Assembly (NCBI GenBank): GCA_016204335.1
Contig: JACQKU010000014.1
Coordinates: 4,988 to 68,987 of the forward strand
From: Candidatus Liptonbacteria bacterium
GTDB taxonomy: Bacteria > Patescibacteriota > Minisyncoccia > UBA6257 > 2-01-FULL-56-20
Length of the DNA: 64,000 bases
Direction of reading: 5' to 3'
Shown here: one piece after another, positions 1-64,000 of the stretch
How positions within the stretch are numbered: the stretch's first letter is position 1
Layout of the letters: each line of letters starts with the position of its first letter
Notes under the pieces: model-generated
Told to the model about the DNA's origin: nothing
Seen by the model: only the letters and a program-made list of their open reading frames with translations
Database searches by the model: none
Position numbers and translations under genes: made by a program

Positions 1-835
1 ATTCCGGTTCGAGCGCCTCGCCGAACGCGACCGCTTTCGCGGCGTTGATGTGGTCGTGCGGGCCGCCCTGCACGCCGGGGAACACCGCGCGGTCGATGTC
101 CTTCGCAAATTTTTCTTTGCACATTATAATCGCGCCGCGCGGCCCGCGGAGCGTTTTGTGCGTTGTGGTGGATACGACGTCGAAATACGGCACGGGACTT
201 TCGAGCTGTTTTCCGGCGATGAGTCCGGCGATATGCGCGATGTCCGCGAACGTAAACGCGCCGATTTTGTCGGCTATTTCCTTGAACCGCTTCCAGTCCA
301 TGCTCCTGCTGTATGCGGAAAAACCGGCGAGAATCATTTTCGGTTTTTCGCGGAGCGCGATTTCTTCCACTTCGTCCATATCGATTATTTCCGTGTCGCG
401 CCGGACCTGATAGGGGACTATCGTATAAAGTTTTCCGGAAAAGTTGAGCGGATGGCCGTGCGAAAGATGCCCGCCCTGGTCAAGAGAAAATCCAAGCACC
501 TTGTCTCCCGGTTGGAGAAGCGCCATGTACACCGCGAGATTCGCGGGACTGCCGGAAAGCGGCTGTACGTTCACGTGTTCCGCGCCGAACAATTTTTTTG
601 CCCGCTCTATCGCAACGGATTCCACTTCGTCGATGACCTCGTTTCCGCCGTAGTATCGTTTGCCCGGATAACCCTCGGAGTATTTATTGGTAAGCACGCT
701 TCCCATCGCTTCGAGCACGGCGGGAGAAACATAGTTTTCGGAAGCAATCAGCTCGAGGCCTTCCTTCTGCCTCTTTTCTTCTTTCTTGATGAGAGGATAA
801 ATTTCCGGGTCGTCCGTTTTGAGGCGGTTGTGCAT
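1..835 (-). CDS. glyA: serine hydroxymethyltransferase, N-terminal ~278 aa (3' end lies beyond window start)
   Basis: Reverse-strand translation reads [84 protein letters not shown], classic SHMT motifs. It is absent from the ORF track because there is no stop inside the window. The listed + ORF 50..880 is its antisense shadow. Confidence 0.85.
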
Positions 836-892
836 GTTCGTATTCGTATTGCCATAATAACATACGATATGATAAAGTGAAGTCCGAATTAT

Positions 893-966
893 GGTGCCTA
901 TAGCTTAGTGGTAAAGCTCCGCTCTGTGGCAGCGGCGATATGGGTTCGATCCCCATTAGGCACCCA
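893..966 (+). tRNA. tRNA-His (anticodon GTG)
   Basis: Cloverleaf GGTGCCTA..CCGCT-CTGTGGC-AGCGG..ATGGG-TTCGATC-CCCAT-TAGGCACC. The 8-bp acceptor stem with extra G-1 pairing C73 is the His identity feature. Anticodon loop is CTGTGGC. Confidence 0.8.
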
Positions 967-1719
967 CAATAACAATCAAGAGCCGCAAAAAACACCGAGG
1001 ATCTCGCGGGTCCTTGAAATTGACTTTTTCTGAGAGTTATGCTTTACTCATTGCAGTTCTTTAACAATAGATTTCTGCGGCAATAAAGAGAAAACAAATT
1101 TCTCAATATCCCAATAACGCAATATCCGTGTATCCGTTTTATTTTTTCTTTATTGTCGCAGAGGTGCGTGGTTTGGTTTAAACAGCCAGCCCCTTGACCG
1201 AAAGTCGAGGGTCGGAAAGGAGATTTACATGAGAGTTCTTCTGCTTCACGCAATTGTCCTCGGGGCAATCGCAGGGCTGTGGAAGTCCTGCGGCCTCGGC
1301 TGGAAGGATTTGGCGGAGCTGTTCGAGGCTCCGCCGCGGAGATACTAGCCGCACCAATCGGAGCCGCGTCGTCGTCGAACGGCGGCGCGGCTCCACAACG
1401 CGAAGCTCCCGCATGCCGTCCAGGCGTGTTCGGGAGCTTCATTCGTTTTATGGGGTTATGTTAATTTTGACAAATCATTTTTTGTGAAATAGAATCATTC
1501 ATACAGAAGGAATTTACCCCGTCCCCGATTTTGCGATTTTATGAAGAGGCGAAGCGCTTCGCCCATCAAGGGGTGTGCTATTCGCACTCGCGCTTCGCTT
1601 TCCCAAAACAAAGTTTTCTCAATTATGGGGCCTCGTTTACAATGGTGCGGCAAAATCGAGGAAGGGTTGTTTGTTTCTTTTGCTTTCAAATATTTAATGT
1701 AATAATGTAGAAACAAACA

Positions 1720-3552
1720 ATGTCCAACTTTTCCAAAAATCTTTTCTGGGCGGTCACGACGCTCATTGTAATTTCCGTTGTTTTTTCCGCCTTATTCAAT
1801 AAATCGGCGAAGCCGGAAGAATTGAGTTTGAACCAACTCGCCGACAAAATGAATGGCGGACAGGTGACCGAGGTAAAGATAAACGGCGAGGATTTGAGCA
1901 TTAAACTTTCCGGCGGCGCGGACGCGGTTTCCAAAAAAGAAGCCGAAGCGAGTTTGAGCGAAACGCTCAAAAATCTCGGCGTCACTTCCGAAGCGTTCCA
2001 AAAAGTGAAATTCACCGTTGAAAACCAGTCGGGATTCCAGTTCTGGGCGGGCATTTTGATTCCGACGATTCTTCCGCTTCTCGTTATCGGACTTATTTTC
2101 TGGTTTATGTTCCGGCAAGCGAAAGGCGGAGTCAATCAGGCGTTCAGCTTCGGGCGTTCCAATATCAAACTTTCCAACTTCGGCAAAGAAAAAGTGATGT
2201 TCAGCGATGTTGCCGGACTCAAAGAAGCAAAAGAGGAATTGGCGGAAGTCGTTGAATTTTTGAAAACTCCGAAAAAATTTCTGGACTTGGGAGCAAAGAT
2301 TCCCCGCGGCGTTTTGCTGATGGGGCCTCCTGGAACCGGAAAAACTTTAATCGCGCGCGCGGTTGCAGGCGAGAGCAATGTGCCGTTCTTTTACATTTCA
2401 GCTTCGGAGTTCGTTGAAATGTTCGTCGGTGTCGGCGCGAGCCGGACGCGCGACGCGTTCATGACCGCGAAAAAAGCCGCGCCGGCGATTCTCTTTATAG
2501 ACGAGATTGACGCGGTGGGCCGACAGCGCGGCGCTGGTCTCGGCGGCGGCAACGACGAACGCGAACAGACGCTCAATCAGATTCTTGTCGAACTCGACGG
2601 GTTTGACCGCGATACTCGCGTAATCGTGCTCGCGGCGACGAACCGGCCGGACATTTTGGACCCCGCGCTTCTCCGGCCGGGCAGGTTCGACAGGCGCGTG
2701 ATTCTCGATTTGCCGGACATCAACGACCGCGAAGAGATTTTGAAAATTCATTCGCGCGGAAAGATGATTGCCACCGGCATTGATTTGAGAAAAGTTGCCG
2801 TACGGACGCCCGGTTTTTCCGGCGCCGACCTCGCCAATTTAATGAACGAAGGCGCGATTCTTGCCGCGAGAGGGAATAAGAAAACCATCGGCCAGGAGGA
2901 CTTTTATGAAGCGGTTGAAAAAATTATTCTTGGTCCCGAACGGAGAAGCCGCGTGATTTCCAAAAGAGAAAAAGAAATAACCGCGTACCACGAAGGGGGA
3001 CACGCGCTCGTTGCGGCGTCGCTTAAGGGTTCCGACCCGGTCCACAAGATTTCAATCATCAGCCGCGGAATGGCGGGCGGCTACACGATGAAATTGCCGA
3101 TTGAAGAACAACGGCTCCGGACAAAAACGCAATTTTTGAACGACATCGCGATGATGATGGGCGGATACGCTTCGGAACAACTGATGTTCGGCGACGTGTC
3201 CACCGGAGCGTCCAACGACCTCAAAGAAGCGTCGGAGCTTACGAGGAAACTGGTGACAAGATACGGCATGAGCGAACTGGGGCCGGTGACTTTCGGCAAA
3301 ACCGAAGAAATGATATTTTTGGGAAGAGAAATCGGAACCGAAAAAAATTATTCGGAAAAAATGGCGGAAAAAATAGACGACGAGGTGAGGAAATTCACCG
3401 AGCGCTCGTATGCTATCGCCCGGAGAATTCTGCAAACCCACAAAAAAGCGCTCCAAAAAATCGCGGAAACCCTGATTGAAAAAGAAACCATCGAAGGAGA
3501 CGAGTTTTACAATTTGCTGAAGCCGTTTAAGATTAAAGCGATAGCGGTATAA
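1720..3552 (+). CDS. ftsH: ATP-dependent zinc metalloprotease FtsH
   Basis: N-terminal TM segment, AAA+ Walker [18 protein letters not shown], zinc motif HEGGHAL, 610 aa. Confidence 0.95.
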
Positions 3553-3588
3553 CAGCTGATTAGCTTACTAGGAGTTAGCTGATTAGGC

Positions 3589-3664
3589 GGGCATGTAGCT
3601 CAACGGTTAGAGCACGAAGCTTATACCTTCGGGGTTCCTGGTTCGAATCCAGGCATGCCCACCA
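3589..3664 (+). tRNA. tRNA-Ile with UAU anticodon (AUA decoder), CCA encoded
   Basis: GGGCATG-TA-GCTC-AACGGTTA-GAGC-A-CGAAG-CTTATAC-CTTCG-GGGTT-CCTGG-TTCGAAT-CCAGG-CATGCCC-ACCA. The 7-nt anticodon loop gives T34 A35 T36. Confidence 0.7.
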
Positions 3665-3682
3665 AAATCTGACTTTCATTTT

Positions 3683-4135
3683 ATGAATATAGAAATAAAA
3701 CAAACAACCGAATCCTCAAAAGCATACGAAATAGCAAAATCTTTGCCGGAATATTTTGATGAAAGCGGATTAAAATCAATTGAGCAAGATACAAAAAATA
3801 ATATGCTTTTTGGGGCATATCGTGATAATGAAATGATAGGTTTTGTTGCATATAAAGAAATTAACAATGAAGCAATAGAAATGTCGTGGCTTGGAGTACT
3901 GCCACAGTATCAAGGAAAAAATTATGGCAAAATCTTGGTTGAAAAAAGTTTGGCTGAACTTTCGCAAAAATATAAAGTGTGCGAAGTTAAAACACTTTCT
4001 AATTCTGATGACTATGAACCGTATAAAAAAACTAGGGCATTTTATAAAAGCTTGGGTTTTATCCCGATAGAAACAATTTCGCCATATCCGGGTTGGGGCA
4101 ATAATCCTTGTCAGATTTTTGTGATGTTTTTATGA
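3683..4135 (+). CDS. GNAT family N-acetyltransferase (AT-rich, likely acquired)
   Basis: Acetyl-CoA binding motif LPQYQGKNYGKILV; 150 aa; GC much lower than flanks. Confidence 0.65.
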   Translation: MNIEIKQTTESSKAYEIAKSLPEYFDESGLKSIEQDTKNNMLFGAYRDNEMIGFVAYKEINNEAIEMSWLGVLPQYQGKNYGKILVEKSLAELSQKYKVCEVKTLSNSDDYEPYKKTRAFYKSLGFIPIETISPYPGWGNNPCQIFVMFL

Positions 4136-4141
4136 ATAAAG

Positions 4142-4591
4142 ATGCAAGTAACAGAATTCCGTTCAAAAGTTAAACCGGATATAACATTGTCAATTGACGG
4201 CAAAAATTTTACCGTCAAAGAAGTAGTCAAGTTCAGATTTGACGACAAAACGTTTTACACAAAATGTTTTTTGAATGACGGCTATGTTTTTGCGGATGAT
4301 TTGGCGGAGAACATATTTGTCTTGGTCAAAGAAACACAAACTCCGTTTCGGGAGCCGTTTTCACAAGTGCTTGATTTTGGCGGAAAGAAATTTAAATTTC
4401 TTTATGCCGCTCACGCAACGGCGGAAGAAATTCAAGGAGAAGCGATTTTTAAAAAAGGGGATTCCGAAACATTTCGGGATTACAAAGCGGAAGACGGTAG
4501 TTATTTAAGTTTGGGAGTAAACGATAAGACCGGCGAGAGAATGGATTTCTACGGCAGGATTGTCAGAAATGACAGTGTTTGGATTGGATAG
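4142..4591 (+). CDS. hypothetical protein (possibly DUF4178-like), AT-rich, 7 bp after the GNAT gene
   Basis: 149-aa ORF with good coding look, no recognisable motif. Confidence 0.45.
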   Translation: MQVTEFRSKVKPDITLSIDGKNFTVKEVVKFRFDDKTFYTKCFLNDGYVFADDLAENIFVLVKETQTPFREPFSQVLDFGGKKFKFLYAAHATAEEIQGEAIFKKGDSETFRDYKAEDGSYLSLGVNDKTGERMDFYGRIVRNDSVWIG

Positions 4592-5021
4592 ATAATCTAT
4601 ATTAATGAAAGGATGTAATTAAAAGATATTTCCGAGCGGAAGTTCCTTTTTTGATTTCTGTTTTTCCATATATGGATAACCTGTTGATATCTTGATAGCC
4701 GAAGCGGAATTTATATAAGTAAATCAACACTTTTCTCCTTTGGAGAAAAGGTTTTTTATTTTTTGACTCATTCACGGAGTGGCGTATTATTGAGTGGAAG
4801 TGGGGAATTGTGGATGAATCTGGGGATAAAGCCCCTTTTCTGTGCATAACCCCATTCGCAACTTTATTTTTGAGAGCCGGCGTAAAATTTCTCCAGCGGA
4901 AATTTTCGCCTGCATCTCGCGCCGATGAGTCGCCAAGGGCGACACCAAGCTCATCGGCGCTCCGATAGCCTCTCAAAAATAAAATTGCTCATTCACTGGT
5001 TTTTGCAAGGCATGGTTAATT

Positions 5022-5107
5022 AGTAAATGGGTTATTTGGCTAACAAGAGAATTCAAAATCAATTAATTTCGTGATTCTGACTTAATTACCAAATTACCCA
5101 TTTACCA
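5022..5107 (+). promoter_or_regulatory. putative MraZ operator/promoter: inverted repeat AGTAAATGGGTTATTTGG / CCAAATTACCCATTTACC plus tandem ATTTGGTAA motifs immediately upstream of mraZ
   Basis: Two 18-nt arms are near-perfect reverse complements and end 8 nt before the mraZ ATG. MraZ family proteins autoregulate by binding repeats upstream of their own gene. Confidence 0.4.
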
Positions 5108-5114
5108 AATAACT

Positions 5115-5546
5115 ATGTTCATCGGCGAATACACGCACAATCTGGATTCCAAAGGTCGGCTGGCGGTTCCGGCGAAGTTCAGGGAAAAACTTTCGTCGGG
5201 CGCCATAATCACGCGTGGACTTGATAACTGTCTTTTCGTGTTCGGCGGCAAAGAATGGGACGCGCTTGCGCAGAAACTCATCGCGCTTCCGTTGAGCCAG
5301 GCGAATTCGCGGGCATTCGTCCGTTTGATGCTTGCCGGCGCAATGGATGTGGAGATAGACGGCCAGGGCAGAATTTTAATTCCCGATTATTTGAGAAAAT
5401 ATGCTTCGCTGAACAAAGAAACCGTAATTGCCGGACTCTACAACCGGATGGAAATTTGGGACAGGAACAACTGGGAGCGCTACAAGCAAAAAACCGAAAG
5501 CGCTTCGGAAGAAATCGTGGAGAAGCTCGGAGAACTCGGTATTTGA
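5115..5546 (+). CDS. mraZ: transcriptional regulator MraZ
   Basis: MFIGEYTHNLDSKGRLAVPAKFR..; two MraZ repeats; 143 aa; first gene of the dcw cluster. Confidence 0.9.
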   Translation: MFIGEYTHNLDSKGRLAVPAKFREKLSSGAIITRGLDNCLFVFGGKEWDALAQKLIALPLSQANSRAFVRLMLAGAMDVEIDGQGRILIPDYLRKYASLNKETVIAGLYNRMEIWDRNNWERYKQKTESASEEIVEKLGELGI

Positions 5547-5639
5547 AATTAAGTAATTAAGTAATTGAGTAATTAGGTTATTAAGCCAAATTTTTTTTCG
5601 AATATCTTATAACTCAATATCCCAATATCTTAATTTCCT

Positions 5640-6593
5640 ATGACTCATATTCCTGTTCTTTTACGCGAAGTCATAAAATTTTTGGAGCCCCGCCCGGGAG
5701 AATTCTTCATAGACGGAACGATTGACGGAGGGGGACACGGCGCAGAAATTTTTGAAAAGGTCGGCCCAGACGGAATGTTGCTAGGCATAGATTGGGACGA
5801 ACGAATGATTGAGATGGCAAAAGGAAAAATTTCTGCGAAATCAAATTTGAAATCTCCCCGCCTGCGCCGAGCCCGCCTGCCGGACGGGCAGGGCTTCGGC
5901 GGGCAGGAAAAATCAAAATTGATTTTGATTCACGGGAATTACGCCGACCTGCCTGAAATCTTGAAGAACGAAAAGTTGCCGAAAGCCGATGGACTCCTGC
6001 TTGACCTTGGATTTTCCTCGGAACAGTTGGAAACATCCGGCAGAGGATTCAGTTTCACGAAAAACGAACCGCTTCTGATGACCTACGATTCATCGCGTGA
6101 GCCGGTTAAAGAAATTATCCGGGACATTAGCGAAGAAATGCTTGCGAAAATAATTTTTGAATTTGGCGGCGAGCGGTTTTCAAGGCGAATCGCAAAGGCA
6201 ATCAAGGAAAGGGGGATGAGAAAACGAATCGAGACAACCGGCGAATTGAGCGAAGCAATACGAAGCGCGGTTCCGGGAAATTACGAACGCGGCCGAATCG
6301 AACCCGCAACGCGAACGTTTCAGGCATTGCGGATTTACGCGAACGACGAATTGGGAAATCTTGGAAGAGTTTTGAAAAAATTGCCCGAGATACTGAAGCA
6401 AGGAGGCCGGGCGGCAATCATAACTTTCCATTCGCTGGAAGACAGAATAGTGAAAAACGGTTTTCGGGAAATGGAGAAGCAAAACATATTGAATATACTC
6501 GCCAAAAAGCCGATAACGCCGTCCGCGGACGAGATAAGAGAAAATCCGCGAAGCCGGTCGGCAAAATTGAGAGCAGCAAAATTAGCTTATTAG
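5640..6593 (+). CDS. rsmH: 16S rRNA (cytosine1402-N4)-methyltransferase RsmH, with an in-frame GC-rich insertion
   Basis: MTHIPVLLREV..FIDGTIDGGGH SAM motif; the segment ~5850-5930 (KSPRLRRARLPDGQGFGGQ) is encoded by nested GC hairpins absent from typical RsmH. Confidence 0.9.
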   Translation: MTHIPVLLREVIKFLEPRPGEFFIDGTIDGGGHGAEIFEKVGPDGMLLGIDWDERMIEMAKGKISAKSNLKSPRLRRARLPDGQGFGGQEKSKLILIHGNYADLPEILKNEKLPKADGLLLDLGFSSEQLETSGRGFSFTKNEPLLMTYDSSREPVKEIIRDISEEMLAKIIFEFGGERFSRRIAKAIKERGMRKRIETTGELSEAIRSAVPGNYERGRIEPATRTFQALRIYANDELGNLGRVLKKLPEILKQGGRAAIITFHSLEDRIVKNGFREMEKQNILNILAKKPITPSADEIRENPRSRSAKLRAAKLAY

Positions 6594-6674
6594 GAAATAG
6601 CTTATTAGCTTTTAGGGATTCAAAAGATAACATGCTAGTAAGCTAATCAGCTAAAAAGCTAATCATCTAAATCT

Positions 6675-6992
6675 ATGACTTTAATACAGCCAAGCCAAAA
6701 AAGTTTTACACACTTGATACTCGTTTTTTTCATTGTTATTCTTGTATCCGGAGCGTTCTCTTTGATTTTTTTGTACAACCGCTCTGTCAATATGGAACAT
6801 TCCATTTCGGCGGCGCAGGTGGAACTTCGGAAAATTCAGACGGCGCGCGCGGAGATTCAGGATAAAATTTTCGGACTATCAAGCGACGCGAATCTCCAAA
6901 AACTTTCCAAAGAACGGAATCTCGTCAAAGATAAAAACCCCCGTTATTTGGAAGTGTCCCAATCCGCAGTCGCGGGACTGGCGATTCGCTGA
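6675..6992 (+). CDS. ftsL: cell division protein FtsL-like (single TM, coiled coil)
   Basis: Position between rsmH and ftsI, N-terminal TM helix, 105 aa. Confidence 0.5.
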   Translation: MTLIQPSQKSFTHLILVFFIVILVSGAFSLIFLYNRSVNMEHSISAAQVELRKIQTARAEIQDKIFGLSSDANLQKLSKERNLVKDKNPRYLEVSQSAVAGLAIR

Positions 6993-7030
6993 CTTTTCCG
7001 TAATCATCAACTCTCGTTTAAAAGCAAGAA

Positions 7031-8671
7031 ATGAACTGGCGATATCCTTTTTTGATTGTCGCGACAACGGGAATGTATCTATTTCTGTTTTTGCATCTGT
7101 ATCAGATTCAATTGGTGGACGGAGGTTATTATCTTGAACGAGCCGAAACGCAGTATTTTGCGTCCGGAATTCTCAAAGCAAAAAGGGGAACGATTTACTT
7201 TCTGGATAAAAACGACAATCGTCTCGCAGTCGCGGTAAATAAAAATTTTCCGGTTATTTACGCCGTGCCGAGCGACATCGAAGATGTTCCGGGAACCGTC
7301 CGGCGTTTGGCGGAGCTTTTTCCGCAAGCGATGCCTGCTCTCGAGAAGGGACTTTCCCGCGAGGAAAGCAGTTATTATCTTCTGCAAAGAAAAGCCGATT
7401 CCGATATGGCGGCGAAAATCGCGAATGAAAAAATAAAAGGCGTATACGTTAATTCCGTTCCGGAGAGATTTTATCAGTTTGGAACGCTCGCCGCGCATCT
7501 TTTGGGTTTTGTGGGAGCGGACAGCGCCGGCGCCGGCGAGAGCGGCCGCTACGGACTCGAAAAATTTTATGATAATACGCTCAGCGGCGTTTCCGGAAAA
7601 ACCGAGAACGGAAAAATAATACAGCCGCGCGACGGAGAGGATTTGGTTCTGACCGTAGATATGAATATTCAAAGAGAGGCGGAACGTATTTTGGGCGCAT
7701 TGGTGAAGGACTATAATGCGAAGGGAGGCACGGTCATCGTCGAAGAGCCGGCGACCGGAAAAATTCTCGCGATGGGCGGCTATCCCAATTTCAATCCCAA
7801 TAATTACAGCCAGGGGAATATCGGCGATTTTTTAAATCCGATGATTCAAAAAATTTACGAACCCGGCTCGGTGTTCAAAGTTATCACGATGGCGGCGGGC
7901 ATTGATTTGGGAAAGATAACGCCGGATACGACCTATATCGACGCCGGCGCGCTGACGATAAACGGGAGAAAAATTTCGAATTACGATTTCCAAACGCGCG
8001 GCGCGTACGGCAAAGCCACAATGACGAATGTAATCGAACATTCCATCAATACCGGCGCGGTCTTTGCGGAAGGGAAAATCGGAAACGAACCGTTCAGAGA
8101 TTATCTTTTGAAATTCGGCTTCCGGCAAAAAACCGGCATTGATTTGCCCGGAGAGGTGAGCGGCGACCTTAAACCGTTGTTCAGCCGCGGAGCGCCGCAG
8201 GTTAATTTCGCCACAGCGTCGTTTGGCCAGGGAGTCGCCGTCACTCCAATTGAACTCATTAGCGCGATTGCCGCGATTGCGAACGGCGGGAAAATGATGC
8301 GACCGTACGTTAACAGCGCGTCTGCGCCGCAAGAAGTCGCGGCGGTCATCAATCCTTCGACAGCCCGGCTTGTGATAGAGATGATGGTTTCCGCCGTTGA
8401 CAAAGCGAATGTCGCGGCGATAAAAGGGTATTCGATAGCCGGTAAAACAGGAACCGCCTATGTGCCAAATTTCAAACACGGCGGTTATACCGACAATGTA
8501 ATCAACACGTATGTCGGATTCGGGCCTGCTGACAATCCTCGTTTCATCGCGCTCATAAAATTGGACGAGCCGGAGAACGCGCCGCTTGCGGGAGTGACGG
8601 TTGTGCCGGCATTCCGCGATTTGGCGCAGTTTATTTTCAATTATTATAATGTTCCGCCGGACAGGTTATGA
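7031..8671 (+). CDS. ftsI: peptidoglycan D,D-transpeptidase (PBP2/FtsI class)
   Basis: N-terminal TM, SxxK (GSVFK), SxN (HSINTG), KTG (KTGTA) motifs. Confidence 0.85.
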   Translation: MNWRYPFLIVATTGMYLFLFLHLYQIQLVDGGYYLERAETQYFASGILKAKRGTIYFLDKNDNRLAVAVNKNFPVIYAVPSDIEDVPGTVRRLAELFPQAMPALEKGLSREESSYYLLQRKADSDMAAKIANEKIKGVYVNSVPERFYQFGTLAAHLLGFVGADSAGAGESGRYGLEKFYDNTLSGVSGKTENGKIIQPRDGEDLVLTVDMNIQREAERILGALVKDYNAKGGTVIVEEPATGKILAMGGYPNFNPNNYSQGNIGDFLNPMIQKIYEPGSVFKVITMAAGIDLGKITPDTTYIDAGALTINGRKISNYDFQTRGAYGKATMTNVIEHSINTGAVFAEGKIGNEPFRDYLLKFGFRQKTGIDLPGEVSGDLKPLFSRGAPQVNFATASFGQGVAVTPIELISAIAAIANGGKMMRPYVNSASAPQEVAAVINPSTARLVIEMMVSAVDKANVAAIKGYSIAGKTGTAYVPNFKHGGYTDNVINTYVGFGPADNPRFIALIKLDEPENAPLAGVTVVPAFRDLAQFIFNYYNVPPDRL

Positions 8672-8805
8672 TAAATAAAAGAAAATAGTTTATGGAAAAT
8701 AGAAATTGGTAATGGAAATAAGAAAATGGAAAATAGTACATATCAAATTTCCAATTTCCAGTTTCTATTACTAATTTCCAATTTCCAGCAACCAATTTCT
8801 AAATT

Positions 8806-10089
8806 ATGAGAACCTTTCTAATCAGTCTCCTCCGGTGGGTTTTAAAAAAAGTTGCACAACTCACTGTGCTACGCTACCGGCCCGGAATAGTCGGCATAAC
8901 CGGAAGCGTGGGCAAGACCTCGACCAAGCTTGCCATTGCGGCTGTTCTGGGACCGAGCCGCCACATAAGATTTTCCAAAAGCAATCTCAACAGCGACCTT
9001 GGATTGCCGATTACGGTTATCGGCGATTTTCGGGAAGAAGAATTGAAACTTGTCAGCCGGGACCAGCCGGCGCATGAAAAAAGGATTCGGAAAGCTTTTT
9101 TTTGGCTCAAGGTCATTTTTGTCGGTTTGTTCCGCCTCATCGTAAAAAAACAGGGCTACCCGGACATTTTGATTCTCGAGTACGGCGCGGACAGGCCCGA
9201 CGACCTGAAAAATCTTCTTGAAATCGCGCGGCCGAATATCAGTGTAATTACGGCTGTCGGCGACGTACCGGTTCATACGGAATTTTTCGGCGGGCCGCAG
9301 GAAGTGGCTCGGGAGAAAGCGCGGCTCATAGAATATCTGCCGTCATCGGGCTTCGCTGTTTTAAATTATGACGACGAAACGGTAATGGCTTTGAAAGAAC
9401 GAACCCGCGGCCATATTGTGACGTTCGGTTTCGGAAAAGGCGCGGAAGTCAGAACAATGAATTTTGAAAACAGAATTGAAAACAATCATCCGGGGGGAAT
9501 TTTTTTCAAATTGGAATACGGAGGCAGTTCGGTGCCGGTGCGGATAGACGGGGTGTTCGGCAAGGTGCAGGGATACGCCGCCGGAGCCGCCGCCGCCGTC
9601 GGTTTGATTTTCGGGCTGAATCTCATTAAGATTGCCGAGGCGTTGAAAGAGTACCGGCCGGCTTCTGGAAGGATGGAACTTTTACAAGGCATCAAGTCCT
9701 GTCTTATAATCGACAGCTCGTATAACGCAAGTCCGCTTTCGATGCATGCGGCGCTTGACCTCTTGAACGATTTGCCGGGAAAAAGAAAAATCGCCGTGCT
9801 CGGCGATATGCTCGAGATCGGAAAATATACGCTCGAGGCGCACGAGCGAGTCGGCAAGCTCGCGGCAGAGTTCGTTGACGCGCTCGTTACGGTGGGCCCT
9901 GCCGCAAAACTCATTGCCGAAGCCGCGAGAAAAAACGGTATCCCAAAAAGGAACATCCACAGTTTTGACACTGTCGATAACGCCGTCGAGCCGGTAGAGA
10001 ATTTAATCAAAAAAGGGGACTTGATTCTTGTGAAGGGCTCGCGCGCGATGGAACTTGAAAAGATTGTGGAGGGAATAAAAGCAGTATAA
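8806..10089 (+). CDS. murF: UDP-N-acetylmuramoyl-tripeptide--D-alanyl-D-alanine ligase
   Basis: Mur ligase P-loop IVGITGSVGKTSTK, DSSYNASP motif, 427 aa, dcw synteny. Confidence 0.85.
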   Translation: MRTFLISLLRWVLKKVAQLTVLRYRPGIVGITGSVGKTSTKLAIAAVLGPSRHIRFSKSNLNSDLGLPITVIGDFREEELKLVSRDQPAHEKRIRKAFFWLKVIFVGLFRLIVKKQGYPDILILEYGADRPDDLKNLLEIARPNISVITAVGDVPVHTEFFGGPQEVAREKARLIEYLPSSGFAVLNYDDETVMALKERTRGHIVTFGFGKGAEVRTMNFENRIENNHPGGIFFKLEYGGSSVPVRIDGVFGKVQGYAAGAAAAVGLIFGLNLIKIAEALKEYRPASGRMELLQGIKSCLIIDSSYNASPLSMHAALDLLNDLPGKRKIAVLGDMLEIGKYTLEAHERVGKLAAEFVDALVTVGPAAKLIAEAARKNGIPKRNIHSFDTVDNAVEPVENLIKKGDLILVKGSRAMELEKIVEGIKAV

Positions 10090-10148
10090 ATCGGTAATTA
10101 AGTAATTAGGTAATTGAGAAATTGACGGGATGGCCCCATCGTCTACCC

Positions 10149-10278
10149 CCACACCTATTTTTGGATAATATGCTCTTATCGTCTAGTCTGGTCTAGGACA
10201 TCACGTTCTCAACGTGAAGACCCGGGTTCAAATCCCGGTGAGAGTACAAATTAAAATGGCAATCCAAAATAGGTGTGG
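10149..10278 (+). repeat. 17-18 bp inverted repeat CCACACCTATTTT(T)GGAT / ATCCAAAATAGGTGTGG enclosing tRNA-Glu
   Basis: Arms at ~10149-10166 and ~10262-10278 are exact reverse complements apart from one extra T. Confidence 0.6.
10172..10246 (+). tRNA. tRNA-Glu (anticodon CTC)
   Basis: GCTCTTA-TC-GTCT-AGTCTGGTC-TAGGAC-A-TCACG-TTCTCAA-CGTGA-AGAC-CCGGG-TTCAAAT-CCCGG-TGAGAGT-A; acceptor stem has two G-U pairs; no CCA. Confidence 0.6.
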
Positions 10279-10295
10279 AGGTCTCGTGGCTAGGA

Positions 10296-10352
10296 CCCAC
10301 GCACCAGAGCAGAGCTCGGTGCGGGGCAAGCACGACGTTCTCAACGTCGGGA
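10296..10352 (+). repeat. repeat A copy 1: ~55-nt multi-hairpin element CGCACCAGAGCAGAGCTCGGTGCGGGGCAAGCACGACGTTCTCAACGTCGG
   Basis: Near-identical second copy at 11528-11584; contains a 10-bp hairpin and a tRNA-like CGACG-TTCTCAA-CGTCG hairpin. Confidence 0.7.
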
Positions 10353-10430
10353 CACGAGTTCTCCGCCTAGGGCGGATCCGCCTCAGGCGGAGATTCTCCT
10401 TGGGGCTACAAAATTAGATTTTTTAAAAAA

Positions 10431-10796
10431 ATGGATCAAGATCATATAGAAAGAAAGAGTTTGGAATATGCTTTCGATGCTGGATTAAAATTTTTTCTCC
10501 ATTGGTCATTATTAGCGGGAGGGACTTTGACGCTTATGATTCCATTTGTTCAAAGCCTTAAGGGCGTAATGGTATATCGTTATTTGTTTATAGCGTCAGA
10601 AATTTGTTTGATTATTTCACTTATTTCCTCGTCGCTGGTTGTTTTTGGGGCCAGCCAAATAAGTTGGAGTAATGCAACTAAGGCAGAAACTAAAGGAATC
10701 GCGAAAATGCAGGGAATAAACTATAAGGTTGCAATCGTAGCGTATATAGCAGGAATTATTTTAGCTTTTTTCTTCATCAACGCTAATTTAACGTAA
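10431..10796 (+). CDS. hypothetical membrane protein (AT-rich)
   Basis: 121-aa ORF with 3 predicted TM helices; low GC. Confidence 0.4.
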   Translation: MDQDHIERKSLEYAFDAGLKFFLHWSLLAGGTLTLMIPFVQSLKGVMVYRYLFIASEICLIISLISSSLVVFGASQISWSNATKAETKGIAKMQGINYKVAIVAYIAGIILAFFFINANLT

Positions 10797-10807
10797 GTTA
10801 ATGTAAG

Positions 10808-10854
10808 ACTCACTCCACCGTCACCGATTTCGCGAGATTGCGCGGGCGGTCGAT
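10808..10854 (+). repeat. repeat B copy 1: duplicated 3' end of glmS (CTCCACCGTCACCGATTTCGCGAGATTGCGCGGGCGGTCGA)
   Basis: About 45 of 47 nt identical to the genuine glmS 3' terminus at 12036-12082. Confidence 0.75.
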
Positions 10855-10861
10855 GTTTTGG

Positions 10862-10889
10862 CTTGACAACGATTATAATCAAATTATAA
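10862..10889 (+). promoter_or_regulatory. sigma70-like promoter TTGACA-16/17-TATAAT upstream of the antitoxin gene
   Basis: TTGACAACGATTATAATCAAATTATAAT ends 8 nt before the antitoxin ATG. Confidence 0.5.
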
Positions 10890-10896
10890 TCCCATT

Positions 10897-11130
10897 ATGA
10901 CTCAAAAAGTATTACAAGTGGGAACTTCCGCGGCTGTCACGATTCCCAAGGAATCTCTAAAAACTTTGGGGTTAAAAGTGGGAGACAGAATCCGCCTTGA
11001 AGTTGACGCCAAGCGTAGGGTAGTTCGGATTGAACCTTTGGCGCCGCAGGTCAACGGAGAACTTTTGGAATGGACCGATGCGTTTATCAAGCGGTATCGG
11101 AACGCACTCGACGCTCTCGCGAAAAAATAA
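10897..11130 (+). CDS. AbrB/MazE (SpoVT-AbrB) family antitoxin
   Basis: VLQVGTSAAVTIPKESLKTLGLKVGDRIRLEV swapped-hairpin motif; 77 aa; stop 4 nt before the doc start. Confidence 0.65.
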   Translation: MTQKVLQVGTSAAVTIPKESLKTLGLKVGDRIRLEVDAKRRVVRIEPLAPQVNGELLEWTDAFIKRYRNALDALAKK

Positions 11131-11134
11131 TCTT

Positions 11135-11521
11135 ATGCGGTATGTGAGCGGAGAAGAGATTTTGGTGTTGCACGCCCGTATTCTTGACGCTACGGGCGGC
11201 GCGCACGGGGTGCGCGACTAGCGCCTTCTTGCTTCATTGCTCGAAAAACCCAAAATGAAATTCGGCGGAAAAGAGTTGTACGCCGGAGTGTTCCGCAAGG
11301 CCGGGGTGTATTTCGAAGCGTTGGCGACGTACCATGTGTTTATCGACGGCAACAAGCGGACGGAGCTCGCGGTTGCGGCACGATTTCTCTTTTTGAACGG
11401 CTATACTCTTGTTTCTACCAACAACCAAGCCGAAAAGTTCATTCTCGGCGTTGCGTTGAAGAAGCATGACGTAAAAGCAATTGCAAAATGGCTGAAACAG
11501 AATTCGGAAAGGTTGGATTAA
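11135..11521 (+). pseudogene. doc: Doc (Fic family) toxin interrupted by an in-frame TAG at 11219-11221
   Basis: MRYVSGEEILVLHARILDATGGAHGVRD-stop-RLLASLLEKPK..HVFIDGNKRT (Fic/Doc motif). N-terminal segment (inside ORF 11030..11221) and C-terminal ORF 11237..11521 are in the same frame. Confidence 0.6.
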
Positions 11522-11527
11522 TCTACC

Positions 11528-11584
11528 CGCGCACCAGAGCAAAGCTCGGTGCGGGGCAAGCACGACGTTCTCAACGTCGGAACA
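11528..11584 (+). repeat. repeat A copy 2
   Basis: CGCACCAGAGCAAAGCTCGGTGCGGGGCAAGCACGACGTTCTCAACGTCGG followed by T-arm-like AGGGGTTTGATTCCCCT. Confidence 0.7.
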
Positions 11585-11736
11585 GGGGTTTGATTCCCCT
11601 TGAGGCTACTGGCTAAAGGGTTCCCTGCCCGCCGAAGCTTTTAGCAAAGGCGGGGATTCCCGTAAGCGCTACAAATATTTAAAACTGAAGAAGCCGCCCG
11701 CCTGCGACTTCAACAGTCCTGCAGGGGACGGCTTGA

Positions 11737-12021
11737 CTACTTCTTTTTGGCCGAGCGCTTCTTCGGCGAGGCGTCCGATGGCGCCGGCGACGGTTTGAGT
11801 GACTCATACCACGGTTCGATGAGCGCCCGGAAGAGCTCTCTTGATCTTTCAGGGCTCAAGTTCCGGACTTTCATCACCACGGAGCGGTTCGAGCCAATCC
11901 ACATCTTGTCCTCCTTCGTCAGGGTGGAAGAGTCGGTCGTTATTGACAGGCGCTTCCGGCTGACAAGGAAGAAGTTGCAAAGAGCTAGTTTGATTAAAGC
12001 TCTAAAGAGAAAAAATATCAA
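11737..12021 (-). CDS. small hypothetical ORF with lysine-rich C-terminus (possibly a remnant)
   Basis: 94-aa ORF ending SPKKRSAKKK; lies inside the repeat-bounded islet; weak support. Confidence 0.2.
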   Translation of the reverse strand: MIFFLFRALIKLALCNFFLVSRKRLSITTDSSTLTKEDKMWIGSNRSVVMKVRNLSPERSRELFRALIEPWYESLKPSPAPSDASPKKRSAKKK

Positions 12022-12035
12022 GCGATCCTATAATA

Positions 12036-12082
12036 ACCTACTCCACCGTCACCGATTTCGCGAGATTGCGCGGGCGGTCGAC
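12036..12082 (+). repeat. repeat B copy 2 = native 3' end of glmS
   Basis: See 10808-10854. Confidence 0.75.
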
Positions 12083-13858
12083 GTTGAGTCCTTTTTGCCG
12101 CGCGAAATAATAGGCGAATAATTGAAGCGGAATCGCCGAAAGAATCGGCGAGAGCATTTCAAGCGTTTTTGGAACGTAGATGACGTCATCGGCGACACCG
12201 CGAACTTCTTCCGAACCCTCGGTCGCGAGCGCGATTATTTTTCCTTTCCGCGCTTTGATTTCCTGCATGTTCGAGAGCATTTTTTCGTAGACGCTGTCGC
12301 GGAGCGCGATTGCCATGGTCGGAAAATTCTCGTCAATCATCGCGAGCGGCCCGTGTTTCATTTCTCCGGCTCCGCATCCTTCCGCGTGGATATAGGAAAT
12401 TTCTTTCAGTTTCAGCGCGCCCTCCAGCGCGATGGGATAATTGTATTTTCTTCCGATGTAGAGAAAATCGCGCGAGTCCGCATATTTTTCCGCGAGCGAT
12501 TGCAAATATTCTTTTTGCCCCAAAATCGCCTCGATTTTTTCCGGCAGTAAAAGCAATTCTTCTGCTATCCGTTTTCCCATTGTGGCGGACATTTGCCTTT
12601 GCCTGCCGAGGAAAAGCGTAATGAGTGAAAGCGCGGTCAGTTGCGATATGAACGCTTTCGTGGACGCGACGCCGATTTCAGGGCCAGCATGGTTGTAAAT
12701 GCCCGCGTCTGTTTCGCGCGCGATGGTCGAGCCGATGGCGTTCACGACGCCGAGCGCGAGCGCGCCCTTCCGTTTTCCTTCGCGGATTGCTTCGAGCGTG
12801 TCGAGCGTTTCGCCCGACTGGGAAATAGCGAGAAGAATCGTATCGCCGTCAATGACCGGTTTTCTGTATCTGAACTCGGACCCTACTTCGACTTCAACGG
12901 GAATGCCGGCGTATTCCTCGAGCATATATTCGCCGACAAGACCGGCATAATACGCCGTGCCGCAGGCGACAATGATAATCCGTTTTACATCGCGCAGTTT
13001 ATCCGCAACCGATTCGAGCCCGCCGAGTTTCGCGAGTCCGTCCTTGACGATTAATCTTCCCCGAATCGTATTTTTCAAAACCTCCGGCGCTTCCATAATT
13101 TCCTTCAGCATAAAATGCTCGTAGCCGCCTTTTTGCGCCTGCGAAATATCCCACTCGATTGTTTCCGGCGTTCCGATTACGCGGTTGTGGTCGAGCGTGT
13201 AGATGTTGTGCGATGAAGGCGTAATGACCGCGATTTCGCCGTCGCGCAGGTAAATCACGTTTTTCGTGTGTCGCAGAATCGGCGACGGGTCGGACGCGAT
13301 GAAATTTTCGTTTTCGCCCAAGCCCAAAACAACCGGAGCGCCCATCCTGCCAGTGATGATTTTTTCCGGTTCTTTGCTGTATGCGATTGCGAGGCCATAT
13401 GTTCCTCGGACTTCGCGAAGCGAGGCAATTACCGCTTTTTCGAAGTCATTTTCCTTTTTCAAATTTTCTTCTATCAAATGGGCAAGAACTTCAGTGTCGG
13501 TGTCGGAAACGAACGTATGTTTTTTCTTGATGAGCTTGTCTTTGATTTCCTTGTAATTTTCTATGATGCCGTTGTGCGCTACCCAGATTTCACCGGCGCA
13601 ATCCGAATGCGGATGGGCGTTTATCTCGGTCGGCTCGCCGTGCGTTGCCCAGCGCAGATGCGCGATTCCGCTTTGCCCTTTAAAGTTTTGCGGAACTTTC
13701 GCTTTTAGATTGCCAACCGCGCCGACTGCCTTGACGGTTCCCGCTTCGGGAATAAAAATACCTGCCGAATCATATCCCCGGTATTCTAGGGAAGTAAGGC
13801 CGTCAAGAAGCACTTCCGCCGCGTTTTTCTTGCCCGTGTAAGCGAATATTCCACACAT
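12038..13858 (-). CDS. glmS: glutamine--fructose-6-phosphate aminotransferase
   Basis: MCGIFAYTGKK.. with N-terminal nucleophile Cys2, two SIS domains, C-terminal ..SVTVE; 606 aa. Confidence 0.95.
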   Translation of the reverse strand: MCGIFAYTGKKNAAEVLLDGLTSLEYRGYDSAGIFIPEAGTVKAVGAVGNLKAKVPQNFKGQSGIAHLRWATHGEPTEINAHPHSDCAGEIWVAHNGIIENYKEIKDKLIKKKHTFVSDTDTEVLAHLIEENLKKENDFEKAVIASLREVRGTYGLAIAYSKEPEKIITGRMGAPVVLGLGENENFIASDPSPILRHTKNVIYLRDGEIAVITPSSHNIYTLDHNRVIGTPETIEWDISQAQKGGYEHFMLKEIMEAPEVLKNTIRGRLIVKDGLAKLGGLESVADKLRDVKRIIIVACGTAYYAGLVGEYMLEEYAGIPVEVEVGSEFRYRKPVIDGDTILLAISQSGETLDTLEAIREGKRKGALALGVVNAIGSTIARETDAGIYNHAGPEIGVASTKAFISQLTALSLITLFLGRQRQMSATMGKRIAEELLLLPEKIEAILGQKEYLQSLAEKYADSRDFLYIGRKYNYPIALEGALKLKEISYIHAEGCGAGEMKHGPLAMIDENFPTMAIALRDSVYEKMLSNMQEIKARKGKIIALATEGSEEVRGVADDVIYVPKTLEMLSPILSAIPLQLFAYYFARQKGLNVDRPRNLAKSVTVE

Positions 13859-14803
13859 AGGTAAAGTATATCAAAGATTGGAGATTGAAACTTATTATAA
13901 AAACTTGAGGGGCGCCGCGCACGTGGCACGGACACCCCTCGTTGCTTCGCTCGCCGCCGCGTCCTAGCGGCGGTGGCGATTTCTGCCGAGCGGCTCGAGG
14001 AGGTCTCTCAGCTCGCCGGCGACGCACTGGACGCGTCGCGGCCGTGAATTCCTCCAAGCCCTCCTTGCGCACCGGCATGCTTCCAACTCCTGCACTACGG
14101 GCGCGCAGAGCATACGACAGACGTCGTCCTCATTGAATTGAACCCGACTTGCTTGAGCTCGTCGGGAGTGAACTCGAGTTTCGCCCAATACGTATACCGT
14201 CCGTGCTCGCGCGGATTCGCCTCTTCGAACCGGTGAGCCATTCTGGGGCTGACTCTGCGCGGGTTAATCACGCGCTGGAGCCCACTACTGTGATGCATAA
14301 GAGCCAAGTACCCGGAAGTCCGCCCTTCTCGAATGACCTGCAGGCGGACTCTTGCGGCCGGAACAGTGGTGCGAGTGATCGAGTTGGTCATGCGGCCCCC
14401 TTGTGGTGGGATTGGTTTATTCAATCCCGGGTTTGAGTTTGCTCCGACGCTCTTACAAAAAACAGAATCCCTATTCCGCCAAAGAGCCCTGCCACAACGG
14501 CGAAAGTTCCGCGGAGCAAGGGTTGCTCCACCACTTCGCCGCCTACGACGCACATCACGAATACCAAAATACAACACAACCCAGCTATTTTCACGGCACT
14601 CTCCTTAGTAGGTTAGAGTTAGAAGCATTTCAGTCATCTCTTCGCCTTGAGACGCAATAACCAAGAAAGTTAGTTTCCAAGTTCTTGCGTATCGAGGAGT
14701 TATATTATTAAAGAGCTGAAAGTAATATAGAACATTTAAGGGTATTTTGTCAATTTTTTTCGCTGCATTATCGCGGGCGCAAAAACCTGTTATAATCTCC
14801 CGA

Positions 14804-15922
14804 ATGAGGTTATACGAATTCGAAGGCAAGCGGCTTTTTGAGAAATACGGCATTCCGGTGCCGAAGAGCGTGTTGCTGGAAAAATCCGGAAAAGTTTCCG
14901 GCATTAAGTTGCCGGTCGTACTTAAAGCCCAGGTTTTGTCCGGTGAACGGAAAAGCGCGGGCGGTATTCTTTTCCCGAAAAATAAATCGGAACTTTCACA
15001 CGGGCTCAAAAAACTTTTCGCGGCGCATATCCGCGGCGAACCCGTTCAAAAAATTTTAGTTGAGGGGCGTATCTCGGCTTCGCGCGAATATTATCTTTCG
15101 TTGAGTTACGACACCGACACGCGCGGTCCGGTTTTGGCTTTTTCTTCCCGCGGCGGCTCGCGCATAGCCATCGCGCTGAAGGCGAATGTCGCGCCGCTCG
15201 ATATTCTTCTCGGCGCAAAACCGTTTTTAATCCGCGAAGCGCTGTCAAAAGGAAAAGTTCCGTCCGAAGATATCAACGGCCTCGCGAAGGTCATTATAAA
15301 TTTATGGAAGCTTTTTGTTTCCGAATACGCGCTCGTCGCCGAAATCAATCCGTTGTTTCGGACTCCGAGCGGAGAATTTATCGCGGGAGACGCGAAAGTC
15401 ATTCTTGACGACGAAAAATTGAACCCCGGCGAGCGGAGATTCATCGAACTCGGCGGCGACATCGCGATTTTGGCGTCCGGCGGCGGCGCGTCGCTTTTGA
15501 ACATTGACGCGCTTCTCCAGTATAAAGGGAAGCCCGCGAATTACACCGAATACTCCGGCAACCCTCCGGCTGACGTGGTAAAAGCGCTAACACAGCGCGT
15601 GCTCGGCAGGCCCGGGCTCAAAGGCGCGTGGGTAATCGGCGGCACCGCGAATTTCACGGACATTTACGAAACACTGAAAGGATTTATCGAAGGACTCCGG
15701 CAGGTAAAACCGAAACCGGCATATCCGATTGTTATCCGGCGCGACGGCCCCAATCAGGAAAAAGCGTTCGCGATGCTCCGCGAAGTAGCCAAAAAAGAGG
15801 GGTACGACTTCCACCTTTTTAATTCGAAAACCTCGATGGCGGAGTCGGCGAAATTGATGGTGAAATATGCGTACCATGATAAAATCAAAATTCAAACTGC
15901 AAATATCAAAATGAAAGAGTAA
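14804..15922 (+). CDS. succinyl-CoA synthetase beta / ATP-citrate lyase small-subunit-like ATP-grasp protein
   Basis: MRLYEFEGKRLFEKYGIPVP (SucC N-terminus), LVAEINPL, GGGASLL. The ORF-track start 14747 is probably an overcall. TATAAT at 14791-14796 precedes the ATG at 14804. Confidence 0.75.
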   Translation: MRLYEFEGKRLFEKYGIPVPKSVLLEKSGKVSGIKLPVVLKAQVLSGERKSAGGILFPKNKSELSHGLKKLFAAHIRGEPVQKILVEGRISASREYYLSLSYDTDTRGPVLAFSSRGGSRIAIALKANVAPLDILLGAKPFLIREALSKGKVPSEDINGLAKVIINLWKLFVSEYALVAEINPLFRTPSGEFIAGDAKVILDDEKLNPGERRFIELGGDIAILASGGGASLLNIDALLQYKGKPANYTEYSGNPPADVVKALTQRVLGRPGLKGAWVIGGTANFTDIYETLKGFIEGLRQVKPKPAYPIVIRRDGPNQEKAFAMLREVAKKEGYDFHLFNSKTSMAESAKLMVKYAYHDKIKIQTANIKMKE

Positions 15923-16001
15923 AATGCAAAAAGCCTTTAACAATTCTTTTTTAATTTCTTCTTTTTCATTTTGCATTTTGAGATTTGATTTTTGAATTTT
16001 C
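15881..16001 (+). repeat. MITE-like long hairpin family 1 (AAAATCAAAATTCAAACTGCAAA..ATGCAAAAA / TTTTTCATTTTGCATTTTGAGATTTGATTTTTGAATTTT), copy 1
   Basis: ~40-bp inverted arms; left arm encodes the last residues and stop of the upstream gene; right arm ends 2 nt before the sucD-like ATG; near-identical copy at 59735-59857. Confidence 0.8.
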
Positions 16002-16002
16002 C

Positions 16003-16914
16003 ATGAGCATTTTAGTCGACAAAAAAACGCGCGTTTTGATTCAGGGCATCACCGGGCATGAGGGCGCGCGGGCGTGCAACGAGATGCTTTCGTACGGGAC
16101 AAAAGTGCTCGCGGGCGTGACGCCGGGAAAAGGCGGACAGAAAATATCCGGCGTGCCTGTGTATGACACTGTGCGTCAGGCGCTCGCAAAACACCGGAGT
16201 ATAAACACCTCGCTCATCGCTGTTCCCGCGGCGGCGGTCAAAGACGCGGCAATGGAAGCGATATTCGCGGGAATTCCGTTAGTGAATATTCTCGCCGAGC
16301 ACGTGCCGACTTTGGATTGCGCGGAGATTGTCGCGCGGGCTCGCGCGAAAGGCACGATACTCGTCGGCCCTTCATCTGTCGGCGTGATTTCTCCAAAAGA
16401 GAAAGTGAAAATCGGAAGCATCGGGAGTTCGCTCGTTCGAAATGTGTTCACGCCCGGTTCGGTCGGCGTTGTTTCAAAAAGCGGAGGAATGACCGCGGAA
16501 ATCGCGGTGACGCTCACGAACGCAGGCATAGGCCAGAGCACGGTGCTCGGCATCGGCGGCGACCAAATTATCGGATTCGATTTCGTGGACGCGCTCAAAT
16601 TGTTTGGGAAGGATCCGGAAACGAAAGCAGTGATACTGTTCGGTGAAGTTGGCGGCACATACGAAGAGCAGGCGGCGGAGTTTATCCGAAAAGAAAAATT
16701 CAAGAAGCCGGTTGTCGCGGTGGTGGCGGGAAAATTTACCGCGCGCCTTCCGCAAGGCACCGTGTTGGGACATGCCGGCGCGATTGTCGCGAAAGGAAAA
16801 GGCGGATACGATTCGAAAGTGCGGGCTTTCAAAAAAGCGGGCGTGCCGGTTGCGGCTACTCTTGATGAAATTCCGTGGTTGCTTCGGCAGCTACTTCGTG
16901 GAAGAATGAAGTAA
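16003..16914 (+). CDS. succinyl-CoA synthetase alpha-like CoA-binding subunit
   Basis: MSILVDKKTRVLIQGITGHEGA, phosphohistidine loop GHAGAIV, 303 aa. Confidence 0.85.
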   Translation: MSILVDKKTRVLIQGITGHEGARACNEMLSYGTKVLAGVTPGKGGQKISGVPVYDTVRQALAKHRSINTSLIAVPAAAVKDAAMEAIFAGIPLVNILAEHVPTLDCAEIVARARAKGTILVGPSSVGVISPKEKVKIGSIGSSLVRNVFTPGSVGVVSKSGGMTAEIAVTLTNAGIGQSTVLGIGGDQIIGFDFVDALKLFGKDPETKAVILFGEVGGTYEEQAAEFIRKEKFKKPVVAVVAGKFTARLPQGTVLGHAGAIVAKGKGGYDSKVRAFKKAGVPVAATLDEIPWLLRQLLRGRMK

Positions 16915-17030
16915 GTCAATGCTACGCGGGAAATCAACGAGAAAAATGTTTTTTTGGGAATCAAGTTATCTTCTCTAATTCGCGCGAATAGGAGAATAAA
17001 AAGAAAAACAAATAAACAACAAATAAACAA

Positions 17031-17756
17031 ATGAAGTGGAAAACGGCGATCAGTACACATAAAAACGGCGAGCTTTATATCCGAGGCGAGGCGTTGACCA
17101 AACTCATCGAAAAGCGCTCTTTTGCCGAGGCGATTTTTCTTGTTTTGAAAGGGACATTTCCGAATAAGCGCGAGAAGGAAATGTTCGACGCGATTCTTGT
17201 GGCTCCGATCGAGCACGGCGTTGAAGCGCCGTCCGCGTTTGTCGCGCGGACAGTCGCTTCCGTCGGCAATCCGATGAATGTCGCGCTAGCGGCTGGATTT
17301 CTCGCGACGGGGGACTGGCACGGCGGCGCAATCGAACAAGCGGCAAAAATGTTTCAGTCGGATAAAACACCGGCGGAGATTGTCTCCGGCGCGCTCGCGA
17401 AAAAAGAGCGCGTTTCCGGATTCGGACACAAAATATATAAAGAAGCCGACCCGCGCGCGGCGGCAATTTTTGCCAAGGCGAAAAAACTGAAATTCTACGG
17501 CAAATATGCCGGCCGCGCGATTGCAATCCAAAAAGAACTTGAAAAACAGTCCGGCAAAAAATTGCCGCTCAACATCGACGCCGCGATTGCCGCGGTAATT
17601 TCGGAGCTCGGATTCGACTGGCGTCTGGGAAAAGCGTTTTTCGCGCTTGGACGCCTACCTGGAATAATCGCGCACGCGCACGAGGAAATGGTGAACGAAA
17701 AGCCATACCGGCGTTTTGAGGAAGGCGATGTGGAGTATGTCGGCAAACCAATATAG
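17031..17756 (+). CDS. citrate synthase-like / citryl-CoA lyase-like protein (short, 241 aa)
   Basis: GFGHKIYKEADPRAA matches the citrate synthase family GHRVYK..DPR signature. Confidence 0.7.
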   Translation: MKWKTAISTHKNGELYIRGEALTKLIEKRSFAEAIFLVLKGTFPNKREKEMFDAILVAPIEHGVEAPSAFVARTVASVGNPMNVALAAGFLATGDWHGGAIEQAAKMFQSDKTPAEIVSGALAKKERVSGFGHKIYKEADPRAAAIFAKAKKLKFYGKYAGRAIAIQKELEKQSGKKLPLNIDAAIAAVISELGFDWRLGKAFFALGRLPGIIAHAHEEMVNEKPYRRFEEGDVEYVGKPI

Positions 17757-17853
17757 TTGTCATTGCGAGCGAAGTGAAGCAATCCAGATTGCCACGTCGC
17801 GGAGTTTATCCTGAGTAACGTCGAAGGACTCCTCGCAATGACGGATTAAAAAA

Positions 17854-18288
17854 ATGATCAAGATTCAGCAATTGAAAAAAGCGGATAAAGCGGCGGTGCG
17901 CGACCTCAATCATCTCTTGAAGCAGTTGCGTAAGAATCCTTCCGAACATAGCGGATCGCTTTTTGATCTTCGAAACATTGTCAGCGATAAAAAGATAGTA
18001 ATGATCGTCGCCCAAAACGGCAGGAACATTGTTGGTATGGCAACGCTCTATATCATCATTATGCTCGGAAAAACTGTTGGAACCGTCGAGGAAGTCGTGG
18101 TAGACAGCGCGTACAGGGGCAAAGGATTAGGGAAAAAGATACTTCAAATGCTTATTCGGGTTGCCCGCAAGAAAAAGGTTAAAAAGTTATATCTCACGAG
18201 CCGACCTTCGCGTGTTGCCGCCAATAAGCTTTACCAAAAACTCGGCTTCAAATTGAAAGAGACGAATCCTTATACGCTCCGGCTTTAA
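17854..18288 (+). CDS. GNAT family N-acetyltransferase
   Basis: VDSAYRGKGLGKKIL acetyl-CoA motif; 144 aa. Confidence 0.7.
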   Translation: MIKIQQLKKADKAAVRDLNHLLKQLRKNPSEHSGSLFDLRNIVSDKKIVMIVAQNGRNIVGMATLYIIIMLGKTVGTVEEVVVDSAYRGKGLGKKILQMLIRVARKKKVKKLYLTSRPSRVAANKLYQKLGFKLKETNPYTLRL

Positions 18289-18330
18289 TTGTTTGAGAGA
18301 CATACGATTTTTTGGTATAGTCAAACTATG

Positions 18331-18478
18331 CCAGGTAGTGAAAATGCGATTTAAGCAACCAAATTTTATATTATGCTATGCTATTATGAGTAAACAAAAT
18401 ATAAGCAAAGGTCATCGTTTCATCACCCAATCACGCAGTTACCATAAATAATGTTGCAATCGCATTTCTACTACCTGG
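18331..18478 (+). repeat. MITE-like element with termini CCAGGTAGTGAAAATGCGATT ... AATCGCATTTCTACTACCTGG
   Basis: 21-bp terminal inverted repeats; same termini type as the element at 26111-26181. Confidence 0.6.
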
Positions 18479-18479
18479 T

Positions 18480-18761
18480 ATGGACGCACTGATATTTTCC
18501 CAGACATTTTTCTATTTGGTGATTTCATTCGCGATACTTGTCCTCGGGATTTTGGCGGCGATTGTCGCGTATCATTTGATCGGTATCACGAAACGGCTGG
18601 AAGAAATTTCCGGCGACATCAGCGACACTTCCCGCGACGCGCGGGAAGGAATCAAAGATTTGCTCGCGGCGTTTTCCCGCATACCGTTCCTTTCGTTTTT
18701 TACGAAAAGGAAATCTAACGAACAGCGCAAAAAAGGTCGTGGGAAGTCAGTGTCAGAGTGA
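18480..18761 (+). CDS. hypothetical small membrane protein
   Basis: 93-aa ORF, N-terminal TM helix. Confidence 0.35.
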   Translation: MDALIFSQTFFYLVISFAILVLGILAAIVAYHLIGITKRLEEISGDISDTSRDAREGIKDLLAAFSRIPFLSFFTKRKSNEQRKKGRGKSVSE

Positions 18762-19104
18762 CAATAACGATGACAATAACACGATGAAAAATAATAAACG
18801 CGGAGGAAAACTTTTGGGAGGAGCGTTGGTGGGCGCGGCGTTGGGAGTCGCGGCTGGTCTTCTGCTCGCTCCGGAATCAGGCAAAAAACTTCGCGGAGAA
18901 GTCAAAAAGAAATCGGCGGAATTTTATGCGCATCTTTCTCCCAAATTGAAGAAAATGAAAAAAGTGGGGGAGAAGGAATACGCTCAGTTTGTGAAAAACG
19001 CGGCGAAGAATTACGGCAAAGCAAAATTTCTCTCAAGCCAACAGCAAAAAGTTCTTGTCGCCGAAGCCCAAAAAACCTGGAAACATTTGCAGAAGCATTT
19101 GTAA
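18739..19104 (+). CDS. YtxH-like (DUF948) protein; likely true start at 18784 (MKNNKRGG)
   Basis: LLGGALVGAALGVAAGLLLAPESGKKLR motif. Confidence 0.5.
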   Translation: MGSQCQSDNNDDNNTMKNNKRGGKLLGGALVGAALGVAAGLLLAPESGKKLRGEVKKKSAEFYAHLSPKLKKMKKVGEKEYAQFVKNAAKNYGKAKFLSSQQQKVLVAEAQKTWKHLQKHL

Positions 19105-19107
19105 GAA

Positions 19108-19896
19108 ATGCAAAAACTCATTGTTGCTAATTGGAAGATGAATCCAATCTCTGCGAAAGAGGCGTTTTCGCTTGCGAAGAAGATTGATGCGGGAATTCCG
19201 AAGAAAAAAAATATCGAAGTTGTTATCGCGCCGCCGTTTCCATACCTTGAATGTATCAAGTATCAAGTATCAAGCATCAAGTTGGGAGCGCAGGATGTAT
19301 TTTGGGAAGACAAGGGAGCATACACGGGCGAAGTGTCGCCGACGATGCTCAAAAATCTCGGCGCAGAGTATGTGATTGTCGGCCACTCGGAGCGGCGCCG
19401 CCTTCTAAATGAAACCGACGAGATGGTTAACAAAAAAGTTCAGGCGTCGATGAAAGCCGGTTTGAAAGTTATTTTGTGCGTCGGCGAACCCAAACGAGCG
19501 ACAAGAGACATGCGACAAGGAATAAAGGAAGCGAAAAGTTTTGTAAAACGACAATTGCAGAGAGATTTAAAAGGAATTTCCAAATCCCATGTCGCTAATC
19601 CCATGTCGCTTATTGTAGCTTACGAGCCGATATGGGCAATCAGCGCAGGCGGCGCCGGAAAACCGGACAAGCCCGAAGACGCCGCCGAAATGATACGATT
19701 TATTAAGCAATTCCTCACTACTCACTACTCATTACTCGCTACTCCTGTCTTGTACGGCGGCTCCGTAAATTCCTCAAACGTCCGGAATTTCCTGCAGTAT
19801 GAAGAAGTGGATGGCGCGCTGGTCGGTAGCGCGAGTTTAAAGCATCAAGAATTTAAAAAGATAATCGCCGCAGTTTCATCGGTTGCGTATTATTAA
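19108..19896 (+). CDS. tpiA: triosephosphate isomerase
   Basis: IVANWKMN, GHSERR, YGGSVN motifs; carries two heptamer tandem-repeat tracts in-frame. Confidence 0.9.
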   Translation: MQKLIVANWKMNPISAKEAFSLAKKIDAGIPKKKNIEVVIAPPFPYLECIKYQVSSIKLGAQDVFWEDKGAYTGEVSPTMLKNLGAEYVIVGHSERRRLLNETDEMVNKKVQASMKAGLKVILCVGEPKRATRDMRQGIKEAKSFVKRQLQRDLKGISKSHVANPMSLIVAYEPIWAISAGGAGKPDKPEDAAEMIRFIKQFLTTHYSLLATPVLYGGSVNSSNVRNFLQYEEVDGALVGSASLKHQEFKKIIAAVSSVAYY

Positions 19897-22141
19897 AAAC
19901 ATGAAGCACAAAACAAAAATAATTTTAGGACTGACAGGATTAGGCATACTTTTCATTTCGCGCTTTGTTTTGGCGGATACGCTTATTAATCAAACCATTC
20001 ACGATACAAGGGCGCACGCAGGCATTCAATTTTCATTCAATAATTATCGTAGCGGACAAACATTCCTTGCTTCTTCCGCTTTTACCGTATCCGATATTCG
20101 ATACTGGATTAAATCCTCAAATGGGAGTGCTCAATCCGCAACATTCAATCTCGCCTTATACGATTTGGGTCTGACAAGCAATCCTTTAACTTCGCCCATC
20201 CTTGTTGCTTCCTCGACGAATACGGCGGTAAACGAAAGCGGTTTTACGGGGTCGGAATACACTTTTACGTTTTCACCTGCTTTTACTCTCACTGCCAATC
20301 ATTATTATTTTGTCGCGCAAGGGAGTTATGGCATCGGTATTAGCGCGGGCGCTTTAACCACTGCGGGTTCGGCAAGCGATGTGATTACCGGCCGGTATTA
20401 CAATAATGTTTCGTTTGGCGATAATTTTACCGGTCTCGATTTGGAAATTAACGATTCGTATTTTGTTATAAACGGAGGAGCTATTCTGCCTTCAATTACC
20501 GGCTTGCAGCAGTCCAAATCCGATGCTACAACCTCTATCGCCGAAGGCAATGCGACGACGGAAGATACGGTGGTATTCGGCGCGATGTTGCAATCGTCAT
20601 CGAGCGACCCATTGCGGCTGGAAGTGGAATATACGGCGAGCGAAACTTTTACGGGCATTGCCAACGCAACGACTACACCCGTTCCTCCCGGCAGTGTTGC
20701 AACCGCAACTGCAACCGGACTTCAGAACGGCAACTATCGGTGGCGCGCAAGGGCGGTGGATACGGCAACGAACGCCGCCTCCGACTGGCAGGAGTTCGGA
20801 ACGGCGGGCAATACGGATTTTGTCGTTAATAACTTAGGACAAAACGCGGCAGAGTTGGCGAAGCAACTTCTGAACTCCTCGTACCTTTTTGGCGGCAAGG
20901 GATGGGATTACGACGCAAATCAATTTATCTCCGCCAGTATGATCAAAAGCGGTTATACGTTTTGGAATCAATCATTGACAATGCCAGGTAAAGATTTCGG
21001 TTTAGGTGTGGATTGTTCTGGTCTTATCATGTGGGCGTTTAACCGGAGTGTCGATGCATTAAAGCCATTTGTGAATAATTTTGTGAAATATGAAGGGGCC
21101 AATGCACAATATATGAGTAATACGATACCAGTTGCTGAATCACAACTTAAGCCCGGAGATGTGATGTTTTTCGATAACGTTGACGCGAATGGTGATCCTG
21201 GCCAAGATGGTCATATCGACCATGTCGAGATGTATGTCGGGAGTAGTACTGGTGGTTTCGATGTGGTTAGCGCAGCTTCCAAAGCTCTCGGAGTTATTGG
21301 GCGATCCAAAGACATCCGAAAGCAACCACAAACTGGTTTTGTTGGTTTCAAGCTGGTCACCTTAGCAGCACCGTATGGCTTTTTGGCAAGCGCTTATTCA
21401 CCAGTTGGTCTTATAGTTAGCGACCCTGATGGATTTACGATTACGCCTATGACGGTTGTATCATCTAACGAAGAATTTCTACGAGAAATTCCTGGAGTGT
21501 TTTACTACTCGGAAATGGAAAAAGGAGCAGATGGCAATTCTATTAAACGTGTATACTCCCCGACGCTCAAAACCGGGGATTATACGATAAAAGTTGTGCC
21601 AGTTCTTGGAACTTCTCTTGTTGCAACATACACGCTCGATGTTACGATTGGCGGACAGACTACTGTTTTGGCAAACAGTGCAACTGTGAGACAGATACCG
21701 TCCCAGGGTTATGGTGTAACAGTGTCGACCAGCAGTAGTATAAGCGTTTTCGTTCCTGCCGCAATCGATATCAGGCCCAACGAAAGCCCGAATAATATTA
21801 ACCTCAATTCTCATGGAATATTGCCTGTTGCAATTTTCGGCTCAGCAACCCTGAACGTTAATAATATAGATTTCGCAACCGTGAGATTGTTGGGAGCCAC
21901 GATAAAATTAAAAGAAAATAAAAAACCCGTCGTAAAATACAAAGATATAAACAAAGACGGCTTTCCTGACGCAATAGTTCGTTTCCCAATCCGGGCGCTC
22001 AACCTTACGCCGTCAAGCACGCAGGCAAGTTTAATTGGCCAACTTGCAAACGGCACCGTAATCAAGGGTTCTGACTCCGTTCGTATTGTTTCCACCAGCG
22101 AACGCGGCGAAGATGAAGATAACGAAGGCAATGACGACTAA
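19883..22141 (+). CDS. large secreted NlpC/P60-family cell-wall hydrolase
   Basis: Signal/TM N-terminus; NlpC/P60 catalytic region GVDCSGLIMWAF...DGHIDHVEMYVG; acidic C-terminus; 752 aa. Confidence 0.7.
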   Translation: MRIIKNMKHKTKIILGLTGLGILFISRFVLADTLINQTIHDTRAHAGIQFSFNNYRSGQTFLASSAFTVSDIRYWIKSSNGSAQSATFNLALYDLGLTSNPLTSPILVASSTNTAVNESGFTGSEYTFTFSPAFTLTANHYYFVAQGSYGIGISAGALTTAGSASDVITGRYYNNVSFGDNFTGLDLEINDSYFVINGGAILPSITGLQQSKSDATTSIAEGNATTEDTVVFGAMLQSSSSDPLRLEVEYTASETFTGIANATTTPVPPGSVATATATGLQNGNYRWRARAVDTATNAASDWQEFGTAGNTDFVVNNLGQNAAELAKQLLNSSYLFGGKGWDYDANQFISASMIKSGYTFWNQSLTMPGKDFGLGVDCSGLIMWAFNRSVDALKPFVNNFVKYEGANAQYMSNTIPVAESQLKPGDVMFFDNVDANGDPGQDGHIDHVEMYVGSSTGGFDVVSAASKALGVIGRSKDIRKQPQTGFVGFKLVTLAAPYGFLASAYSPVGLIVSDPDGFTITPMTVVSSNEEFLREIPGVFYYSEMEKGADGNSIKRVYSPTLKTGDYTIKVVPVLGTSLVATYTLDVTIGGQTTVLANSATVRQIPSQGYGVTVSTSSSISVFVPAAIDIRPNESPNNINLNSHGILPVAIFGSATLNVNNIDFATVRLLGATIKLKENKKPVVKYKDINKDGFPDAIVRFPIRALNLTPSSTQASLIGQLANGTVIKGSDSVRIVSTSERGEDEDNEGNDD

Positions 22142-22739
22142 CGGCAAAAAACTATTTCTCGCCATAACCGCTCTTCTTATTGTTTGTATTTCCGTTGTCG
22201 TGCTCTGGATACTCGTTGGGCAAAAACTTCAGAAACCGGTTCTGCAATCGCAATCTCTTCTACCTGCCGCAACGAGCTCCTCCTTGCCATCTGCGCCTAC
22301 ACTTCCTGTCGCCCCCTTAGTTTCACTCGTCAAAGCAAGCAGTACCGCGGGAACAAAAACTTACAGAAACACAGAATACGGATTTGAGTTTCAGTATCCG
22401 GAAAGTTGGAAGTTTGAGGAGAATAAGGTTTATAGTCCATTCAGTAAGTTTAATCTCATTGGATCACCAGTAGAGGGCATATACATATCCGATCCAATAG
22501 TCATAAATGTTGTTACGCCTGATTTTGCAGAACGACAGTTTTCCGATTTGAAAGGTACTGGTTTGACAACAAATATCGCTGGAGTTGTCGGGGAAAGATA
22601 TAACTATACATTTGAAGGAACAGAAGAAAGCGATATCATTTTACCTTTTGCGTCATATAAAATGATTCTTGGTGTAAAAAAACCATACGAGGACATTTTC
22701 AACCAAATCCTCGCTTCATTCAAGTTTCTTCGGAATTAG
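22113..22739 (+). CDS. hypothetical membrane-anchored protein
   Basis: ORF-track start 22086 overlaps the upstream gene; Met at 22113 precedes a TM helix. Confidence 0.4.
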   Translation: MKITKAMTTNGKKLFLAITALLIVCISVVVLWILVGQKLQKPVLQSQSLLPAATSSSLPSAPTLPVAPLVSLVKASSTAGTKTYRNTEYGFEFQYPESWKFEENKVYSPFSKFNLIGSPVEGIYISDPIVINVVTPDFAERQFSDLKGTGLTTNIAGVVGERYNYTFEGTEESDIILPFASYKMILGVKKPYEDIFNQILASFKFLRN

Positions 22740-22844
22740 GAGCGTTTATGATAGAATAAAAACGGGCGATGAAGCCCGAAAGGCCGAAGAGTTCGTGAAA
22801 ATCATTTGCAGCGTTAATAATTAAAAAATTAATAAAATAAAAAA

Positions 22845-23603
22845 ATGGATAACATATCTTACAAAAACTATTTCTGGATTCTGCTTGACGTTCTTGTTGC
22901 AGGAATTATCGTGAATCTCGTTTTTTTCGTGATGCCTGCAATCAGGCAGTACGGAAATTCATTGCCGCCAGTGCGGACAATCACGGTTTCAGCGGAAGGC
23001 AAAACGACTGTTTCGCCCGATGTCGCCGAGGTTTCGTTCTCGGTCGTGTCCCGGGGAAAAAATCCCGAAGATTTGACATCGGAGAACAACGCAAAAATAT
23101 CTGCAGTCATCCAAAATCTTAAGGCGCAGGGAATCGATGCGAAAGACATTAAAACCACGGGTTACAATCTTTCGCCGAATTACGCTTACGACAGAAATAC
23201 CGGAAGGAGTTATATCGACGGCTACGCGTTCAACCAGACGGTGCTTGTCAAAATTCGCGACCTTTCCAAAACGGCGAAAGTGGTCGGCGGAGTGACTCCG
23301 CTCGGCGTGAATCAGATAGGAGGGATTTCTTTTGTCGTTGACGACCAGGAAAAATTCCTCGCGGAAGCCAGGACTGACGCATTCAAAAAAGCTCAAGCCA
23401 AAGCGAATGGAATGGCTTCGGAAAACGGAGCGAAGATCGGAAAAGTTCTGAATATTTCCGAAAATCAAAATCCGCCTATTTTTTACGCGCGTGAAAGCGC
23501 GGCTATGGGCGGCGTAATGGCGGATTCCGCGCCGGTTCCGGCGATTGAGCCGGGGACTCAGGAAATTAAAGTACAGGTTTCGGTTACCTATGAGCTTCGG
23601 TAA
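22845..23603 (+). CDS. SIMPL/DUF541 domain protein
   Basis: TM anchor then SIMPL-like segments (ITVSAEG.., NQIGGISF..). Confidence 0.6.
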   Translation: MDNISYKNYFWILLDVLVAGIIVNLVFFVMPAIRQYGNSLPPVRTITVSAEGKTTVSPDVAEVSFSVVSRGKNPEDLTSENNAKISAVIQNLKAQGIDAKDIKTTGYNLSPNYAYDRNTGRSYIDGYAFNQTVLVKIRDLSKTAKVVGGVTPLGVNQIGGISFVVDDQEKFLAEARTDAFKKAQAKANGMASENGAKIGKVLNISENQNPPIFYARESAAMGGVMADSAPVPAIEPGTQEIKVQVSVTYELR

Positions 23604-23623
23604 TAGGATTAAATTCTCAAACG

Positions 23624-24271
23624 ATGACTAAGAAGGACTTTATTTTGTCCGTGGCGATAGGAACCGCGGTGGGCTTTTTGGTCCAACCCGTGATTTCGAA
23701 TTTCTCGGAAGAGATTGTTAACGCGACCGGCGCTTCGCTTATTGCGATGCGTTTCGTTGCGTTCTTCCTCTTTTTATTTGGCGCGCCGGCGGCGCTCTTC
23801 ATAGCGGCGTATATAGGGCGTTCGGTCAGGATTGTTTATCAGTTCGCCAAATTCGTCTCTGTCGGAACGCTGAACAGCATGATTGACCTCGGAGTGCTGA
23901 ATCTCGAAACATTCTTATGGGGCGTCCTGCCCGGGCCGACAACTTTCGCGGTGTTTAAGGGTATTTCATTTCTTGCCTCCACAACGAACAGTTTTTTTTG
24001 GAACAAGTACTGGACGTTCGAGGCGAGCGCGAAACCCCGGGCGGACGAGGTGACTAAATTTTACGTCGTGGCGATTCTGGGAGGATTCCTGAATATCGCC
24101 GTTGCCACGGCGGTTCGAACCGTCGGCGGAAACGTTATTCCTTCCCAAAACGTTCTAGTGAACATTGTCGCGCCTTTCTCGGGAATTTTCACCGTTTTTT
24201 TGTGGAACTTCCTCGGGTATAAATATATTGTTTTTAAAACCAAGTCCGAAGCCACGCCGCTTGACAGATAA
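23624..24271 (+). CDS. GtrA-like family membrane protein
   Basis: Four TM segments, FAKFVSVGTLNSMIDLGVLN GtrA-type motif. Confidence 0.55.
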   Translation: MTKKDFILSVAIGTAVGFLVQPVISNFSEEIVNATGASLIAMRFVAFFLFLFGAPAALFIAAYIGRSVRIVYQFAKFVSVGTLNSMIDLGVLNLETFLWGVLPGPTTFAVFKGISFLASTTNSFFWNKYWTFEASAKPRADEVTKFYVVAILGGFLNIAVATAVRTVGGNVIPSQNVLVNIVAPFSGIFTVFLWNFLGYKYIVFKTKSEATPLDR

Positions 24272-24452
24272 ATAAAAGTGTGCTATCTTGTATCCAGAAT
24301 TTTGACAGTTGAATTTCTGCGGCAACAAAGAGGATTTTCTGAATTTTCTTTATTGCTGCGGAAACATTACGGCAAAAGATTCCCTAAAGTTTCGCTTCAA
24401 GGCGAAACACCCGACTTTCTGAAAGGAAGCGGGTAGGAAAAGGAGGATCGGA

Positions 24453-24599
24453 ATGAATTGGGCGATTGCGCTTCTTTCTCTGGTCGGGATGGCGTGCCTC
24501 GCGCATGCCATGCCGGCGCATCCCTTGAACGCTGGTATCGGATTCACCCTTTACGCCGGTACCCTCGGTCTGGGCATGTGGGGCGTCGCGACCAGCTGA
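24453..24599 (+). CDS. small hydrophobic ORF (48 aa) with strong AGGAGG RBS
   Basis: AGGAGGATCGGAATG..; MNWAIALLSLVGMACLAHAMPA..; below ORF-track size cutoff. Confidence 0.3.
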   Translation: MNWAIALLSLVGMACLAHAMPAHPLNAGIGFTLYAGTLGLGMWGVATS

Positions 24600-26060
24600 C
24601 CTCCTCTGCTCACAATCTTCCCGCCGTTCCAGTCCAGGCCCCCACACGCCGCACAGGCGTTCGTCGGGGGTCTCGTTCATTTTTGAGACTTTTCGAAGTG
24701 AGAATACGTATATGGAAGTTTTTTCCCGCTTCTACCCAACGCGGAGATTTTCGTTTTGAAAGCAGCTCTCGGAGGCAACAAAAGCTTGGTGTCCGAAGGA
24801 CTTTTGTTGCTGAGAGGAAGACGAAAAACACCGCTGGAGTGTTTTTACGGCGGTGCTTTCAAAACGAAAACCGGAGCACCTGCACAAGTTCAGATACATA
24901 TGAGACTTTTCGAACGGTCGAAAAGTCATGCGAATCCATAGCAAAATAGCTCATACCCGAGGGTTTGTCTCAACCTACAACGAGGCGCTACGCTTGCGGG
25001 ATATGATTACCCGTAAAGCAGAGGAACGCGCCCGCATCCTCGCGTTCTGGCAGAAGCACGGGGATGCCGCAGCCAAAGAGGCGTTCACCATTTCTCGTCC
25101 CACCTTGTTTCGATGGCAGAACAATCTCCATGCCGGAAGCGGCAAGCTCGAGGCATTGAATCCGGGAAGCACCGCGCCGAAGAACAGACGGAAACGGACG
25201 ATCCCTGAATCAGTCAAAGACCTCATTCTCACGGAACGTTCACGCGAGCGCATAGGCAAAGAGAAACTTGCCTTGCTTCTCAAGGAAGACGGCATCGCAA
25301 CGCTCTCGCCGTCAACGGTCGGCAGGATGCTCGATGATATGAAGCGCGCCGGCAAACTTCCGAACCCGCGCAAACTCTCTTTCTCGGGAAAGACCGGACG
25401 GCTCAACGAGCGAATAGCCCCGCAATACAAGAAGAAACTGCGGAGCAATGGCCATGAGGGAGCTCTCGTGAAAGCCGATACCGTGGTGAGATTCACGAAC
25501 GGCATCAAGCGGTATATTCTGACCGCGATTGATCAAGAAACGAAGTTTGCTTTCGCGTATGGCTACCCCTCGCATGGCTCGCAGCATGCCGCTGAGTTTA
25601 TGCAGACCTTCAAAGACGTGGCGCCAATTTCTCTGACTCATGTGCAGACGGATAACGGAAGCGAATTTGCAAATCATTTTGAGTCCTATCTGACCACAGA
25701 AGGCATTATCCATTTCCATATTTATCCCCGTTCTCCCCAGATGAATGCGGAGATCGAACGATTCAACCGGACCTTGTCCGAAGCCTTTATCTCGAAGAAC
25801 AGACATTTGTTGGCATACGACCTTCCCGCATTCAATCGAGAACTTATGGATTGGTTACTGTGGTACAACACGCGCAGGCCGCACTGGTCGATTGGCTTGA
25901 TTTCTCCGTTGAGGTATATTGTGAATCAACTACCCGCCGAAGAGTCTCATATGTTGTGGACGAGTACAGCACCTTGACTTTTAGTTGCAAGCCATGCTAT
26001 ACTCTCTTCGAATGAGTGTGAATATGCCTTAACGATGATATCGACTAAGGTATGTCGCAT
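24600..26060 (+). mobile_element. probable IS element carrying the transposase; ends not resolved
   Basis: Transposase ORF preceded by a 330-bp structured non-coding tract with GAGACTTTTCGAA direct repeats; no clean terminal inverted repeats found by eye. Confidence 0.35.
24928..25977 (+). CDS. IS481-like family DDE transposase (HTH + rve integrase core)
   Basis: N-terminal HTH (ISRPTLFRWQ), DDE core with DNGSEF, C-terminal YNTRRPHWSIGLISP; alternative start at 25003. Confidence 0.8.
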   Translation: MRIHSKIAHTRGFVSTYNEALRLRDMITRKAEERARILAFWQKHGDAAAKEAFTISRPTLFRWQNNLHAGSGKLEALNPGSTAPKNRRKRTIPESVKDLILTERSRERIGKEKLALLLKEDGIATLSPSTVGRMLDDMKRAGKLPNPRKLSFSGKTGRLNERIAPQYKKKLRSNGHEGALVKADTVVRFTNGIKRYILTAIDQETKFAFAYGYPSHGSQHAAEFMQTFKDVAPISLTHVQTDNGSEFANHFESYLTTEGIIHFHIYPRSPQMNAEIERFNRTLSEAFISKNRHLLAYDLPAFNRELMDWLLWYNTRRPHWSIGLISPLRYIVNQLPAEESHMLWTSTAP

Positions 26061-26078
26061 CCGCTTTGTTTAGCCGTC

Positions 26079-26110
26079 CCGCCCGCAAGGGTTGGGCGGT
26101 TTTGTTTTTG
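26079..26110 (+). terminator. Rho-independent terminator CCGCCC-loop-GGGCGG-TTTTGTTTTT
   Basis: GC stem followed by T-run after the transposase. Confidence 0.55.
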
Positions 26111-26181
26111 CCAGGCAGTGAAAGTTCGGCTTTTGAATACGGATGCCGCCTATGGCGACTGGCCGAACTTCTACTGCCTGG
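26111..26181 (+). repeat. short MITE-like element with termini CCAGGCAGTGAAAGTTCGGC ... GCCGAACTTCTACTGCCTGG
   Basis: 20-bp terminal inverted repeats; same termini type as 18331-18478. Confidence 0.6.
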
Positions 26182-26370
26182 TTTGAATACTGAAACTTAA
26201 TTAAGTAATATATATTCGGAGCGGCCGGAGAGCACTCATTCTTCAAACAAAGCAATGGAGGTCACCTCGGCCGCTCCATCAGAGCTTCAACCGTCAATTA
26301 TCATGTGTCAGGTCCAATTTTGTTTCATAGATATTTTCTTGACACCTGATACCTGACCCATGACACTTTT

Positions 26371-27321
26371 ATGTTTAAAGAAAACATTCCGCTTGCCGGG
26401 CATACAGGTTATAAAATCGGCGGACCCGCGCGTTATTTTTTTGAAGCGCGCAATCTTGATGAATTGGAGAGCGCCGTCCGGGAAGCCCGTAAAAAAAATC
26501 TTTCGATATTCGTTTTGGGCGGCGGCACGAATCTTTTGGTTTCGGATGAAGGATTCGACGGCTTGGCGCTGAAGCCGGATTTTCATTTCCTGGAACAAGA
26601 CGGCAACGAAGTGAATGTCGGCGCCGGCATCCCAATTGCCGAATTACTTAATTACTTAATTACTCATTCTCTGACTGGTCTTGAATGGGCGGGCGGTTTG
26701 CCGGGAACCGTTGGCGGAGCGGTTCGCGGGAATGCGGGAGCGTTCGGCGGAGAAACAAAAGACCTTATAAAAAGCGTCCGGAGTTTTGATATCGAGAAAT
26801 TAAAAGAAGTTGAACGCGAGGCGCCGGCGTGTGACTTCGGCTATCGTTCAAGCGTTTTTAAAAAGAAAGGAGGAACGGAGATTATTATGTCCGCGGTATT
26901 TGCTCTGAAAAAAGGCGATACGGAAACCGTCCGAAAATCAATTCACGAAAAAATAAATTATCGTCGGGAAAGGCATCCGTTGGAGTATCCCAATATCGGA
27001 AGTATTTTTAAAAACGTCCCCTTAACGCGGATAAGCGCGGATAGTATAAGCCTAAATTTGCCTGGCAGTACGCGTAAATCAGCGGCCATACCGGTGAAGA
27101 CAGACCCTGTGCCCGTGGTGCCGGCGGCGTATCTGATTTCCGAGGCCGGGTTGAAGGGTGTCAGCTTCGGCGGGGCGATGGTTTCTCCCAAGCATCCCAA
27201 TTTCATCGTAAACGTGCTTGAAGCGAAGGCATCAGACGTGAAAACGTTAATTGAGCTCGTGAAAAACGAAGTCCACGGAAAATTCGGAATAATTTTGGAG
27301 GAAGAAGTGCAGAGAATCTGA
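26371..27321 (+). CDS. murB: UDP-N-acetylenolpyruvoylglucosamine reductase
   Basis: FAD-binding N-terminus GYKIGGPARYF, GGGTNLL; an AATTACTTAATTACTTAATTACTC 8-mer repeat is embedded in the coding sequence (~26640). Confidence 0.85.
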   Translation: MFKENIPLAGHTGYKIGGPARYFFEARNLDELESAVREARKKNLSIFVLGGGTNLLVSDEGFDGLALKPDFHFLEQDGNEVNVGAGIPIAELLNYLITHSLTGLEWAGGLPGTVGGAVRGNAGAFGGETKDLIKSVRSFDIEKLKEVEREAPACDFGYRSSVFKKKGGTEIIMSAVFALKKGDTETVRKSIHEKINYRRERHPLEYPNIGSIFKNVPLTRISADSISLNLPGSTRKSAAIPVKTDPVPVVPAAYLISEAGLKGVSFGGAMVSPKHPNFIVNVLEAKASDVKTLIELVKNEVHGKFGIILEEEVQRI

Positions 27322-27609
27322 TTTTCCGGCAAACGCGGGACTTTTTCTTTCGGGAAGTTCTTAGAGATCTCATAAGAGCGGGGAATTTTTTTGTCGGAGG
27401 GCTGTCGGAACTCCGACGTGCTTGGTTTTTTACCGCTATGCCGCGGCATAGTGCCATGAGACATCGGAGCGATCGGCAATAAAAAATTTCTCTGCCTGCC
27501 GCCTGTCTGCCGGCAGGCAGGGCATGCAGGCGCCGGAGAAATTTTATCGCGGTTCCCGAAAGGAAAATATCCGGAGCAAAAGTTATGCACAGTTTTTCTA
27601 AAAATCGCA

Positions 27610-27868
27610 AAATCTATTTGCTATAATTTCCAGCAAGGGAGAAATAAAAATGAAATTCTTATTTCGACCGAACAAAGATTTGAAATTTTAACGAGGTTTC
27701 GATTAGGCACGTTGGTCTTTTAAAAATTTTAAACTAAGACCGATAAAGGTCGGTAGCCCAACTAACATTTACTTTTTAAAATGGCAAAGAAAAAAGCGAA
27801 GAAAGGAGGAAAAAAGAGATAGAATTTGTTCTCTTCCCGCTCCGGCATATGCCGGAGCGGGTTTTTTT
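27610..27868 (+). ncRNA. candidate small RNA: -10-like TTGCTATAAT, two tiny K-rich ORFs, ending at a strong terminator
   Basis: Promoter-like TATAAT ~27620; hairpins GGTCTT..AAGACC and GACCGATAAAGGTCGG; terminator CCCGCTCCGGC-ATAT-GCCGGAGCGGG-TTTTTTT at 27836-27868. Confidence 0.3.
27836..27868 (+). terminator. strong Rho-independent terminator
   Basis: 11-bp GC stem, ATAT loop, 7 T. Confidence 0.7.
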
Positions 27869-27910
27869 ATTGCATTGGCAAATGATAGAAATTGTATTAT
27901 GCTGTTCAAT

Positions 27911-28246
27911 ATGCGAATTATCATTGAAGACGCGGGGCTTGAGGTGACGCCCGCCCTTAAGGCCTATATTTACGAGAAGCTCGGGGCGCTGGAGAAATTC
28001 GAGAAAAATAGAGAGGCGGAAATTTTCCTCGAGGTCTCACGGACGACCAAGCATCATCATAAAGGGATGGTATTCAGGGCGGAAGCGAATTTGAAAATCG
28101 GCGGGACAATGTTGCGGGCGGAAGCGAACGGAGAAGACATAAGAACGGCCATTGACGAAGTCAAAGACGAATTGAAAAGGGAAATTTCTCATTTCAAAGG
28201 AAAGGCGGCGGCAATGGCGCGGAGGAGCGGCCGCCGGGTAAAATGA
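27911..28246 (+). CDS. hpf: ribosome hibernation promoting factor (short HPF/RaiA)
   Basis: MRIIIEDAGLEVTPALKAYIYEKLGALEKF; followed by hairpin GAAATGTTG-CAGAGC-CAACATTTC. Confidence 0.8.
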   Translation: MRIIIEDAGLEVTPALKAYIYEKLGALEKFEKNREAEIFLEVSRTTKHHHKGMVFRAEANLKIGGTMLRAEANGEDIRTAIDEVKDELKREISHFKGKAAAMARRSGRRVK

Positions 28247-28372
28247 GAAATGTTGCAGAGCCAACATTTCTCTGTTTGGTTCGCTCGCCCGCAATGAAAA
28301 ATTATTCTCATTGCGTTGCTCGCTGCCAAATATGAAAAATGTCGCTCTCGCGGATAACAAAATTTTATCGCA

Positions 28373-31144
28373 ATGTCAATTTTAAAAACGATTTTCGGCG
28401 ATTCAAACGACCGATATATAAAATCTCTCAAGCCGGCAATCGATGAGATAAACGACCTTGAAGAAAAATTCAAGGAATTTTCCGATTCGGAACTGCGCGC
28501 TTTAACCGATGGATTCAAAAATCGCCTGAAAGAAGGCGAGACGCTTGACGACATATTGGTCGAGGCGTTTGCCGCGGTTCGGGAGGTTGCGAAGCGGACG
28601 CTTAGCCAGCGCCCGTTCGACGTTCAGTTAATGGGGGGCATTGTTCTTCATCGCGGCGCGGTTGCGGAAATGGTGACCGGCGAAGGAAAGACGCTCGCCG
28701 CCGTGGCGCCGGCGTATCTCAACGCGCTTGCCGGCGAAGGAGCGCATATCGTGACCGTGAATGAATATCTCGCACGTCGCGACGCCGTATGGATGGGCCA
28801 GATTTACCGCGCGCTCGGTTTGAGCGTTGCTTGTCTGGTGCCGAACGCCGCGTTCGCGTACGACCCTTCCTATACGCAGATTAACGCGGATGCAGACGCA
28901 GATAAACGCGGATATATCAGCGAAAATCAGCGTGAAAATTTGCGAGAATCCGCGCTGTTGGATCGAGAACGCGATTCAACGGGAGGTTTTTTGATACAAC
29001 AGGAATTTTTGCGGCCCGTTTCGAGGCGCGAAGCGTATTTGTCGGACATTGTCTACGGCACAAACCATGAATTCGGATTCGATTATCTTCGCGACAATCT
29101 CGCGTACTCGTTCGAAGACCAAGTCCAAAGCGCGCAGATTAACGCAGATATTGAAATTCACGCGGATCAACGCAGATATAATATCAGCGAAAATCCGCGT
29201 CTCGATCAGCGAAAATCCGCGCACTATTACGCCATCATCGACGAGGTTGACAGCATTCTTATCGATGAGGCAAGGACGCCGCTCATTATTTCCGCTCCGG
29301 ACGCGGAATCGAGCGAGTTCTATAAAACATTTTCAAGAATTGTGGAACGTCTCCAGCCGGAAGAGGACTACAAAGTCGATGAAAAATTCAGAACTGTGAG
29401 CATTAACGATTCCGGAATAGAAAAAGTGGAAAAAATAATCGGCATTCAGAATTTGTACGCTCCGGAAAATCTTCGCTTGGTTCATTTTCTCGAAGAGTGT
29501 CTGAAAGCGAAAACGCTTTTCCGGCGCGACAAGGACTATGTCGTGAAAAACGGAGAAGTGATTATCGTCGACGAGTTTACCGGCAGGATGTTGCAGGGAC
29601 GGAGATACAACGCCGGACTTCATCAGGCGATTGAGGCGAAAGAAGGCGTGTTCGTGAAAGAAGAATCGAGAACATACGCGAAAATTTCGATTCAGAATTA
29701 TTTCAGGATTTATAAAAAAATCGCGGGCATGACCGGCACCGCGCAAACGTCCGCCGAAGAGTTTCACAAAGTGTATAACCTTGAAGTCGTGAGCATTCCG
29801 ACGAACCGGAAGCTTGTTCGGGAGCAGCTGCCGGATGTGATTTATAAAACAGCGGGTGCGAAATGGGACGCGGTTGTGAAAGAAATCGAGGCGTTGCACC
29901 GGCGCGGCCAGCCGGTTTTGGTAGGCACAACTTCGATTGAAAAAAACGAGCGCGTGTCCGAAAAACTCCATCGCGCGGGAATACCTCACGAGGTTTTGAA
30001 CGCGAAGAATAACGAACACGAAGGCGCGATTATCGCGCAAGCGGGCCGGCCGAACGCCGTGACAGTCGCGACGAATATGGCGGGGCGCGGCGTTGACATT
30101 ATTTTGGGCGGGAATCCGCCTTCGCCCGGCGAAGCGGAGAAAATACGGGGATTGGGCGGATTGCATGTCATCGGCACCGAGCGGCATGAAGCGCGCCGGA
30201 TTGACAATCAGTTGCGAGGGAGGGCAGGCAGGCAAGGCGACCCGGGTTCGGCGCAATTTTTTCTGTCGCTTGAAGACGATTTGCTCCGGATTTTCGGCGG
30301 TGACAGAATTAAAAATATGATGGAGACATTCAACCTGCCGGAAGACCAGCCGATTCAGGCGAGTTTTCTTTCGAAAGTAATCGGCCAGGCGCAGGCGAAA
30401 GTGGAAGGATTCAATTTCGATTTGCGGAAACGGCTTCTCGAGTACGACGACGTGTTGAACAAACAGCGAACATCGATTTACAAGCGCAGGCAGGAAATTC
30501 TTGAAAGTATGAATCGCGAGGACGTGGTAAAATTCATTTTCGACGCATCAAGCGAGTATCTCAATGTCCTTGCGAGCGTAGCGAAGCAATCTCCGGAGAT
30601 CGCCGCGGCCGAAGGCCTCGCGATGACGAGGAAGGCTTTCGAGGAAGCGGGAATTGTGGACAAGAATCATCCCTACCCCGAAGACGATTCGCAGGAAAAT
30701 CTGATTGAATTGCTCCACGCGCGGAGCGGAGAAGCCGCGGCCGACCCGTTTTCGAGAAACCGGCTTTTAAGCATTCTCGACCTTCTCTGGATGAACCAGT
30801 TGGACGATTTGGAGGCATTGAGCGAGTCAGTGGGGCTTCGCGCGTACGGCCAAAAAGACCCGATTGTCGAATACCGGCACGAAGCCCGCCGTCTTTTCAA
30901 GGATTTCTGGAACAATTTCAACGGGTGGGTGTTTATGAACATTTTTAAATTAGCGACAAGCGACAAGCGACAAGCGACAAGTTCGCAAATTTCAACTCCT
31001 CCTGTATTGCATGTCGCTAATAGCCATGTCGCAAAAGTTGGCCGCAACGATCCCTGCCCGTGCGGAGCGGTGAACCCGGCAACTGACCAGATATACAAAT
31101 ATAAGAAATGCGGTTTAATCAATGCGTCATATCATAAAAAATAG
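28373..31144 (+). CDS. secA: preprotein translocase ATPase SecA with in-frame repeat insertions
   Basis: DEAD motor (MGGIVLHRGAVAEMVTGEGKT, DEVDSILIDEARTPLIIS), C-terminal zinc motif CPCGA. Two extra segments (~28860-28990 and ~29130-29230) come from related hairpin-forming DNA repeats. A (GCGACAA)x4 tract sits at 30953-30981. Confidence 0.95.
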   Translation: MSILKTIFGDSNDRYIKSLKPAIDEINDLEEKFKEFSDSELRALTDGFKNRLKEGETLDDILVEAFAAVREVAKRTLSQRPFDVQLMGGIVLHRGAVAEMVTGEGKTLAAVAPAYLNALAGEGAHIVTVNEYLARRDAVWMGQIYRALGLSVACLVPNAAFAYDPSYTQINADADADKRGYISENQRENLRESALLDRERDSTGGFLIQQEFLRPVSRREAYLSDIVYGTNHEFGFDYLRDNLAYSFEDQVQSAQINADIEIHADQRRYNISENPRLDQRKSAHYYAIIDEVDSILIDEARTPLIISAPDAESSEFYKTFSRIVERLQPEEDYKVDEKFRTVSINDSGIEKVEKIIGIQNLYAPENLRLVHFLEECLKAKTLFRRDKDYVVKNGEVIIVDEFTGRMLQGRRYNAGLHQAIEAKEGVFVKEESRTYAKISIQNYFRIYKKIAGMTGTAQTSAEEFHKVYNLEVVSIPTNRKLVREQLPDVIYKTAGAKWDAVVKEIEALHRRGQPVLVGTTSIEKNERVSEKLHRAGIPHEVLNAKNNEHEGAIIAQAGRPNAVTVATNMAGRGVDIILGGNPPSPGEAEKIRGLGGLHVIGTERHEARRIDNQLRGRAGRQGDPGSAQFFLSLEDDLLRIFGGDRIKNMMETFNLPEDQPIQASFLSKVIGQAQAKVEGFNFDLRKRLLEYDDVLNKQRTSIYKRRQEILESMNREDVVKFIFDASSEYLNVLASVAKQSPEIAAAEGLAMTRKAFEEAGIVDKNHPYPEDDSQENLIELLHARSGEAAADPFSRNRLLSILDLLWMNQLDDLEALSESVGLRAYGQKDPIVEYRHEARRLFKDFWNNFNGWVFMNIFKLATSDKRQATSSQISTPPVLHVANSHVAKVGRNDPCPCGAVNPATDQIYKYKKCGLINASYHKK

Positions 31145-31295
31145 AGCGAAGTCCGCCGTAGTTTTAACGAAGGAGGACGGAGCGAAAAAAGAGAGCGGAC
31201 AGCCGGTTAAGTACAAACACTGCCATGGGAAAAATCTTTGATATGCTAAAGAACGGAAGCGGAGCCCTGAGCGTAGTCGAAGGGCGGAAGCGGGA

Positions 31296-31321
31296 GGAAA
31301 TATAAGAAGTGCCATGGGAAA
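31296..31321 (+). repeat. 26-bp direct repeat GAAATATAAGAAGTGCCATGGGAAAT flanking the GNAT gene (copy 1)
   Basis: Second copy GAAATATAAGAAGTGTCACGGAAAAT at 31766-31791. Confidence 0.6.
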
Positions 31322-31775
31322 TAGAGATATGGTAATCAGATCGGCAACCAAGAGCGATTTCGATGCGTTATACAAATTGGGAGCAGAAACCCCTGAATTT
31401 AGAGTCAGTCGAAGCGGAGCGTGGATGGATCCGGATGAATTCATGTCCGCGATCGAAAATCCGTCAGGCACTTTTCTTTTGGCCGAATCCGAAGGAGGGG
31501 CGGCTGGATTCATTTACGCGAACCGACAAGATCCAGAACGGGGACCTAAAACAAAGGCAGCATGTCTTGTATATCTTGTAGTCAGACCGGAACATAGAAA
31601 ACAAAAAATCGGGCAGCAGTTGTGGGACGCGTGCCTCGGCGATTTGAAAAAACACATAGTAACCTATGTGTACGGATGGGCGAATGCGGAAAGCGACGGC
31701 AGTATGGTCGGTTTCTTGAAGAAAAACGGTTTTTCCGAAGGACATAAATACGCATGGATGGATAAAGAAATATAA
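31314..31775 (+). CDS. GNAT family N-acetyltransferase
   Basis: VVRPEHRKQKIGQQLW acetyl-CoA motif; 153 aa. Confidence 0.7.
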   Translation: MGNRDMVIRSATKSDFDALYKLGAETPEFRVSRSGAWMDPDEFMSAIENPSGTFLLAESEGGAAGFIYANRQDPERGPKTKAACLVYLVVRPEHRKQKIGQQLWDACLGDLKKHIVTYVYGWANAESDGSMVGFLKKNGFSEGHKYAWMDKEI

Positions 31776-31801
31776 GAAGTGTCACGGAAAATAAAAACTC
31801 T

Positions 31802-32776
31802 ATGAAACTCCTCATCGCGACATATCCGGTGCGCGCTTCCCATCCGCATTTTTTCAAGCCGGCTCATTTGAAGCAGATAAAGAGCATAACCAAAAACAAA
31901 GTGGAAGTGCGCGCAACGGCGGATAAGAAAAAAGCTGAACTGTATGCCAGAGACGCGGACATTATTGCCGGACATCCCGGCGATATCCCGCGACTTGTCG
32001 GCATAAGAAATATCAAGTGGGTGCAATCGTTTTCCGCCGGAGTTGATAAACTGCTTACGCCGGAAGTGATACGGTCGCCGATTGTCGTTACCAATGTTTC
32101 CGGCATTCACGCGACGCCGATTGCGGAACATGTCATCGGTTTTATGCTCACGTTCACGCGCAGATTCCGCGAAACGTGGCTGAATCAGACAAAACACATC
32201 TGGAAGCCGGACCAAACGGTTACCGAATTGAGGGGCAAAACGGTTCTAATCGCTGGACTGGGGAATATCGGCGGGGAAGTCGCGCGGCTTTCGCATTGCT
32301 TTGGGGCGCGTGTGATTGCGGTTTCTCGAAATGCACGAGCAAAACCCCTGTATGTCGACCTTCTCAAAACCGAAAAATATCTGGATTCTTTGCTTCCCGA
32401 AGCGGATTTTGTATGCATTTGCCTTCCGCACACCAAAGATACTCATCATCTTTTTGATATGAGTAAATTCAAACATATGAAGCGAACCGCCATCCTCATC
32501 AATATCGGTAGAGGCGGAATTATAAATGAAAAAGAGCTTGTCGCGGCGTTGAAGAAAAAGATTATCGGAGGCGCGGCGCTCGACGTGACGGAAGAAGAAC
32601 CGCTGTCCCCACGAAGCCCGTTGTGGGATATGGAAAACGTAATCATAACCCCGCATCATTCCGGCATGTCCGAAAAATATATGGACCGCGCGATTGCTCT
32701 TTTTTGCGGCAATCTCAAAAATTTCCTTGCCGGAAAGCCGCTTAAGAACATAGTGAATAAAAAATTGGGATACTAA
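31802..32776 (+). CDS. D-isomer specific 2-hydroxyacid dehydrogenase (PGDH/glyoxylate reductase-like)
   Basis: NAD fold GLGNIGGEVARL, catalytic region RGGIINEKELVAALKKKIIGGAALDV, HH near C-terminus. Confidence 0.8.
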   Translation: MKLLIATYPVRASHPHFFKPAHLKQIKSITKNKVEVRATADKKKAELYARDADIIAGHPGDIPRLVGIRNIKWVQSFSAGVDKLLTPEVIRSPIVVTNVSGIHATPIAEHVIGFMLTFTRRFRETWLNQTKHIWKPDQTVTELRGKTVLIAGLGNIGGEVARLSHCFGARVIAVSRNARAKPLYVDLLKTEKYLDSLLPEADFVCICLPHTKDTHHLFDMSKFKHMKRTAILINIGRGGIINEKELVAALKKKIIGGAALDVTEEEPLSPRSPLWDMENVIITPHHSGMSEKYMDRAIALFCGNLKNFLAGKPLKNIVNKKLGY

Positions 32777-32778
32777 TG

Positions 32779-32863
32779 GCTACGAAATACGAAAAAGTAC
32801 GAATATACGAAATTGAAACAAACAAGATTTTCGTATATTCGTAAGAAATTCGTATTTCGTAGC
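32779..32863 (+). repeat. MITE-like hairpin family 2 (GCTACGAAATACGAA..TACGAATATACGAAA / TTTCGTATATTCGTA..TTCGTATTTCGTAGC)
   Basis: ~34-bp inverted arms; related copies at 37790-37852 and 63246-63332. Confidence 0.75.
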
Positions 32864-32877
32864 TGGGCGAAGCGACT

Positions 32878-33705
32878 ATGAAACTAATCTGCTTAAACAT
32901 CTGGGGCGGGAAATTGTTCGAGCCGTTGGTTGAATTCATCAAGCGTTCCGCGGAAACCGCCGATATTTTTTGTTTTCAGGAAGTGTTTCAAACCCCAGGC
33001 GAACCGCTTTATGGCGAGCTTGCCAGCCCTGAGTTTATCGAAGGGACCGAGCCCAAGCCGCTTCCGAGCGGGGGACATGCCGATATGTTCGCGGTGTTCG
33101 AGAAAATTCTCCCTGATTTTCGGGGGTACTTTGCAAAAAATGAGGAAGGATGGGATTTTCACCAGCCAGTTTCGTTTCCCATTGCGCTCGGCCAGGCATC
33201 GTTCGTCAGAAATGCGTTGACGGTTCGCGCGCACCGGCAAATTTCCGTCTATGAAACGGCAAGCGGAAAAGTCGAAGAAAAATGGGAACGGCCCCGTGGT
33301 ATGCAATACCTTGAAATTGACGACGGCAAAGATATGCCACTCCGCATTTTTAACTTGCACGGTCTTCTTGACTCCGGACACAAACGAGATACGGAGAAAC
33401 GGCTCGCTCATTTCGAGCTCGCGCGGAAATATGTGGACGAAGCCGTGAGCCGAACTATTTTGTGCGGCGACTTTAACGCGTACCCCGATACGCGGAGCGT
33501 TGGGATGTTTGAGGAGAAAATGCGGAATCTTTTAAAAGAATACGGAATGCCGCGGACGCGGAACAGCAACTATGCCGATATGGAAAAGTACTCTGATTAT
33601 TGGGGAGACCATATTTTCGCAACTCCCGATATAAAAGTGAATAACTTCGCGGTTCTTGAAGATATTGTTTCCGACCATATGGCGCTGATGGTTGAGTTTT
33701 CCTGA
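32878..33705 (+). CDS. endonuclease/exonuclease/phosphatase (EEP) family protein
   Basis: MKLICLNIWGG..IFCFQEV N-terminal EEP signature; C-terminal SDH. Confidence 0.65.
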   Translation: MKLICLNIWGGKLFEPLVEFIKRSAETADIFCFQEVFQTPGEPLYGELASPEFIEGTEPKPLPSGGHADMFAVFEKILPDFRGYFAKNEEGWDFHQPVSFPIALGQASFVRNALTVRAHRQISVYETASGKVEEKWERPRGMQYLEIDDGKDMPLRIFNLHGLLDSGHKRDTEKRLAHFELARKYVDEAVSRTILCGDFNAYPDTRSVGMFEEKMRNLLKEYGMPRTRNSNYADMEKYSDYWGDHIFATPDIKVNNFAVLEDIVSDHMALMVEFS

Positions 33706-33849
33706 GCAAAACTAAAATCTCCATAAAAATACTTCACCCTCGACACGATGTGCCGAGGGTTTGGGGCTTGCCCGGCTCCGATGGAGCAGGGCGGTTGGCG
33801 GTGGGCGAGGTTGCATAGGGTTTTCTCCTTTCTGTTGCGGTGGTTGGGT

Positions 33850-34143
33850 CTATCCTCCCAACCCCATCCGCATTTCGTGTAGGATTTGTCTGAGGGCTCG
33901 GAAGAATCCCGCAACCCTCTGGCAGATGTTATAGAAGTCCCATGGAATTCGCTCAGGCATCGGCTCGCGCCGTAGCCAGGCCAGCGTTGATTCCAGCTCG
34001 CCATTGGCGTTGACTCTGACAGGTTGCAAGCGCCCACACTCTGGGCACCCGATTTCCTTCCCCTCTCTCTTTTCCTCCCCCGAGAAATCATCCGCGAGGG
34101 AATTCGAGATGGGTTTATTGCACGTTTTGTTTTCGCAGTTCAC
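33850..34143 (-). CDS. small zinc-ribbon protein (paralog 1)
   Basis: CENKTC..CPECG; similar to the adjacent ORF. Confidence 0.4.
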   Translation of the reverse strand: MNCENKTCNKPISNSLADDFSGEEKREGKEIGCPECGRLQPVRVNANGELESTLAWLRREPMPERIPWDFYNICQRVAGFFRALRQILHEMRMGLGG

Positions 34144-34156
34144 ATTCCCTCCTTTA

Positions 34157-34384
34157 TCAAAGAAGTTCGAGAAGACTGTGAATGTTTTCCGGTGAAATCC
34201 GCGCTACTTCCACGGGGATGATATCCCCATTCGCGGTTGCCAACAGGAATGATCCACAGCGTTGGCATTGGAAGTACTTCTCTCCCGCTTGCTTCGCCAC
34301 AGGAAAAGACGCGGGGTCTATTTCCTGCAGGAATTGGGTTTCACAATCCGGGCACTCGAGCGGTTCCACGTCCTCGGATGTCAT
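34157..34384 (-). CDS. small zinc-ribbon protein (paralog 2), start at MTSEDV with GGAGGTG RBS
   Basis: CPDC..CQRCG; ORF-track N-terminal extension to 34519 looks non-coding. Confidence 0.4.
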   Translation of the reverse strand: MTSEDVEPLECPDCETQFLQEIDPASFPVAKQAGEKYFQCQRCGSFLLATANGDIIPVEVARISPENIHSLLELL

Positions 34385-34680
34385 CGGACACCTCCTTTTT
34401 TCAGCTTGGACCTTCTTATTCTCCTCCAGATTACCTTCTCTTCTTTTTCTTCTCTGTGCCTCAGTATCAAGCGCCGAACCCTTTGCGGAGGCATCCGGTA
34501 TCCTGCCATTTCGCTTCACCTCGCTTTCCGCTGTTATTTGATGTTATGTTGTACCACGAGCCATTCTATCTTTTGATACTTGTTAGCTCGGTCTGGGTTC
34601 TTAATAACAAAATTCATCGGCTTTGTCAAAAAAATAAAGGCGCTGTTCGATAACCCGGAAAAAGCGGAAGAATGAGTAAG

Positions 34681-34700
34681 CACTATGCCATGGCATAGTG
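34681..34700 (+). repeat. 20-bp perfect palindrome CACTATGCCATGGCATAGTG
   Basis: Member of the YTATGC..GCATAR palindrome family. Confidence 0.7.
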
Positions 34701-34796
34701 CCATGGCTTCCTTTAAAACAGTAGTTCCCGAACATCGGCAAAATAATAAGGGGTATTCTTTTAAAACAAAAAATCTATTAAAATGAAAGCAGAACG

Positions 34797-35438
34797 ATGA
34801 AGAAACTTTCTAAAAAAGAGTTTGAAAAACGAAGAAAAAAAGCGCTCGCTATAATCAAGGCGCTGAAAAAGCTTTTTCCGAATCCCAGAATCGCGCTGAA
34901 ATATCGGAATCCGTGGGAACTTTTTGTGTCCGTGGTGCTGTCGGCGCAGTGCACGGACAAGCAGGTGAACAAAGTCACCGCGCCGCTTTTCAGGAAGTAC
35001 AGAACATTGGGCGATTACGCGAAAGTCGGCGTCAAAGAGTTTCAAAAAGACATAAAGTCCACCGGGTTTTACCGCAACAAAGCGAAAAATATTCTGGCCG
35101 CGGCGAAAATGCTTAAACAAAAATTCCGCGGCAAAATCCCGCGCACTATGGAAGAGATGCTGACTTTGCCCGGCATCGGCAGAAAATCGGCGAACGTGAT
35201 TCTGGGCAATGTCTACGGCGTGGTTGAAGGAATTGCGGTTGACACCCATGTCCGCCGGCTTTCGAAAAAACTCGGGTTGACCGACCACGACGACCCGGCG
35301 AAAATCGAACGCGACCTTATGAAGCTGATTCCGCGGAAAGAATGGTTTCCAATTACGTATCGCCTTATCGATTACGGAAGAAAATATTGCGCGGCGCGAC
35401 CTCACGCTCATGAAAACTGCCCGTTATCGAGAATCTAA
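34797..35438 (+). CDS. nth: endonuclease III-like DNA glycosylase (HhH-GPD)
   Basis: LSAQCTDKQVN, HhH LPGIGRKSANVI, VDTHVRR; only two C-terminal Cys, so possibly no Fe-S cluster. Confidence 0.8.
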   Translation: MKKLSKKEFEKRRKKALAIIKALKKLFPNPRIALKYRNPWELFVSVVLSAQCTDKQVNKVTAPLFRKYRTLGDYAKVGVKEFQKDIKSTGFYRNKAKNILAAAKMLKQKFRGKIPRTMEEMLTLPGIGRKSANVILGNVYGVVEGIAVDTHVRRLSKKLGLTDHDDPAKIERDLMKLIPRKEWFPITYRLIDYGRKYCAARPHAHENCPLSRI

Positions 35439-36213
35439 CCCTCCTTCGCCTGTTGAGCTTCGGAAGGGTTCTTCTTCTCTTCTGCTTCGCGACAAATCGC
35501 GAAGTAATAAAGTGAGAAGAAGAAAAGTCGCGGTGTTCGACATTGACGGAACGATTTTCCGTTCGAGCTTGCTTATTGAACTTCTCGAAGCGCTGATTCT
35601 TGAAGGTGTGTTTCGGGCGAACGTCCGAAAGACATATGCCCGCCAATACTCCCGTTGGCACGACAGGAAAGACAGCTACGAGAAATATATCGACGCGGTT
35701 GTCAGAGCGTTCGATTCTCATATCAAAGGAGTGCGGGAAAAAGATTTCGCGCCCGTCGCCGACCGCGTCATCTCGTTTCATCGAAACAGGGTATATCGTT
35801 ATACGAGGGACTTGCTCAAAGAATTGAAGAAAAAGGACTACTATCTTCTTGCGATTTCACATTCGCCGATGTACGTCGTGGGACGTTTCGGCAAACGGCT
35901 CGGTTTCAACAAGGTCTACGGCCGGCTTCTCGAACTCGGCGCGGATAAGCGTTTTACCGGCAAGGGAATTTACGAGGATTTGATTTTTGACAAGGCGAAA
36001 GTTCTGAAGCGTGCCGTTGAAAAAGAACATTTGACGCTTCGGGACTCCGTCGGCGTCGGCGACACAGAATCGGATATTCCGTTTTTAAAAATCGTGGAAA
36101 AGCCGATTTGCTTCAATCCGAACGCCGAGCTTTATAAAGCGGCGAAAAGAAACAAATGGCGCGTCGTGGTCGAGCGAAAAGACATGATTTACAAAATGAC
36201 AAACAACCGTTAA
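35410..36213 (+). CDS. HAD superfamily phosphatase (phosphoserine phosphatase-like)
   Basis: Motif I VAVFDIDGTIF; start uncertain (overlaps nth by 29 nt). Confidence 0.65.
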   Translation: MKTARYRESNPPSPVELRKGSSSLLLRDKSRSNKVRRRKVAVFDIDGTIFRSSLLIELLEALILEGVFRANVRKTYARQYSRWHDRKDSYEKYIDAVVRAFDSHIKGVREKDFAPVADRVISFHRNRVYRYTRDLLKELKKKDYYLLAISHSPMYVVGRFGKRLGFNKVYGRLLELGADKRFTGKGIYEDLIFDKAKVLKRAVEKEHLTLRDSVGVGDTESDIPFLKIVEKPICFNPNAELYKAAKRNKWRVVVERKDMIYKMTNNR

Positions 36214-36216
36214 TCA

Positions 36217-36807
36217 ATGACAAAAGTATTTTTCAACTTCAATTCTGAAGTTGTGAAGATTTTAAAAAGAGGCGGCGCCGGCGTTATGCCTACCGATACA
36301 ATCTACGGAATCGTCGGTTCGGCGATGTCGCGGAAAACGGTTGCCCGGATTTACCGGCTTCGAAAGCGCCGGCCTGACAAGCCGATGATTATTTTGATAA
36401 ATTCGTTCAGCGTTTTGAAAATTTTCGGCATCGTGCCGGACGCACAGACAAAAAAGCTTTTGAAAAGATTCTGGCCCGGCAAAGTGAGCGTAATCTTAAG
36501 AGTCAAGAGTCATGAGTCAAAAATCAAGTTAAAATATCTTCATCGTGGGACGAATTCGCTTGCATTTCGTTTGCCTAAACCCTATTGGCTAAGAAAACTA
36601 TTGGCTAAGACGGGTCCGCTTGTCGCCCCGAGCGCGAATCTTGAAGGAAAAACTCCCGCTACGACGATAAAAGAGGCGCAAAAATATTTCGGCGCTAAAG
36701 CCGATTTTTACGTTGATGCGGGCAAGCTCATCGGCGTTCCATCCGCGATTGTCGCGTTCCGAAGCGGCAAAGCCCTTTTTTTACGGAAAGGCGCAAATGG
36801 AAAATAG
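36217..36807 (+). CDS. tsaC: L-threonylcarbamoyladenylate synthase TsaC/YrdC
   Basis: GGAGVMPTDTIYGI YrdC motif; 196 aa; contains (GAGTCAA)-type heptamer tract at ~36497-36527. Confidence 0.8.
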   Translation: MTKVFFNFNSEVVKILKRGGAGVMPTDTIYGIVGSAMSRKTVARIYRLRKRRPDKPMIILINSFSVLKIFGIVPDAQTKKLLKRFWPGKVSVILRVKSHESKIKLKYLHRGTNSLAFRLPKPYWLRKLLAKTGPLVAPSANLEGKTPATTIKEAQKYFGAKADFYVDAGKLIGVPSAIVAFRSGKALFLRKGANGK

Positions 36808-36861
36808 CGCGTGGTCAATTCAAGAAATTTGGTATACAATAGAAATTGACTTAACAAAAAA

Positions 36862-37137
36862 ATGCCCGAAGAAGACATCGGCAAAATCAAAAAAGAGGAA
36901 CCTCGGTTGCGACGCGAAGTAAAAGAACGGTCGCTTGTATATATTGTGGCGGCGTTCAGTTTGGTCGCGAGTTTGGCGTGGAACGAGGCGATAAAATCGC
37001 TCATAGATTATTTCTTTCCGCTTGGCGCGAATACGCTATTCGCCAAGTTTTTATACGCCGCAACGATTACTTTGTTCGTGGTTTCCATTACGATTTATCT
37101 TGAGCGGCTGTTGAGAAAAGAAACGGAAAAAGATTGA
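36862..37137 (+). CDS. hypothetical small membrane protein
   Basis: 91 aa, two TM helices. Confidence 0.35.
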   Translation: MPEEDIGKIKKEEPRLRREVKERSLVYIVAAFSLVASLAWNEAIKSLIDYFFPLGANTLFAKFLYAATITLFVVSITIYLERLLRKETEKD

Positions 37138-37772
37138 CTATGAAAGGAATTAAAATCCACGACATCAGCAGGCCCATCGGCAGAGGCGAGGCGGTTTATC
37201 CGGGCAACGAGGCGCCCGCGCTGAAAAGAATAAAAGTTTTTTCGAAAGACAAATCCAATCTTTTTTCTTTGAGTTTGGGGCTTCACACGGCGAGCCATCT
37301 TGACGCGCCGCTTCATTATATTAGGAACGGCAAGACGGCGGATAAACTCTCGCTTGAAAAATGCGTTGGCTGGTGCCGCGTCGTAAACTTTGAAAATATC
37401 AAACGAGAAATAGGGGAAACTGAAATTAAAAGAGTCAAGCCCAAAGCGGAAGAAATCATTCTTTTCAAAACCAAAAACTCGAAACTGTCGGCATCCAAAC
37501 GATTCAATAAAAATTTCGTTTATTTGAATGAGTCAGGAGCGCGGTTTTTAGTGAAGTCGAGAATAAAAGCAGTGGGCATTGACGGGCCGTCTATAAGAAA
37601 ATTCCGCCTGAAACCGGACACCGTGCATCCAATTCTTCTCAAAGCCGGAATCGGAGTTTATGAGGGGTTGTATTTTCGCGATGTGAAGCCGGGTCGGTAC
37701 TTTTTCATCGGCTTGCCGCTCAAAATCAAAGACGCCGAGGCGTCGCCGGTTCGGGCGATTTTGATAAAATAA
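37134..37772 (+). CDS. cyclase family protein (kynurenine formamidase-like)
   Basis: HTASHLDAPLHY matches cyclase family HxGTHxDAPxH. Confidence 0.65.
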   Translation: MTMKGIKIHDISRPIGRGEAVYPGNEAPALKRIKVFSKDKSNLFSLSLGLHTASHLDAPLHYIRNGKTADKLSLEKCVGWCRVVNFENIKREIGETEIKRVKPKAEEIILFKTKNSKLSASKRFNKNFVYLNESGARFLVKSRIKAVGIDGPSIRKFRLKPDTVHPILLKAGIGVYEGLYFRDVKPGRYFFIGLPLKIKDAEASPVRAILIK

Positions 37773-37858
37773 ATTGAGTAATCACTGATTATACAAATCC
37801 GCGCAAATATACGAAAATTTGTATATTACTTATTATTCGTATATTCGCGAATGCTCTT

Positions 37859-38983
37859 ATGAACGGCACTGACTTCAAATCAAAAAATCCCACGATACTC
37901 GTTATTTTCGGAGCCACGGGGGATTTGACGAGCCGGAAGCTCATGCCGGCGCTTTTTCATCTTTACCGGAAGAAACTTTTACCGCCGCTGTTTCAGGTTG
38001 TTGGGTTTTCGCGGCAGGATTTGTCCGACGCGGAGTTCCAATCGAGAGTGAAAAAAACGATTGGCCGAAGCAAAAAAAATGGCGCCACGGTGGAAGTCGT
38101 CGAATCGTTTTCCAAACTTTTCATATACTCGAAAGGATTTTTCGAAAAAAAGAAGGGATACAAAGATTTGGCTGAACTGCTCGGATACCGCGATAACGAA
38201 TGGAGGACTTGCGCGAACAAACTTTTTTATCTCGCGGTGCCGCCGCAATATTACAAGGGCATTCTGAAAAATCTGACTGCTTCCGGACTGACCGAACCGT
38301 GCAGTCCCGAAGAGGGATGGACGCGGGTAATTGTCGAAAAACCGTTCGGCAGAAATCTCAAAACCGCAGAAGAGCTCGACGCCCTTTTGGGCAAACTCTT
38401 TAAAGAAGAGCAGATTTACCGCATCGACCATTATCTCGGCAAGGAAACGGTTCAAAACATTCTCGCGTTCAGGTTTTCGAATTATTTTCTCGAGCCGGCG
38501 TGGGATAAACATTCTATCGAGGATATCAGAATTCGCCTGTGGGAAACCGGCGGCGTCGAGGGCCGCGGCGGTTTTTACGATACGGCAGGGGCGCTTCGCG
38601 ACGTGGGGCAGAATCATTTACTTCAGCTTTTGGCGCTTTTCACCATGGAAAATCCGGGCAAGTTTGACGCCGAGTCAATCCGCCGCAGGCGCGCCGAGAC
38701 GCTCAACTGTCTTAAGATTTTTACGAAAAAAGACGTGGAGCGTTTTGCGGTCCGGGCGCAATATGAAGGATACAGGAATGAGAAAGACGTAAAATCAGAT
38801 TCAAATACGGAAACATATTTCCGGATTACCGCTTTTTTGGACACGCCGCGTTTTGAAGGAGTACCGCTATATCTTGAAAGCGGGAAGATGATGCCTGAAT
38901 CGAAAGCCGAAGTTGTCGTCACGTTCAAGCATCCGTTGCCGTGTCTGTGTCCCGTCGAGGGACAAGGGACAAGGGACAAGTAA
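37859..38983 (+). pseudogene. zwf: glucose-6-phosphate dehydrogenase, N-terminal 374 aa, truncated by frameshift in a (GGGACAA)x3 tract
   Basis: ILVIFGATGDLTSRKLMPALFHLY NADP motif; reading frame ends inside the heptamer tract 38958-38980; C-terminal G6PD homology continues in another frame (38941 ORF). Confidence 0.75.
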
Positions 38984-40347
38984 AACATTACAAGAATATC
39001 CTCCGGTATCAGATTCAGCCGAGAGAACGCATTACCACGTCATTCTGGGTTAAGCGGCCGGGCGCGGAGATGATAATGGAGGAAAAAGATTTTTCGTTCG
39101 ATTACAAAGGCGCGTTTTCAAAAGAACTCTTCGTTGACGCATACGAGCGGCTCTTGCTTGATGCCATTTCAGGCAATCAAACGCTTTTTGTAAGCACCGA
39201 AGAAATCGCGGCAAGCTGGAAATTTATCGACCCGATTTCAAGAGCGTGGAAGAAAAATTCCGCATCACTTCTTTCGTACGCAAAAAAAACACTCCCCATT
39301 TCCGAAGAACTGGATGGTTCGGGCTTGTCCCGAAAAGAAATCGGTTTGATAGGTCTTGGAAAAATGGGGAAAAATATGGCGCTCCGGCTCTTGGAAAAAA
39401 GATGGAATGTGATTGCGTACGATGTAAGCCCGGAAGCACGCCAGGAAATTATCTTGAAAGGCGGGGTTGCCACAAATAGTATTCCTGAACTGGTTGGACA
39501 GTTGGAATTACCCCGAACAATTTGGTTAATGGTACCTGCGGGCAAAATTCTCGACGAAGTAATTTTCGGCACTTCGGCAAAGCTCAGTGCCGACCCTGAG
39601 CAGCGTCGAAGGGTCGGTTCGAACGGCCTCGCCGCGCTTCTTGCAAAAGGCGACATGATAATAGACGGCGGCAATTCGCTTTACGAGGATTCAATCAGGC
39701 GCGCGAAAAAGTTGAAAAAATTCGGCATCAGTTTTCTCGACGCCGGTGTCTCGGGAGGTCCCGGAGGGGCGAGGAACGGCGCGTGCCTGATGGTGGGCGG
39801 AGAGAAATCGGCGTACGACAAGCGCGAAGATTTATTCCGCGACCTCGCGGTTTCGGACGGATATGAGTATGTCGGAAAAGCGGGAGCCGGCCATTTCGTG
39901 AAAATGATTCATAACGGCATCGAGTACGGAATGATGCAGGCGATTGCGGAAGGCTTCGATGTGCTTCGCACCGCGGACTTACGCGGACTGAACCCTTCGA
40001 CACGGCTCAGGGCAAGCGCGGACAAACGCGGAAAATTGAAATATAAATTTAACCTCAAGAAAATAGCCGGCATTTATAATCGTGGGAGCGTGATTGAATC
40101 GCGGCTCGTCGGCTGGCTCAAGAACGCGTTTGAGGAATACGGCGAAAACCTCGAAAGAATTTCGGGCTCTGTCGGCCATACCGGAGAAGGGGAATGGACG
40201 GTCAAAACCGCGAAAAAACTCGGCGTGCCCGCCAAGGTAATCGAAGACGCGTTCAAATTCCGCGTGCAGTCCGCGAAAAAACCGAGTTATGTTGGAAAAA
40301 TTCTCTCGGCATTGCGAAATCAGTTCGGAGGACATAAGGCAAAGTAA
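38941..40347 (+). CDS. gnd: G6PD C-terminal segment fused in-frame to 6-phosphogluconate dehydrogenase (short Gnd type)
   Basis: ILRYQIQPRE..FVDAYERLLLDAISGNQTLFV (G6PD C-terminus) runs without a stop into IGLIGLGKMGKNMALRL Rossmann start of 6PGDH and GAGHFVKMIHNGIEYG. Confidence 0.75.
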   Translation: MSVSRRGTRDKGQVKHYKNILRYQIQPRERITTSFWVKRPGAEMIMEEKDFSFDYKGAFSKELFVDAYERLLLDAISGNQTLFVSTEEIAASWKFIDPISRAWKKNSASLLSYAKKTLPISEELDGSGLSRKEIGLIGLGKMGKNMALRLLEKRWNVIAYDVSPEARQEIILKGGVATNSIPELVGQLELPRTIWLMVPAGKILDEVIFGTSAKLSADPEQRRRVGSNGLAALLAKGDMIIDGGNSLYEDSIRRAKKLKKFGISFLDAGVSGGPGGARNGACLMVGGEKSAYDKREDLFRDLAVSDGYEYVGKAGAGHFVKMIHNGIEYGMMQAIAEGFDVLRTADLRGLNPSTRLRASADKRGKLKYKFNLKKIAGIYNRGSVIESRLVGWLKNAFEEYGENLERISGSVGHTGEGEWTVKTAKKLGVPAKVIEDAFKFRVQSAKKPSYVGKILSALRNQFGGHKAK

Positions 40348-40398
40348 ATTCAAAAATCAAATATCAAAATGCAAAATGACAATGCAAAATTAAAAAAT
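40346..40398 (+). repeat. MITE family 1 left-arm-only copy (AAATTCAAAAATCAAATATCAAAATGCAAAATGACAATGCAAAATTAAAAAATG)
   Basis: Overlaps and supplies the N-terminal codons of ORF 40369. Confidence 0.6.
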
Positions 40399-40914
40399 GA
40401 TTTTCTAGAAAACGTAATCGCGACCAACTCTATCTTTGCGGCTTTTGGAAGAGCTAATATTTATTCACCTATTGCGAATAAAAAAGATAAAGAAAAACTC
40501 AAACACTTTATAAAAGCGAGATTAAAGAAATACTTGGACGAATATGATGGTGGAAATATCTCTGAAAAAGAACATATCTCGAATATTCAGAAGTTGGCAG
40601 ATGAGACATCCACATATTTTAGAGATATTTTGTTAGATGGTAGACTTCGTATAGGCACAGCACAAAAACTTTTAAATCTCTATCTTAAATATATCTGGGT
40701 TTTGGGCTGGATGAAAAAACCTCCACCCCATTGTCCTTTCGATTCGAGAGTAATTGGAAAATTAGGGAAGAATGTATCTATCAAATGTAAAAAATTTACA
40801 GAAACAGATGATGAAAACTGTTATTATGAATGGGTAAATGCTGTGCGAAATATCGCTGGAGAAAAAATCGCAGAATGGGAATTGCGCTTTTTTAATGAAA
40901 CGAACAGAGTTTAA
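40369..40914 (+). CDS. hypothetical protein, AT-rich (GC ~33%)
   Basis: 181-aa ORF, no recognisable motif; strongly deviant composition. Confidence 0.45.
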   Translation: MQNDNAKLKNDFLENVIATNSIFAAFGRANIYSPIANKKDKEKLKHFIKARLKKYLDEYDGGNISEKEHISNIQKLADETSTYFRDILLDGRLRIGTAQKLLNLYLKYIWVLGWMKKPPPHCPFDSRVIGKLGKNVSIKCKKFTETDDENCYYEWVNAVRNIAGEKIAEWELRFFNETNRV

Positions 40915-40926
40915 TAATTAGAAGCC

Positions 40927-41631
40927 ATGAAAACCAAAGAAGGATTGTGGAAATTGAGTCCGAGCGGGTTGTACGGCTTTGAAGAATGCCGGACGTGTTT
41001 TTGGCTCGAGCACCATCATACAAGAGCTCCCGGCCTCCCGTTTGTTCTGAACATGGCGATGGACAGCGTTTTGAAATCGCGCTACGACGCTTATCGGGAG
41101 AAGGAAGAATTGCCGCCGGAAATTCAATCGCTCGGAAACGAAGGAATAACTCTTTTTCGCGACATTGAAACGCTGAATAAGTGGCGCGGCAGTACGATGC
41201 ACCTTCGAGTAGTAAACGAAAAAGTCGGATATGAAATCGGAGGGAAACTCGACGAGGTTCTTATCGAAAAAAACGGTCGTCTCATACCGACCGATTTCAA
41301 ATCGTCCGGCTACGCCCCGAAAGAAGACAAACAGAAATATTACGTGTCCCAGCTTACTGCATACGCGTTTATGTTTCAGAAGCACGAATTGAATCCGTCC
41401 GACCGCGCGATTCTCCTCCATTATTTCCTGAAAGACCCGAGAAATCCGTCTCTGCAGGTGGAATTCATAAGCCATATCGACCCCGTCCGGCTGGATTTGC
41501 CGGGATTCGAGAATAAACTTGAAGACATCGTCGGTTTATTGAACGGTCCGTACCCCGGAGACAATCTCGCGTGCGAAAAATGTTTATATTACGCGGGGCG
41601 GAATGAAAAGAGCAATCCCGATAATCGCTAA
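40927..41631 (+). CDS. PD-(D/E)xK nuclease, Cas4/RecB-like with four Cys
   Basis: CRTC near N-terminus, GKLDEV..IPTDFKSS (D..DxK), QLTAY (QxxxY), C-terminal CEKC. Confidence 0.55.
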   Translation: MKTKEGLWKLSPSGLYGFEECRTCFWLEHHHTRAPGLPFVLNMAMDSVLKSRYDAYREKEELPPEIQSLGNEGITLFRDIETLNKWRGSTMHLRVVNEKVGYEIGGKLDEVLIEKNGRLIPTDFKSSGYAPKEDKQKYYVSQLTAYAFMFQKHELNPSDRAILLHYFLKDPRNPSLQVEFISHIDPVRLDLPGFENKLEDIVGLLNGPYPGDNLACEKCLYYAGRNEKSNPDNR

Positions 41632-41665
41632 TGACTAATAACTTATGACTAATCACTAATTAATA

Positions 41666-42061
41666 ATGCCGATTCTCAAAAAACCAAAGATTTTTCATTG
41701 GACCAGCCATAGCCGGGCAAAAATGCGTTTTTACGGATTGTCGGAAGCGCGATTGAGGCGCGTAATTCGTTCGCCACATCGGATTGAAGAGGGAATCGCG
41801 CCGGACACGGTCGCGATGATGCAGTCGGCCGGCAGCGCGAAGCATCCTTATGAAATCTGGCTGATGATTCAAGAGACGTGGATAAACGCAGACCTCACGC
41901 GGAATAACGCGGAAAAAAGAACACGTCAGCGTAAGTCAGCGTTAAGTCCGCGTAAGTCAGCGGTTATAAAAGTCATCAGCGCGTGGCGGTATCCGGGCAA
42001 AACAAAGCCGGGACAATCCCTGCCCGCGGAGATTTTGAGAGAAATGAGAAATTTTTTGTAG
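41666..42061 (+). CDS. DUF4258-like protein with 10-11-nt tandem repeat insertion
   Basis: HSRAKMRFYGLSEARLRRVI N-terminal motif; GTAAGTCAGCG-type repeats at ~41925-41960 encode RQRKSALSPRKSAV. Confidence 0.4.
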   Translation: MPILKKPKIFHWTSHSRAKMRFYGLSEARLRRVIRSPHRIEEGIAPDTVAMMQSAGSAKHPYEIWLMIQETWINADLTRNNAEKRTRQRKSALSPRKSAVIKVISAWRYPGKTKPGQSLPAEILREMRNFL

Positions 42062-42200
42062 TGCGCAATCGGAAGCGCGCGTTGGAGATGTTAAAATACA
42101 GTTTTGCTGCACGAAAACCGGTGCTGTGACGCGTCACATCGCCATTATTCAAAAATGAGCGATTGTGATACAATGGCAGTAAGTCGAAAATAGGTTCATT

Positions 42201-42794
42201 TTGTTGGCAGGTTGTATGAATAAGATTGGTATAATTGTTCTTGGAATCGTTGTGACAACAGCGGCGATTGTTGCGTTTCCCTTTTTCTCAAAAAAAGCAG
42301 CGGCTCCGGAGAGCAAAAATGTCGAACCGACTAAAACTATAAAAAATGCGATTATGACAATTACCAGCCCGAGTTTCCGGGAAAACGGTTCCATTCCGAA
42401 AAAATTCACTTGTCAGGGAGAGAATATCAATCCCGAACTGCGGTTCGGCGGCGCGCCAGAAGAAGCAAAAAGTCTTGCGCTTATTATGCATGACCCGGAC
42501 GCTCCAATGCCCGGCGGTTTTACGCATTGGGTCATGTGGAACATCGAACCTCTTACAACCGCGATAAAAGAAAATAGCGCGCCGCCGGGCGCGAGCGAGG
42601 GAAAAAACGGCGCCGGCAAAACGGGCTATATCGGTCCGTGTCCGCCCTCGGGAACGCATCGTTATTTTTTCAAATTATACGCTTTGGATGCCGTTCTTAA
42701 TCTGCCCGCCGGCGCCGACAAAAATTCACTGGAAGCGGAAATCAACAAGCATCTTTTGGCGGAGGCCGAAATAATCGGTTTATATCAGAGGTAA
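42201..42794 (+). CDS. YbhB/YbcL (PEBP) family protein
   Basis: DPDAP..HWVMWNI..GYIGPCPP..HRYFFKLYALD. Confidence 0.8.
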   Translation: MLAGCMNKIGIIVLGIVVTTAAIVAFPFFSKKAAAPESKNVEPTKTIKNAIMTITSPSFRENGSIPKKFTCQGENINPELRFGGAPEEAKSLALIMHDPDAPMPGGFTHWVMWNIEPLTTAIKENSAPPGASEGKNGAGKTGYIGPCPPSGTHRYFFKLYALDAVLNLPAGADKNSLEAEINKHLLAEAEIIGLYQR

Positions 42795-43071
42795 AAACGG
42801 AAGGTTTTCTTTAGGGTGTTTTTTCCGGCAAGCAAGGACTTTTCTGCGCGAGAAGCTTTAGGGAAATTTTCCAACAGCGAGCAAAAGTTATCCACAGGTC
42901 CTGTTTTTGCGATATGCTACAATAAAGCCAGTTAGAATATCATAGTGCGTATGGTATAGTTATGGCGTATGGCGTGTCGTGTATAGTAAAGGTCAAATTA
43001 AAACTTTAATAACACAGTAACAAAAGTCGAAAAACCGTAACACAAATAATAAAATAATAAAATAATAAAAA

Positions 43072-44280
43072 ATGAATAAAAACACCAGCGCGTTTTCGAG
43101 AAAAATCGCAAAGTTTATCACTTCTTTTACCTCCATCGCCATCGTTTCCGGCGTTTCGGTCGCGGTTGCCGCGATTACTTTCAGCAACACCAGCATCACG
43201 GGCGATTCGTCGTTCAACAATATTGTCGTGGGAACAAGCACGGCTTCCAGTAATCTTCTCTTTATCGCAACCACGAGTCCGATATTCGCCGTCAGTTCCA
43301 CGGGCAATGTCGGCATTGGGATTGCCAACCCTGGTACGTCTCTTGAAGTAGCCGGCGTGGTATCATCAACCCAATTGAGAACGCCGAGTTCGACGATTTC
43401 TGCTCTTACATTCACCAACGCCTCGGGGACTTCACTTACCGCCTCGACGTATCTTCAAAGCGCGGCGGGCTTTATCACAAACGTTTCAAGCACGCGACTT
43501 GATGTCACGACAGGCGGAACCATCGCGAACGTATCGTCAACCAACATCAGCGCGTCTGGATTCGGAACATTTCCCACGCTCAATTTCACCAACGCTTCGG
43601 GCACGAACCTCACCGCTTCCGGATATTTGCAAGTAGCGAGTGTGTCTGGAGACACTACTCGAGCAACTGGCGCAACCGGTTCCTTTCAGACTATTGCCGG
43701 TGATCTAACCTACCAAGGCGCCGCTGGTGGCACTAGCTCATATCACGCTGGTGTCATGGGCAACTTTTTAGGTGATACACTTACCAATGCCAATGCTACC
43801 GTTCACGCTGGCACAATTGGTAAATACTCTGTTACTACTAGCGACGCTTTGGTTGGTCCCAAAGCCGGTCTAGTCGGTGAAGCAGAAACCAGCGTTGCAA
43901 ATTCAGCCGTCATGGCTGTTCTTGGCGGCGATAGTGGTACAGTTACACCGGGTGCAGCATACGGAGTTCGCTATCTGAACTCCACAGCAGCTTCCAAGTT
44001 CGGTTTCGGTCTTGATTTGTTCAGTGCCGCCGTGGGAAGTTATAAGGCCGTTGATTATGGCACGGCTGATATCCGTTTAAGTAGCGGTGTGCGCATTTAT
44101 ACCGGTAGTGCCGCGACGCGCGCGGCTGTCCGGACTCAAGTCGGCGATACGGCTCCGGTGGGGTCGTTATATGTAGGAAGTTCTTCGGTTGCCACCACAA
44201 AACCAAATCTCTATGTCAAGGTTTTGAACGGTCCTGGCGACACGGACTGGGAAAGAGTTGTTACTGCGGCTTCTGATTAA
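43072..44280 (+). CDS. secreted Ser/Thr-rich repeat protein (fiber/adhesin-like)
   Basis: Signal anchor, internal repeats FTNASGTxLTASxYLQ. Confidence 0.5.
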   Translation: MNKNTSAFSRKIAKFITSFTSIAIVSGVSVAVAAITFSNTSITGDSSFNNIVVGTSTASSNLLFIATTSPIFAVSSTGNVGIGIANPGTSLEVAGVVSSTQLRTPSSTISALTFTNASGTSLTASTYLQSAAGFITNVSSTRLDVTTGGTIANVSSTNISASGFGTFPTLNFTNASGTNLTASGYLQVASVSGDTTRATGATGSFQTIAGDLTYQGAAGGTSSYHAGVMGNFLGDTLTNANATVHAGTIGKYSVTTSDALVGPKAGLVGEAETSVANSAVMAVLGGDSGTVTPGAAYGVRYLNSTAASKFGFGLDLFSAAVGSYKAVDYGTADIRLSSGVRIYTGSAATRAAVRTQVGDTAPVGSLYVGSSSVATTKPNLYVKVLNGPGDTDWERVVTAASD

Positions 44281-44329
44281 AATTAAGATGAAGATTCCTT
44301 CGTATAACCAATTACGGGGGTAGTAAACC

Positions 44330-45241
44330 ATGAATGAAATGAATAAAAATGGGTTTTTTCTTCGACTTCGAATCAAGTTACTGTTTGTTTGTTTCGCGGC
44401 AGGTATAGGATTTCTTCTGCCAATCGGAGCATCTGCCGCTCCGATTACCTACAATTCCGATTTTACCGTTTCGCTTACTTCGCCGGCGATTAACTTGACA
44501 ATAGCATCGGGTTCTCTCGCGGATTCTGTTACGGTCAATGCCGGAAGCGTTGAAGTAGCTCTCTCGCAGACCACCGGAGGAAATTTTACCGTCACATCGG
44601 CATCACGTGGTTTAACGGCTGGCACGACTGGTAGCGGAGTTGGCGGGACGGTCGCATTAACCTGCAGTTCTTCCCAAGTGCAGACTCTTGCTATAAATCA
44701 GTACGCGAGTTCTGAAACATATACCATTACCCCGACCGCGTCTCTCTGTACAGCTCCTGCGGTCGCAAGCACTAGCACTACATCTGGCGGCGGAAGCGGC
44801 GGTGGCGGTGGGGGTGGAGGTGGAGGTGGGGGTGGCTCTGGATTTTCGGCGCCGGTTTCAACTCCCACAGTTCCGACAGCTCCCGTAACCGTCGGTTCTT
44901 TGCAGGAACAGCTGAATGCTCTGCTTGTGAAGTTGTACGCCTTGCAGAAGCAGGCGAGAGAGCAAGGCGGCGCTTCGGTGGGCGCGAGTCCTTCTTCATT
45001 TGCGTTTACGCGAAATTTGCGCGCAGGTTCGCGCGGAGAGGATGTGCGCCAACTCCAGATTTTTTTGAATAATAACGGATTCCCCGTCGCGGCATCCGGT
45101 CCGGGGTCTGCTGGACAGGAGACCGCTTTCTTCGGGAATGCCACGCGCGCGGCGCTTGCCAGGTATCAGGCAAGCATTGGACTTCCTTCGACAGGTTTCT
45201 TCGGACCGCTCACGCGGGCGAAGATAGGCGGAAGTGAATAA
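44330..45241 (+). CDS. secreted protein with Gly-rich linker and C-terminal peptidoglycan-binding (PG_binding_1-like) domain
   Basis: GGGSGGGGGGGGGGGGG linker; RNLRAGSRGEDVRQLQIFLNNNGF..LARYQASIGLPSTGFFGPLT. Confidence 0.6.
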   Translation: MNEMNKNGFFLRLRIKLLFVCFAAGIGFLLPIGASAAPITYNSDFTVSLTSPAINLTIASGSLADSVTVNAGSVEVALSQTTGGNFTVTSASRGLTAGTTGSGVGGTVALTCSSSQVQTLAINQYASSETYTITPTASLCTAPAVASTSTTSGGGSGGGGGGGGGGGGGSGFSAPVSTPTVPTAPVTVGSLQEQLNALLVKLYALQKQAREQGGASVGASPSSFAFTRNLRAGSRGEDVRQLQIFLNNNGFPVAASGPGSAGQETAFFGNATRAALARYQASIGLPSTGFFGPLTRAKIGGSE

Positions 45242-45572
45242 AAATCTGCCTTCCATCGCTCTTCGGCTGGGTTTGGCGTTCGTACTGTCGTACGCCGCCG
45301 TTTCGAGTTTGCTTGAGCCGCAAAATTGGGTCGGCTATTTCCCGCGTTTCCTTTTTTCAATTCTGCCGGAGCGGTTTTTACTGCCGGGATTTTCCATTGC
45401 CCAAATCATTCTGGCGGTTTGGCTTTTGTCGGGACGGCGTTTGAAATGGGCTTCTTTGGTTTCGGCGGGGATGATGGCGGGAATCACTCTATTCAATCTC
45501 AATTTGTTCGAAGTGACGTTTAGGGACGTCGGTTTGTTTTTTATGGCGGTTGCGCTCTGGTTTCTGGCGTAA
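45234..45572 (+). CDS. DoxX-like small membrane protein
   Basis: 3-4 TM helices, LRLGLAFVLSYAAVSSL. Confidence 0.4.
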   Translation: MNKNLPSIALRLGLAFVLSYAAVSSLLEPQNWVGYFPRFLFSILPERFLLPGFSIAQIILAVWLLSGRRLKWASLVSAGMMAGITLFNLNLFEVTFRDVGLFFMAVALWFLA

Positions 45573-45590
45573 GTCAATCTTAAAATGGTC

Positions 45591-45619
45591 GGTTGACAAA
45601 AATTTCAAACTCACTTATA
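45591..45619 (+). promoter_or_regulatory. strong sigma70-like promoter TTGACA-17-TATAGT
   Basis: TTGACAAAAATTTCAAACTCACTTATAGT; a second TTGACA lies at ~45684. Confidence 0.45.
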
Positions 45620-45784
45620 GTGAGAACGTTTTACGGCTTGACCGAGCGAATGAGAATTGTTGCTCGGCCAGGCCGGAAAAAGTCGGCCTTGGTTGACAAC
45701 CACATATCAAGAGAGGGGAGGGGATAAAAAAGTGGCGTGGAAGAAGTAGGTGGAGTGAACGCTTTTTTCCGAAAGAGGGGGTTT

Positions 45785-46294
45785 ATGCCATTCGAACTGG
45801 AACCCGACCTGCGGCTTTTCCCGGTGATTTCCGCGCTGGAAAAGGAGAGCAACGCGTACGCTCTCCTGGAGCAGGTCCGGAAAGGAGAGCGTAGAAAGTT
45901 CTCCAACTGGGCCTATGATGGGAAGGGATGTCATGTCAGCGAAGGGAGGATTGAAATCGGTTCGGGAATCGCCGTGCCGATGACTCTCAAGTTTGGGACC
46001 GCGGAGGGACTTCTCCTCCATCCTGTCGCCCAGACTCCCCGATTCTTCCCCTTGAAGTTGAAGCGAGGAGATGGAGCCTGGATCCTCGAGGTAGGAAGCG
46101 ACTTGAGTGAGCTCGCGATTTTCCATGCCGCAACGCAAATCGTCGCGCATGCGGCATACCGAGGATTTCCGGATCCTCGGACACTCACAGCTTCCTATAT
46201 CAGGCAGCAGAGGCGGGGAGGGGTGGCTCCGCAACGGCAAAAGGAACCCGGCAGGAGCTGGGCGGATCATTTCGTGAAGAATCCAGGCTTCTAA
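45785..46294 (+). CDS. hypothetical protein in a GC-rich (~58%) island
   Basis: GAGGGGG RBS then MPFELEPDL..; protein-like composition; the overlapping 216-aa minus-strand ORF looks like a GC artefact. Confidence 0.35.
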   Translation: MPFELEPDLRLFPVISALEKESNAYALLEQVRKGERRKFSNWAYDGKGCHVSEGRIEIGSGIAVPMTLKFGTAEGLLLHPVAQTPRFFPLKLKRGDGAWILEVGSDLSELAIFHAATQIVAHAAYRGFPDPRTLTASYIRQQRRGGVAPQRQKEPGRSWADHFVKNPGF

Positions 46295-46538
46295 CCCATC
46301 CCAGTAATCGGGAACCGTAGCGCGACAAGGGCAAGTCGCGCAAGGACCGGTTCTCAAGAGGGGTCGTAGCAGGAAAGAGTTAGTTCAACTCAATCCAGCC
46401 GCGACCCTTGTTGTATTTTTAGGGAGTTTTATTTTTTTAAGTATCGAACATCGCGGTCGATTTTTTGTTTCATGGCGGGATAGTATAGTAATGATAGCAA
46501 TAATGACTGCGAGGGCAGAGTATTGTATTATCAAAAGT

Positions 46539-47573
46539 ATGAAATTATCCATCGGAATCGTCGGTTTGCCTAACGTCGGCAAGTCCACGCTTTTTAAAAT
46601 TCTCACCAGGCAGGAGGTGCATATCGCGAATTATCCATTCGCGACCATTGACCCGAACGTGGGCGTCGTTGAGGTTCCGGACGAACGGCTCGAAAAACTT
46701 TCCACGATGTCGAAGTCGAAAAAGATTATTCCGGCAGTCGTGGAGTTTTACGATATCGCTGGACTGGTAAAAGGCGCGAATACGGGCGAAGGGCTTGGCA
46801 ATCAGTTCCTCGCGCACATCCGTGAAACGCAGGCGATAGTTGTCGTTATCAGATTATTCGGCAATTCGGAAATCGTGCATGTCGAGGGAACGGTTGACGC
46901 GGCGCGCGATTTGGAAATCATCAATACCGAACTTATTTTGAGAGATTTGGAAACAGTGGAAAAGTGCATTCCAAAAGCCGAGTCGGAAGCTCGAACCGGA
47001 AGTAAAGAAGCGGCGCAATTTTTATCCGTTTTGCGCGAAGCAAAATCGGCGCTTGAAAAAGGCGACCTTTTGTCATTAGAAAAACATTCTCATATTCTGC
47101 AGAATGTTGGAATGTCGGGACTAAGTTTATTAACCGCAAAAAAGCAACTCTATCTTTTGAATGGAACAGAGGAAGACGCAAACGAGGCGCTAATAGGAAA
47201 AATAAAATCGCTCGGCGCGGATTATCTCGCTATGGACCTTGCTTCGGCGACCGAGATATCCGGCCTCATCAAAAAGTCATACGAAATTCTCGACCTCATC
47301 AGTTTTCTGACCACCGGCGAGGACGAGACGCGCGCGTGGACAATCAAAAAGGGAACGAAAGCCCCCGAAGCGGCCGGCGTGATTCATACGGATTTCGAGA
47401 AAAAATTCATCCGCGCGGAAGTTGTTAACTGGCAAAAATTACTCGAAGCCGCCCATTCGGCAGGCTCAGGGCAAGGTGGCTGGGTTCAGGCAAAGCAGAA
47501 AGGGTTAATCCGGCTGGAAGGGAAAGATTATGTAGTCCAGGACGGGGACGTAGTGGTAATCAGGCACGGGTGA
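46539..47573 (+). CDS. ychF: ribosome-binding ATPase YchF
   Basis: MKLSIGIVGLPNVGKSTLF, TGS C-terminus ..GKDYVVQDGDVVVIRHG; contains a degenerate copy of the arsR-flanking palindrome at ~47085-47115. Confidence 0.9.
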   Translation: MKLSIGIVGLPNVGKSTLFKILTRQEVHIANYPFATIDPNVGVVEVPDERLEKLSTMSKSKKIIPAVVEFYDIAGLVKGANTGEGLGNQFLAHIRETQAIVVVIRLFGNSEIVHVEGTVDAARDLEIINTELILRDLETVEKCIPKAESEARTGSKEAAQFLSVLREAKSALEKGDLLSLEKHSHILQNVGMSGLSLLTAKKQLYLLNGTEEDANEALIGKIKSLGADYLAMDLASATEISGLIKKSYEILDLISFLTTGEDETRAWTIKKGTKAPEAAGVIHTDFEKKFIRAEVVNWQKLLEAAHSAGSGQGGWVQAKQKGLIRLEGKDYVVQDGDVVVIRHG

Positions 47574-47701
47574 TTTTAACTATTCCTTAACCTACGACCT
47601 CTTCTCCGGCGCGCTTCCAACGTTTCATCATCCGCAAACTCTATCTCGCCGCCGGTGTGAAGGCCGCGGTCGAGGCGGATTATAAATGGTAGAATTGAAA
47701 A

Positions 47702-48457
47702 ATGGCCCGTATGGATTCAGGTAGGGGGATAGTGTTGGTTGGCGTACTTAAAAGAAAACGCGACCTCACGATTCTCCTGCGTGAGCGCTGGTATCGTATT
47801 CCTCGCGCATGGTTTCCGAAAAGGAAATTTCAATATCTCGCGTTTTATCAACCTGCTTTGTTCGGCCGGCAAGGGAAGCGGATTCAGTATTATGCGCGCG
47901 TGATGCGTTGCGAGACACATAAGCGGCGCGGATTGTTGCCGCGCGAATCCGTGCATCCGAACGCCGACGCGGAGTATGCGCAGATCCATGTCGCCGATAT
48001 CAAAAAACTGCCAAAAGCGATTATAAATCGTCGGCCGGGACAGCCACGACGCGTGTCTTTCGGCTTCACCACGTTCACGTGTTTGAAAACGGCGAGAAAT
48101 ATTTTGGAATTATACCGCGTCGCGCCGACCGAGGAGATGATGGGAAAGGCGCTTGTGGAATCCGGCATTCGGGCGATTCCGCAGCACTATGTTTCGAGCG
48201 GCTTGAAGCGAAGGAAAAAACTATATTGTCTTGATTTTGCGATATTGTGCAAATGGGGCGCGATCGCGATCGAGTGCGACAATCGAAAAGCTCATGTCGG
48301 GGCGCGACAGCGCGCAAAGGACGGGACGAAAGACGCTTTTTTGCGCCGGCGCGGCTGGACCGTGGTCCGGCTTAAGGAAGAAGAAATCGTGCTTCGCCTC
48401 GAGGATTGCATTACTCACATACGTAAAACAATCCAAGCCCTCGGCGGCCAATCCTAA
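47702..48457 (+). CDS. DUF559 (Vsr-like PD-(D/E)xK) domain protein with unknown N-terminal domain
   Basis: C-terminal LDFAILCKWGAIAIECDNRKAH..RRRGWTVVRL. Confidence 0.5.
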   Translation: MARMDSGRGIVLVGVLKRKRDLTILLRERWYRIPRAWFPKRKFQYLAFYQPALFGRQGKRIQYYARVMRCETHKRRGLLPRESVHPNADAEYAQIHVADIKKLPKAIINRRPGQPRRVSFGFTTFTCLKTARNILELYRVAPTEEMMGKALVESGIRAIPQHYVSSGLKRRKKLYCLDFAILCKWGAIAIECDNRKAHVGARQRAKDGTKDAFLRRRGWTVVRLKEEEIVLRLEDCITHIRKTIQALGGQS

Positions 48458-48499
48458 TTACAACATTCTGATATTCTGCAGAATATTAGAATGTTGTAA
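48456..48499 (+). promoter_or_regulatory. palindromic operator-like site TTACAACATTCTGATATTCTGCAGAATATTAGAATGTTGTAA upstream of arsR
   Basis: Near-perfect 36-44-bp palindrome; second copy at 48789-48824 overlapping the arsR stop. Confidence 0.5.
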
Positions 48500-48532
48500 T
48501 GTGATATACTTACTTACGATACAATCGATACA

Positions 48533-48799
48533 ATGAAAACCTCAAAGCAACTTGAACGGTATTTTAAGGGTGCGGCCAATCATTGGCGTATTTCCGTTTT
48601 GTTTCTTATTGAGAAAAACGAAGGAATTACTGTTCAGGGAATTACTTCAGCACTCGGCGGAAATTTCAAAACTATCTCCCAACATACGCGAGCATTGGTG
48701 CAGGCTGGCCTTTTGAATAAAAAGTATCGCGGCCAGGAAGTTATGCATTCGCTCTCTCCTTATGGAAAATCATTCGTCCGTTTCATGAAAACATTCTAA
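48533..48799 (+). CDS. ArsR/SmtB family winged-helix transcriptional regulator
   Basis: ISVLFLIEKNEGITVQGITSALGGNFKTISQHTRALVQAGLL. Confidence 0.6.
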   Translation: MKTSKQLERYFKGAANHWRISVLFLIEKNEGITVQGITSALGGNFKTISQHTRALVQAGLLNKKYRGQEVMHSLSPYGKSFVRFMKTF

Positions 48800-48824
48800 T
48801 ATTCTGCAGAATATCAGAATGTTT
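48789..48824 (+). promoter_or_regulatory. second copy of palindrome AAACATTCTAATATTCTGCAGAATATCAGAATGTTT
   Basis: See 48456-48499. Confidence 0.5.
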
Positions 48825-48856
48825 TATGTAAAGTGGCTTTTAGTTTAAGGATTTTT

Positions 48857-49537
48857 CTAATTCCGCTTCTCAAGCGCGGCGCCTAAAGTGTCGTCGTCGG
48901 CGAATTCAATTTCGCCTCCAGTGGGGAGGCCGCGGCCGAGACGAGTAATTTTTTTCGCGAGCGGTTTCAGTTCCTTTTCGACAAGCGAAGAATTAAAATC
49001 GCCGTGACTTGTAGGATTGAATCCCAAGATGATTTCTTCCGCCTGCCCTGAGCCCGGTTGAAGGGCTTGCCCTGCTACGGCACCTGTCGAATGAGTCGTA
49101 TCCGGCGTATTTGACGTGTGTGTCGAATTTTTCGAATTGGCGATGAAATTTTTAAGATTTTGCAACCGGAGTTTTTGTCGGTCATCAAGAATGCCGGTTT
49201 TGGAAATCGCGCCCATAATGAAATACCGGCCGTTGAACCGAGACGTATTTTCAATTGAAAGGAGGTCGGTTTCTTTTTCGACAATCATTATTATGTCCTG
49301 CCTGCGCGCCGGGCTCCGGCAAATGTCGCAGAGCGTGTCCGGATTCTGGTGAATGAAGAAACACCGCTCGCATATTTTTATTTTTTTAAGTTCGTCGATG
49401 TTTTGCGAGAGGTTTTGGATGTTGTTCGAGCCAAGGCCAATGAGATAAAAAACAAGCCGGATAGCTTGTCTCGGTCCGATGGAAGGCAGTTCTGCAAGCG
49501 CGTCAACGAGCGCGCGGATGGAATCTGGCAGTTTCAT
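48857..49537 (-). CDS. recR: recombination protein RecR (with ~40-aa low-complexity insertion)
   Basis: HhH N-terminus, C4 zinc finger CERC..CDIC, Toprim; insert NSTHTSNTPDTTHSTGAVAG.. Confidence 0.85.
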   Translation of the reverse strand: MKLPDSIRALVDALAELPSIGPRQAIRLVFYLIGLGSNNIQNLSQNIDELKKIKICERCFFIHQNPDTLCDICRSPARRQDIIMIVEKETDLLSIENTSRFNGRYFIMGAISKTGILDDRQKLRLQNLKNFIANSKNSTHTSNTPDTTHSTGAVAGQALQPGSGQAEEIILGFNPTSHGDFNSSLVEKELKPLAKKITRLGRGLPTGGEIEFADDDTLGAALEKRN

Positions 49538-50919
49538 TATAAAACATTTTCGCCGACTTCGGCGTTTTCTTCATTATACCGCGTTTCCATATTGCGGAAT
49601 GTCACGCGTTCCTGGTCGAACTTAAGTTTCACGGTGCCGAGCGGGCCGTTCCGGTGCTTTGCGACGAGAATTTCGGCGACATTTTGTTCTTCGGGCGGCA
49701 AGTCCGCGCGGTCGCGGTCTTTCCGATAAATGAAAAGCACGATGTCCGCGTCCTGCTCGATACTTCCGCTTTCGCGAAGGTCGGACAGCCGAGGGGTTTT
49801 GTTGTCGCGCTGTTCGACTCCGCGCGAGAGCTGGGAAACGGCGAGAATCGGAATGTTCAGTTCCCGCGCGAGCGCTTTCAACCCGCGCGAAATTTCGGTG
49901 ATTTGCTGGACCATATTTTCGGAATTGGTTCGCGGCGCGATAAGCTGGAGGTAGTCGACGACAAGAAGACTTAAGCCCTGTTCCATCTGCAATCGCCGCG
50001 CCATCGAGCGCATCTGCAGAATGTTCGGCGAGGGCGTGTCGTCGATGAAGATGTTCGCCTGGGACAGGCGGTCGAGCGATGCCTGAATCATCTGGAATTC
50101 GAGGTCGTCGCTGATTCGCCCCGTGCGGAGTTTCCAGAGCGGAACCTGCGATTCGGCGGCGATAAACCGGTCGATAACTTGCTCGCGCGACATTTCGATG
50201 GAAAATATGCCGACCGGAAGATTGGTTTTTAGCGCGGCATTCCGGACTATATCGAGGACAAACGTGGTTTTTCCGAGCGACGGCCGCGCCCCGACTATGA
50301 TTAAATCGGAGGATTGCAATCCGGAAAGAAGATTGTCCAGACTTGTGAAGCCGGTCGGTATGCCGCGAAGCGCGCCCTTGCCCTCGTGCAATTTTTCGAT
50401 GCGTTCGTACGCGGATTTGAGTTCGTCGCGCAATGGGACGAAGTTCTTTGGCGATGATTTTTGGGAAATCGCGCTGATTTTTTGTTCGATGTCGTCGAGA
50501 ATATCCTCGACTTCTTTGGTCGGCTCGAACGCGCTTTCGGTAATCTGGGCGGACGCTTCAATGAGGTCGCGAAGGATTTTTTTCCCTCGGACGATGTCCG
50601 TGTAATGGTCTATATGCGACGCAGTGGTCACCTGGTTCGTCAATTCCGCGAGATACGAAGAACCGCCGACATCGGCGAGCAATTCTTTTTCTTTGAGCCG
50701 GTTGGTCAGGGTCAGAATGTCGATGGGCTGGCGTTTGTCGTAGAGTTCAACGATTGTTTCGTATATTTTTTCGTGCGCGGGCGCGTAAAAATCCTTCGGC
50801 GTCAGTCGGTCTGCGACTTTGAAAATCGCGTTTTTGTCGATGAGGACGGAACCGAGCACCGACTGCTCGGCTTCAAGATTCTGCGGCGGGAGTTTTATAT
50901 TTGATTTTTTGGGAGGCAT
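49537..50919 (-). CDS. dnaB: replicative DNA helicase DnaB
   Basis: LPPQNLEAEQSVLGSVL, Walker A GARPSLGKTTF, 460 aa. Confidence 0.9.
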   Translation of the reverse strand: MPPKKSNIKLPPQNLEAEQSVLGSVLIDKNAIFKVADRLTPKDFYAPAHEKIYETIVELYDKRQPIDILTLTNRLKEKELLADVGGSSYLAELTNQVTTASHIDHYTDIVRGKKILRDLIEASAQITESAFEPTKEVEDILDDIEQKISAISQKSSPKNFVPLRDELKSAYERIEKLHEGKGALRGIPTGFTSLDNLLSGLQSSDLIIVGARPSLGKTTFVLDIVRNAALKTNLPVGIFSIEMSREQVIDRFIAAESQVPLWKLRTGRISDDLEFQMIQASLDRLSQANIFIDDTPSPNILQMRSMARRLQMEQGLSLLVVDYLQLIAPRTNSENMVQQITEISRGLKALARELNIPILAVSQLSRGVEQRDNKTPRLSDLRESGSIEQDADIVLFIYRKDRDRADLPPEEQNVAEILVAKHRNGPLGTVKLKFDQERVTFRNMETRYNEENAEVGENVL

Positions 50920-52347
50920 TTATTTTTTCGGTTTTATTATCGGGCCTTCTGGCGACTCTTCAATTTTAACTACACTTTCAACTTTAACCGTATCTTCAAC
51001 TATGAATCCTAAAGCATCTATTTCTTTTCTCAACTCATCTGCCTTAACAAACTGTTTAGAACCTCTGTATTTCTCCCGTTCATCGGCCAATTCCTTCACA
51101 TTCGGGGGAATTTCAGCTTCTTTCTCGGGCGTTAGGAATTTAATTCCGAGCGTATCGGCCATTTTATCTGCAAGTGGCTCAACGCCCTTATAGCCAACTA
51201 ACATATAAAAAACACCAAGAGAACCAGCCGTATTTAAATTATCATTCAAGTCTTCTCGAAAGGCGTCTTCATAATTTGTGTCAGAAACATATTGAAAAGG
51301 CTCATTGAATCTGTAATTGCTTAAACTCTCCAATCCCGATTTAGCCGCCTTGAGAGCGGTCATCGTGAAATTCATCTGCTTGCGGTAATTGGTGAGGAGC
51401 GTAAGGTACCGAAACGCCATTCCCGCGTCCGGCATCTCTTTCTCCAAATCTTTCAGCGTATAAAAATTCCCTTCGCTCTTTGCCATTTTTTTGCCGTCCA
51501 CCAATAGGTGTTCATTGTGTGACCAATGATTCACGAACGGTTTGTAAATCGGCTGGCTTTGGGCTATTTCGTTGGTGTGGTGCGGGAAAATAAGGTCGAC
51601 GCCGCCGGTGTGAATATCCGTCGGAGCGCCGCCGAAAGCGACTTTGTTAATGACGGAACATTCTATGTGCCAGCCCGGCCGGCCGTTGCCGAGTTCTTCG
51701 TCTTCCCAGAAAATATTTCCGTCCGACTCGTCCTGTTTTTTCCAAAGCGCGAAATCGCTCAGGTCTTCTTTTTTGTATTCGTCGACTTTCACGCGGGCGC
51801 CGACTTCCTTGCCTTCCAAAAAATCGGGGCCAACCAATCCGCCATAATCGCCGAATTTTTTCTGGTATGTTTCGATACTGAAATAAACGCCGTCGCCGGT
51901 TTTATACGCGTAGCCGAGTTTAATCAGTTTCTTTATAAAATCTTTTATTTCTTCGATTTTGTCGGATACGCGTATAAAAGTTATATTTTCTGAATCGGTC
52001 GGTATATTTACCGCTTCCAAATCTTTTTTAAATTCTTCAAAATATTTATCAGTATATTCACGGAGTTCTTTTGGCGTAGCTTTACTGCCATATTGTTCCA
52101 CGGAGCGCTTGATGGTTTTGTCGTCGACATCGGTTATGTTCATCACCCATCTTACTTTATAGCCGTTATATTGAAGGGCGCGCCGGAGGACATCGGCGAA
52201 AATATAACTCCGGAGATTGCCGATATGCGCGGTGTCGTAAACGGTGGGACCGCACGTATATAGATTCACGGAATTTCCGCCAGAAGGTTTAAACTCCTCA
52301 ATTTCCCGCGATAATGTGTTAAAAAGCCGAATAGACATAAGGTTCAT
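50920..52347 (-). CDS. cysS: cysteine--tRNA ligase
   Basis: HIGN (TAHIGNLRSY) and KMAKS motifs. Confidence 0.9.
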   Translation of the reverse strand: MNLMSIRLFNTLSREIEEFKPSGGNSVNLYTCGPTVYDTAHIGNLRSYIFADVLRRALQYNGYKVRWVMNITDVDDKTIKRSVEQYGSKATPKELREYTDKYFEEFKKDLEAVNIPTDSENITFIRVSDKIEEIKDFIKKLIKLGYAYKTGDGVYFSIETYQKKFGDYGGLVGPDFLEGKEVGARVKVDEYKKEDLSDFALWKKQDESDGNIFWEDEELGNGRPGWHIECSVINKVAFGGAPTDIHTGGVDLIFPHHTNEIAQSQPIYKPFVNHWSHNEHLLVDGKKMAKSEGNFYTLKDLEKEMPDAGMAFRYLTLLTNYRKQMNFTMTALKAAKSGLESLSNYRFNEPFQYVSDTNYEDAFREDLNDNLNTAGSLGVFYMLVGYKGVEPLADKMADTLGIKFLTPEKEAEIPPNVKELADEREKYRGSKQFVKADELRKEIDALGFIVEDTVKVESVVKIEESPEGPIIKPKK

Positions 52348-52457
52348 TATAGCGAAAATCGTTCTTCATTGAAAGAATGGAAATGGAATTGAGGATGATA
52401 AAAATTACTGCGGGACCTATGCATTGCGCATAAGTCCCGCGTCTACGGAATCGGCCA

Positions 52458-52769
52458 TCAACGGGCGCGCGCTACAGCCTCGTCCCGCCCGCCGCTGATG
52501 TCGATGAGATGCTCGACGGCCGTGATTGTTATTCGGCCGTCCCTCGAGTTTCCCGTGTGAGCCGCCCCCATTACGGCGGCAATGGCCCGGTTTACATCTC
52601 CGTCAGGGACGGTGATGTCTACCTGAACCATTGGGACATCCAAGTGCCAGTTCCAGCCCGCGATGTGGCGGACCTCACGCACCGTCACGCCGGAGAAACC
52701 CGCCACAGAGAGCGCTTCCAATACCTCGTTTAACTTACGTTGCTTGATTATCGCCTCTACATTCTTCAT
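52458..52769 (-). CDS. P-II-like family protein (GlnB-like fold)
   Basis: MKNVEAIIKQRKLNEVLEALSVAGFSGVTVREV pattern parallels GlnB; 103 aa. Confidence 0.45.
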   Translation of the reverse strand: MKNVEAIIKQRKLNEVLEALSVAGFSGVTVREVRHIAGWNWHLDVPMVQVDITVPDGDVNRAIAAVMGAAHTGNSRDGRITITAVEHLIDISGGRDEAVARAR

Positions 52770-52919
52770 CCTGTCCTCCTTGATGGGTTAACAGCATGCC
52801 ATCCATATTAAATTTTCGGCGAGAATACCTAACTCATTTGATATCACAAGTTTCCGGCGATGTCAAAAAAATCTGGCGGTCAATAGCATAAGTTTTCAGT
52901 TTGAATAAATTATCACGCG

Positions 52920-52949
52920 CCGGCCGCTATGCTATAGCATAGCGGCCGG
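52920..52949 (+). repeat. 30-bp perfect palindrome CCGGCCGCTATGCTATAGCATAGCGGCCGG
   Basis: Core GCTATGCTATAGCATAGC shared with 53044-53079 and 57643-57666. Confidence 0.8.
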
Positions 52950-53043
52950 AAATGTCGGAGCGAGAGGCAGGTTTCATAGATTTTTTCAGCAACGGAAACC
53001 GGTGTCTTTTTTGGAGAAGCTTTCGCAAGTCCAACCGGCTTGG

Positions 53044-53079
53044 CCTTCTGCCGCTATGCTATAGCATAGCGGCAGAAGG
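53044..53079 (+). repeat. 36-bp perfect palindrome CCTTCTGCCGCTATGCTATAGCATAGCGGCAGAAGG
   Basis: Same core, 125 bp from the previous copy. Confidence 0.8.
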
Positions 53080-53127
53080 CATTTTACTGCCAGTAATACT
53101 TATACAAACGGGGACCTCACGCGAAGT

Positions 53128-54048
53128 TCAGAGCCACCGTTTGCTCTTGAAAAAAATAAACATCGCGATGATAACGCCCGCCATAATGCCGAGCACAATC
53201 CAGAATCCGCCGGGATGGTTAACGAATGGAACGCCGTCCGCCCTGACGCTGAAAATTCCCGCTATCAGCATCAGTGGAAACGTTGAAAACGCCAGGATTG
53301 TAAACGTTTTCATAATCTCATTCGTTTTGACGTTCATAAGCTGATTATTGGTTGCTTCGAAATCGGCGACCGCTTCGCGGTACGAATCGAGCCGGTTGAG
53401 CAGTTTCAGATATTCGCCGAGCAAATCTGCAAGATACGCGCGACTCTGCGGCCCCCAGAAATTGACGCCGTTTTCAAGAAGCGAGTTGAAGAGATGCTGC
53501 TGAGGCCTCACAATCAGCTGGTATTCCGAGAGGTCGCGCTTGAGATAAGAAATTTTTTTCAGCAATTCTTTCTCTTTGTCGTTGAAAAGCTCGTTTGCGA
53601 CCGATTCCGTTTTTTCTTCGATATGATTGAGCTCGCGCTGATTGAAATTGATGAGGTGGCCTAAAAAATCGCGGGTCAGCTTCAAAGTGTTGTCCAACGT
53701 GTTTTTTTTGAATTCTTCGTCTTTGAGCGATTGTTTGAAATCGGAATATGCTTCGATGTCGTCATAGCGAACCGTAATGACTTCGTTTTTCGTTATCAAA
53801 AAATCGATTTCCGCCCGGCGCGAGACCTTTTCCTCGGAATCGTAGACCGGGGAATAATATACGAGATAAAGATATTCGCCGAATGATTCGACTTTCGCGC
53901 GGGCGGAGGATTCTTTCAGTTCTTCCATGATAATCGGATGGAAATTGAAATTTTCTTTCAGCCACGCAATGTCTTCGTCTTGCGGCCGGAAAATATCAAT
54001 CCACCGGACTTTTCCCTGCACAATATCCATTAGGATAATTATAAACAT
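53128..54048 (-). CDS. CorA-like divalent cation transporter (non-canonical GMN loop)
   Basis: Two C-terminal TM helices; IAGIFSVR where CorA normally has YGMNF. Confidence 0.65.
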   Translation of the reverse strand: MFIIILMDIVQGKVRWIDIFRPQDEDIAWLKENFNFHPIIMEELKESSARAKVESFGEYLYLVYYSPVYDSEEKVSRRAEIDFLITKNEVITVRYDDIEAYSDFKQSLKDEEFKKNTLDNTLKLTRDFLGHLINFNQRELNHIEEKTESVANELFNDKEKELLKKISYLKRDLSEYQLIVRPQQHLFNSLLENGVNFWGPQSRAYLADLLGEYLKLLNRLDSYREAVADFEATNNQLMNVKTNEIMKTFTILAFSTFPLMLIAGIFSVRADGVPFVNHPGGFWIVLGIMAGVIIAMFIFFKSKRWL

Positions 54049-54174
54049 ATCTCATTTTTTATTCCAGTAGCCGTCTTCTCTGCGGAGGAGATTTTCGGTT
54101 CGAGAGGGGCCGCCTAATCTTATCCAATGCGGAGCCCTTGCATTCCCGTTAATCTATCCTGTATAATTCCTGCC

Positions 54175-55269
54175 ATGCTTACGGACGATAAAAACGGCGT
54201 TTTGAGTTCGGTTCTGCTGCAAACTTTGAAAAGCGAACTTTCCGGAGTTCGTCTCCGCGAAGGCGAAGTTGTGGAAGCCGAGCTTTTGAGAAAAACGCCC
54301 CGGGCGATTTTTTTCGACATCGGAAAATTCGGCACGGGGATTCTCTATGGAGCCGAATTGCTGAACGCGAGGGAGATGACCAAAAAGCTGAATCCCGGCG
54401 AGCGCATACCGGCAAGAATCGAAAATATGGAAGGCGAAGGGGGATACGTCGAGCTTTCGCTGGCGGAAGCGGGGAAACAGCGGCTGTGGCAGCAGGTTCA
54501 GGAGCTTCAGGATGCCGGCGAAATTTTGAAAGTGAAAATAGGCGGAGCGAATGCCGGCGGTCTGATGACGGACCTCGCCGGACTCAAAGCGTTCCTGCCG
54601 GTTTCACAGCTTTCCGCGGAGCATTACCCGAAGGGAACGGAAGGCGACCCGCAGAAAAATCTTGAGGCGCTGAAAAAATTCGTCGGGCAGGAATTGAATG
54701 TCAAAATCATAGCGGTCAATCCGCGCGCGAATAAGCTCATAATTTCGGAGCGCGAGACGGTTGGGACGAATATCAAAGAACTTCTTGCCGCATACCAGGT
54801 CGGCCAGACCGTCGGCGGCGTGGTGTCGGGAATCGCCGATTTCGGAATTTTCGTCCGTTTCGTCGACAATCCGCAGATTGAGGGACTTGTGCATATTTCG
54901 GAGATAGATTACCGGCTGATAGAAAATCCGAAGGAAATCGTGAACCTCGACGAAGCCATACAAGTGAAGATTATTGATATCCGGGAAGGCCGGGTTTTTC
55001 TTTCAATGAAAGCGCTGAAAACGGACCCGTGGGAGAAAATTGCGGAACGGTATCATGCCGGACAGGAAATCATCGGCGCTGTCTATAAATTCAATCCGTT
55101 CGGCGCGGTCATCGATGTCGAAGGCGGAGTTCAGGGGTTGATTCACGTTTCCGAATTCGGCAGTATCGAGGAAATGAAAAAAACGCTTATCCTTAAGGAA
55201 TCCCATTCGTTTGTCATTGACTCGCTGAAGCCGGAAGAGCGGCGGATGATTTTGAAGTTGAAACGGTAG
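54175..55269 (+). CDS. rpsA: S1 RNA-binding domain protein (short ribosomal protein S1 homolog)
   Basis: Four S1 repeats; start at MLTDDKNG preferred over ORF-track 54127. Confidence 0.7.
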   Translation: MLTDDKNGVLSSVLLQTLKSELSGVRLREGEVVEAELLRKTPRAIFFDIGKFGTGILYGAELLNAREMTKKLNPGERIPARIENMEGEGGYVELSLAEAGKQRLWQQVQELQDAGEILKVKIGGANAGGLMTDLAGLKAFLPVSQLSAEHYPKGTEGDPQKNLEALKKFVGQELNVKIIAVNPRANKLIISERETVGTNIKELLAAYQVGQTVGGVVSGIADFGIFVRFVDNPQIEGLVHISEIDYRLIENPKEIVNLDEAIQVKIIDIREGRVFLSMKALKTDPWEKIAERYHAGQEIIGAVYKFNPFGAVIDVEGGVQGLIHVSEFGSIEEMKKTLILKESHSFVIDSLKPEERRMILKLKR

Positions 55270-55308
55270 ATTTCACTTTTTTTGTCAGATAATTTATTCT
55301 TAGCTTGC

Positions 55309-55328
55309 GCCGGACTAGCTCATTGGTA
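55309..55328 (+). repeat. 20-nt duplicate of the tRNA-Phe 5' end (GCCGGACTAGCTCATTGGTA)
   Basis: Identical to 55626-55645. Confidence 0.75.
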
Positions 55329-55389
55329 CCTGCCTGCCGGCAGGCAGGGAGCGCAATCCTGGAATAGAAAATGGGTTCCTATCTTGTGC

Positions 55390-55635
55390 ATGGAATATTT
55401 TGTTTATATAATTCGAAGCGGTAAGGATAACAGTAATTACACTGGTTTGACTGCGAATTTAGAACGAAGAGTTGCTGAACATAACAAAAGTGATACGAAA
55501 ACCACTCGTTCTAAAAAGCCATGGAGGTTAATATACTTTGAAAAGTACTCATCACGGATTGAAGCAAGAAAACGAGAAAAATATTTAAAAAGCGGCACTG
55601 GACGTGAACTAAGGAAACAACTACTGCCGGACTAG
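55390..55635 (+). CDS. GIY-YIG nuclease family protein (homing-endonuclease-like), AT-rich
   Basis: YFVYIIRSGKDNSNYTGLTANLERRVAEHN GIY-YIG motif; stop TAG lies inside the tRNA-Phe 5' end. Confidence 0.65.
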   Translation: MEYFVYIIRSGKDNSNYTGLTANLERRVAEHNKSDTKTTRSKKPWRLIYFEKYSSRIEARKREKYLKSGTGRELRKQLLPD

Positions 55636-55697
55636 CTCATTGGTAGAGCGCTACCCTGAAGAGGTAGGCGTACCCAGTTCGATTCTGGGGTCCGGCA
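55626..55697 (+). tRNA. tRNA-Phe (anticodon GAA)
   Basis: GCCGGAC-TA-GCTC-ATTGGTA-GAGC-G-CTACC-CTGAAGA-GGTAG-GCGT-ACCCAG-TTCGATT-CTGGG-GTCCGGC-A. Confidence 0.8.
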
Positions 55698-55975
55698 CAT
55701 ATTAGATTTTGTTCGCGCAATGCGCGCTACAAAATCTTCCCTGCCTGCCGGTAGGCGGGTATCCCGCCGCCGGCGGGACTGGGAAAATTTTTTCTGCTCA
55801 CTGGTGGAGCGAAAAGAATTTTCCTGCTTCCGAAACTGTGCAAAACTTATTTTGCTTTTTAGCGAAATAAATTTATTATTCGTATAATACTTCAGTATTG
55901 ATTTTTTTAGGCGATTCAGAATTGATTGTCCCTTTGGGGGAATAAAAGTTTCTCCGAGTTTCTCCAAACCGGGCA

Positions 55976-56239
55976 ATGAAGCCCAAAGAAAGGAAGGAGT
56001 ACCTTGACATGAAAAAGGGAATCCGAGAGTGGGAGTGTCCCGAGAAGTGCGGAAAACCCAGTAGCAACTGTAAGCATTACAACCTCCAATGGATGAATCA
56101 AGTTGACCCATTCCAATATTGTGGGGGTTGTGGGGTCAAGAGGCGAGCTTCAAGTCTTAAGAGAAGAAGCGACGGCAAAGATGTCTGCTCAGTGTGCTTT
56201 CGGGGAGGTCTGCTCTATCCGAGAAGAACGAGACCGTAG
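55976..56239 (+). CDS. hypothetical cysteine-rich small protein
   Basis: CPEKCG, CKHY, CGGCG, CSVC clusters; 87 aa. Confidence 0.3.
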   Translation: MKPKERKEYLDMKKGIREWECPEKCGKPSSNCKHYNLQWMNQVDPFQYCGGCGVKRRASSLKRRSDGKDVCSVCFRGGLLYPRRTRP

Positions 56240-56347
56240 TCCACGCCGCCATGGGAAACCATGAGCGGTGTGTGTATTTTAAAAGGGTATTTAACCGAAA
56301 CTTCGCGGACTAAAATCTTTTTGATAATTTGTGATACAATTTAATCG

Positions 56348-57355
56348 ATGAAACGAAAAAATGTCGTGACAATCGGCGGTGGCACGGGAAATTTTACGGT
56401 CCTGACGGCTCTAAAAAAATATCCGTTCAATTTGAACGCAATAGTGTCTATGGCGGACGACGGAGGCTCGAATGCAATGCTTCGCGACGAACTTGGCGTG
56501 CTCCCGCCGAGCGACATCTCGCAGTGCCTTGTGGCGCTTTCCGCTTCCGAAAAATGGATGCGGGAACTTATGAATTTCAAATTTCCGGGCGGCAGATTGC
56601 GCGGCCATCGCGTCGGCAATCTTTTTCTTTCTGCCCTTGAAATAATGAGCGGCAGTTTTGACGCGGCCGTGGAAAGGGTTTCGGAAATTCTCCGCATTGA
56701 AGGAAGGGTTATTCCCGTCACGCTCGAAAAAGTAAGATTGGCGGCGTATCTGAAAAACGGAACAATAATTCGCGGAGAGGACGGGATGGACGAAAAAATA
56801 TACGCCGCCGGCGCCGCCAATCTTAAAAAAATTTCTTTCCAGTCAAGAGCCCGGGCGAATCCGAAGGCGCTCCAAGCCATTCGGCATGCTGATTTTATCG
56901 TGATAGGCCCGGGGGACGTGTACACGAGCCTCGTACCGAATTTTCTTGTTTCCGGAATTCCGGACGCGATACGAAAAAGCCGGGCGAAGAAAATCTACAT
57001 CTGCAACCTGATGTCTAAAGCGGGACGCGCGGAAAAACTCGGCGTCGCCGATTTTGTGAACACGGTCGAATCGTATCTCGGCGCAAAATTTGATTACGTT
57101 GTTTACAATAACAGTCGGCCGCCGCCATCCTTGCTTGAAAAATATACTCGCAAAGGTGAGTCGTTGGTGAGATGGCATGGCGTTTCCGATTCTGACGCAT
57201 ATGGCAAGCGTTACATCGGCAGCGACCTCATAAACAGAACCGCTCCAAAACAGATTAAAGGAGACCTTTTGCAAAAGAGCAGGAGCTTAATCCGCCACGA
57301 CCCTTTGTGGCTCGGAAAACTGCTCGCGCGAGTTATTTCCTCCGGCCGAGAATGA
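56348..57355 (+). CDS. yvcK: gluconeogenesis factor / YvcK (UPF0052, CofD-like) family protein
   Basis: VVTIGGGTGNFTVLTAL, LPPSDISQCL. Confidence 0.8.
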   Translation: MKRKNVVTIGGGTGNFTVLTALKKYPFNLNAIVSMADDGGSNAMLRDELGVLPPSDISQCLVALSASEKWMRELMNFKFPGGRLRGHRVGNLFLSALEIMSGSFDAAVERVSEILRIEGRVIPVTLEKVRLAAYLKNGTIIRGEDGMDEKIYAAGAANLKKISFQSRARANPKALQAIRHADFIVIGPGDVYTSLVPNFLVSGIPDAIRKSRAKKIYICNLMSKAGRAEKLGVADFVNTVESYLGAKFDYVVYNNSRPPPSLLEKYTRKGESLVRWHGVSDSDAYGKRYIGSDLINRTAPKQIKGDLLQKSRSLIRHDPLWLGKLLARVISSGRE

Positions 57356-57397
57356 TCCCCACACTAAACGAGCACTGAGATTTTCACAAAAAGCTTT

Positions 57398-58156
57398 ATG
57401 AGAGCAAGTTTCAAATCCTTAAGCACGCGGTATAAATTTTCAAATCAACGTTATGGTGCTCGTTATAGTGTGGGGATAGATGAGGTGGGGCGGGGGGCTT
57501 TGGCCGGCCCGGTGACCGTTGCCGTGGCATGCATCCCGGACGATTTGCGTATCGAGAATCAGGGCTGGGGAAATTTGAAGGATTCAAAAAAACTTTCTCC
57601 GGCGCAAAGAAAGAAATGGTTTGCTTATTTCAGAAACCAGCCCGCGCTATGCTATAGCATAGCGCGCGTGTACCCGCGAGGCGTAGAGCGGTTGAATATT
57701 TCAAACGCCGCGAACCGAGCGGCTACGAAAGCGTGTAATAGGTTATTAAGGAAACGGGAAATTAAGAAATTCAGGATTTTTTTGGACGGCGGGCTTTATC
57801 TTGAAGATAAGAGCGAAAAAGTGCGAATACTTATGCGAAAGGGCGCGAAAAACTTTCGCAAAGATTCGCGTGTAAATTCGCGACATTTCGCTTCTACAAT
57901 TATCAAGGGCGACGAGAAAATCACCGCCATTGCAATCGCTTCCATCATCGCGAAAGTCGACAGGGACGGATATATGGAGCGGCTGTCGAAAAAACATCCA
58001 CGATACGGTTTCGAGATTCACAAGGGCTATGGGACAAAGAAACATTTTAGCGCGATCCGCCGGTACGGCCCCAGCAAAGCGCACAGGTTGACGTTTCTCT
58101 TAGATTTTCTTGAAAATCGTAAGCGGAAGCGAGACGATTTTTCTAGAAAATCTTAG
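57398..58156 (+). CDS. rnhB: ribonuclease HII
   Basis: GIDEVGRGALAGPV; contains perfect palindrome CGCGCTATGCTATAGCATAGCGCG at 57643-57666 within the coding sequence. Confidence 0.85.
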   Translation: MRASFKSLSTRYKFSNQRYGARYSVGIDEVGRGALAGPVTVAVACIPDDLRIENQGWGNLKDSKKLSPAQRKKWFAYFRNQPALCYSIARVYPRGVERLNISNAANRAATKACNRLLRKREIKKFRIFLDGGLYLEDKSEKVRILMRKGAKNFRKDSRVNSRHFASTIIKGDEKITAIAIASIIAKVDRDGYMERLSKKHPRYGFEIHKGYGTKKHFSAIRRYGPSKAHRLTFLLDFLENRKRKRDDFSRKS

Positions 58157-58298
58157 ACCCCGCCTCTTCTTTTATGTTGTTGGCTCTAGACTTGCATTGT
58201 CCGCTAAATTCTGTAAAATGGAATTATTAAATTAAAGCTCAGAAGAGGCGGGGTGCTCAATTTTGCAACCAATCGCTTCGCTCTTGGGCAAAATTGGC

Positions 58299-58448
58299 AT
58301 GGGAGGCGTACCAGTAAAACATCATAGCAAGGGAAAAGTCGGCAGGCGGAGGTCGCATATGGCTTTGAAAAAAGAGCGGGTTTTTGTTTGCAAGAACTGC
58401 GGCGGGCCGAAACTGCCGCACCGGATTTGCGGGCAGTGCAGGAAGTAA
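58299..58448 (+). CDS. rpmF: 50S ribosomal protein L32
   Basis: GGVPVKHHSKGKVGRRRSH..CKNCGGPKLPHRICGQC; ORF-track start 58263 uses a non-ATG start; coordinates may be off by 1. Confidence 0.7.
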   Translation: MGGVPVKHHSKGKVGRRRSHMALKKERVFVCKNCGGPKLPHRICGQCRK

Positions 58449-58598
58449 ATTCAAAAATCAAATATCAAAGTGCAAAATGAAAGCGTAAAATGAAAAAAGA
58501 ATTCAAGCACATTCTTTTTTCCGCCCGAGGCGGATCCGCCTTCGGCGGAGAATTTTGATTCGTCATTTTGATTTTTGACTTTTGCATTTTGTATTTTA
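58447..58598 (+). repeat. MITE family 1 degenerate copy with double CCGCC/GGCGG hairpin loop
   Basis: AAATTCAAAAATCAAATATCAAAGTGCAAAATGAAAGCG.. / ..TTTTGATTTTTGACTTTTGCATTTTGTATTTT; loop TCCGCCCGAGGCGGATCCGCCTTCGGCGGAG resembles 10362-10395. Confidence 0.6.
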
Positions 58599-58601
58599 TA
58601 T

Positions 58602-59030
58602 ATGTCTACCCGACACTTGGTAAGAAGCGTACTTTTGCAAACATTGTACGAATGGGATTTTTACGACAGAAAAAAGGATTTGACCGAGATTCTCGAGCGA
58701 AATCTCAATGAATTCGCGCCGGGCATCGACGAGCCGGAATTTGCCTGGCGGATTTTAAAAGGCCTAGCCGAGCATCTTTCGGAAATTGACGCGATTTTAG
58801 AGAAAGCCGCGCCCGAATGGCCGCTTAAAAAAATCGCGATGATAGACAGAAATATTCTGCGAATCGGACTTTATGAGCTTTTATACGCGGACCCGAACGA
58901 AGTTCCGGTGAAAGTCGCGATTAACGAAGCCGTGGAAATAGCCAAAAATTACGGCGGTCCCAACTCGGTCAAATTCATAAACGGCGTGCTCGGGACAGTG
59001 TATCGCCAAACGCACGGTAAACAGAAATAA
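58602..59030 (+). CDS. nusB: transcription antitermination factor NusB
   Basis: [20 protein letters not shown]. Confidence 0.85.
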
Positions 59031-59036
59031 TTAATT

Positions 59037-59735
59037 ATGAATAACGAAGCAGGCAATCTTGAAAATCTCGAAACCGTCATCGGCTTCAATTTCAAAAATA
59101 AAGATTTTCTCAAAGAGGCGCTGACGCACCGGTCGTATTTGAACGAAAATCCCGGCTGGCCGTTTTCCCACAACGAGCGTCTGGAATATCTCGGCGACGC
59201 GGTGCTTGAGCTTGTGGTGAGCGAAGCGCTTTTCAAAAAATTTCCCAAAGCGCCCGAGGGGCAGATGACAGTGCTTCGCGCCGCGCTCGTGAATTACCAA
59301 ATGCTCGGCAGCGTTGCCGCGGCTCTCCGCCTTGACGATTTTATTTTTATGTCGCGGGGGGAGCGCGCTGACACCTCAAAAGCGCGGGAAGTGATTCTCG
59401 CGAACGCCATTGAGTCGCTCATCGGCGCGATTTATCTTGATGCCGGACTTGAAGCCGTAGAGGGGTTTGTCGAACGATTTATTTTCACGCGTCTTCCGGA
59501 AATCCTCGAAACCAAAAGCTATAAGGACTCCAAAAGCGAACTTCAGGAAATAATCCAGGAAAAACTGAAAATAACGCCGACCTACGGAGTTCTTGGAGAA
59601 AGCGGGCCGGCGCACCAGCGGACATTCCGCATAGGGGTTTATTTCGGGAATGAATTGATTGCCGAAGGCGCGGGCGCTTCTAAGCAGGAAGCCGAAGTCG
59701 AAGCGGCGAAAAAAGCGCTGGAGAAGCGTAAATAA
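59037..59735 (+). CDS. rnc: ribonuclease III
   Basis: HRSYLNENPGWPFSHNERLEYLGDAVLELVVSEALF signature and C-terminal dsRBD. Confidence 0.9.
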   Translation: MNNEAGNLENLETVIGFNFKNKDFLKEALTHRSYLNENPGWPFSHNERLEYLGDAVLELVVSEALFKKFPKAPEGQMTVLRAALVNYQMLGSVAAALRLDDFIFMSRGERADTSKAREVILANAIESLIGAIYLDAGLEAVEGFVERFIFTRLPEILETKSYKDSKSELQEIIQEKLKITPTYGVLGESGPAHQRTFRIGVYFGNELIAEGAGASKQEAEVEAAKKALEKRK

Positions 59736-59857
59736 AATCAAAATTCAAACTGCAAACATCAAAATGAAAATGTAAAATGCAAAAAACCCTTAAAAATTCT
59801 TTTTTAATTTTTTCTTTTTCATTTTGCATTTTGAGATTTGATTTTTGAATTTTCCAT
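59735..59857 (+). repeat. MITE family 1 copy 4 (near-identical to 15881-16001)
   Basis: AAAATCAAAATTCAAACTGCAAACATCAAAATGAAAATGTAAAATGCAAAAAA .. TTTTTCATTTTGCATTTTGAGATTTGATTTTTGAATTTT, ending 2 nt before the smc ATG. Confidence 0.8.
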
Positions 59858-59858
59858 C

Positions 59859-62048
59859 ATGCCCAATCTTCTTAAACGCCTCGAACTAAACGGGTTCAAA
59901 TCGTTCGCGCAAAAGACAGTTCTCGAATTTCCGACCGGCATCACGGCGATTGTCGGTCCCAACGGTTCGGGAAAATCTAACGTCATAGACGCGATTCGCT
60001 GGCTGTTGGGCGAGCGCGAAGCGAAAAATTTGCGCGGCGCAAAAGCGGAGGACCTGATTTTCGCGGGCACTCCGAAAAAGGCGCGGCTTGGCCAGGCGCA
60101 CGCATCGCTTCATTTCGAAAACGAGAAGAATTTTTTTCCGCTTGAGTTCGCCGAAATTTCCGTTTCCCGGCAGGTTGACCGCGACGGCTCGAATAAGTTT
60201 TTTTTGAATAAGGCGGAAATCCGGCTCAAGGACCTGATAGATTTTTTCGCGAAAGTCAGGCTGGGAACAAAGGGTTTGGTGGTTATAACGCAGGGCAACA
60301 GCGACATTTTTGTCCAGGCCTCTCCAGCCGGAAGGCGCGAAATGCTCGAGGAAATGCTCGGCTTACGCGAATATCAGCTGAAAAAAAATTCATCCGAACG
60401 CCGCCTGAAAAACACGGAAATCAATCTTGAGAAAGTTGACGCCTTGATAAAGGAAATTCTGCCGCATCTTCGTTCGCTCAAACGGCAGACGGGCCGGTGG
60501 GAAAAACGGGAGGCGCTTGCGGACGAACTTCATAATCTTGAAAATCAATTTTTCGGGCATCAATGGCGGGAGCTTGGAGATAAGATTTCCGGAATTGAAA
60601 AAGAGATTGGCGTCCATCGGGAAGAGTTGAAAATTTTTGAAAAAGAAAAAGACGCCGCGGATGAATATCTCAAAAAAGTCGAGGCGAGCAGGCCGGCGGA
60701 ACGCGAGGAAATGGCGGGCATCAAGAAAGAACTGAACGAGGTTCTTGAAAAAAGAAGCCAATTTCAGAAAGAACTCGGCCGTTTGGAAGCCCGGCTCGAA
60801 ATATACCAGAAAAAGCCGGGCGATGTTTCGGTTCCGGCGACGAAACTCGTCGAATTTATAGAAAAGGCGAGAACGAGACTCGAAAAAACCCTTGACGCGG
60901 AAATCGAATCACTGCGCGATGTTATACGCGAACTTATGCGTGAAATCGACGTTCTTTTTTCCGCCGGAGAAAAAGAGGATATGGCACTGCCGCAGGACCT
61001 TAAATCGGGCCTCGCGGAACTCGAGAAAAATTTGGCGGGTTTGGACGGGGAAATTTCGGCGCTCCGGCTGAAAGAGGAAACGCTCGGAAAAAACCAGGAG
61101 GACTTTTATCGCTTGTTCAAAAAAGCCGCGGCTGGAATCGAGGCGGCGAAAGACAAAATCGAGAAATGGGAAAATAAGAATCAGGAGCGGCTTTTTGAAA
61201 AGGAACGTCTGGAACTCCGTTTATCGGAGTTGAAGCGCCAGATAGAACAAGCGGGCCGGAAGCCGGAAGAGTTTAATAAGGTTATGCATTCGGAGATTCC
61301 GCAATCGGAATCGTTTTCCTCGTTTGAGAAACGGATTTTTAAGTTGCGCGGCGACTTGGCGGGCATCGGCGAAGTTGACGAAGCGCTTCTTAAAGAAGCG
61401 AGGGAAACCGAAGAACGGCACAATTTTCTCGAACGGCAGTTCGAGGATTTGGGAAAAGCAAAAAACGACCTTAGGCAGTTGATAGAAGAATTAAGCGATA
61501 AAATAAGGAACGAGTTTATGGAAGCTCTAGGAAAAATTAACGAAGAGTTCGACACGTTTTTTCGGCTGATGTTCGACGGAGGCCGCGCGAAACTCAAGAT
61601 AGTGGGTCAAGGGTCAAGTATCAAGGGTCAAGTAAAGGCGAAAGGCGCCGAAGAAAATAAAGAGTCGAATGTTGCGGCGGAAGAAGAGGCGGAGAAAGAA
61701 GAAAAAGAAGTAGAGGAGGGAATAGAAATAAGCGTGAATTTGCCGCGAAAAAAAATACATTCTCTGGAAACGCTTTCCGGCGGCGAGAGGAGTTTGGTCG
61801 GCATCGCGGCATTGTTCGCCCTGATTTCGGTCAGCCCGCCGCCGTTTCTGGTTCTTGACGAAGTGGACGCCGCGCTCGATTCCCGAAATTCCCGGCGGTT
61901 CGGCGAGATGCTCAAAGAATTTTCGAAAAAAACCCAGTTTATCGTCGTCACGCACAACCGCGCCGTAATGGAAACGGCAAACGTGTTATACGGAGTGACG
62001 CTCAACGAAGACGGCACTTCAAAAATTTTGTCGTTGAAATTGGAATAA
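59859..62048 (+). CDS. smc: chromosome segregation SMC-like ATPase (short, ~729 aa)
   Basis: Walker A GPNGSGKSN, long coiled coil, signature LSGGERSL, Walker B FLVLDEVDAALD; rnc-smc synteny; (GGGTCAA)-type heptamer tract at 61605-61633. Confidence 0.75.
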   Translation: MPNLLKRLELNGFKSFAQKTVLEFPTGITAIVGPNGSGKSNVIDAIRWLLGEREAKNLRGAKAEDLIFAGTPKKARLGQAHASLHFENEKNFFPLEFAEISVSRQVDRDGSNKFFLNKAEIRLKDLIDFFAKVRLGTKGLVVITQGNSDIFVQASPAGRREMLEEMLGLREYQLKKNSSERRLKNTEINLEKVDALIKEILPHLRSLKRQTGRWEKREALADELHNLENQFFGHQWRELGDKISGIEKEIGVHREELKIFEKEKDAADEYLKKVEASRPAEREEMAGIKKELNEVLEKRSQFQKELGRLEARLEIYQKKPGDVSVPATKLVEFIEKARTRLEKTLDAEIESLRDVIRELMREIDVLFSAGEKEDMALPQDLKSGLAELEKNLAGLDGEISALRLKEETLGKNQEDFYRLFKKAAAGIEAAKDKIEKWENKNQERLFEKERLELRLSELKRQIEQAGRKPEEFNKVMHSEIPQSESFSSFEKRIFKLRGDLAGIGEVDEALLKEARETEERHNFLERQFEDLGKAKNDLRQLIEELSDKIRNEFMEALGKINEEFDTFFRLMFDGGRAKLKIVGQGSSIKGQVKAKGAEENKESNVAAEEEAEKEEKEVEEGIEISVNLPRKKIHSLETLSGGERSLVGIAALFALISVSPPPFLVLDEVDAALDSRNSRRFGEMLKEFSKKTQFIVVTHNRAVMETANVLYGVTLNEDGTSKILSLKLE

Positions 62049-62060
62049 TCTTTAAAAACG

Positions 62061-62104
62061 AAAAAACGCCGGACATCACTTGTTGACGAAGGCGTTTCTT
62101 TGTT
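62061..62104. terminator. bidirectional terminator-like hairpin AACGCC..GGCGTT flanked by A-run and T-run
   Basis: AAAAAACGCC-20 nt-GGCGTTTCTTTGTT; on the minus strand it is followed by TTTTTTCGTTTTT. Confidence 0.4.
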
Positions 62105-62714
62105 ACTCGTTAAGTTGTCAAAGAGCGAAACCGATGGGCGGGCGGAGAGTCAGCAGGACTCCCCGCCCGGAATCCTTTCGTTTCCCTTTGTAAGGGATAC
62201 GCTAGGTTTCTGCATTCGCCAGGGAGTTCGTCCACTGCCGATTGCGCCCACCATTGCAAATTCAGGCGGGCAAGAAAAGAGGGTTTTTCTTTTCTTACCC
62301 GGACGGCCTATGCGCCCGATGCGCAAGGTCCTCTGCGACCTCCGGAGGCTGGAGGCGCACCCAAAGTTTTCTGAATAAAGGATAGTACGACTCCGGCCAT
62401 TTGACAAGTTTTGAATGTCTGCTACACTTTAGAAGATTCCAAAGACCATAGGTGCCAAAGGGATAAACTTGCCCGCCGTAGTCCGCCATAGGTGGACGAA
62501 GGATGGGTCCTATGCAGGAGATTTCATTCGGATGGGCGCTTTCGTGATGCGCTATTCGGGCGAAACGCCTGCTTTGGAGAGCGGGTTTTTTATTTATAAG
62601 TATCAGCATAAATCCGCAAAAATCAGCATGAATCAGCGTGGAAAGCGCGCAACGATTTCTAGGTTTGGACCGCTGATAGATGCCGATTTCAGCTGATTAA
62701 TACCGATAAACTTC

Positions 62715-63245
62715 ATGAAAACCAAAGCGCAAAAAGAAAAAGAACTCGAAAAAGGCAGAGAGCTTTTGGCTCAAAGCGCCATCTTGATTTTCACGAATTT
62801 TTCGAATGTCGCTTCGGCGAACATCAATAAACTGCGCCAGCAGCTCAAAAGTTCGGATTCGCGCTATTTAGTGATTAAAAAGCGGCTTCTCAATATTCTT
62901 TTCAAAGAGAGGGGGATTGAGTTTGACGCGAGAAAATTGGATTCGCAGATAGGCACGATTTTTTCAAAGCAGAATCTTGAACAAGTAAGCGGGCCGGTGT
63001 TCAGTTTTTTTAACGGCATCGGCGGAGACACGAAAGCCGGCCGCGATGAAAGCGTAAAGAAAATCCTCGGCGCCTACGACTTGAAAGCAAAAACGGCAAT
63101 CGAAGCGAAACAGGTGCTCTTTATCGGACAACTGCCGCCGAGAGAAGTTCTTCTGGCGCAGCTGCTCGGAATGATTTCTGCTCCGATACGTTCGTTTCTT
63201 TATGTTTTAAGCGAGAAGTCAAAACAAATGGTCGAAACCAAGTAG
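62715..63245 (+). CDS. rplJ: 50S ribosomal protein L10
   Basis: MKTKAQKEKELEKGRELL.. L10 family; followed by rplL. Confidence 0.85.
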   Translation: MKTKAQKEKELEKGRELLAQSAILIFTNFSNVASANINKLRQQLKSSDSRYLVIKKRLLNILFKERGIEFDARKLDSQIGTIFSKQNLEQVSGPVFSFFNGIGGDTKAGRDESVKKILGAYDLKAKTAIEAKQVLFIGQLPPREVLLAQLLGMISAPIRSFLYVLSEKSKQMVETK

Positions 63246-63332
63246 CGCTACGAAATACGAATTTATTGCGAATATACGAAACACGAATGGGAAGTAAAAT
63301 TCGTATATTCGCACAGTTTCGTAATTCGCAGA
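63246..63332 (+). repeat. MITE family 2 copy (GCTACGAAATACGAATTTATTGCGAATATACGAAA .. AATTCGTATATTCGCACAGTTTCGTAATTCGCAG)
   Basis: Between rplJ and rplL. Confidence 0.6.
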
Positions 63333-63339
63333 GATTATC

Positions 63340-63705
63340 ATGGATAAACACCAGGATTTAATTTCAAAAATAGAATCGTTGACCGCGCTCGAACTCGCGG
63401 AACTGGTAAGGGCGCTTGAAGAAAAATTCGGCATTTCCGCCGCGGCGCCGATGGCTGCCGCGGGAGGCGCGGGCGCCGCAGGAGCCGAAGAAAAAACAAG
63501 TTTTAACGTGCTCCTGAAGTCGGCCGGCGAACAGAAAATAAATGTCATCAAGGTAATCAGAGAAGCGACCGGCCTCGGATTGAAGGAATCGAAAGATGTC
63601 GCTGACGGCGCGCCGAAAGTCGTCAAAGAAGGATTGAAGAAAGAAGACGCGGACGAACTAAAGAAGAAACTCGAAGCGGCCGGAGCAGTTGCTGAAATTC
63701 AGTAA
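63340..63705 (+). CDS. rplL: 50S ribosomal protein L7/L12
   Basis: [18 protein letters not shown], Ala/Gly hinge, C-terminal KEAKDLV-like domain. Confidence 0.9.
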
Positions 63706-63726
63706 TTTGATAAATAAGTAATTGCA

Positions 63727-63766
63727 TGAAAAAAACAGCGCCGTGCTATAGCACGGCGCTGTTTTT
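63727..63766. terminator. bidirectional Rho-independent terminator AAAAACAGCGCCGTGC-TATA-GCACGGCGCTGTTTTT
   Basis: 11-bp GC stem, 4-nt loop, A5 upstream and T5 downstream. Confidence 0.75.
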
Positions 63767-64000
63767 GCGCGGTAAGAAATTTGCAAAATGGAGGTCTTCC
63801 AAAACATACTTATAAACTGGAGTATATAAGTATGTTTTTTATTGCGTGTTATGACATGTCATATCAAATTGGAATGATTTTATAATTCACATATATTATT
63901 TCCCCATAAGCCCTTCTTTCATATTGTTTATAGTCGGCTTTCTTGATATATTGTAATGGATTCGACGAGCTCGCCACAAGAACGATTTTGCGCGATTAGC

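Follow-up and report, generated by a model that had tools for sequence, protein, structure and literature searches.

A putative citryl-CoA synthetase and citryl-CoA lyase gene trio near amino-sugar genes in a Candidatus Liptonbacteria genome

Genes at the locus

Three consecutive genes occupy positions 14804 to 17756 on the forward strand of the window, a 64-kb stretch of a Candidatus Liptonbacteria contig, as the initial annotation had it. ORF1 (14804..15922, 372 aa) is a ccsA-like gene for the putative large (beta-type) subunit of a citryl-CoA synthetase, with an N-terminal ATP-grasp domain (Pfam ATP-grasp_2, E = 9.6e-31) and a C-terminal citrate-binding domain (PF16114, "ATP citrate lyase citrate-binding"), which scored 78.7 bits where the cut-off is 26.8 (E = 5.1e-22); the ATG at 14804 matches the N termini of its homologues, and a start at the TTG at 14747 is unlikely. 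It carries the motifs PANYTEYSGNP (nt 15533-15565), GGTANFTD (nt 15638-15661) and IRRDGP (nt 15734-15751). ORF2 (16003..16914, forward strand), the ccsB-like gene for the small (alpha-type) subunit, encodes 303 aa from its ATG, or 309 aa from an alternative TTG at 15985, and comprises the Pfam domains CoA_binding and Ligase_CoA, with QGITG in the CoA-binding Rossmann domain (nt 16042-16056), GEVGG (nt 16642-16656) and the phosphohistidine loop GHAGA (aa 256-260, nt 16768-16782). ORF3 (17031..17756, forward strand, 241 aa) corresponds to ccl, encoding a putative citryl-CoA lyase with a truncated citrate synthase fold: its similarity to PF00285 (Citrate_synt; E = 2.3e-42) is confined to the C-terminal part, positions 162-355 of the profile, and it contains HGGA with the catalytic His97 (nt 17319-17330), GFGHKIYK with His133 (nt 17418-17441), DPR (nt 17448-17456) and NIDAA with Asp183 (nt 17571-17585), the GFGHKIYK..DPR signature spanning aa 130-142. 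ORF2 and ORF3 are distinct reading frames with start and stop codons of their own, and 116 bp separate them. Both Pfam and the motifs bear out the earlier description of an ATP-grasp beta-like protein, a CoA-binding alpha-like protein with GHAGA and a 241-aa protein with GHKIYK..DPR, and the E values of the domain matches are far beyond chance.

Divergent from ccsA and 945 bp upstream of it lies glmS (12038..13858, reverse strand), whose 606-aa product, a glutamine--fructose-6-phosphate aminotransferase, begins with MCGIF; the syntenic glmS of a related locus (L002) has the GATase and SIS Pfam domains. In the spacer between the two genes (13859..14803, assigned to no strand), sequence conservation with the closest relative is limited to about 100 nt beside glmS, comprising a hairpin and a T-run on the reverse strand and then TATAAT, and the remainder holds small nonconserved reading frames and gave no Rfam or Pfam match.

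Immediately 3' of ccl is a gene for a GNA1-like GNAT N-acetyltransferase (17854..18288, forward strand, 144 aa), labeled RimI-like in databases. In both sequence and structure, its nearest match is GNA1 of T. brucei, which was the top single-sequence hit in the PDB (3fb3/3i3g, 4.6e-10; identified as T. brucei GNA1 in PMC3413214) and supplied the top three Foldseek matches of an AF2 model with a pLDDT of 94.7, while a profile search placed the GNA1 proteins of several eukaryotes (A. thaliana, C. parvum, C. elegans, human and yeast) among the top matches. The protein also has the (I/V)E(D/E)VVV...RG.GLG motif and the conserved Tyr in LYxKLGF. Identity to GNA1 is, however, only about 30%, and since other, non-GNA1 GNATs score similarly in sequence and structure searches, the assignment as GNA1 is a weak one. 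An orthologue likewise follows ccl in eight related loci (L002, L009-L011, L015, L018, L019 and L049).

The initial annotation saw no other tricarboxylic acid (TCA) cycle genes in the window, and this held when about 70 reading frames were checked by translation, Pfam and NCBIfam and when the 64 kb were searched by phmmer with aconitase, isocitrate dehydrogenase (IDH), phosphoenolpyruvate carboxylase (PEPC) and malic enzyme queries. The sole central carbon genes present are TIM, a G6PD/6PGD pair and a D-2-hydroxyacid dehydrogenase.

Relationships of the three proteins

ORF3 scored above the cut-off of the curated NCBIfam citryl-CoA lyase (CCL) model NF004869 (275 versus 212 bits), and its closest solved structure is the CCL of Hydrogenobacter thermophilus (6hxp; E = 7.5e-72, 50% identity, 238 aligned positions), which it also resembles in length (about 240 to 270 aa) and in the His/His/Asp catalytic set. 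The GHR/KxYK..DPR signature and the catalytic small-domain region are common to ORF3 and citrate synthases, but the latter are about 370 to 430 aa long, true citrate synthases matched ORF3 with at most 96 bits, and it remained below the best citrate synthase model, TIGR01800 (citrate synthase II; 118 versus 421 bits). The His/His/Asp residues are conserved in alignment with both CCL and the T. thermophilus citrate synthase 1iom, and ORF3 is, as predicted from its sequence, a full-length CCL with intact catalytic residues and no fragment.

The closest solved structure to ORF1 is the H. thermophilus CcsA (6hxq_B, 3e-41), and its two halves have different affinities: the ATP-grasp half is nearer Thermus SucC than CcsA (87 versus 64 bits), whereas the C-terminal domain is nearest Chlorobium AclB (95.7 bits), followed by CcsA (81.8) and SucC (39.9). 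Only residues 1-206 align well with the NCBIfam SucC models, below whose cut-offs the protein falls (TIGR01016, 170.6 versus 375.6 bits; NF001913, 158.5 versus 370 bits), and ORF1 is accordingly no canonical succinyl-CoA synthetase subunit, in answer to the condition under which the initial annotation would have fallen. Inspection of the substrate-specificity residues, proposed in the initial annotation, found motifs of ATP-citrate lyase (ACL) and citryl-CoA synthetase (CCS), not those of SucC: the loops ANYTEYSGNP, GGTANFTD and IRRDGP align with EYSG, ANFT(D/N) and RRGGP of the Chlorobium, Methanothrix and human ACLs and also with ANNT and RRNGP of CcsA, at positions where SucC has FLD(V/I)GGGA, FGGI and R(L/V)xG, and all three are invariant or nearly so among 24 aligned homologues. 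Sun and colleagues reportedly found in 2010 that the citrate-contacting residues of human ACLY are Gly309, Asn346, Thr348 and Arg379, and we take the EYSG-, ANxT- and RRxGP-type loops of ORF1 to correspond to the citrate-contacting loops of the human ACLY-citrate structure.

A neighbor-joining (NJ) tree of the C-terminal domain (158 columns) separated the citrate-type group from SucC and united the large subunits of CPR bacteria and DPANN archaea in one clade, each with 100% bootstrap. With few references and a distance method only, this clade joined ACL (88%) and not CcsA, so that the subunit phylogeny called for earlier supports the citrate-type affinity of the large subunit but not a grouping with CcsA. 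The CPR/DPANN large subunit thus appears to form a clade of its own, apart from SucC, Hydrogenobacter CcsA and ACL, and it is 30 to 60 aa shorter than its CcsA or ACL counterpart (372 aa here versus 429 aa in the H. thermophilus CcsA). Fold comparison does not discriminate, the ORF1 model superposing equally on SucC and CcsA.

ORF2 is almost a SucD. In the PDB search, it matched the archaeal SucD 2yv2 (2.3e-89, 303 bits) better than the 353-aa CcsB (6hxq_A; 2.7e-67, 230 bits) or Chlorobium AclA (2.9e-45), it is without the C-terminal extension of about 50 aa found in CcsB, and it falls slightly below the cut-off of the NCBIfam SucD model (310 versus 336 bits). As a correction to the initial annotation, ORF2 by itself lies nearer genuine SucD than CcsB.

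The CcsA/CcsB plus Ccl system of H. thermophilus and the Aquificaceae, reportedly described by Aoshima and colleagues in 2004, likewise divides these domains among three individual polypeptides and follows the same gene logic (6hxq, 6hxp). The ACLs (AclB/AclA of Chlorobium and Methanothrix; ACLY) share the overall chemistry and the EYSG, ANFTD and RRxGP loops, but in these enzymes the alpha-type and lyase modules are joined in a single chain of at least about 600 aa. Of the two names offered by the initial annotation, CCS/CCL is upheld by NF004869, 6hxp and 6hxq_B, whereas "split ACL" is less apt because ACL modules are fused and ORF3 scores 245 bits against the free CCL but only about 54 against the ACL lyase module. 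A fused ATP-citrate lyase was rejected, the alpha-type and lyase modules being encoded by separate genes, and so was the combination of canonical succinyl-CoA synthetase and citrate synthase (ORF1, 170 versus 375 bits; ORF3, 118 versus 421 bits).

Distribution and gene neighborhood

Close homologues of ORF1 number more than 100 in CPR bacteria, and citrate-type motifs are present in 75 of the best 150 clusters (clustering at 50% identity). In a comparison set of 80 species-level loci from CPR bacteria (76 loci) and DPANN archaea, the order ccsA-ccsB-ccl was found in 68 and was never seen broken; the remaining 12 stop before the ccl position or had the ccl reading frame removed by the overlap filter. 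ccsB lies immediately 3' of ccsA in 76 of the 80, and the alpha-type and lyase genes are unfused in all of them. Across the 80 species, the trio appears to be conserved under selection. That CPR and DPANN genomes contain CCS/CCL homologues was noted earlier in a 2022 preprint; new here are the conservation of the trio, the separate large-subunit clade and the neighborhood of glmS, acetyltransferase and nonulosonic-acid genes.

Unbiased clustering of the neighbors in the 80 loci ranked glmS (25 loci), glmU-like genes (19) and yvcK/glmR (17) at the top, with no transporter or TCA gene among the top clusters. A same-strand glmS directly precedes the trio in 20 species-level loci and is no more than 22 bp away in 17 of these, and the CcsA proteins of these 20 species are 48 to 81% identical; a part of the glmS linkage counts is inherited synteny and not independent events. 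The recurring operon is glmS-ccsA-ccsB-ccl-(GNAT)-yvcK-glmU. In a second, unrelated context, the trio belongs to nonulosonic-acid/amino-sugar clusters with NeuB, a CMP-transferase, a DegT aminotransferase and a GNAT. Acetyltransferases of unrelated families (GNAT, hexapeptide or MBOAT) occur within 2.5 kb of the trio in 33 of the 80 loci, 24 of which have one no more than 300 bp away: MBOAT O-acyltransferases adjoin it in 4 loci, stand-alone hexapeptide acetyltransferases abut it in 3 (L043, L068 and L083), and in L060 a GNAT is placed between ccsB and ccl. The initial annotation did not mention this association with acetyltransferase and amino-sugar genes.

Amino-sugar or sugar-modification genes were found in 52 of the 80 loci, a count to be read with the general abundance of envelope genes in CPR genomes, and 28 loci have no sugar-related neighbor; in Woesebacteria-type loci, for instance, the trio lies by dnaG and rpoD. 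Neither a citrate transporter nor an oxaloacetate-using enzyme recurs near the trio in the 80 loci. Aconitase, IDH, PEPC and malic enzyme are absent from 79 of them, the exception being the DPANN locus L061 (Iainarchaeum), with the order PEP carboxylase, aconitase, isocitrate dehydrogenase, ccsA, ccsB and ccl.

To our knowledge, the only established physiological setting of CCS/CCL is CO2 fixation by the reductive TCA cycle. The present setting differs: this bacterium is ultra-small and non-autotrophic, TCA and reductive TCA genes were absent from the 64-kb window and from 79 of the 80 loci, and the trio is flanked by amino-sugar and acetyltransferase genes, not by those of carbon fixation.

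Possible roles of the trio

We consider it fairly probable that the trio carries out two-enzyme, ATP-dependent citrate cleavage of the CCS/CCL type and provides acetyl-CoA for sugar acetylation. Confidence differs between the parts of this reading. From the sequences, we infer with good confidence that the substrates are citrate and citryl-CoA. The role in this lineage is held with only a slight lean in its favor: the trio often lies beside genes for the acetylation of cell wall sugars and is therefore probably a source of acetyl-CoA for cells apparently without a Krebs cycle.

In this scheme, ATP would be bound by the ATP-grasp domain of ORF1 and citrate by its C-terminal domain; the histidine of the GHAGA loop of ORF2 would be phosphorylated and hand the phosphate to citrate; CoA bound to ORF2 would replace the phosphate, yielding citryl-CoA, which ORF3 would split into acetyl-CoA and oxaloacetate through the His/His/Asp set of its citrate synthase fold. 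Citrate is presumed to be taken up from the host or surroundings. The acetyl-CoA would pass to acetyltransferases making acetylated envelope sugars: GlmS would supply glucosamine-6-phosphate, and the amino sugar, the presumed substrate, would be acetylated by the GNA1-like GNAT beside ccl (GlmU in other lineages), with release of CoA that the synthetase could take up again. The GNAT following ccl likely consumes acetyl-CoA derived from the trio. If this role is true, its eukaryotic parallel would be ACLY, through which imported citrate becomes acetyl-CoA for biosynthesis.

The recurrent gene partners also bear on two other uses of the same enzymes. In the first, which we regard as unlikely, scavenged citrate would be broken down chiefly to gain energy, with acetyl-CoA converted to acetate and ATP by an ADP-forming acetyl-CoA synthetase or Pta/AckA, oxaloacetate passing through pyruvate to fermentation products, and sugar acetylation as a side beneficiary. 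CPR metabolism is usually reconstructed as fermentative, with acetate as a product. The genes ackA, acs and porA, which represent other acetyl-CoA routes, are often present in Patescibacteria MAGs (PMC12992704), some Patescibacteria possess di-/tricarboxylate transporters (PMC9868632), and genes for malic enzyme and the alpha subunit of an ADP-forming acyl-CoA synthetase lie near the trio in L061. Across the 76 CPR loci, however, the recurrent neighbors of the trio include no transporter, malic enzyme, oxaloacetate decarboxylase or enzyme of acetate formation, and its operon partners are biosynthetic.

The cleavage direction is our inference, the direction of the trio reaction not being fixed by sequence. 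The second use, in our view rather improbable, is the reverse: the lyase would join acetyl-CoA and oxaloacetate into citryl-CoA, from which the synthetase would release citrate with formation of ATP, an energy-conserving replacement of citrate synthase. Reactions of the ACL type lie near equilibrium overall, and Moeller and colleagues reportedly found in 1987 that the ATP-citrate lyase of Desulfobacter postgatei runs in the citrate-forming direction. The gene order of L061 has the layout of an oxidative branch toward 2-oxoglutarate, with the trio in the usual place of citrate synthase, which suggests that it runs in the citrate-forming direction in that DPANN lineage. Against an extension to the present window and the other 79 loci stands the lack there of PEPC, malic enzyme, aconitase and IDH. 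Without aconitase, a cell could take citrate no further, and the recurrent neighbors use acetyl-CoA rather than produce it.

Whereas these alternatives accept citrate as the substrate, a third, quite improbable in our estimation, holds that the acid activated by the synthetase is a different hydroxy-, di- or tricarboxylic one, such as malate, citramalate, 2-methylcitrate or homocitrate, and that the lyase splits the matching CoA ester. Sequence cannot prove the substrate, and both the separate clade and the shorter chain of the CPR/DPANN large subunit set it apart from the characterized CcsA and ACL; however, the three loops that tell citrate-type from succinate-type enzymes are all conserved and hardly vary within the family, and ORF3 is 50% identical to an enzyme characterized with citryl-CoA, besides exceeding the curated cut-off.

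Least probable by far is an ordinary SucCD pair with a citrate synthase in decay, relics of a Krebs cycle that has been lost, a reading that can draw on the fold family and phosphohistidine mechanism shared with SucCD, on the SucD-like ORF2, on the ATP-grasp half of ORF1 and on the name "succinyl-CoA synthetase beta subunit" that ORF1 homologues bear in some databases, but that the sequences already contradict: ORF1 has a citrate-binding domain in place of the SucC C-terminal one, with FGGI and R-L/V-x-G replaced and less than half the SucC cut-off score, ORF3 is predicted to be a complete lyase, and the trio is apparently maintained by selection.

Family assignment of the ccsA-ccsB-ccl trio

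The three consecutive plus-strand ORFs that the initial annotation had described as SucC-like, SucD-like and short citrate-synthase-like are present exactly where it had placed them. ORF1, the ccsA-like large subunit (14804-15922, + strand, 372 aa), has two domains, ATP-grasp_2 and PF16114, the latter being the citrate-binding domain of ATP-citrate lyase (ACL); ORF2, the ccsB-like small subunit (16003-16914, + strand, 303 aa), is a CoA-binding/CoA-ligase alpha-type subunit with a GHAGA phosphohistidine loop at aa 256-260 and lacks the C-terminal extension of CcsB; and ORF3, the ccl gene (17031-17756, + strand, 241 aa), matches the citrate synthase profile in its C-terminal half only. ORF3 scored above the cut-off of the curated citryl-CoA lyase model NF004869 (NCBIfam; 275 bits versus 212), with the catalytic positions His97, His133 and Asp183 aligned and conserved, and ORF2 scored slightly under the cut-off of the SucD model (310 versus 336). 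In residue-level alignments ORF1 carries the loops PANYTEYSGNP, GGTANFTD and IRRDGP, the counterparts of which are EYSG, ANFT(D/N) and RRGGP in ACL and ANNT and RRNGP in CcsA, while SucC has FLDxGGGA, FGGI and R(L/V)xG at these positions instead. From the human ACLY-citrate structure, we take loops of the ORF1 type to be citrate contacts.

Bit scores were taken against solved structures, with the citryl-CoA synthetase/citryl-CoA lyase (CCS/CCL) references coming from H. thermophilus. The best match of the whole ORF1 protein was CcsA (6hxq_B, 145 bits, 3e-41); its ATP-grasp half gave 87 bits with Thermus SucC, 64 with CcsA and 22 with AclB, and its C-terminal half gave 95.7 bits with Chlorobium AclB, 81.8 with CcsA, 52 with human ACLY and 40 with SucC. 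The scores of ORF2 were 285-303 bits with archaeal and Thermus SucD, 230 with CcsB and 158 with Chlorobium AclA, and those of ORF3 were 245 bits with CCL (6hxp, 50% identity), at most 96 with citrate synthases and 54 with the ACL lyase module. ORF2 and ORF3 were placed by this comparison; the large subunit was also placed by a small neighbor-joining (NJ) tree of its C-terminal domain (158 columns, 200 bootstraps), in which SucC was split from all citrate-type sequences (100%), and the large subunits of CPR bacteria and DPANN archaea formed a clade of their own (100%) that was sister to ACL and not to Hydrogenobacter CcsA (88%). An AF2 model of ORF1 (pLDDT 83.7) superposed equally well on SucC and CcsA, and the fold is therefore uninformative on specificity.

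Judged by sequence, the trio is a predicted CCS/CCL-type system, and its large subunit a putative distinct, shortened lineage; the citrate-type domain and loops of ORF1 and the lyase-model match of ORF3 thus support the CCS/CCL reading first proposed. The trio is not an ACL, because its alpha-type and lyase modules are encoded on separate genes, which rules out the fused enzyme; the "split" ACL that had been offered as the other option was likewise rejected. Canonical succinyl-CoA synthetase (SCS; SucCD), to which ORF2 and the ATP-grasp half of ORF1 do bear likeness, together with citrate synthase is contradicted by the citryl-CoA lyase match of ORF3 and by the score of ORF1, which is less than half of the curated SucC cut-off (170 versus 375).

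Distribution and gene neighbourhood in CPR and DPANN genomes

More than 100 homologues of ORF1 were found at 55-88% identity; those with a named source all belong to Patescibacteria, and the database labels of these proteins are "ATP-grasp", "citrate-binding domain protein" or "succinyl-CoA synthetase beta". In a 50%-identity cluster library, 203 clusters matched ORF1 at E<=1e-30, and both citrate-type motifs were found in 75 of the best 150 of them. A scan with one genome per species recovered 80 trio loci (L handles below), hosted by Parcubacteria-type lineages (Colwell-, Harrison-, Adler-, Niyogi-, Ryan-, Sung-, Kaiser-, Wildermuth-, Yanofsky-, Andersen- and Nomurabacteria and Spechtbacterales), Microgenomates (Woese-, Davies- and Curtissbacteria) and DPANN archaea (Iainarchaeum and Woesearchaeota). 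The order ccsA-ccsB-ccl is seen in 68 of the 80 with no broken case; in the other 12 the sequence stops before the ccl position or the ccl ORF was removed by the overlap filter. Among the trio-bearing genomes, CP066686.1 and OY970314.1 (Woesebacteria), OY969413.1 (Kaiserbacteria) and JACOWZ01 (Colwellbacteria, 645-kb contig) are closed or nearly so. Many trio-bearing TPA assemblies bear names such as "uncultured Candidatus Saccharibacteria", "Gammaproteobacteria" or "Methanosarcinales", which look unreliable because gene content and similarity indicate Parcubacteria, Microgenomates or DPANN. Large subunits of Microgenomates-type CPR and DPANN cluster together (NJ, 82%), apart from Parcubacteria (L061, L073, L075 and L084 with L067, L074, L086 and L087), a grouping of sequences that hints at gene transfer between two groups of ultra-small organisms.

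A 2022 preprint reported that, in trees, CPR/DPANN sequences annotated as SCS or citrate synthase group with CCS or CCL (10.1101/2022.10.25.513756); it does not discuss the role of these homologues, and its passing mention was the only one found in the literature on citryl-CoA or ACL in CPR. The enzyme type and its presence in CPR/DPANN are thus not new; what appears to be new is the distinct minimal clade and its amino-sugar/acetyltransferase operon context. The assignment also corrects a common misannotation, as the labels "succinyl-CoA synthetase" and "citrate synthase" could pass for a partial Krebs cycle in these organisms.

In the window, glmS lies divergently 5' of the trio (12038-13858, - strand) and a GNAT acetyltransferase gene lies 3' of ccl (17854-18288), a layout identical in the closest relative (L002, 86% identity). 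The top match of this GNAT, by sequence and by fold, is T. brucei GNA1, and further GNA1 enzymes are among its matches, the margin over other GNATs being small. A protein 100% identical to this GNAT is assigned by NCBI to a Candidatus Liptonbacteria MAG. Label-free clustering of every ORF in the 80 loci ranked glmS as the commonest neighbour besides the trio itself (25 loci), with archaeal-type bifunctional GlmU (TIGR03992) at 19 and YvcK/GlmR (TIGR01826), the UDP-GlcNAc-binding regulator of GlmS, at 17; these are raw counts, and the glmS linkage is partly inherited synteny. In 20 species glmS is the co-directional gene immediately 5' of ccsA, with <=22 bp separating the two in 17 of these species, and CcsA identity among the 20 is just 48-81%. 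The complete glmS-ccsA-ccsB-ccl-yvcK-glmU arrangement occurs in L024, L027, L028, L031, L032, L047 and L048, and a window-type GNAT 3' of ccl, with no glmU within ~8 kb, in L009-L011, L015 and L018.

Since the former loci have no window-type GNAT, a GNA1-like GNAT and full-length GlmU look like alternatives in this operon type, apart from L033. The GNAT is mostly followed by a small HAD-like protein (c18). The glmS ORFs of L024 (6622-9978), L030 (6639-9998) and L041 (6637-9996) are ~1118 aa long versus the usual ~606-610 aa, and probably carry an intein or other large insertion.

The trio also occurs in a second context, unrelated to the first, within clusters of NeuB, CMP-sugar cytidylyltransferase, DegT aminotransferase, GFO oxidoreductase, epimerase and GNAT genes (e.g., L017, L034, L051, L055, L056, L059 and L087), which are nonulosonic-acid-type pathways for di-N-acetylated sugars. 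Acetyltransferases also adjoin the trio in other ways: a GNAT lies between ccsB and ccl in L060, L043 has, 3' of ccl, a free-standing hexapeptide acetyltransferase that corresponds to the GlmU C-terminal half, hexapeptide acetyltransferases lie 5' of ccsA in L068 and L083, and an MBOAT O-acyltransferase adjoins the trio in L038, L045, L054 and L057. Overall, amino-sugar or sugar-modification genes were found in 52 of the 80 loci (in 48 of these <=2 genes from the trio) and sugar-related neighbours were not seen in 28; an acetyltransferase homologue of one of three unrelated families lies within 2.5 kb in 33/80 and within 300 bp in 24/80.

Proposed role and alternative readings

The consistent amino-sugar/acetyltransferase embedding and the distinct minimal clade suggest that the trio is a non-autotrophic supplier of acetyl-CoA. 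It would run in the cleavage direction, from citrate to acetyl-CoA, which would be consumed in the N- or O-acetylation of envelope sugars, and the synthetase would re-use the CoA freed by the acetyltransferases. Supply is the simplest reading because the neighbours share the use of acetyl-CoA for envelope-sugar acetylation, although an argument from gene neighbourhood is guilt by association and not proof. Reconstructions of CPR metabolism generally contain neither a Krebs cycle nor fatty-acid synthesis (PMC12992704, PMC12281837), so that sugar acetylation would be a major acetyl-CoA demand; other parts of the genome may encode further routes to acetyl-CoA.

A counter-example is L061 (JAGVWE010000002.1, 5142-16501), from the DPANN archaeon Candidatus Iainarchaeum, in which archaeal-type PEP carboxylase, aconitase and isocitrate dehydrogenase genes precede ccsA-ccsB-ccl, and genes for malic enzyme and for the alpha subunit of an ADP-forming acyl-CoA synthetase lie 3' of the trio. 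This is an oxidative-branch layout in which the trio, beside aconitase and isocitrate dehydrogenase, occupies the place of citrate synthase, and it is plausible that in this lineage the trio works in reverse and yields ATP, or serves a partial reductive branch. The PEP carboxylase, aconitase, isocitrate dehydrogenase and malic enzyme genes of L061 are absent from the other 79 loci and from the window. Citrate cleavage could also serve a catabolic role, yielding acetate and pyruvate, to which we assign a low probability; the 80 loci hold no recurring citrate carrier, malate dehydrogenase, aconitase or acetate-forming enzyme. An alternative substrate for the trio, which bears citrate-type loops, is likewise improbable.

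Taking acetyl-CoA supply as the preferred role, we tentatively put forward, at somewhat less than an even chance, a joint reading: (i) CPR and some DPANN use host or environmental citrate as an acetyl currency, (ii) a minimal CCS/CCL is wired into UDP-GlcNAc, nonulosonic-acid and O-acetylation operons, and (iii) the clade is a candidate early form of the ACL lineage, because its ATP-grasp half is SucC-like, its citrate-binding half ACL-like and its alpha subunit SucD-like. If true, prokaryotes would have a counterpart of their own to the eukaryotic citrate/ATP-citrate-lyase shuttle, and the physiological role of CCS/CCL would extend beyond carbon fixation; to our knowledge, CCS/CCL biochemistry comes solely from autotrophs with a reductive Krebs cycle. 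Should the role be right, citrate would be a metabolite on which ultra-small episymbionts may depend, which would help in devising media for these organisms, most of which resist cultivation; the trio would be a possible origin of acetyl-CoA for peptidoglycan precursors in reduced genomes, and a deep-branching, unfused relative for studying the evolution of ACL and citrate synthase.

The glmS/ccsA spacer and other features of the window

The divergent spacer between glmS and ccsA (13859-14803) is 945 bp long and GC-rich, and its conservation with the 86%-identical relative is confined to ~100 nt beside glmS; this part holds a GAGGGG...CCCCTC hairpin with a T-run (- strand), followed by TATAAT. 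The remainder could encode a 57-aa hydrophobic peptide and contains a 98-aa ORF (- strand); neither has a Pfam or NCBIfam match, is kept in that relative or resembles the 181-aa ORF at the same place there. A structured RNA such as the glmS ribozyme was rejected, since the Rfam search was empty at the gathering threshold and gave only a chance psaA match at E<=1, and in the promoter/terminator scan counts were not clearly above shuffled expectation, with no convincing plus-strand promoter for the trio.

Within the 64 kb we found no further Krebs-cycle genes, in agreement with the initial annotation. The gene content is CPR (Patescibacteria)-like, with FtsH, MraZ/RsmH, PBP, MurF, MurB, SecA, small ORFs and four tRNAs. 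YvcK/GlmR is encoded at 56348-57355 (TIGR01826, 267 bits), ~38 kb off the trio, versus directly 3' of ccl in many relatives. G6PD is apparently split: one ORF (37859-38983) holds G6PD_N and the first ~168 positions of G6PD_C, and an overlapping ORF (38941-40347) holds G6PD_C positions 179-277 followed by 6-phosphogluconate dehydrogenase, so that there is a frameshift or sequencing error here, or else the two enzymes are fused (G6PD-6PGD). One tRNA-Ile (3589-3664) has the anticodon TAT (UAU), which is uncommon among bacteria, where AUA is mostly read by a lysidine-modified CAU tRNA. An insertion sequence is marked by a transposase gene with an integrase core (rve/rve_3, HTH_32) at 24928-25977.

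Follow-up and report, generated by a model that had tools for sequence, protein, structure and literature searches.

Selection should eliminate tandem repeats whose unit is not a multiple of three nucleotides from essential genes, since each slip causes a frameshift. In typical contingency loci, the units are 1–5 nt long and the repeat is found close to the 5′ end of a gene with a surface, restriction or virulence function. The heptamers known as STRRs, with the units CCCCAGT, TTGGTCA and CAACAGT, belong to heterocystous cyanobacteria, and Nostoc genomes, rich in heptamer arrays, are said to carry small dispersed repeats of 21–27 nt that are apparently mobile without a known enzyme.

An excess of heptanucleotide repeats occurs in many bacteria, with polymerase slippage hypothesized as its source (Mrazek et al. 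2007, as cited in PMC4692102). The same article describes the cyanobacterial STRR heptamers as well as the GGGNATC heptamers of Xanthomonas and Nostoc, which favour arrays of four units (Rehm et al. 2015, PMC4692102), and in 2015 it still termed the bacterial preference for 7-nt repeats uncharacterised. Rickettsia palindromic elements (RPEs) are selfish repeats that sit in frame in core genes (PMC10969869). In view of these publications, the suggestion in an earlier note on the DNA studied here that no mechanism had been described for such repeats in genes is too strong. Our literature search found no report of such repeats in Patescibacteria or at coding loops, and their occurrence in this group, with recurrence at the same coding loops lineage-wide, seems undescribed.

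We analyzed a 64 000-nt stretch of contig JACQKU010000014.1 (the window). Its source is Candidatus Liptonbacteria, a small-genome candidate-phylum bacterium of the class Paceibacterota in the Patescibacteria. Using TRF and direct reading, we recovered in place every tract that the earlier note had listed, and two in tpiA (tracts 2 and 3) that were absent from its list:

19253–19282, plus strand: tpiA tract 1, GTATCAA ×4.3, aa 49–59, helix end and loop before β3
19497–19519, plus strand: tpiA tract 2, GCGACAA-type ×3.3 (GCGACAA GAGACAT GCGACAA G), aa 130–138, loop after β5
19583–19610, plus strand: tpiA tract 3, 14-mer AATCCCATGTCGCT ×2, aa 159–168, loop before β6
19714–19744, plus strand: tpiA tract 4, CTCACTA ×4.4, aa 203–213, helix end and loop before β7
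26642–26664, plus strand: murB octamer tract, AATTACTT ×2.9
30952–30981, plus strand: secA tract, GCGACAA ×4.3, in the variable C-terminal linker from the scaffold domain to the zinc-binding tail
36498–36528, plus strand: tsaC tract, GAGTCAA-type ×4.4
38958–38980, plus strand: zwf tract, GGGACAA ×3.3, at a frameshift point
41925–41962, plus strand: 10-mer tract ×3.7 in a 131-aa gene without a Pfam name
61604–61634, plus strand: smc tract, GGGTCAA-type ×4.1 (GGGTCAA GGGTCAA GTATCAA GGGTCAA GTA), in the variable linker after FFRLMFDGGRAKLKI

The coding heptamer tracts have 3.3–4.4 copies with 79–100% match by TRF; the tsaC tract had previously been counted as three copies. TRF and direct reading also reveal a 14-nt super-period in each of three arrays (smc, tsaC and tpiA tract 2), which points to block duplication. 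The gene names tpiA, murB, secA, tsaC (Sua5/YrdC), zwf and smc are backed by Pfam, while the DUF4258 label once given to the 131-aa gene finds no Pfam match at E ≤ 1e-3. All tract-bearing reading frames other than that of zwf are intact, as had been noted.

Arrays of these periods are far more numerous than in shuffled sequence. Counting non-redundant TRF arrays with a score of at least 40 and using third-order Markov shuffles as the null, we found seven arrays of period 7 in the window (0.00 per shuffle), three of period 8 (0.01), three of period 14 (0.36) and three of period 16 (0.21). Exact arrays of at least three copies comprise three heptamers and one octamer, versus none in 100 simulations, and a negative control of 50 kb of E. 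coli contained no arrays of periods 7, 8, 14 or 16. A reading of the tracts as ordinary low-complexity codon runs fails because they are 7-nt-periodic; they are also related to one another. We rejected selection for heptads at the protein level as well: the repeats stay exact in the DNA even where a change would be synonymous, and the peptides fall within the tiny repertoire open to a heptamer array, which shuffled proteins never matched.

The -CAA end that the earlier note saw in all units is common to five of the six coding heptamer units, of the form G-N-N-W-C-A-A, with CTCACTA as the exception. This form also appears in dispersed intergenic arrays, and (CAA N4)×4 with at most one mismatch gives 20 matches in the window, grouped into ~11 places, versus 0.53 expected. 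One unit of the smc tract is GTATCAA, the unit of tpiA tract 1, and the proposed kinship of the murB octamer with intergenic octamers holds, as it is the rotated reverse complement of the intergenic AATTAAGT unit. GTATCAA was found in more than 120 metagenome contigs. We rejected it as a special, widely mobile unit: in viral contigs it occurs 6 times and control heptamers 3 and 11 times, so that a shared unit is weak evidence of common origin.

The intergenic arrays and array-armed elements in the window are as follows:

5547–5585, plus strand: octamer array, AATTAAGT ×4.9, with related arrays at 5084–5110 and 10093–10123
15877–16004, unstranded: CAA-phase heptamer element, an NNNNCAA array followed by a TTGNNNN array, 94% identical to 59732–59857
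32770–32870, unstranded: hairpin with TACGAAA(T) 8-mer arrays as arms, DNA fold z = −10, with an inverted relative at 63247–63337
40342–40402, plus strand: NNNNCAA heptamer array (family D3)
58443–58597, unstranded: NNNNCAA array, GC-rich hairpin and TTGNNNN array
59730–59857, unstranded: second copy of the heptamer-armed inverted element at 15877–16004, DNA fold z = −3.9

Inverted pairs with strong folding, such as the two with fold scores above, are frequent among these arrays. Arrays of the kinds seen in genes are ~6 times denser in intergenic DNA. The period excess holds in intergenic DNA too; frame selection cannot act there, and the excess counts for a mutational bias. Tracts within genes are confined to loops, linkers and helix ends. 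This distribution gives no sign of the targeting implied by the earlier picture of hypermutable repeats sown into essential genes; such genes are affected because the window is ~86% coding and consists mostly of core genes.

The same preference is seen in relatives: 80 other Paceibacterota, contributing 1.29 Mb, have 30 arrays of period 7 and 34 of period 14, versus four each of periods 6 and 8. Approximately half of the listed 7-, 8- and 14-nt arrays, counted by hand, fall within open frames that are 150 aa or longer. The SecA-anchored relatives are at most 69% identical, and closer ones (87%) come from the zwf search only.

With at least three head-to-tail copies of 5–11-nt units in excess over random sequence, the coding tracts have the form of long simple-sequence repeats. 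They resemble the 7-nt repeats of Mrazek et al. and STRRs in being head-to-tail heptamers above chance, present genome-wide and denser between genes, with slippage as the proposed source, and their length may likewise vary between relatives. In contrast to both, they occur in Patescibacteria, lie in genes in about half of the cases, recur at the same protein loops across the lineage, are accompanied by 8- and 10–11-nt arrays, and have other units (GTATCAA, GCGACAA, GAGTCAA, GGGACAA, GGGTCAA and CTCACTA), none of which is an STRR unit. The quadruplex-forming GGGNATC/GGGGA(C/T)T repeats share the 7-nt period, the ~4 units, the frequent inverted pairs and the lack of a link to virulence genes, but G3 runs are limited here to GGGACAA and GGGTCAA. 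We rejected a G-quadruplex because no tract has four such runs: the zwf (as assembled) and smc tracts have three each and the other units none. The small dispersed repeats of Nostoc may also be comparable but are non-tandem and cyanobacterial.

Comparison with orthologues, which the earlier note had called for, shows how the tracts are placed in proteins. Among the 120 orthologues of triose-phosphate isomerase (TIM, the tpiA product) examined, 39 have a perfect heptamer-coded 8-mer peptide, representing 32 unit classes, while shuffled proteins have none. In the protein, these tracts fall at the ends of helices or in loops. They recur at four shared loop sites, where different lineages carry different units and orthologues without tracts have shorter loops; at tpiA site 1, length is unchanged relative to orthologues. 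Both the secA and the smc tract occupy variable linkers, and orthologues hold other heptamer tracts there. Of four orthologues compared with TsaC, three are 4–5 aa shorter for want of the tsaC tract, which is also not found in the close relatives L086 and L089. Octamer tracts of the murB type are present at the same site in four relatives (L021, L022, L033 and L055), and the murB tract leaves the length unchanged relative to orthologues.

The zwf gene provides the one case of copy-number difference. Its ORFs 37859–38983 and 38941–40347 switch frame at the GGGACAA tract, and one additional unit (4.3) restores an 831-aa zwf-gnd ORF. This assembly has 3.3 units, versus at least 4.3 in the independent Logan contig L083, which ends inside the tract; zwf appears to be broken here by a whole-unit change and the state with at least 4.3 units is predicted to be in frame, although the copy number may be an assembly error. 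The tract has been inserted into a loop that has 0–4 residues in most of 120 orthologues. Relatives with 87% identity lack it, one of them having a two-unit proto-repeat (ATCAACA GACAACA) at the site. The hypermutability suggested earlier may hold for zwf, which differs by whole units between assemblies; the tpiA and tsaC tracts are invariant in independent contigs.

With modest confidence, we regard a slippage-type mutational bias of the Paceibacterota lineage toward arrays of 7–8-nt (also 10–11-nt) units, ~4 units long and filtered by selection, as the probable origin of the tracts. Out-of-register strand realignment during replication or repair would create the arrays and keep them homogeneous. 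Such a bias would act genome-wide, with selection purging most products and arrays accumulating in intergenic spacers. Within a gene, an array would survive only where the protein tolerates extra or altered residues (surface loops, disordered linkers or helix ends), where the net length change preserves the reading frame and where the unit has no stop codon in any frame. A heptamer array passes through all three frames every 21 nt and hence encodes a 7-aa cyclic peptide whatever its phase. The arrays would remain unstable, and loss of one unit in zwf may have shifted the frame in this assembly. The diversity of unit classes in TIM argues for a process that acts on local sequence rather than for a few mobile sequences.

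Several observations count against slippage. Steps of ±7 nt shift the frame, so that build-up or homogenisation in essential genes would seem to pass through lethal intermediates, and the unchanged length at tpiA site 1 and in murB is better explained by conversion-like overwriting than by simple expansion. Units are shared between genomes above the expectation from composition and show CAA-phase kinship within the genome, a copy-paste element resides in the same genomes (see below), and copy number varies in a single tract, that of zwf. Slippage as the generator is our inference, and so is any reason for the preference for periods of 7–8 nt and ~4 units, for which nothing in the data accounts.

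Unlikely on balance is spread by copying. Mobile or gene-converting sequences of ~30 nt would then move from one array to another, in the same or a different genome, and be tolerated in frame, much like RPEs or the small dispersed repeats of cyanobacteria. Identical units are common to different genomes in 34 pairs versus 5.2 expected (maximum 17 in 2000 trials). The peptides VSSIKYQ, TRDKRQ and LRIKNN recur among TIM and SMC orthologues, and VSSIKYQ and LRIKNY are also present in other ORFs of the relatives' loci. The GTATCAA unit within the smc tract, the CAA-phase units in coding and dispersed intergenic arrays alike and the 126-nt heptamer-armed element with its two copies in the window at 94% identity fit copying as well. 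A palindromic element with 10–11-nt units, named QINAD...RESAL for its peptide, also looks like a copied sequence and has these copies:

27022–27086, plus strand: degenerate murB copy, at the loop used by the copies in relatives L042 and L033
28871–28959, plus strand: secA copy 1, in frame, 10–11-nt units, peptide TQINAD...ISENQRENLRESALL, 90–93% identical to the murB copy of L042
29130–29224, plus strand: secA copy 2, in frame, ~29 aa more than orthologues
41877–41966, plus strand: copy in the 131-aa gene, including the 10-mer tract, ~26 aa more than six of the seven orthologues compared

This element is 65–95 nt long, with four in-frame copies in three genes of the window. Its model also matches its own reverse complement, and its folding advantage over shuffles is weak (z = −1.3 to −1.6). 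The SecA proteins of the window and L042 are 54% identical, yet the secA and murB copies of the element are 90–93% identical. It looks to be a second, separate repeat class that was apparently copied, and it fits the RPE type of MITE well, being palindromic and multi-copy, with a peptide conserved in one frame and near-identical copies at fold-tolerated positions of unrelated core genes; RPEs, however, are ~150 bp long and not built from tandem units. The solo heptamer tracts do not fit this type, as they are ~30 nt long, non-palindromic and of many unit classes, and share no flank similarity or defined ends. This absence of common flanks and ends weighs against copying of the heptamers, as do the 32 unit classes among TIM orthologues, the local proto-repeat at the zwf site of a relative, the control heptamers that match GTATCAA in frequency in viral contigs and the lack of a transposase linked to the tracts.

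A process that is dedicated or at least specific to Paceibacterota, writing short periodic arrays (7–11-nt units, ~4 per arm) that are then copied between sites and genomes, is a further, unlikely reading. The inverted-arm versions, including the tpiA pair, would then be RNA or DNA structural elements. Candidates for the writing step might be flap ligation without prior processing, should these bacteria lack a flap nuclease, or a small templated or mobile-element system.

It is rather improbable that the coding copies are selected cis-elements, functional rather than merely tolerated. In its favour, tpiA tracts 2 and 3 are the left and right arms of an inverted pair (ATGTCGC complements GCGACAT) with an RNA fold z of −3.3, retained in relative L093 with ~80% nucleotide identity versus 60% over the whole gene; the strongly folding intergenic pairs and the regular CAA register point the same way. 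Apart from this pair, no coding tract has an inverted partner within 700 nt; of the eight coding tracts with heptamer or octamer units, six are thus unpaired. Folding of five solo heptamer tracts gave no gain over shuffles in four (z = −0.7 to +0.5) and a marginal one in smc (z = −2.3). Units vary freely among orthologues at one site, the tsaC and zwf tracts are missing in close relatives, and an Rfam scan of the window detects four tRNAs and no other RNA family.

That the tracts are contingency loci, acting as phase-variation switches for genes such as zwf in the population, is very improbable. As in such loci, the unit length within the ORF is not divisible by three and gain or loss of a unit flips the frame, as seen in zwf with one state out of frame and the other predicted in frame. 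However, the units here are 7 nt long and lie in loops, mid-gene or near the C-terminus, in tpiA, secA, tsaC, zwf, smc and murB, which serve core metabolism, secretion and chromosome maintenance, with no surface or restriction genes among them. No variation is seen among independent contigs in the tpiA and tsaC tracts, and an off state of tpiA, secA or smc should be lethal. An assembly or sequencing artefact, which the zwf copy number varying between assemblies and the Logan contig ending within that tract might suggest, is almost certainly not behind the tracts as a class, since contigs from the study's other sequencing runs match over the four tpiA tracts with 100% identity and yield the same TsaC protein, and equivalent tracts are present in the MAGs of dozens of studies and assemblers, all unrelated.

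Across a lineage that is large, streamlined and uncultured, the tracts are retained in core enzymes, with about one third of the examined TIM orthologues carrying one. They diversify protein loops in this group, a role that has gone unrecognised. They can produce apparent pseudogenes in metagenome-assembled genomes, as for zwf. Because the arrays lie in alignable genes, their gain, loss and homogenisation can be dated against the protein tree, which could help explain the 7-nt preference. If array writing specific to Paceibacterota proved true, the tracts would represent a novel kind of very small genetic element, inserted in frame and reshaping core-protein loops throughout a major bacterial radiation.

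TRF and direct reading recovered in the window every tract named in the earlier note, which had claimed from sequence alone that heptamer tracts of the NNNNCAA type lie in essential genes, and two additional tpiA tracts were found (19497-19519 and 19583-19610; tracts 2 and 3). Among non-redundant TRF arrays with a score of at least 40, seven have a period of 7 and three each have periods of 8, 14 and 16, compared with 0.00, 0.01, 0.36 and 0.21 arrays per third-order Markov shuffle, respectively. Exact arrays with at least three copies comprise three heptamers and one octamer (none in 100 simulations), and a 50-kb E. coli control had no arrays at the periods enriched here. This excess is strong. 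The proposed relatedness of the tracts across genes is borne out by a common heptamer form and by CAA-phase arrays: five of the six coding heptamers have the form G-N-N-W-C-A-A, and these five tracts end in CAAG followed by T, or, in tpiA tract 2, by G. Allowing one mismatch or none, (CAA N4)x4 matches the window 20 times versus 0.53 expected; by our grouping, these matches fall in about 11 places, including intergenic arrays scattered in either orientation. The murB octamer corresponds to the intergenic AATTAAGT unit in reverse complement, and several tracts have a 14-nt super-period. Given the excess over shuffles and the related units, the tracts are therefore neither ordinary codon runs nor mutually unrelated, which rules out one of the two readings that the earlier note had set against its own claim.

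The other reading, assembly artefact, does not hold either, as Logan contigs assembled from other sequencing runs within the same study match the window with 100% identity in all four tpiA tracts and encode an identical TsaC. The exception of zwf, already noted as frame-broken, was located at its tract, where the reading frame switches (38958 onwards). One added unit (23 nt to 30 nt) was predicted to give a single 831-aa ORF, and four full units were found after that prediction in L083 (6124-6153), an independent Logan contig recorded in two samples. After correction of the frameshift, zwf and gnd form one fused 831-aa ORF (37859-40347) with glucose-6-phosphate dehydrogenase and 6-phosphogluconate dehydrogenase domains, a fusion that is unbroken in many relatives (~775-840 aa). 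Because of the four units in L083 and the intact fusion in relatives, the zwf ‘pseudogene’ reflects either a length difference of a whole unit or a collapse in assembly. L083 ends inside the tract after four units, before the downstream junction, and is consistent with an in-frame zwf allele; its stop there may represent an assembly-graph branch, i.e. mixed copy numbers among reads.

The coding tracts are located at the following places in the proteins.

tpiA tracts: four sites, at helix ends and loops before strands 3, 6 and 7 and in the loop following strand 5 of an AlphaFold model (pLDDT 82.9)
secA tract: variable linker ahead of the C-terminal zinc-binding tail (orthologue comparison)
smc tract: variable linker, where orthologues read QVSSIKYQ, ETRDKRQE or ELRIKNN
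zwf tract: loop spanning 0-4 residues in the majority of 120 orthologues
tsaC tract: 4-5 additional residues relative to three of four orthologues compared

Three other genomes carry different heptamer tracts at the secA linker. Likewise, the same sites in TIM, the product of tpiA, carry different units in different orthologues, and the loops are shorter in orthologues without tracts. Window arrays with periods of 7, 8, 10, 11, 14 or 16 include 13 coding, 13 intergenic and three at gene edges, with a density about six-fold higher in intergenic than in coding DNA. By a crude ORF map, ~86% of the window is coding; most genes are on the + strand, GC skew is positive along most of this stretch, and the cumulative skew climbs nearly throughout.

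Some intergenic arrays form the arms of hairpins, with 7- or 8-nt tandem units.

32770-32870 and 63240-63340: array-armed hairpins
15877-16004 and 59730-59857: array-armed hairpins
58443-58597: array-armed hairpin

DNA folds among them reach z = -10 and -3.9. Two 94%-identical copies of a 126-nt element are present, and a GC-rich terminator-like hairpin lies between the arrays of one pair. In tpiA, the predicted fold pairs tract 2 with tract 3 (z = -3.3). Two other palindromic repeats were found.

47078-47119, 48457-48498, 48785-48826 and 63798-63839: 42-nt near-palindrome ACAACATTCTGATATTCTGCAGAATATTAGAATGTTGT, four copies
52923-52946, 53050-53073 and 57643-57666: 24-nt palindrome GCCGCTATGCTATAGCATAGCGGC, three copies

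The former looks like an operator, and a related site is present in L093 (20533-20565), a relative's locus. Separately, portions of the tRNA-Glu 3' part (10203-10247) recur at 10335 and 11565, and within 10172-12085 repeated segments of 66 nt and 46 nt lie ~1230 nt apart (92% and 98% identical); either a duplication or an insertion at the tRNA could account for this.

The source genome, Candidatus Liptonbacteria, belongs to the Patescibacteria, class Paceibacterota, from which every SecA relative found originates; the TIM, truncated Zwf and SMC-like proteins encoded in the window are 100% identical to NCBI MAG proteins assigned to Candidatus Liptonbacteria. Heptamer tracts occur throughout this lineage. 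In 1.29 Mb of sequence drawn from 80 other Paceibacterota genomes, we found 30 arrays with period 7 and 34 with period 14, versus four each with periods 6 and 8. By our own count, roughly one in two arrays of period 7, 8 or 14 in relatives' loci falls within an open frame 150 aa or longer (41 of 87 for period 7 alone, whose median copy number is 4.4). Scanning at the protein level is more stringent than the DNA scan, as heptamer arrays can encode only 11,256 of ~2.6 × 10^10 possible 8-mers. Such 8-mers were detected in 39 of 120 TIM orthologues (32 unit classes), four of 120 for SMC and none of 120 for Zwf, with none in shuffled proteins.

The tracts appear to differ in age. Relatives with an 87%-identical Zwf have neither the tsaC nor the zwf tract, and in one of them the zwf site holds a proto-repeat of two units, a comparison that favours local amplification. 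In such a relative, the TIM apparently from the same genome is only 61% identical to that of the window, suggesting very uneven rates or transfer of one gene. The tpiA complementary arms and the murB octamer look old: the arms are also found in L093, with a TIM only 60% identical, and the octamer is common to five genomes in the same helix with no length change.

Most simply, the tracts would stem from a slippage-type bias that yields arrays of 7-8-nt units, which selection then filters. Such an origin has already been proposed for heptamer excess in other bacteria (PMC4692102), and here it would account for the intergenic enrichment, loop restriction, unit diversity, zwf proto-repeat and zwf variant. 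It does not explain the period of 7-8, the preference for about four units, the homogenisation in essential genes where single steps are frameshifts, or the excess of identical units between genomes (34 pairs versus 5.2 expected from composition). Copy-paste spread of the heptamers is kept alive as an alternative by the copying pattern of a palindromic element (65-95 nt, 10-11-nt units), found via a 10-11-mer in the earlier note.

28871-28959: secA, in frame, copy 1
29130-29224: secA, in frame, copy 2
27022-27086: murB, in frame
41877-41966: 131-aa gene first called DUF4258, in frame
L042 9239-9325: murB of a distant genome

All copies use one constant reading frame, QINAD...ISENQRENLRESAL. 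The DNA of the L042 copy is 90-93% identical to a window secA copy while the SecA proteins of the two genomes are 54% identical, which indicates copying rather than vertical descent. The in-frame copies in several core genes parallel Rickettsia palindromic elements (PMC10969869). At the site of the first secA element, SecA of another relative (L060, ~10462-10883) has an insertion of ~140 aa that terminates in SSQRESALLD and that we guess, on the basis of sequence, to be a nuclease-like domain. A special role for GTATCAA is undercut by control heptamers that are as common in viral contigs, so its presence in >120 metagenome contigs among the matches listed carries little weight.

We found no report of such heptanucleotide, tandem or simple-sequence repeats in full-text literature on Patescibacteria, Parcubacteria or the candidate phyla radiation, nor any for the Patescibacteria group in literature on cyanobacterial and prokaryotic heptamer repeats. 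Both an excess of heptanucleotide repeats and selfish repeats inserted in frame are already known kinds; what appears undescribed is the host lineage, the recurrence at coding loops and the scale.

Follow-up and report, generated by a model that had tools for sequence, protein, structure and literature searches.

Palindromes of the window

The window, by which we mean the whole 64,000-nt stretch analysed here, belongs to a Candidatus Liptonbacteria MAG. It contains genes for a P-II-like protein, CorA and RNase HII, the last with a product identical to a protein that NCBI names Candidatus Liptonbacteria RNase HII, together with a family of palindromes (Table 1). The family follows the rule CTATG-N6-CATAG with the length of the centre fixed at 6 bp, the N6 spacing giving 150 matches compared to 0-2 at any other spacing. 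Three of the window palindromes carry the 18-mer core GCTATGCTATAGCATAGC and are referred to as the main type.

Table 1. Palindromes and neighbouring genes in the window (coordinates counted from its first nucleotide)
Feature	Coordinates	Strand	Description
Centre-variant site	27436-27451		16-bp palindrome CTATG-CCGCGG-CATAG (CTATGCCGCGGCATAG); 115 nt 3' of murB stop
Gene converging on 34680-34701 site	34237-34653	plus	
Centre-variant site	34680-34701		22-bp perfect palindrome GCA-CTATG-CCATGG-CATAG-TGC (GCACTATGCCATGGCATAGTGC); between convergent genes
Gene converging on 34680-34701 site	34761-35411	minus	
P-II-like gene	52458-52769	minus	Pfam PF00543
Main-type site	52920-52949		CTATG-CTATAG-CATAG; 30-bp perfect palindrome CCGGCC-GCTATGCTATAGCATAGC-GGCCGG; corA/P-II intergenic region, 151 nt upstream of P-II gene start
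Main-type site	53043-53080		38-bp perfect palindrome GCCTTCTGCC-GCTATGCTATAGCATAGC-GGCAGAAGGC; 48 nt 3' of corA stop
corA	53128-54048	minus	Pfam PF01544
rnhB (RNase HII)	57398-58156	plus	Pfam PF01351, 111.9 bits
Intragenic main-type site	57643-57666		24-bp perfect palindrome CGC-GCTATGCTATAGCATAGC-GCG; inside rnhB, encodes ALCYSIAR
Bidirectional intrinsic terminator	63731-63766		Canonical; 36-bp perfect palindrome AAAAACAGCGCCG-TGCTATAGCA-CGGCGCTGTTTTT; after rplL
ACATGT-centre variant	63850-63863		14-bp palindrome TATGACATGTCATA; outer bases imperfect (TTATG...CATAT)

The initial annotation had described five of these palindromes, and all five are found in the window sequence where it placed them, although those it listed at 34681 and 53044 are each one base longer per side. 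It had also assigned a common 18-bp core to three of them and placed one copy within rnhB, and both statements hold: there are 3 copies of the core in the window against 0.00 expected from 100 shuffles. The pair said to bracket a 125-bp segment does lie between corA and the P-II-like gene, but with a spacing of 127 bp start to start and 93 bp in between. Shuffled sequence likewise predicts far fewer matches to TATGC-N0-10-GCATA (7 observed, 0.35 expected), to CTATG-N6-CATAG with up to one mismatch allowed (5, all of them exact, against 0.49) and to perfect palindromes of at least 20 bp (8 against ~0.06).

A TrpR-like gene is bracketed by the palindrome in related genomes

Further copies of the core exist beyond the window, in 99 stretches of GTDB genomes. 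Approximately 92 of these are from Patescibacteria (CPR) MAGs, whilst the 7 non-CPR stretches are comparable to the ~9 chance matches estimated for 596 Gb. Among loci fetched with the 18-mer alone, 14 contain a gene for a TrpR-family helix-turn-helix (HTH) protein of 123-150 aa, and 11 of 12 close homologues have the palindrome on either side of this gene. Upstream, the distance from the end of the site to the ATG is mostly 2-45 nt, rising to as much as ~150 nt in four loci; downstream, the stop codon is followed by a site after 3-134 nt. We then have an unbiased test from loci fetched with the protein alone, which gave 54 genes with flanks. A family palindrome was present upstream (searched within 250 nt) in 45/54, downstream in 47/54, on both sides in 44/54 and on neither side in 6/54. 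The same variant stood on both sides of 42 of the 44 doubly flanked genes, and most genes with apparently no site do have CTATG-N6-CATAG, with a centre that is not palindromic. The initial annotation had put forward the site of a dimeric DNA-binding regulator as the common cause of the family. A search for such a co-occurring regulator thus found a candidate, and the comparative evidence from relatives supports the proposal.

The variants seen in the window recur at these genes. In Liptonbacteria (L072, L104-L107) the regulator gene is preceded by C-GCTATGCTATAGCATAGC-G, the CTATGCCATGGCATAG of the 34680 site also follows a TrpR-like gene in L152, and in L173 the gene is flanked by a CCGCGG centre with half-sites CTTTG..CAAAG. 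Moreover, CTATG-ACATGT-CATAG ranks second in frequency among the variants next to TrpR-like genes. A tblastn search found no TrpR-like regulator gene in the 64-kb window; the window copies are therefore solo sites, and the link to the regulator rests, for this genome, on homology.

Upstream of the TrpR-like genes the site stands in a fixed relation to a promoter. Extended -10 motifs (TGnTAnnnT) show a sharp peak 5 nt past the end of the site (35 cases), and 35 of the 46 promoters with this geometry drive TrpR-like genes. As in the TrpR family, an operator of ~18 bp thus overlaps the gene's own promoter. With the extended -10 placed 5 nt past the upstream copy, the arrangement implies autorepression of the TrpR-like gene, as read from its promoter sequence.

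Protein and site covary

The half-sites change together with the N-terminal end of the recognition helix. Wherever an SPQT gene is flanked by sites, these have CTATG; SSQT occurs with CTGTG or CTTTG (8/8) and SLQT with a TTATG half-site (GTTATG..CATAAC; 4/4). A residue of the C-terminal arm follows the centre in the same manner, R/K being found with AC(G/A)(C/T)GT or CCGCGG centres and L with CTATAG or ATGCAT centres. These switches of residue and site recur in separate branches of the NJ tree, and the covariation is thus seen in several lineages. Because base changes covary with HTH recognition-helix residues, readout of duplex DNA is implied, and the covariation supports direct reading of the sites by the TrpR-like protein.

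The predicted regulator and known systems

The protein matches Pfam PF01371 (TrpR) at 27.8 bits, above the cutoff of 27 (E=2.8e-6), and PF01371 is assigned to most of 120 homologues among the matches listed. Some homologues are called 'Trp family transcriptional regulator' by NCBI and some YerC by JGI. Convincing domain matches were limited to HTH families (Trp_repressor, HTH_28, GerE and HTH_38). Matches to the transposase-related TnsD, IS630 and IS21 (E 0.06-0.11) fell on the HTH stretch, far below cutoffs, and no catalytic domain was matched, whether HUH, DDE or recombinase. Since NCBIfam TIGR02531 scores 12.9 bits, far under its cutoff of 42.2, we regard the regulator as a CPR clade separate from YerC/YecD.

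An AF2 monomer model (pLDDT 77) has four helices and a C-terminal beta-hairpin. The top 10 Foldseek matches in the PDB were all E. coli TrpR, including operator complexes, and were weak (TM 0.36-0.46, E ~0.1), the query being a monomer model of what is expected to be an intertwined dimer. In a profile comparison against structures, the YerC-type 3KOR gave E=0.0013 and TrpR E ~0.3-0.5 over TrpR residues 38-83. The specificity of TrpR is set at the N-terminus of its recognition helix by Ile79, Ala80 and Thr81, and the variable P/S/L residue aligns with Ile79/Ala80.

The protein resembles E. coli TrpR (trpO, aroH and trpR operators) in being a small, probably mostly helical PF01371 HTH protein with a predicted 18-bp palindromic operator, in its apparent autoregulation, for which the operator overlaps the promoter of the regulator gene, and in the position of its P/S/L residue among the specificity residues. 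Unlike TrpR, to which it has ~22-28% identity over the Foldseek-aligned residues, it has extra conserved segments, N-terminal (SR-EWE-ACW) and basic C-terminal (YRSYLERSKKERKK...RTKYGTIY). Its half-site is CTATG, the 6-bp centre would also be read, its gene is bracketed by sites on both sides, and the sites are near-perfect, number tens per ~1-Mb genome and lie mostly at gene 3' ends. YerC/YecD (PDB 3KOR, S. aureus) is likewise small and TrpR-like and, of the solved structures, matches best in sequence, whereas the CPR proteins, below the TIGR02531 cutoff, form their own clade; to our knowledge YerC/YecD has neither a known function nor a known operator. A CRP-type site (TGTGA-N6-TCACA) has the same plan of 5-bp inverted half-sites 6 bp apart and a dimeric HTH reader, but CRP belongs to an unrelated protein family, and the CPR centre is specific and usually palindromic. 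MatP-matS, SlmA-SBS and Noc-NBS offer a parallel, in that a dimeric protein binds palindromes of 12-16 bp, of which each genome has tens in intergenic and coding DNA, and a conserved regulon is lacking. The folds of these proteins differ from that of the CPR protein, and as far as we know they are not encoded between copies of their own sites, nor do those sites have variable symmetric arms.

Solo sites and their conservation

Solo sites are biased to gene 3' ends: allowing for intergenic length, 29 are convergent intergenic (~17 expected) and 12 divergent (~25 expected). The core is found 3 times in the 64-kb window, 10 times in a 222-kb contig and ~20 times in ~600 kb of WY2.bin82. Locations mostly differ between genomes, with 57 neighbour clusters among 136, and a search for conserved target genes yielded just two, the regulator's own and that of a ~600-aa Cys-rich protein. 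The site with an extended -10 at the above geometry accounts for only ~13% of all sites. Near the 52920 site the minus strand has TGATAATTT, an extended -10-like motif 11 nt beyond the 16-mer, a weaker spacing than the 5 nt at regulator genes, and beside the window's solo sites no extended -10 stands at the canonical 5-nt offset. With few conserved targets and promoter geometry at so few sites, a classical regulon is not demonstrated. Moreover, the site population is close to digital (157 exact, 20 one-mismatch and 12 two-mismatch), which is unusual for a transcription factor and, together with the perfect variable arms, more typical of repeat elements.

Two window sites, the one downstream of corA and the one in rnhB, are both conserved in a syntenic relative (L183). 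The L183 site 3' of corA (5555-5590) has three arm differences, every one of them mirrored in the opposite arm, between flanks that cannot be aligned. In rnhB, L183 and L037 (64% and 46% aa identity, respectively) keep the same 20 nt at corresponding codons. Among the 120 closest RNase HII proteins, just 4 have the LCYSI peptide. It occupies a conserved x-[IL]-x-[YF]-x-[VI]-A-R-V segment, with no indel or change of length relative to E. coli or 120 CPR homologues. Insertion into rnhB is therefore rejected; homologous codons were replaced, and the site arose in situ.

Alternative explanations

The 3' bias, and the position of every intergenic window site downstream of a stop codon, might suggest that the palindromes act in RNA, as terminators or 3'-end stabilising hairpins with a favoured stem-loop top, their association with the TrpR-like gene being secondary. 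The hairpins are predicted to be very stable (-28 to -39 kcal/mol, the 53043-53080 palindrome reaching -39), the real terminators of the window at 27836-27861 and 63731-63766 are perfect palindromes too, and T-runs follow a few family sites (L110). However, a U-tract follows the stem-loop in the window only at those two terminators, and over 117 copies T-runs are not enriched in the 16 nt after the core, which argues against canonical terminators as the identity of the family. Within the arms, G-T pairs are no commoner than chance, and pairing falls to random straight after the first mismatch with no imperfect continuation; on these grounds we reject RNA-hairpin selection on the arms. The Y/R degeneracy of the flank motif accounts for the excess of A/C and G/T at the first mismatch. 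Promoter operators, upstream of the -10 where no hairpin RNA is expected, and post-stop sites do not differ in arm length (22.5 and 22.9 bp, p=0.66). The 4-nt loop is always itself palindromic, which RNA folding does not require, half-sites are kept in variants with non-palindromic centres, and bases covary with recognition-helix residues. The perfect symmetry of variable arms points instead to a DNA-level process, and we consider an RNA-level identity quite improbable. At gathering thresholds Rfam reported only 4 tRNAs in the window, and a known RNA family at 52700-53200 was dismissed after a permissive scan gave sub-threshold miRNA-hairpin noise only.

Selfish repeats of the REPIN-RAYT kind, in which mobile or self-propagating palindromes are mobilised or maintained by the TrpR-like protein, would account for a single-copy gene with its cognate dispersed repeat on both sides, for co-evolution of protein and repeat type, for tens of near-identical extragenic copies per genome (~1 per 20-35 kb) with a 3' bias, and for locations and gene synteny that are mostly not conserved. 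The parallel ends at the protein, an HTH with a basic tail that has no HUH/Y1 catalytic domain as in RAYTs, nor a DDE or recombinase domain, and at the repeats, which are perfect and have no GTAG head. At least one copy, that in rnhB, arose without insertion, and two sites have held their position across ~64% aa-identity divergence, so that the mobile palindromic element raised by the initial annotation finds little room. No conserved synteny was found around the TrpR-like gene, where the variable neighbours are housekeeping genes, and neither core nor gene was found in IMG/VR viral contigs, from which we also reject a phage origin. We therefore judge this reading improbable. A 6-bp centre between inverted arms, in a form constant within each genome but differing from one genome to the next, could also describe core sites of a tyrosine recombinase (dif- or lox-like), and XerC/D-like genes are near the TrpR-like gene in 4/67 loci; CCGCGG, CCATGG and ACGCGT are classic type II palindromes, as restriction-modification targets would be. 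The sites nevertheless number tens per genome rather than one, their centre covaries with an HTH protein residue, and neither a recombinase nor a methyltransferase gene is consistently adjacent. Window hexamers occur as often as expected (CTATAG 5/3.8, CCGCGG 38/31, CCATGG 9/7.9 and ACGCGT 17/21, observed/expected), so there is neither a deficit nor a surplus of the central hexamers, contrary to the methyltransferase or nuclease target also suggested at first. Uptake sequences in Neisseria and Haemophilus occur about once per kb, and the present sites are 20-30 times sparser; DNA uptake sequences were rejected on this density. Recombinase, restriction-modification and uptake sites are thus a very remote prospect.

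Proposed mechanism

Our preferred reading, to which we give a probability of about 0.8, is that the palindromes are predicted DNA sites of a CPR TrpR-like regulator encoded outside the window. The form recognised would be double-stranded DNA and the reader the TrpR/YerC-family HTH protein of Paceibacteria-type CPR, a dimer of which may recognise R-CTATG-N6-CATAG-Y over 18-20 bp. The outer half-sites would be contacted by the recognition helix at its N-terminus (W-L-S-[P/S/L]-Q-T-I-S), and the central hexamer by the basic C-terminal arm (Y-R-S-Y-[L/R]-E-R-[S/G]-K). At its own gene, the upstream site would cover the -35/spacer region and bring about autorepression, with a second copy placed 0-50 nt past the stop codon. 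The three centre variants in the window would then need either paralogous regulators or a relaxed reading of the centre. Arm symmetry could be kept at the DNA level by arm-to-arm templated correction or template switching.

Solo sites are most likely tight protein-DNA boundaries (roadblocks or insulators) or extra operators. We also entertain, tentatively and as the less likely case, a genome-wide, protein-dependent boundary system in which tightly bound dimers at gene 3' ends, and on either side of the regulator's own gene, act as bidirectional transcription roadblocks or insulators and symmetry is maintained by arm-to-arm templated correction. If true, such a system would stand between DNA-bound termination of the mTERF type and a co-evolving pair like REPIN-RAYT, a combination that would be undescribed in bacteria. 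A literature search returned no mention of the palindrome sequence or of a Patescibacteria TrpR-like operator.

Gene regulation in CPR/Patescibacteria is almost unexplored, most of these organisms being uncultured, and the finding supplies a concrete candidate pair of regulator and operator, found widely in Paceibacteria. It also offers what appears to be a natural specificity code, in which P/S/L at the helix start goes with base three of the half-site and the arm's Arg/Leu with the central hexamer; this code is open to direct testing with recombinant protein. Copies of the palindrome become annotatable across thousands of MAGs. Moreover, sites that are perfect or absent, with arms co-evolving symmetrically, bear on the origin and upkeep of palindromes in reduced genomes.

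Lastly, two elements near the end of the window had been missing from the initial annotation. The ACATGT-centred palindrome at 63850 is probably a weak or decayed family site. The rplL terminator, which is not kept as a palindrome in L183 and has CCGTG as its half-site in place of CTATG or CTGTG, is possibly a family member, an uncertain assignment; it has the central 10-mer TGCTATAGCA in common with the 18-bp core.

Palindrome family in the window and its distribution

All of the palindromes listed in the initial annotation were found at their positions when the window sequence was checked. Only two extents required correction, with the 22-bp and 38-bp palindromes each being one base longer per side than noted. 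The 18-mer GCTATGCTATAGCATAGC, proposed as a core common to three of the sites, is present three times in the window and was absent from 100 shuffles. The short-arm version (TATGC-N0-10-GCATA) is likewise above chance, with 7 occurrences against 0.35 expected. Allowing up to one mismatch, CTATG-N6-CATAG gave 5 window matches, every one of them exact, compared with 0.49 expected. Moreover, the window contains 8 perfect palindromes of at least 20 bp (~0.06 expected), and its long hairpins are mostly zero-loop palindromes. One copy does lie within rnhB, as had been proposed. NCBI names the identical RNase HII as Candidatus Liptonbacteria and the window is therefore from a CPR (Patescibacteria) genome. 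Coordinates are collected in the table.

The exact 18-mer was sought in one genome per GTDB species, a search for which ~9 chance matches were estimated in 596 Gb. It was present in 99 stretches, ~92 from Patescibacteria MAGs (Wolfe-, Jorgensen-, Lipton-, Colwell-, Kaiser- and Brennerbacteria, Paceibacteria and some labelled 'Saccharibacteria' or 'bacterium') and 7 from unrelated taxa. Core density is ~1 per 20-35 kb; a 222-kb contig, for example, has 10. Sources of the related loci include the Hainich and Rifle groundwater series. Half-site spacing in these loci is fixed, N6 giving 150 matches and any other spacing 0-2, and the family follows the rule CTATG-N6-CATAG with flanks R-G-Y and R-C-Y. 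Other centres (ACGCGT, ACATGT and so on) are found alongside the core, frequently in tandem. The core itself was exact in 157 cases, with one mismatch in 20 and two in 12, the last being mainly symmetric double changes.

A TrpR-like gene bracketed by the palindromes

Wherever two cores lie 450-700 bp apart they enclose the same small ORF, which scores 27.8 bits against the Pfam Trp_repressor model (cutoff 27). Its homologues are annotated as 'Trp family transcriptional regulator', 'YerC' or hypothetical, and all those with a taxon label are CPR. Among core-selected loci, 11/12 close homologues have a palindrome both upstream and downstream of the gene, and one paralogue has an ACATGT variant on each flank in place of the core. 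In a motif-independent test, metagenome loci were retrieved by protein alignment only, yielding 54 distinct genes flanked by 150 nt or more per side. A perfect family palindrome was found within 250 nt upstream of 45 of these genes and downstream of 47; 44 had palindromes on both sides, the same variant in 42/44, and 6 had none. Most of the latter carry CTATG-N6-CATAG with a non-palindromic centre, e.g. AACCTT or CCCAGG, so the constant feature is a half-site pair at fixed spacing with no obligate hairpin. The regulator gene was not found within the 64-kb window.

At the regulator gene, an extended -10 (TGnTAnnnT) follows exactly 5 nt past the end of the upstream site, a sharp offset peak (35 at +5), and 35 of the 46 promoters of this type drive TrpR-like genes. 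We infer that a 16-18 bp site would cover ~-37 to -20, i.e. the -35/spacer region of a promoter needing no -35 element. This would be the classical position for autorepression, and repression is predicted. The downstream copy is 0-50 nt past the stop in most genes, with no adjoining -10 motif. Only ~13% of all sites, and none of those in the window, have the promoter geometry.

Covariation of protein and site

Site sequence varies with two segments of the protein. When x in the recognition helix W-L-S-x-Q-T-I-S is P, every gene having flanking sites shows CTATG, whilst x = S is paired with half-sites CTGTG or CTTTG (8/8) and x = L with GTTATG...CATAAC (4/4). In the C-terminal arm Y-R-S-Y-x-E-R, R or K at x accompanies centres AC(G/A)(C/T)GT or CCGCGG, and L accompanies CTATAG or ATGCAT. 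The regulator predicted for the genome of the window is of the W-L-S-P-Q-T / Y-L-E-R type with CGCTATGCTATAGCATAGCG on both sides, and a paralogue with an R/K arm may go with the CC(G/A)(C/T)GG sites. These states are spread across several branches of an NJ tree and thus the switches arose repeatedly. In a profile-to-PDB alignment, S-P-Q-T-I-S lines up with S-T-A-T-I-S in 3KOR, a YerC-type structure, and with E. coli TrpR at about residues 78-83, where recognition helix E has its N-terminal end (Ile79, Ala80, Thr81) and operator specificity is determined. An AF2 model (pLDDT 77) has TrpR-operator complexes as its best PDB matches; the scores are weak, as expected when a monomer model represents an intertwined dimer.

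Symmetric arms

Arms beyond the 18-20 bp motif are different in every genome and, in a subset, perfectly complementary. Pairing continues at 0.6-0.8 per bp (0.25 expected), giving palindromes of up to 40 bp, and falls to the random level (0.28) right after the first mismatch. G-T pairs in the arms were not more frequent than chance. Arm length is 22.5 bp for operators upstream of a -10 and 22.9 bp for post-stop sites (p=0.66). At the orthologous corA site the arms of the window and of its syntenic relative L183 differ at 3 positions, each mirrored on the opposite arm. Given the abrupt loss of pairing, the lack of G-T excess, the equal arms, the mirrored changes and the symmetric core variants, we conclude that arm symmetry is upheld at the DNA level. 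The most economical mechanism would be correction of one arm on the template of the other, or a template switch at the self-complementary core (the quasipalindrome-correction class of mutation), though the arms may instead be kept symmetric because a cruciform, or an extended symmetric contact, is selected for.

Sites away from the regulator gene

All window copies are solo sites, i.e. family sites away from the regulator gene. Solo sites numbered 29 in convergent intergenic regions (~17 expected from intergenic length), 12 in divergent (~25) and 77 in tandem (~76), a chi-square of ~15 with 2 df by our own arithmetic. The convergent excess and divergent deficit indicate that gene 3' ends are preferred. 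In L183, whose RNase HII has 64% aa identity and whose gene order (RecR-DnaB-CysRS...CorA-S1-CofD-RNaseHII-NusB-RNaseIII-SMC-L10-L12) is that of the window, both the corA-downstream site and the intra-rnhB site are retained, and the intergenic DNA around is unalignable. Another relative (L037), with an RNase HII of just 46% aa identity, has the rnhB site too, yet of the 120 nearest RNase HII proteins only 4 carry it. The site takes the place of homologous codons with no indel and was therefore built in situ, in a tolerant segment. Conservation and in-situ origin argue for function at particular places.

Apart from the gene of the regulator, a single gene recurs next to the sites. It encodes a Cys-rich CPR protein of ~600 aa and likewise has sites on both sides, 19 of them up to 150 nt before the start and 11 up to 100 nt past the stop. 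The protein (N-terminus TCQNCK..., C-terminus ...YCESCYQSEVV) matched no Pfam family and its gene often adjoins the TrpR-like gene.

Interpretation of the palindromes

The leading suggestion of the initial annotation, a site for a shared DNA-binding regulator, is upheld by the bracketed TrpR-family gene and the residue-base covariation. We read the palindromes as most probably cognate to TrpR-family regulators that form an uncharacterised clade in CPR bacteria and are predicted to bind them. A selfish repeat system resembling REPIN-RAYT is unlikely. The likeness is that the gene is bracketed by its own repeats and protein and repeat co-evolve, and labile locations would also suit; however, the TrpR-like protein has no catalytic domain, and neither core nor gene was found in the viral contigs searched. 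Moreover, the indel-free rnhB copy and the two positions kept in L183 weigh against such a system, as they do against simple insertion of the mobile palindromic element that had also been suggested.

That the palindromes act as RNA terminators or stabilisers would account for the 3' bias, but we rate this lower still, as it leaves unexplained the palindromic loops, the covariation, the variants with non-palindromic centres and the equal arm length at promoters. That the palindromes are core sites of a recombinase, targets of restriction-modification or uptake sequences is highly improbable in view of their copy number, hexamer counts and density; the hexamer counts also go against the methyltransferase or nuclease target initially offered. 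For the TrpR-like pair, the protein-operator logic is classical. It is unusual, however, that the sites are digitally perfect and scattered at gene ends, that the gene is bracketed on both sides and that the arms evolve symmetrically. No prior description of the pair was found in the searchable literature.

Features of the window and of related loci
Feature	Position	Remarks
tRNA-Ile, UAU anticodon	3589-3664	ARAGORN
Stretch without long ORF	27322-27874	550 bp
Family palindrome	27436	115 nt past murB stop
cctgCCTGCCGGCAGGcagg family palindromes	27492-27522; 55329-55348	also L007, L019, L022, L071, L173
Lys-rich ORF	27781-27822	13 codons, MAKKKAKKGGKKR
Perfect-palindrome terminator	27836-27868	T7 run
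Family palindrome	34680-34701	between convergent genes
ArsR-family gene	48533-48799	plus strand, 88 aa; region 48459-48825
ATATTCTGCAGAATAT	48471-48486; 48799-48814	16 bp
Family palindrome	53043-53080	48 nt past corA stop
Family palindrome	57643-57666	in RNase HII (PF01351), coding for ALCYSIAR
Partial tRNA-Phe copy	55310-55329	5' half, GCCGGACTAGCTCATTGGTA
Putative GIY-YIG ORF	~55390-55635	MEYFVYIIRSGKDNSNYTGL...
tRNA-Phe, intact	55626-55698	region 55310-55698
Cys-rich protein loci	L087 202-2040; L088 1518-3314; L177; L165	outside window

Other features

The ArsR-family gene (HTH_5 23.2 bits, cutoff 22) is bracketed by identical copies of ATATTCTGCAGAATAT, both within longer near-palindromes, and the upstream copy is followed by the extended -10 TGTGATATACT. 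This operator-promoter-regulator-operator layout is that of the TrpR-like genes of relatives. It thus seems a design used generally in the Liptonbacteria genome, and the window itself in this way lends support to the regulator reading.

Between murB and the gene of a ribosome hibernation factor, the stretch that lacks a long ORF holds a family site and a CTGCC palindrome and had no match in Rfam. The cctgCCTGCCGGCAGGcagg palindromes form a second conserved perfect family, unrelated to the CTATG family, that recurs in several CPR MAGs. After the partial tRNA-Phe copy come, in this order, a 20-bp palindrome (CCTGCCTGCCGGCAGGCAGG), an ORF judged GIY-YIG-like by eye alone and the intact tRNA-Phe; the region looks like a mobile GIY-YIG insertion duplicating part of the tRNA-Phe gene. 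A tRNA-Ile with a UAU anticodon is an uncommon bacterial means of reading AUA. Lastly, the TrpR-like gene of one relative (L169) is preceded at a distance of ~186 nt by a 60-bp perfect palindrome, AAGATATAAAAAAACAATCCCCCGCGTAAATTTACGCGGGGGATTGTTTTTTTATATCTT, with A/T runs at each end. It shows palindromic terminators that are very long and lack a loop to be a general trait of these genomes.
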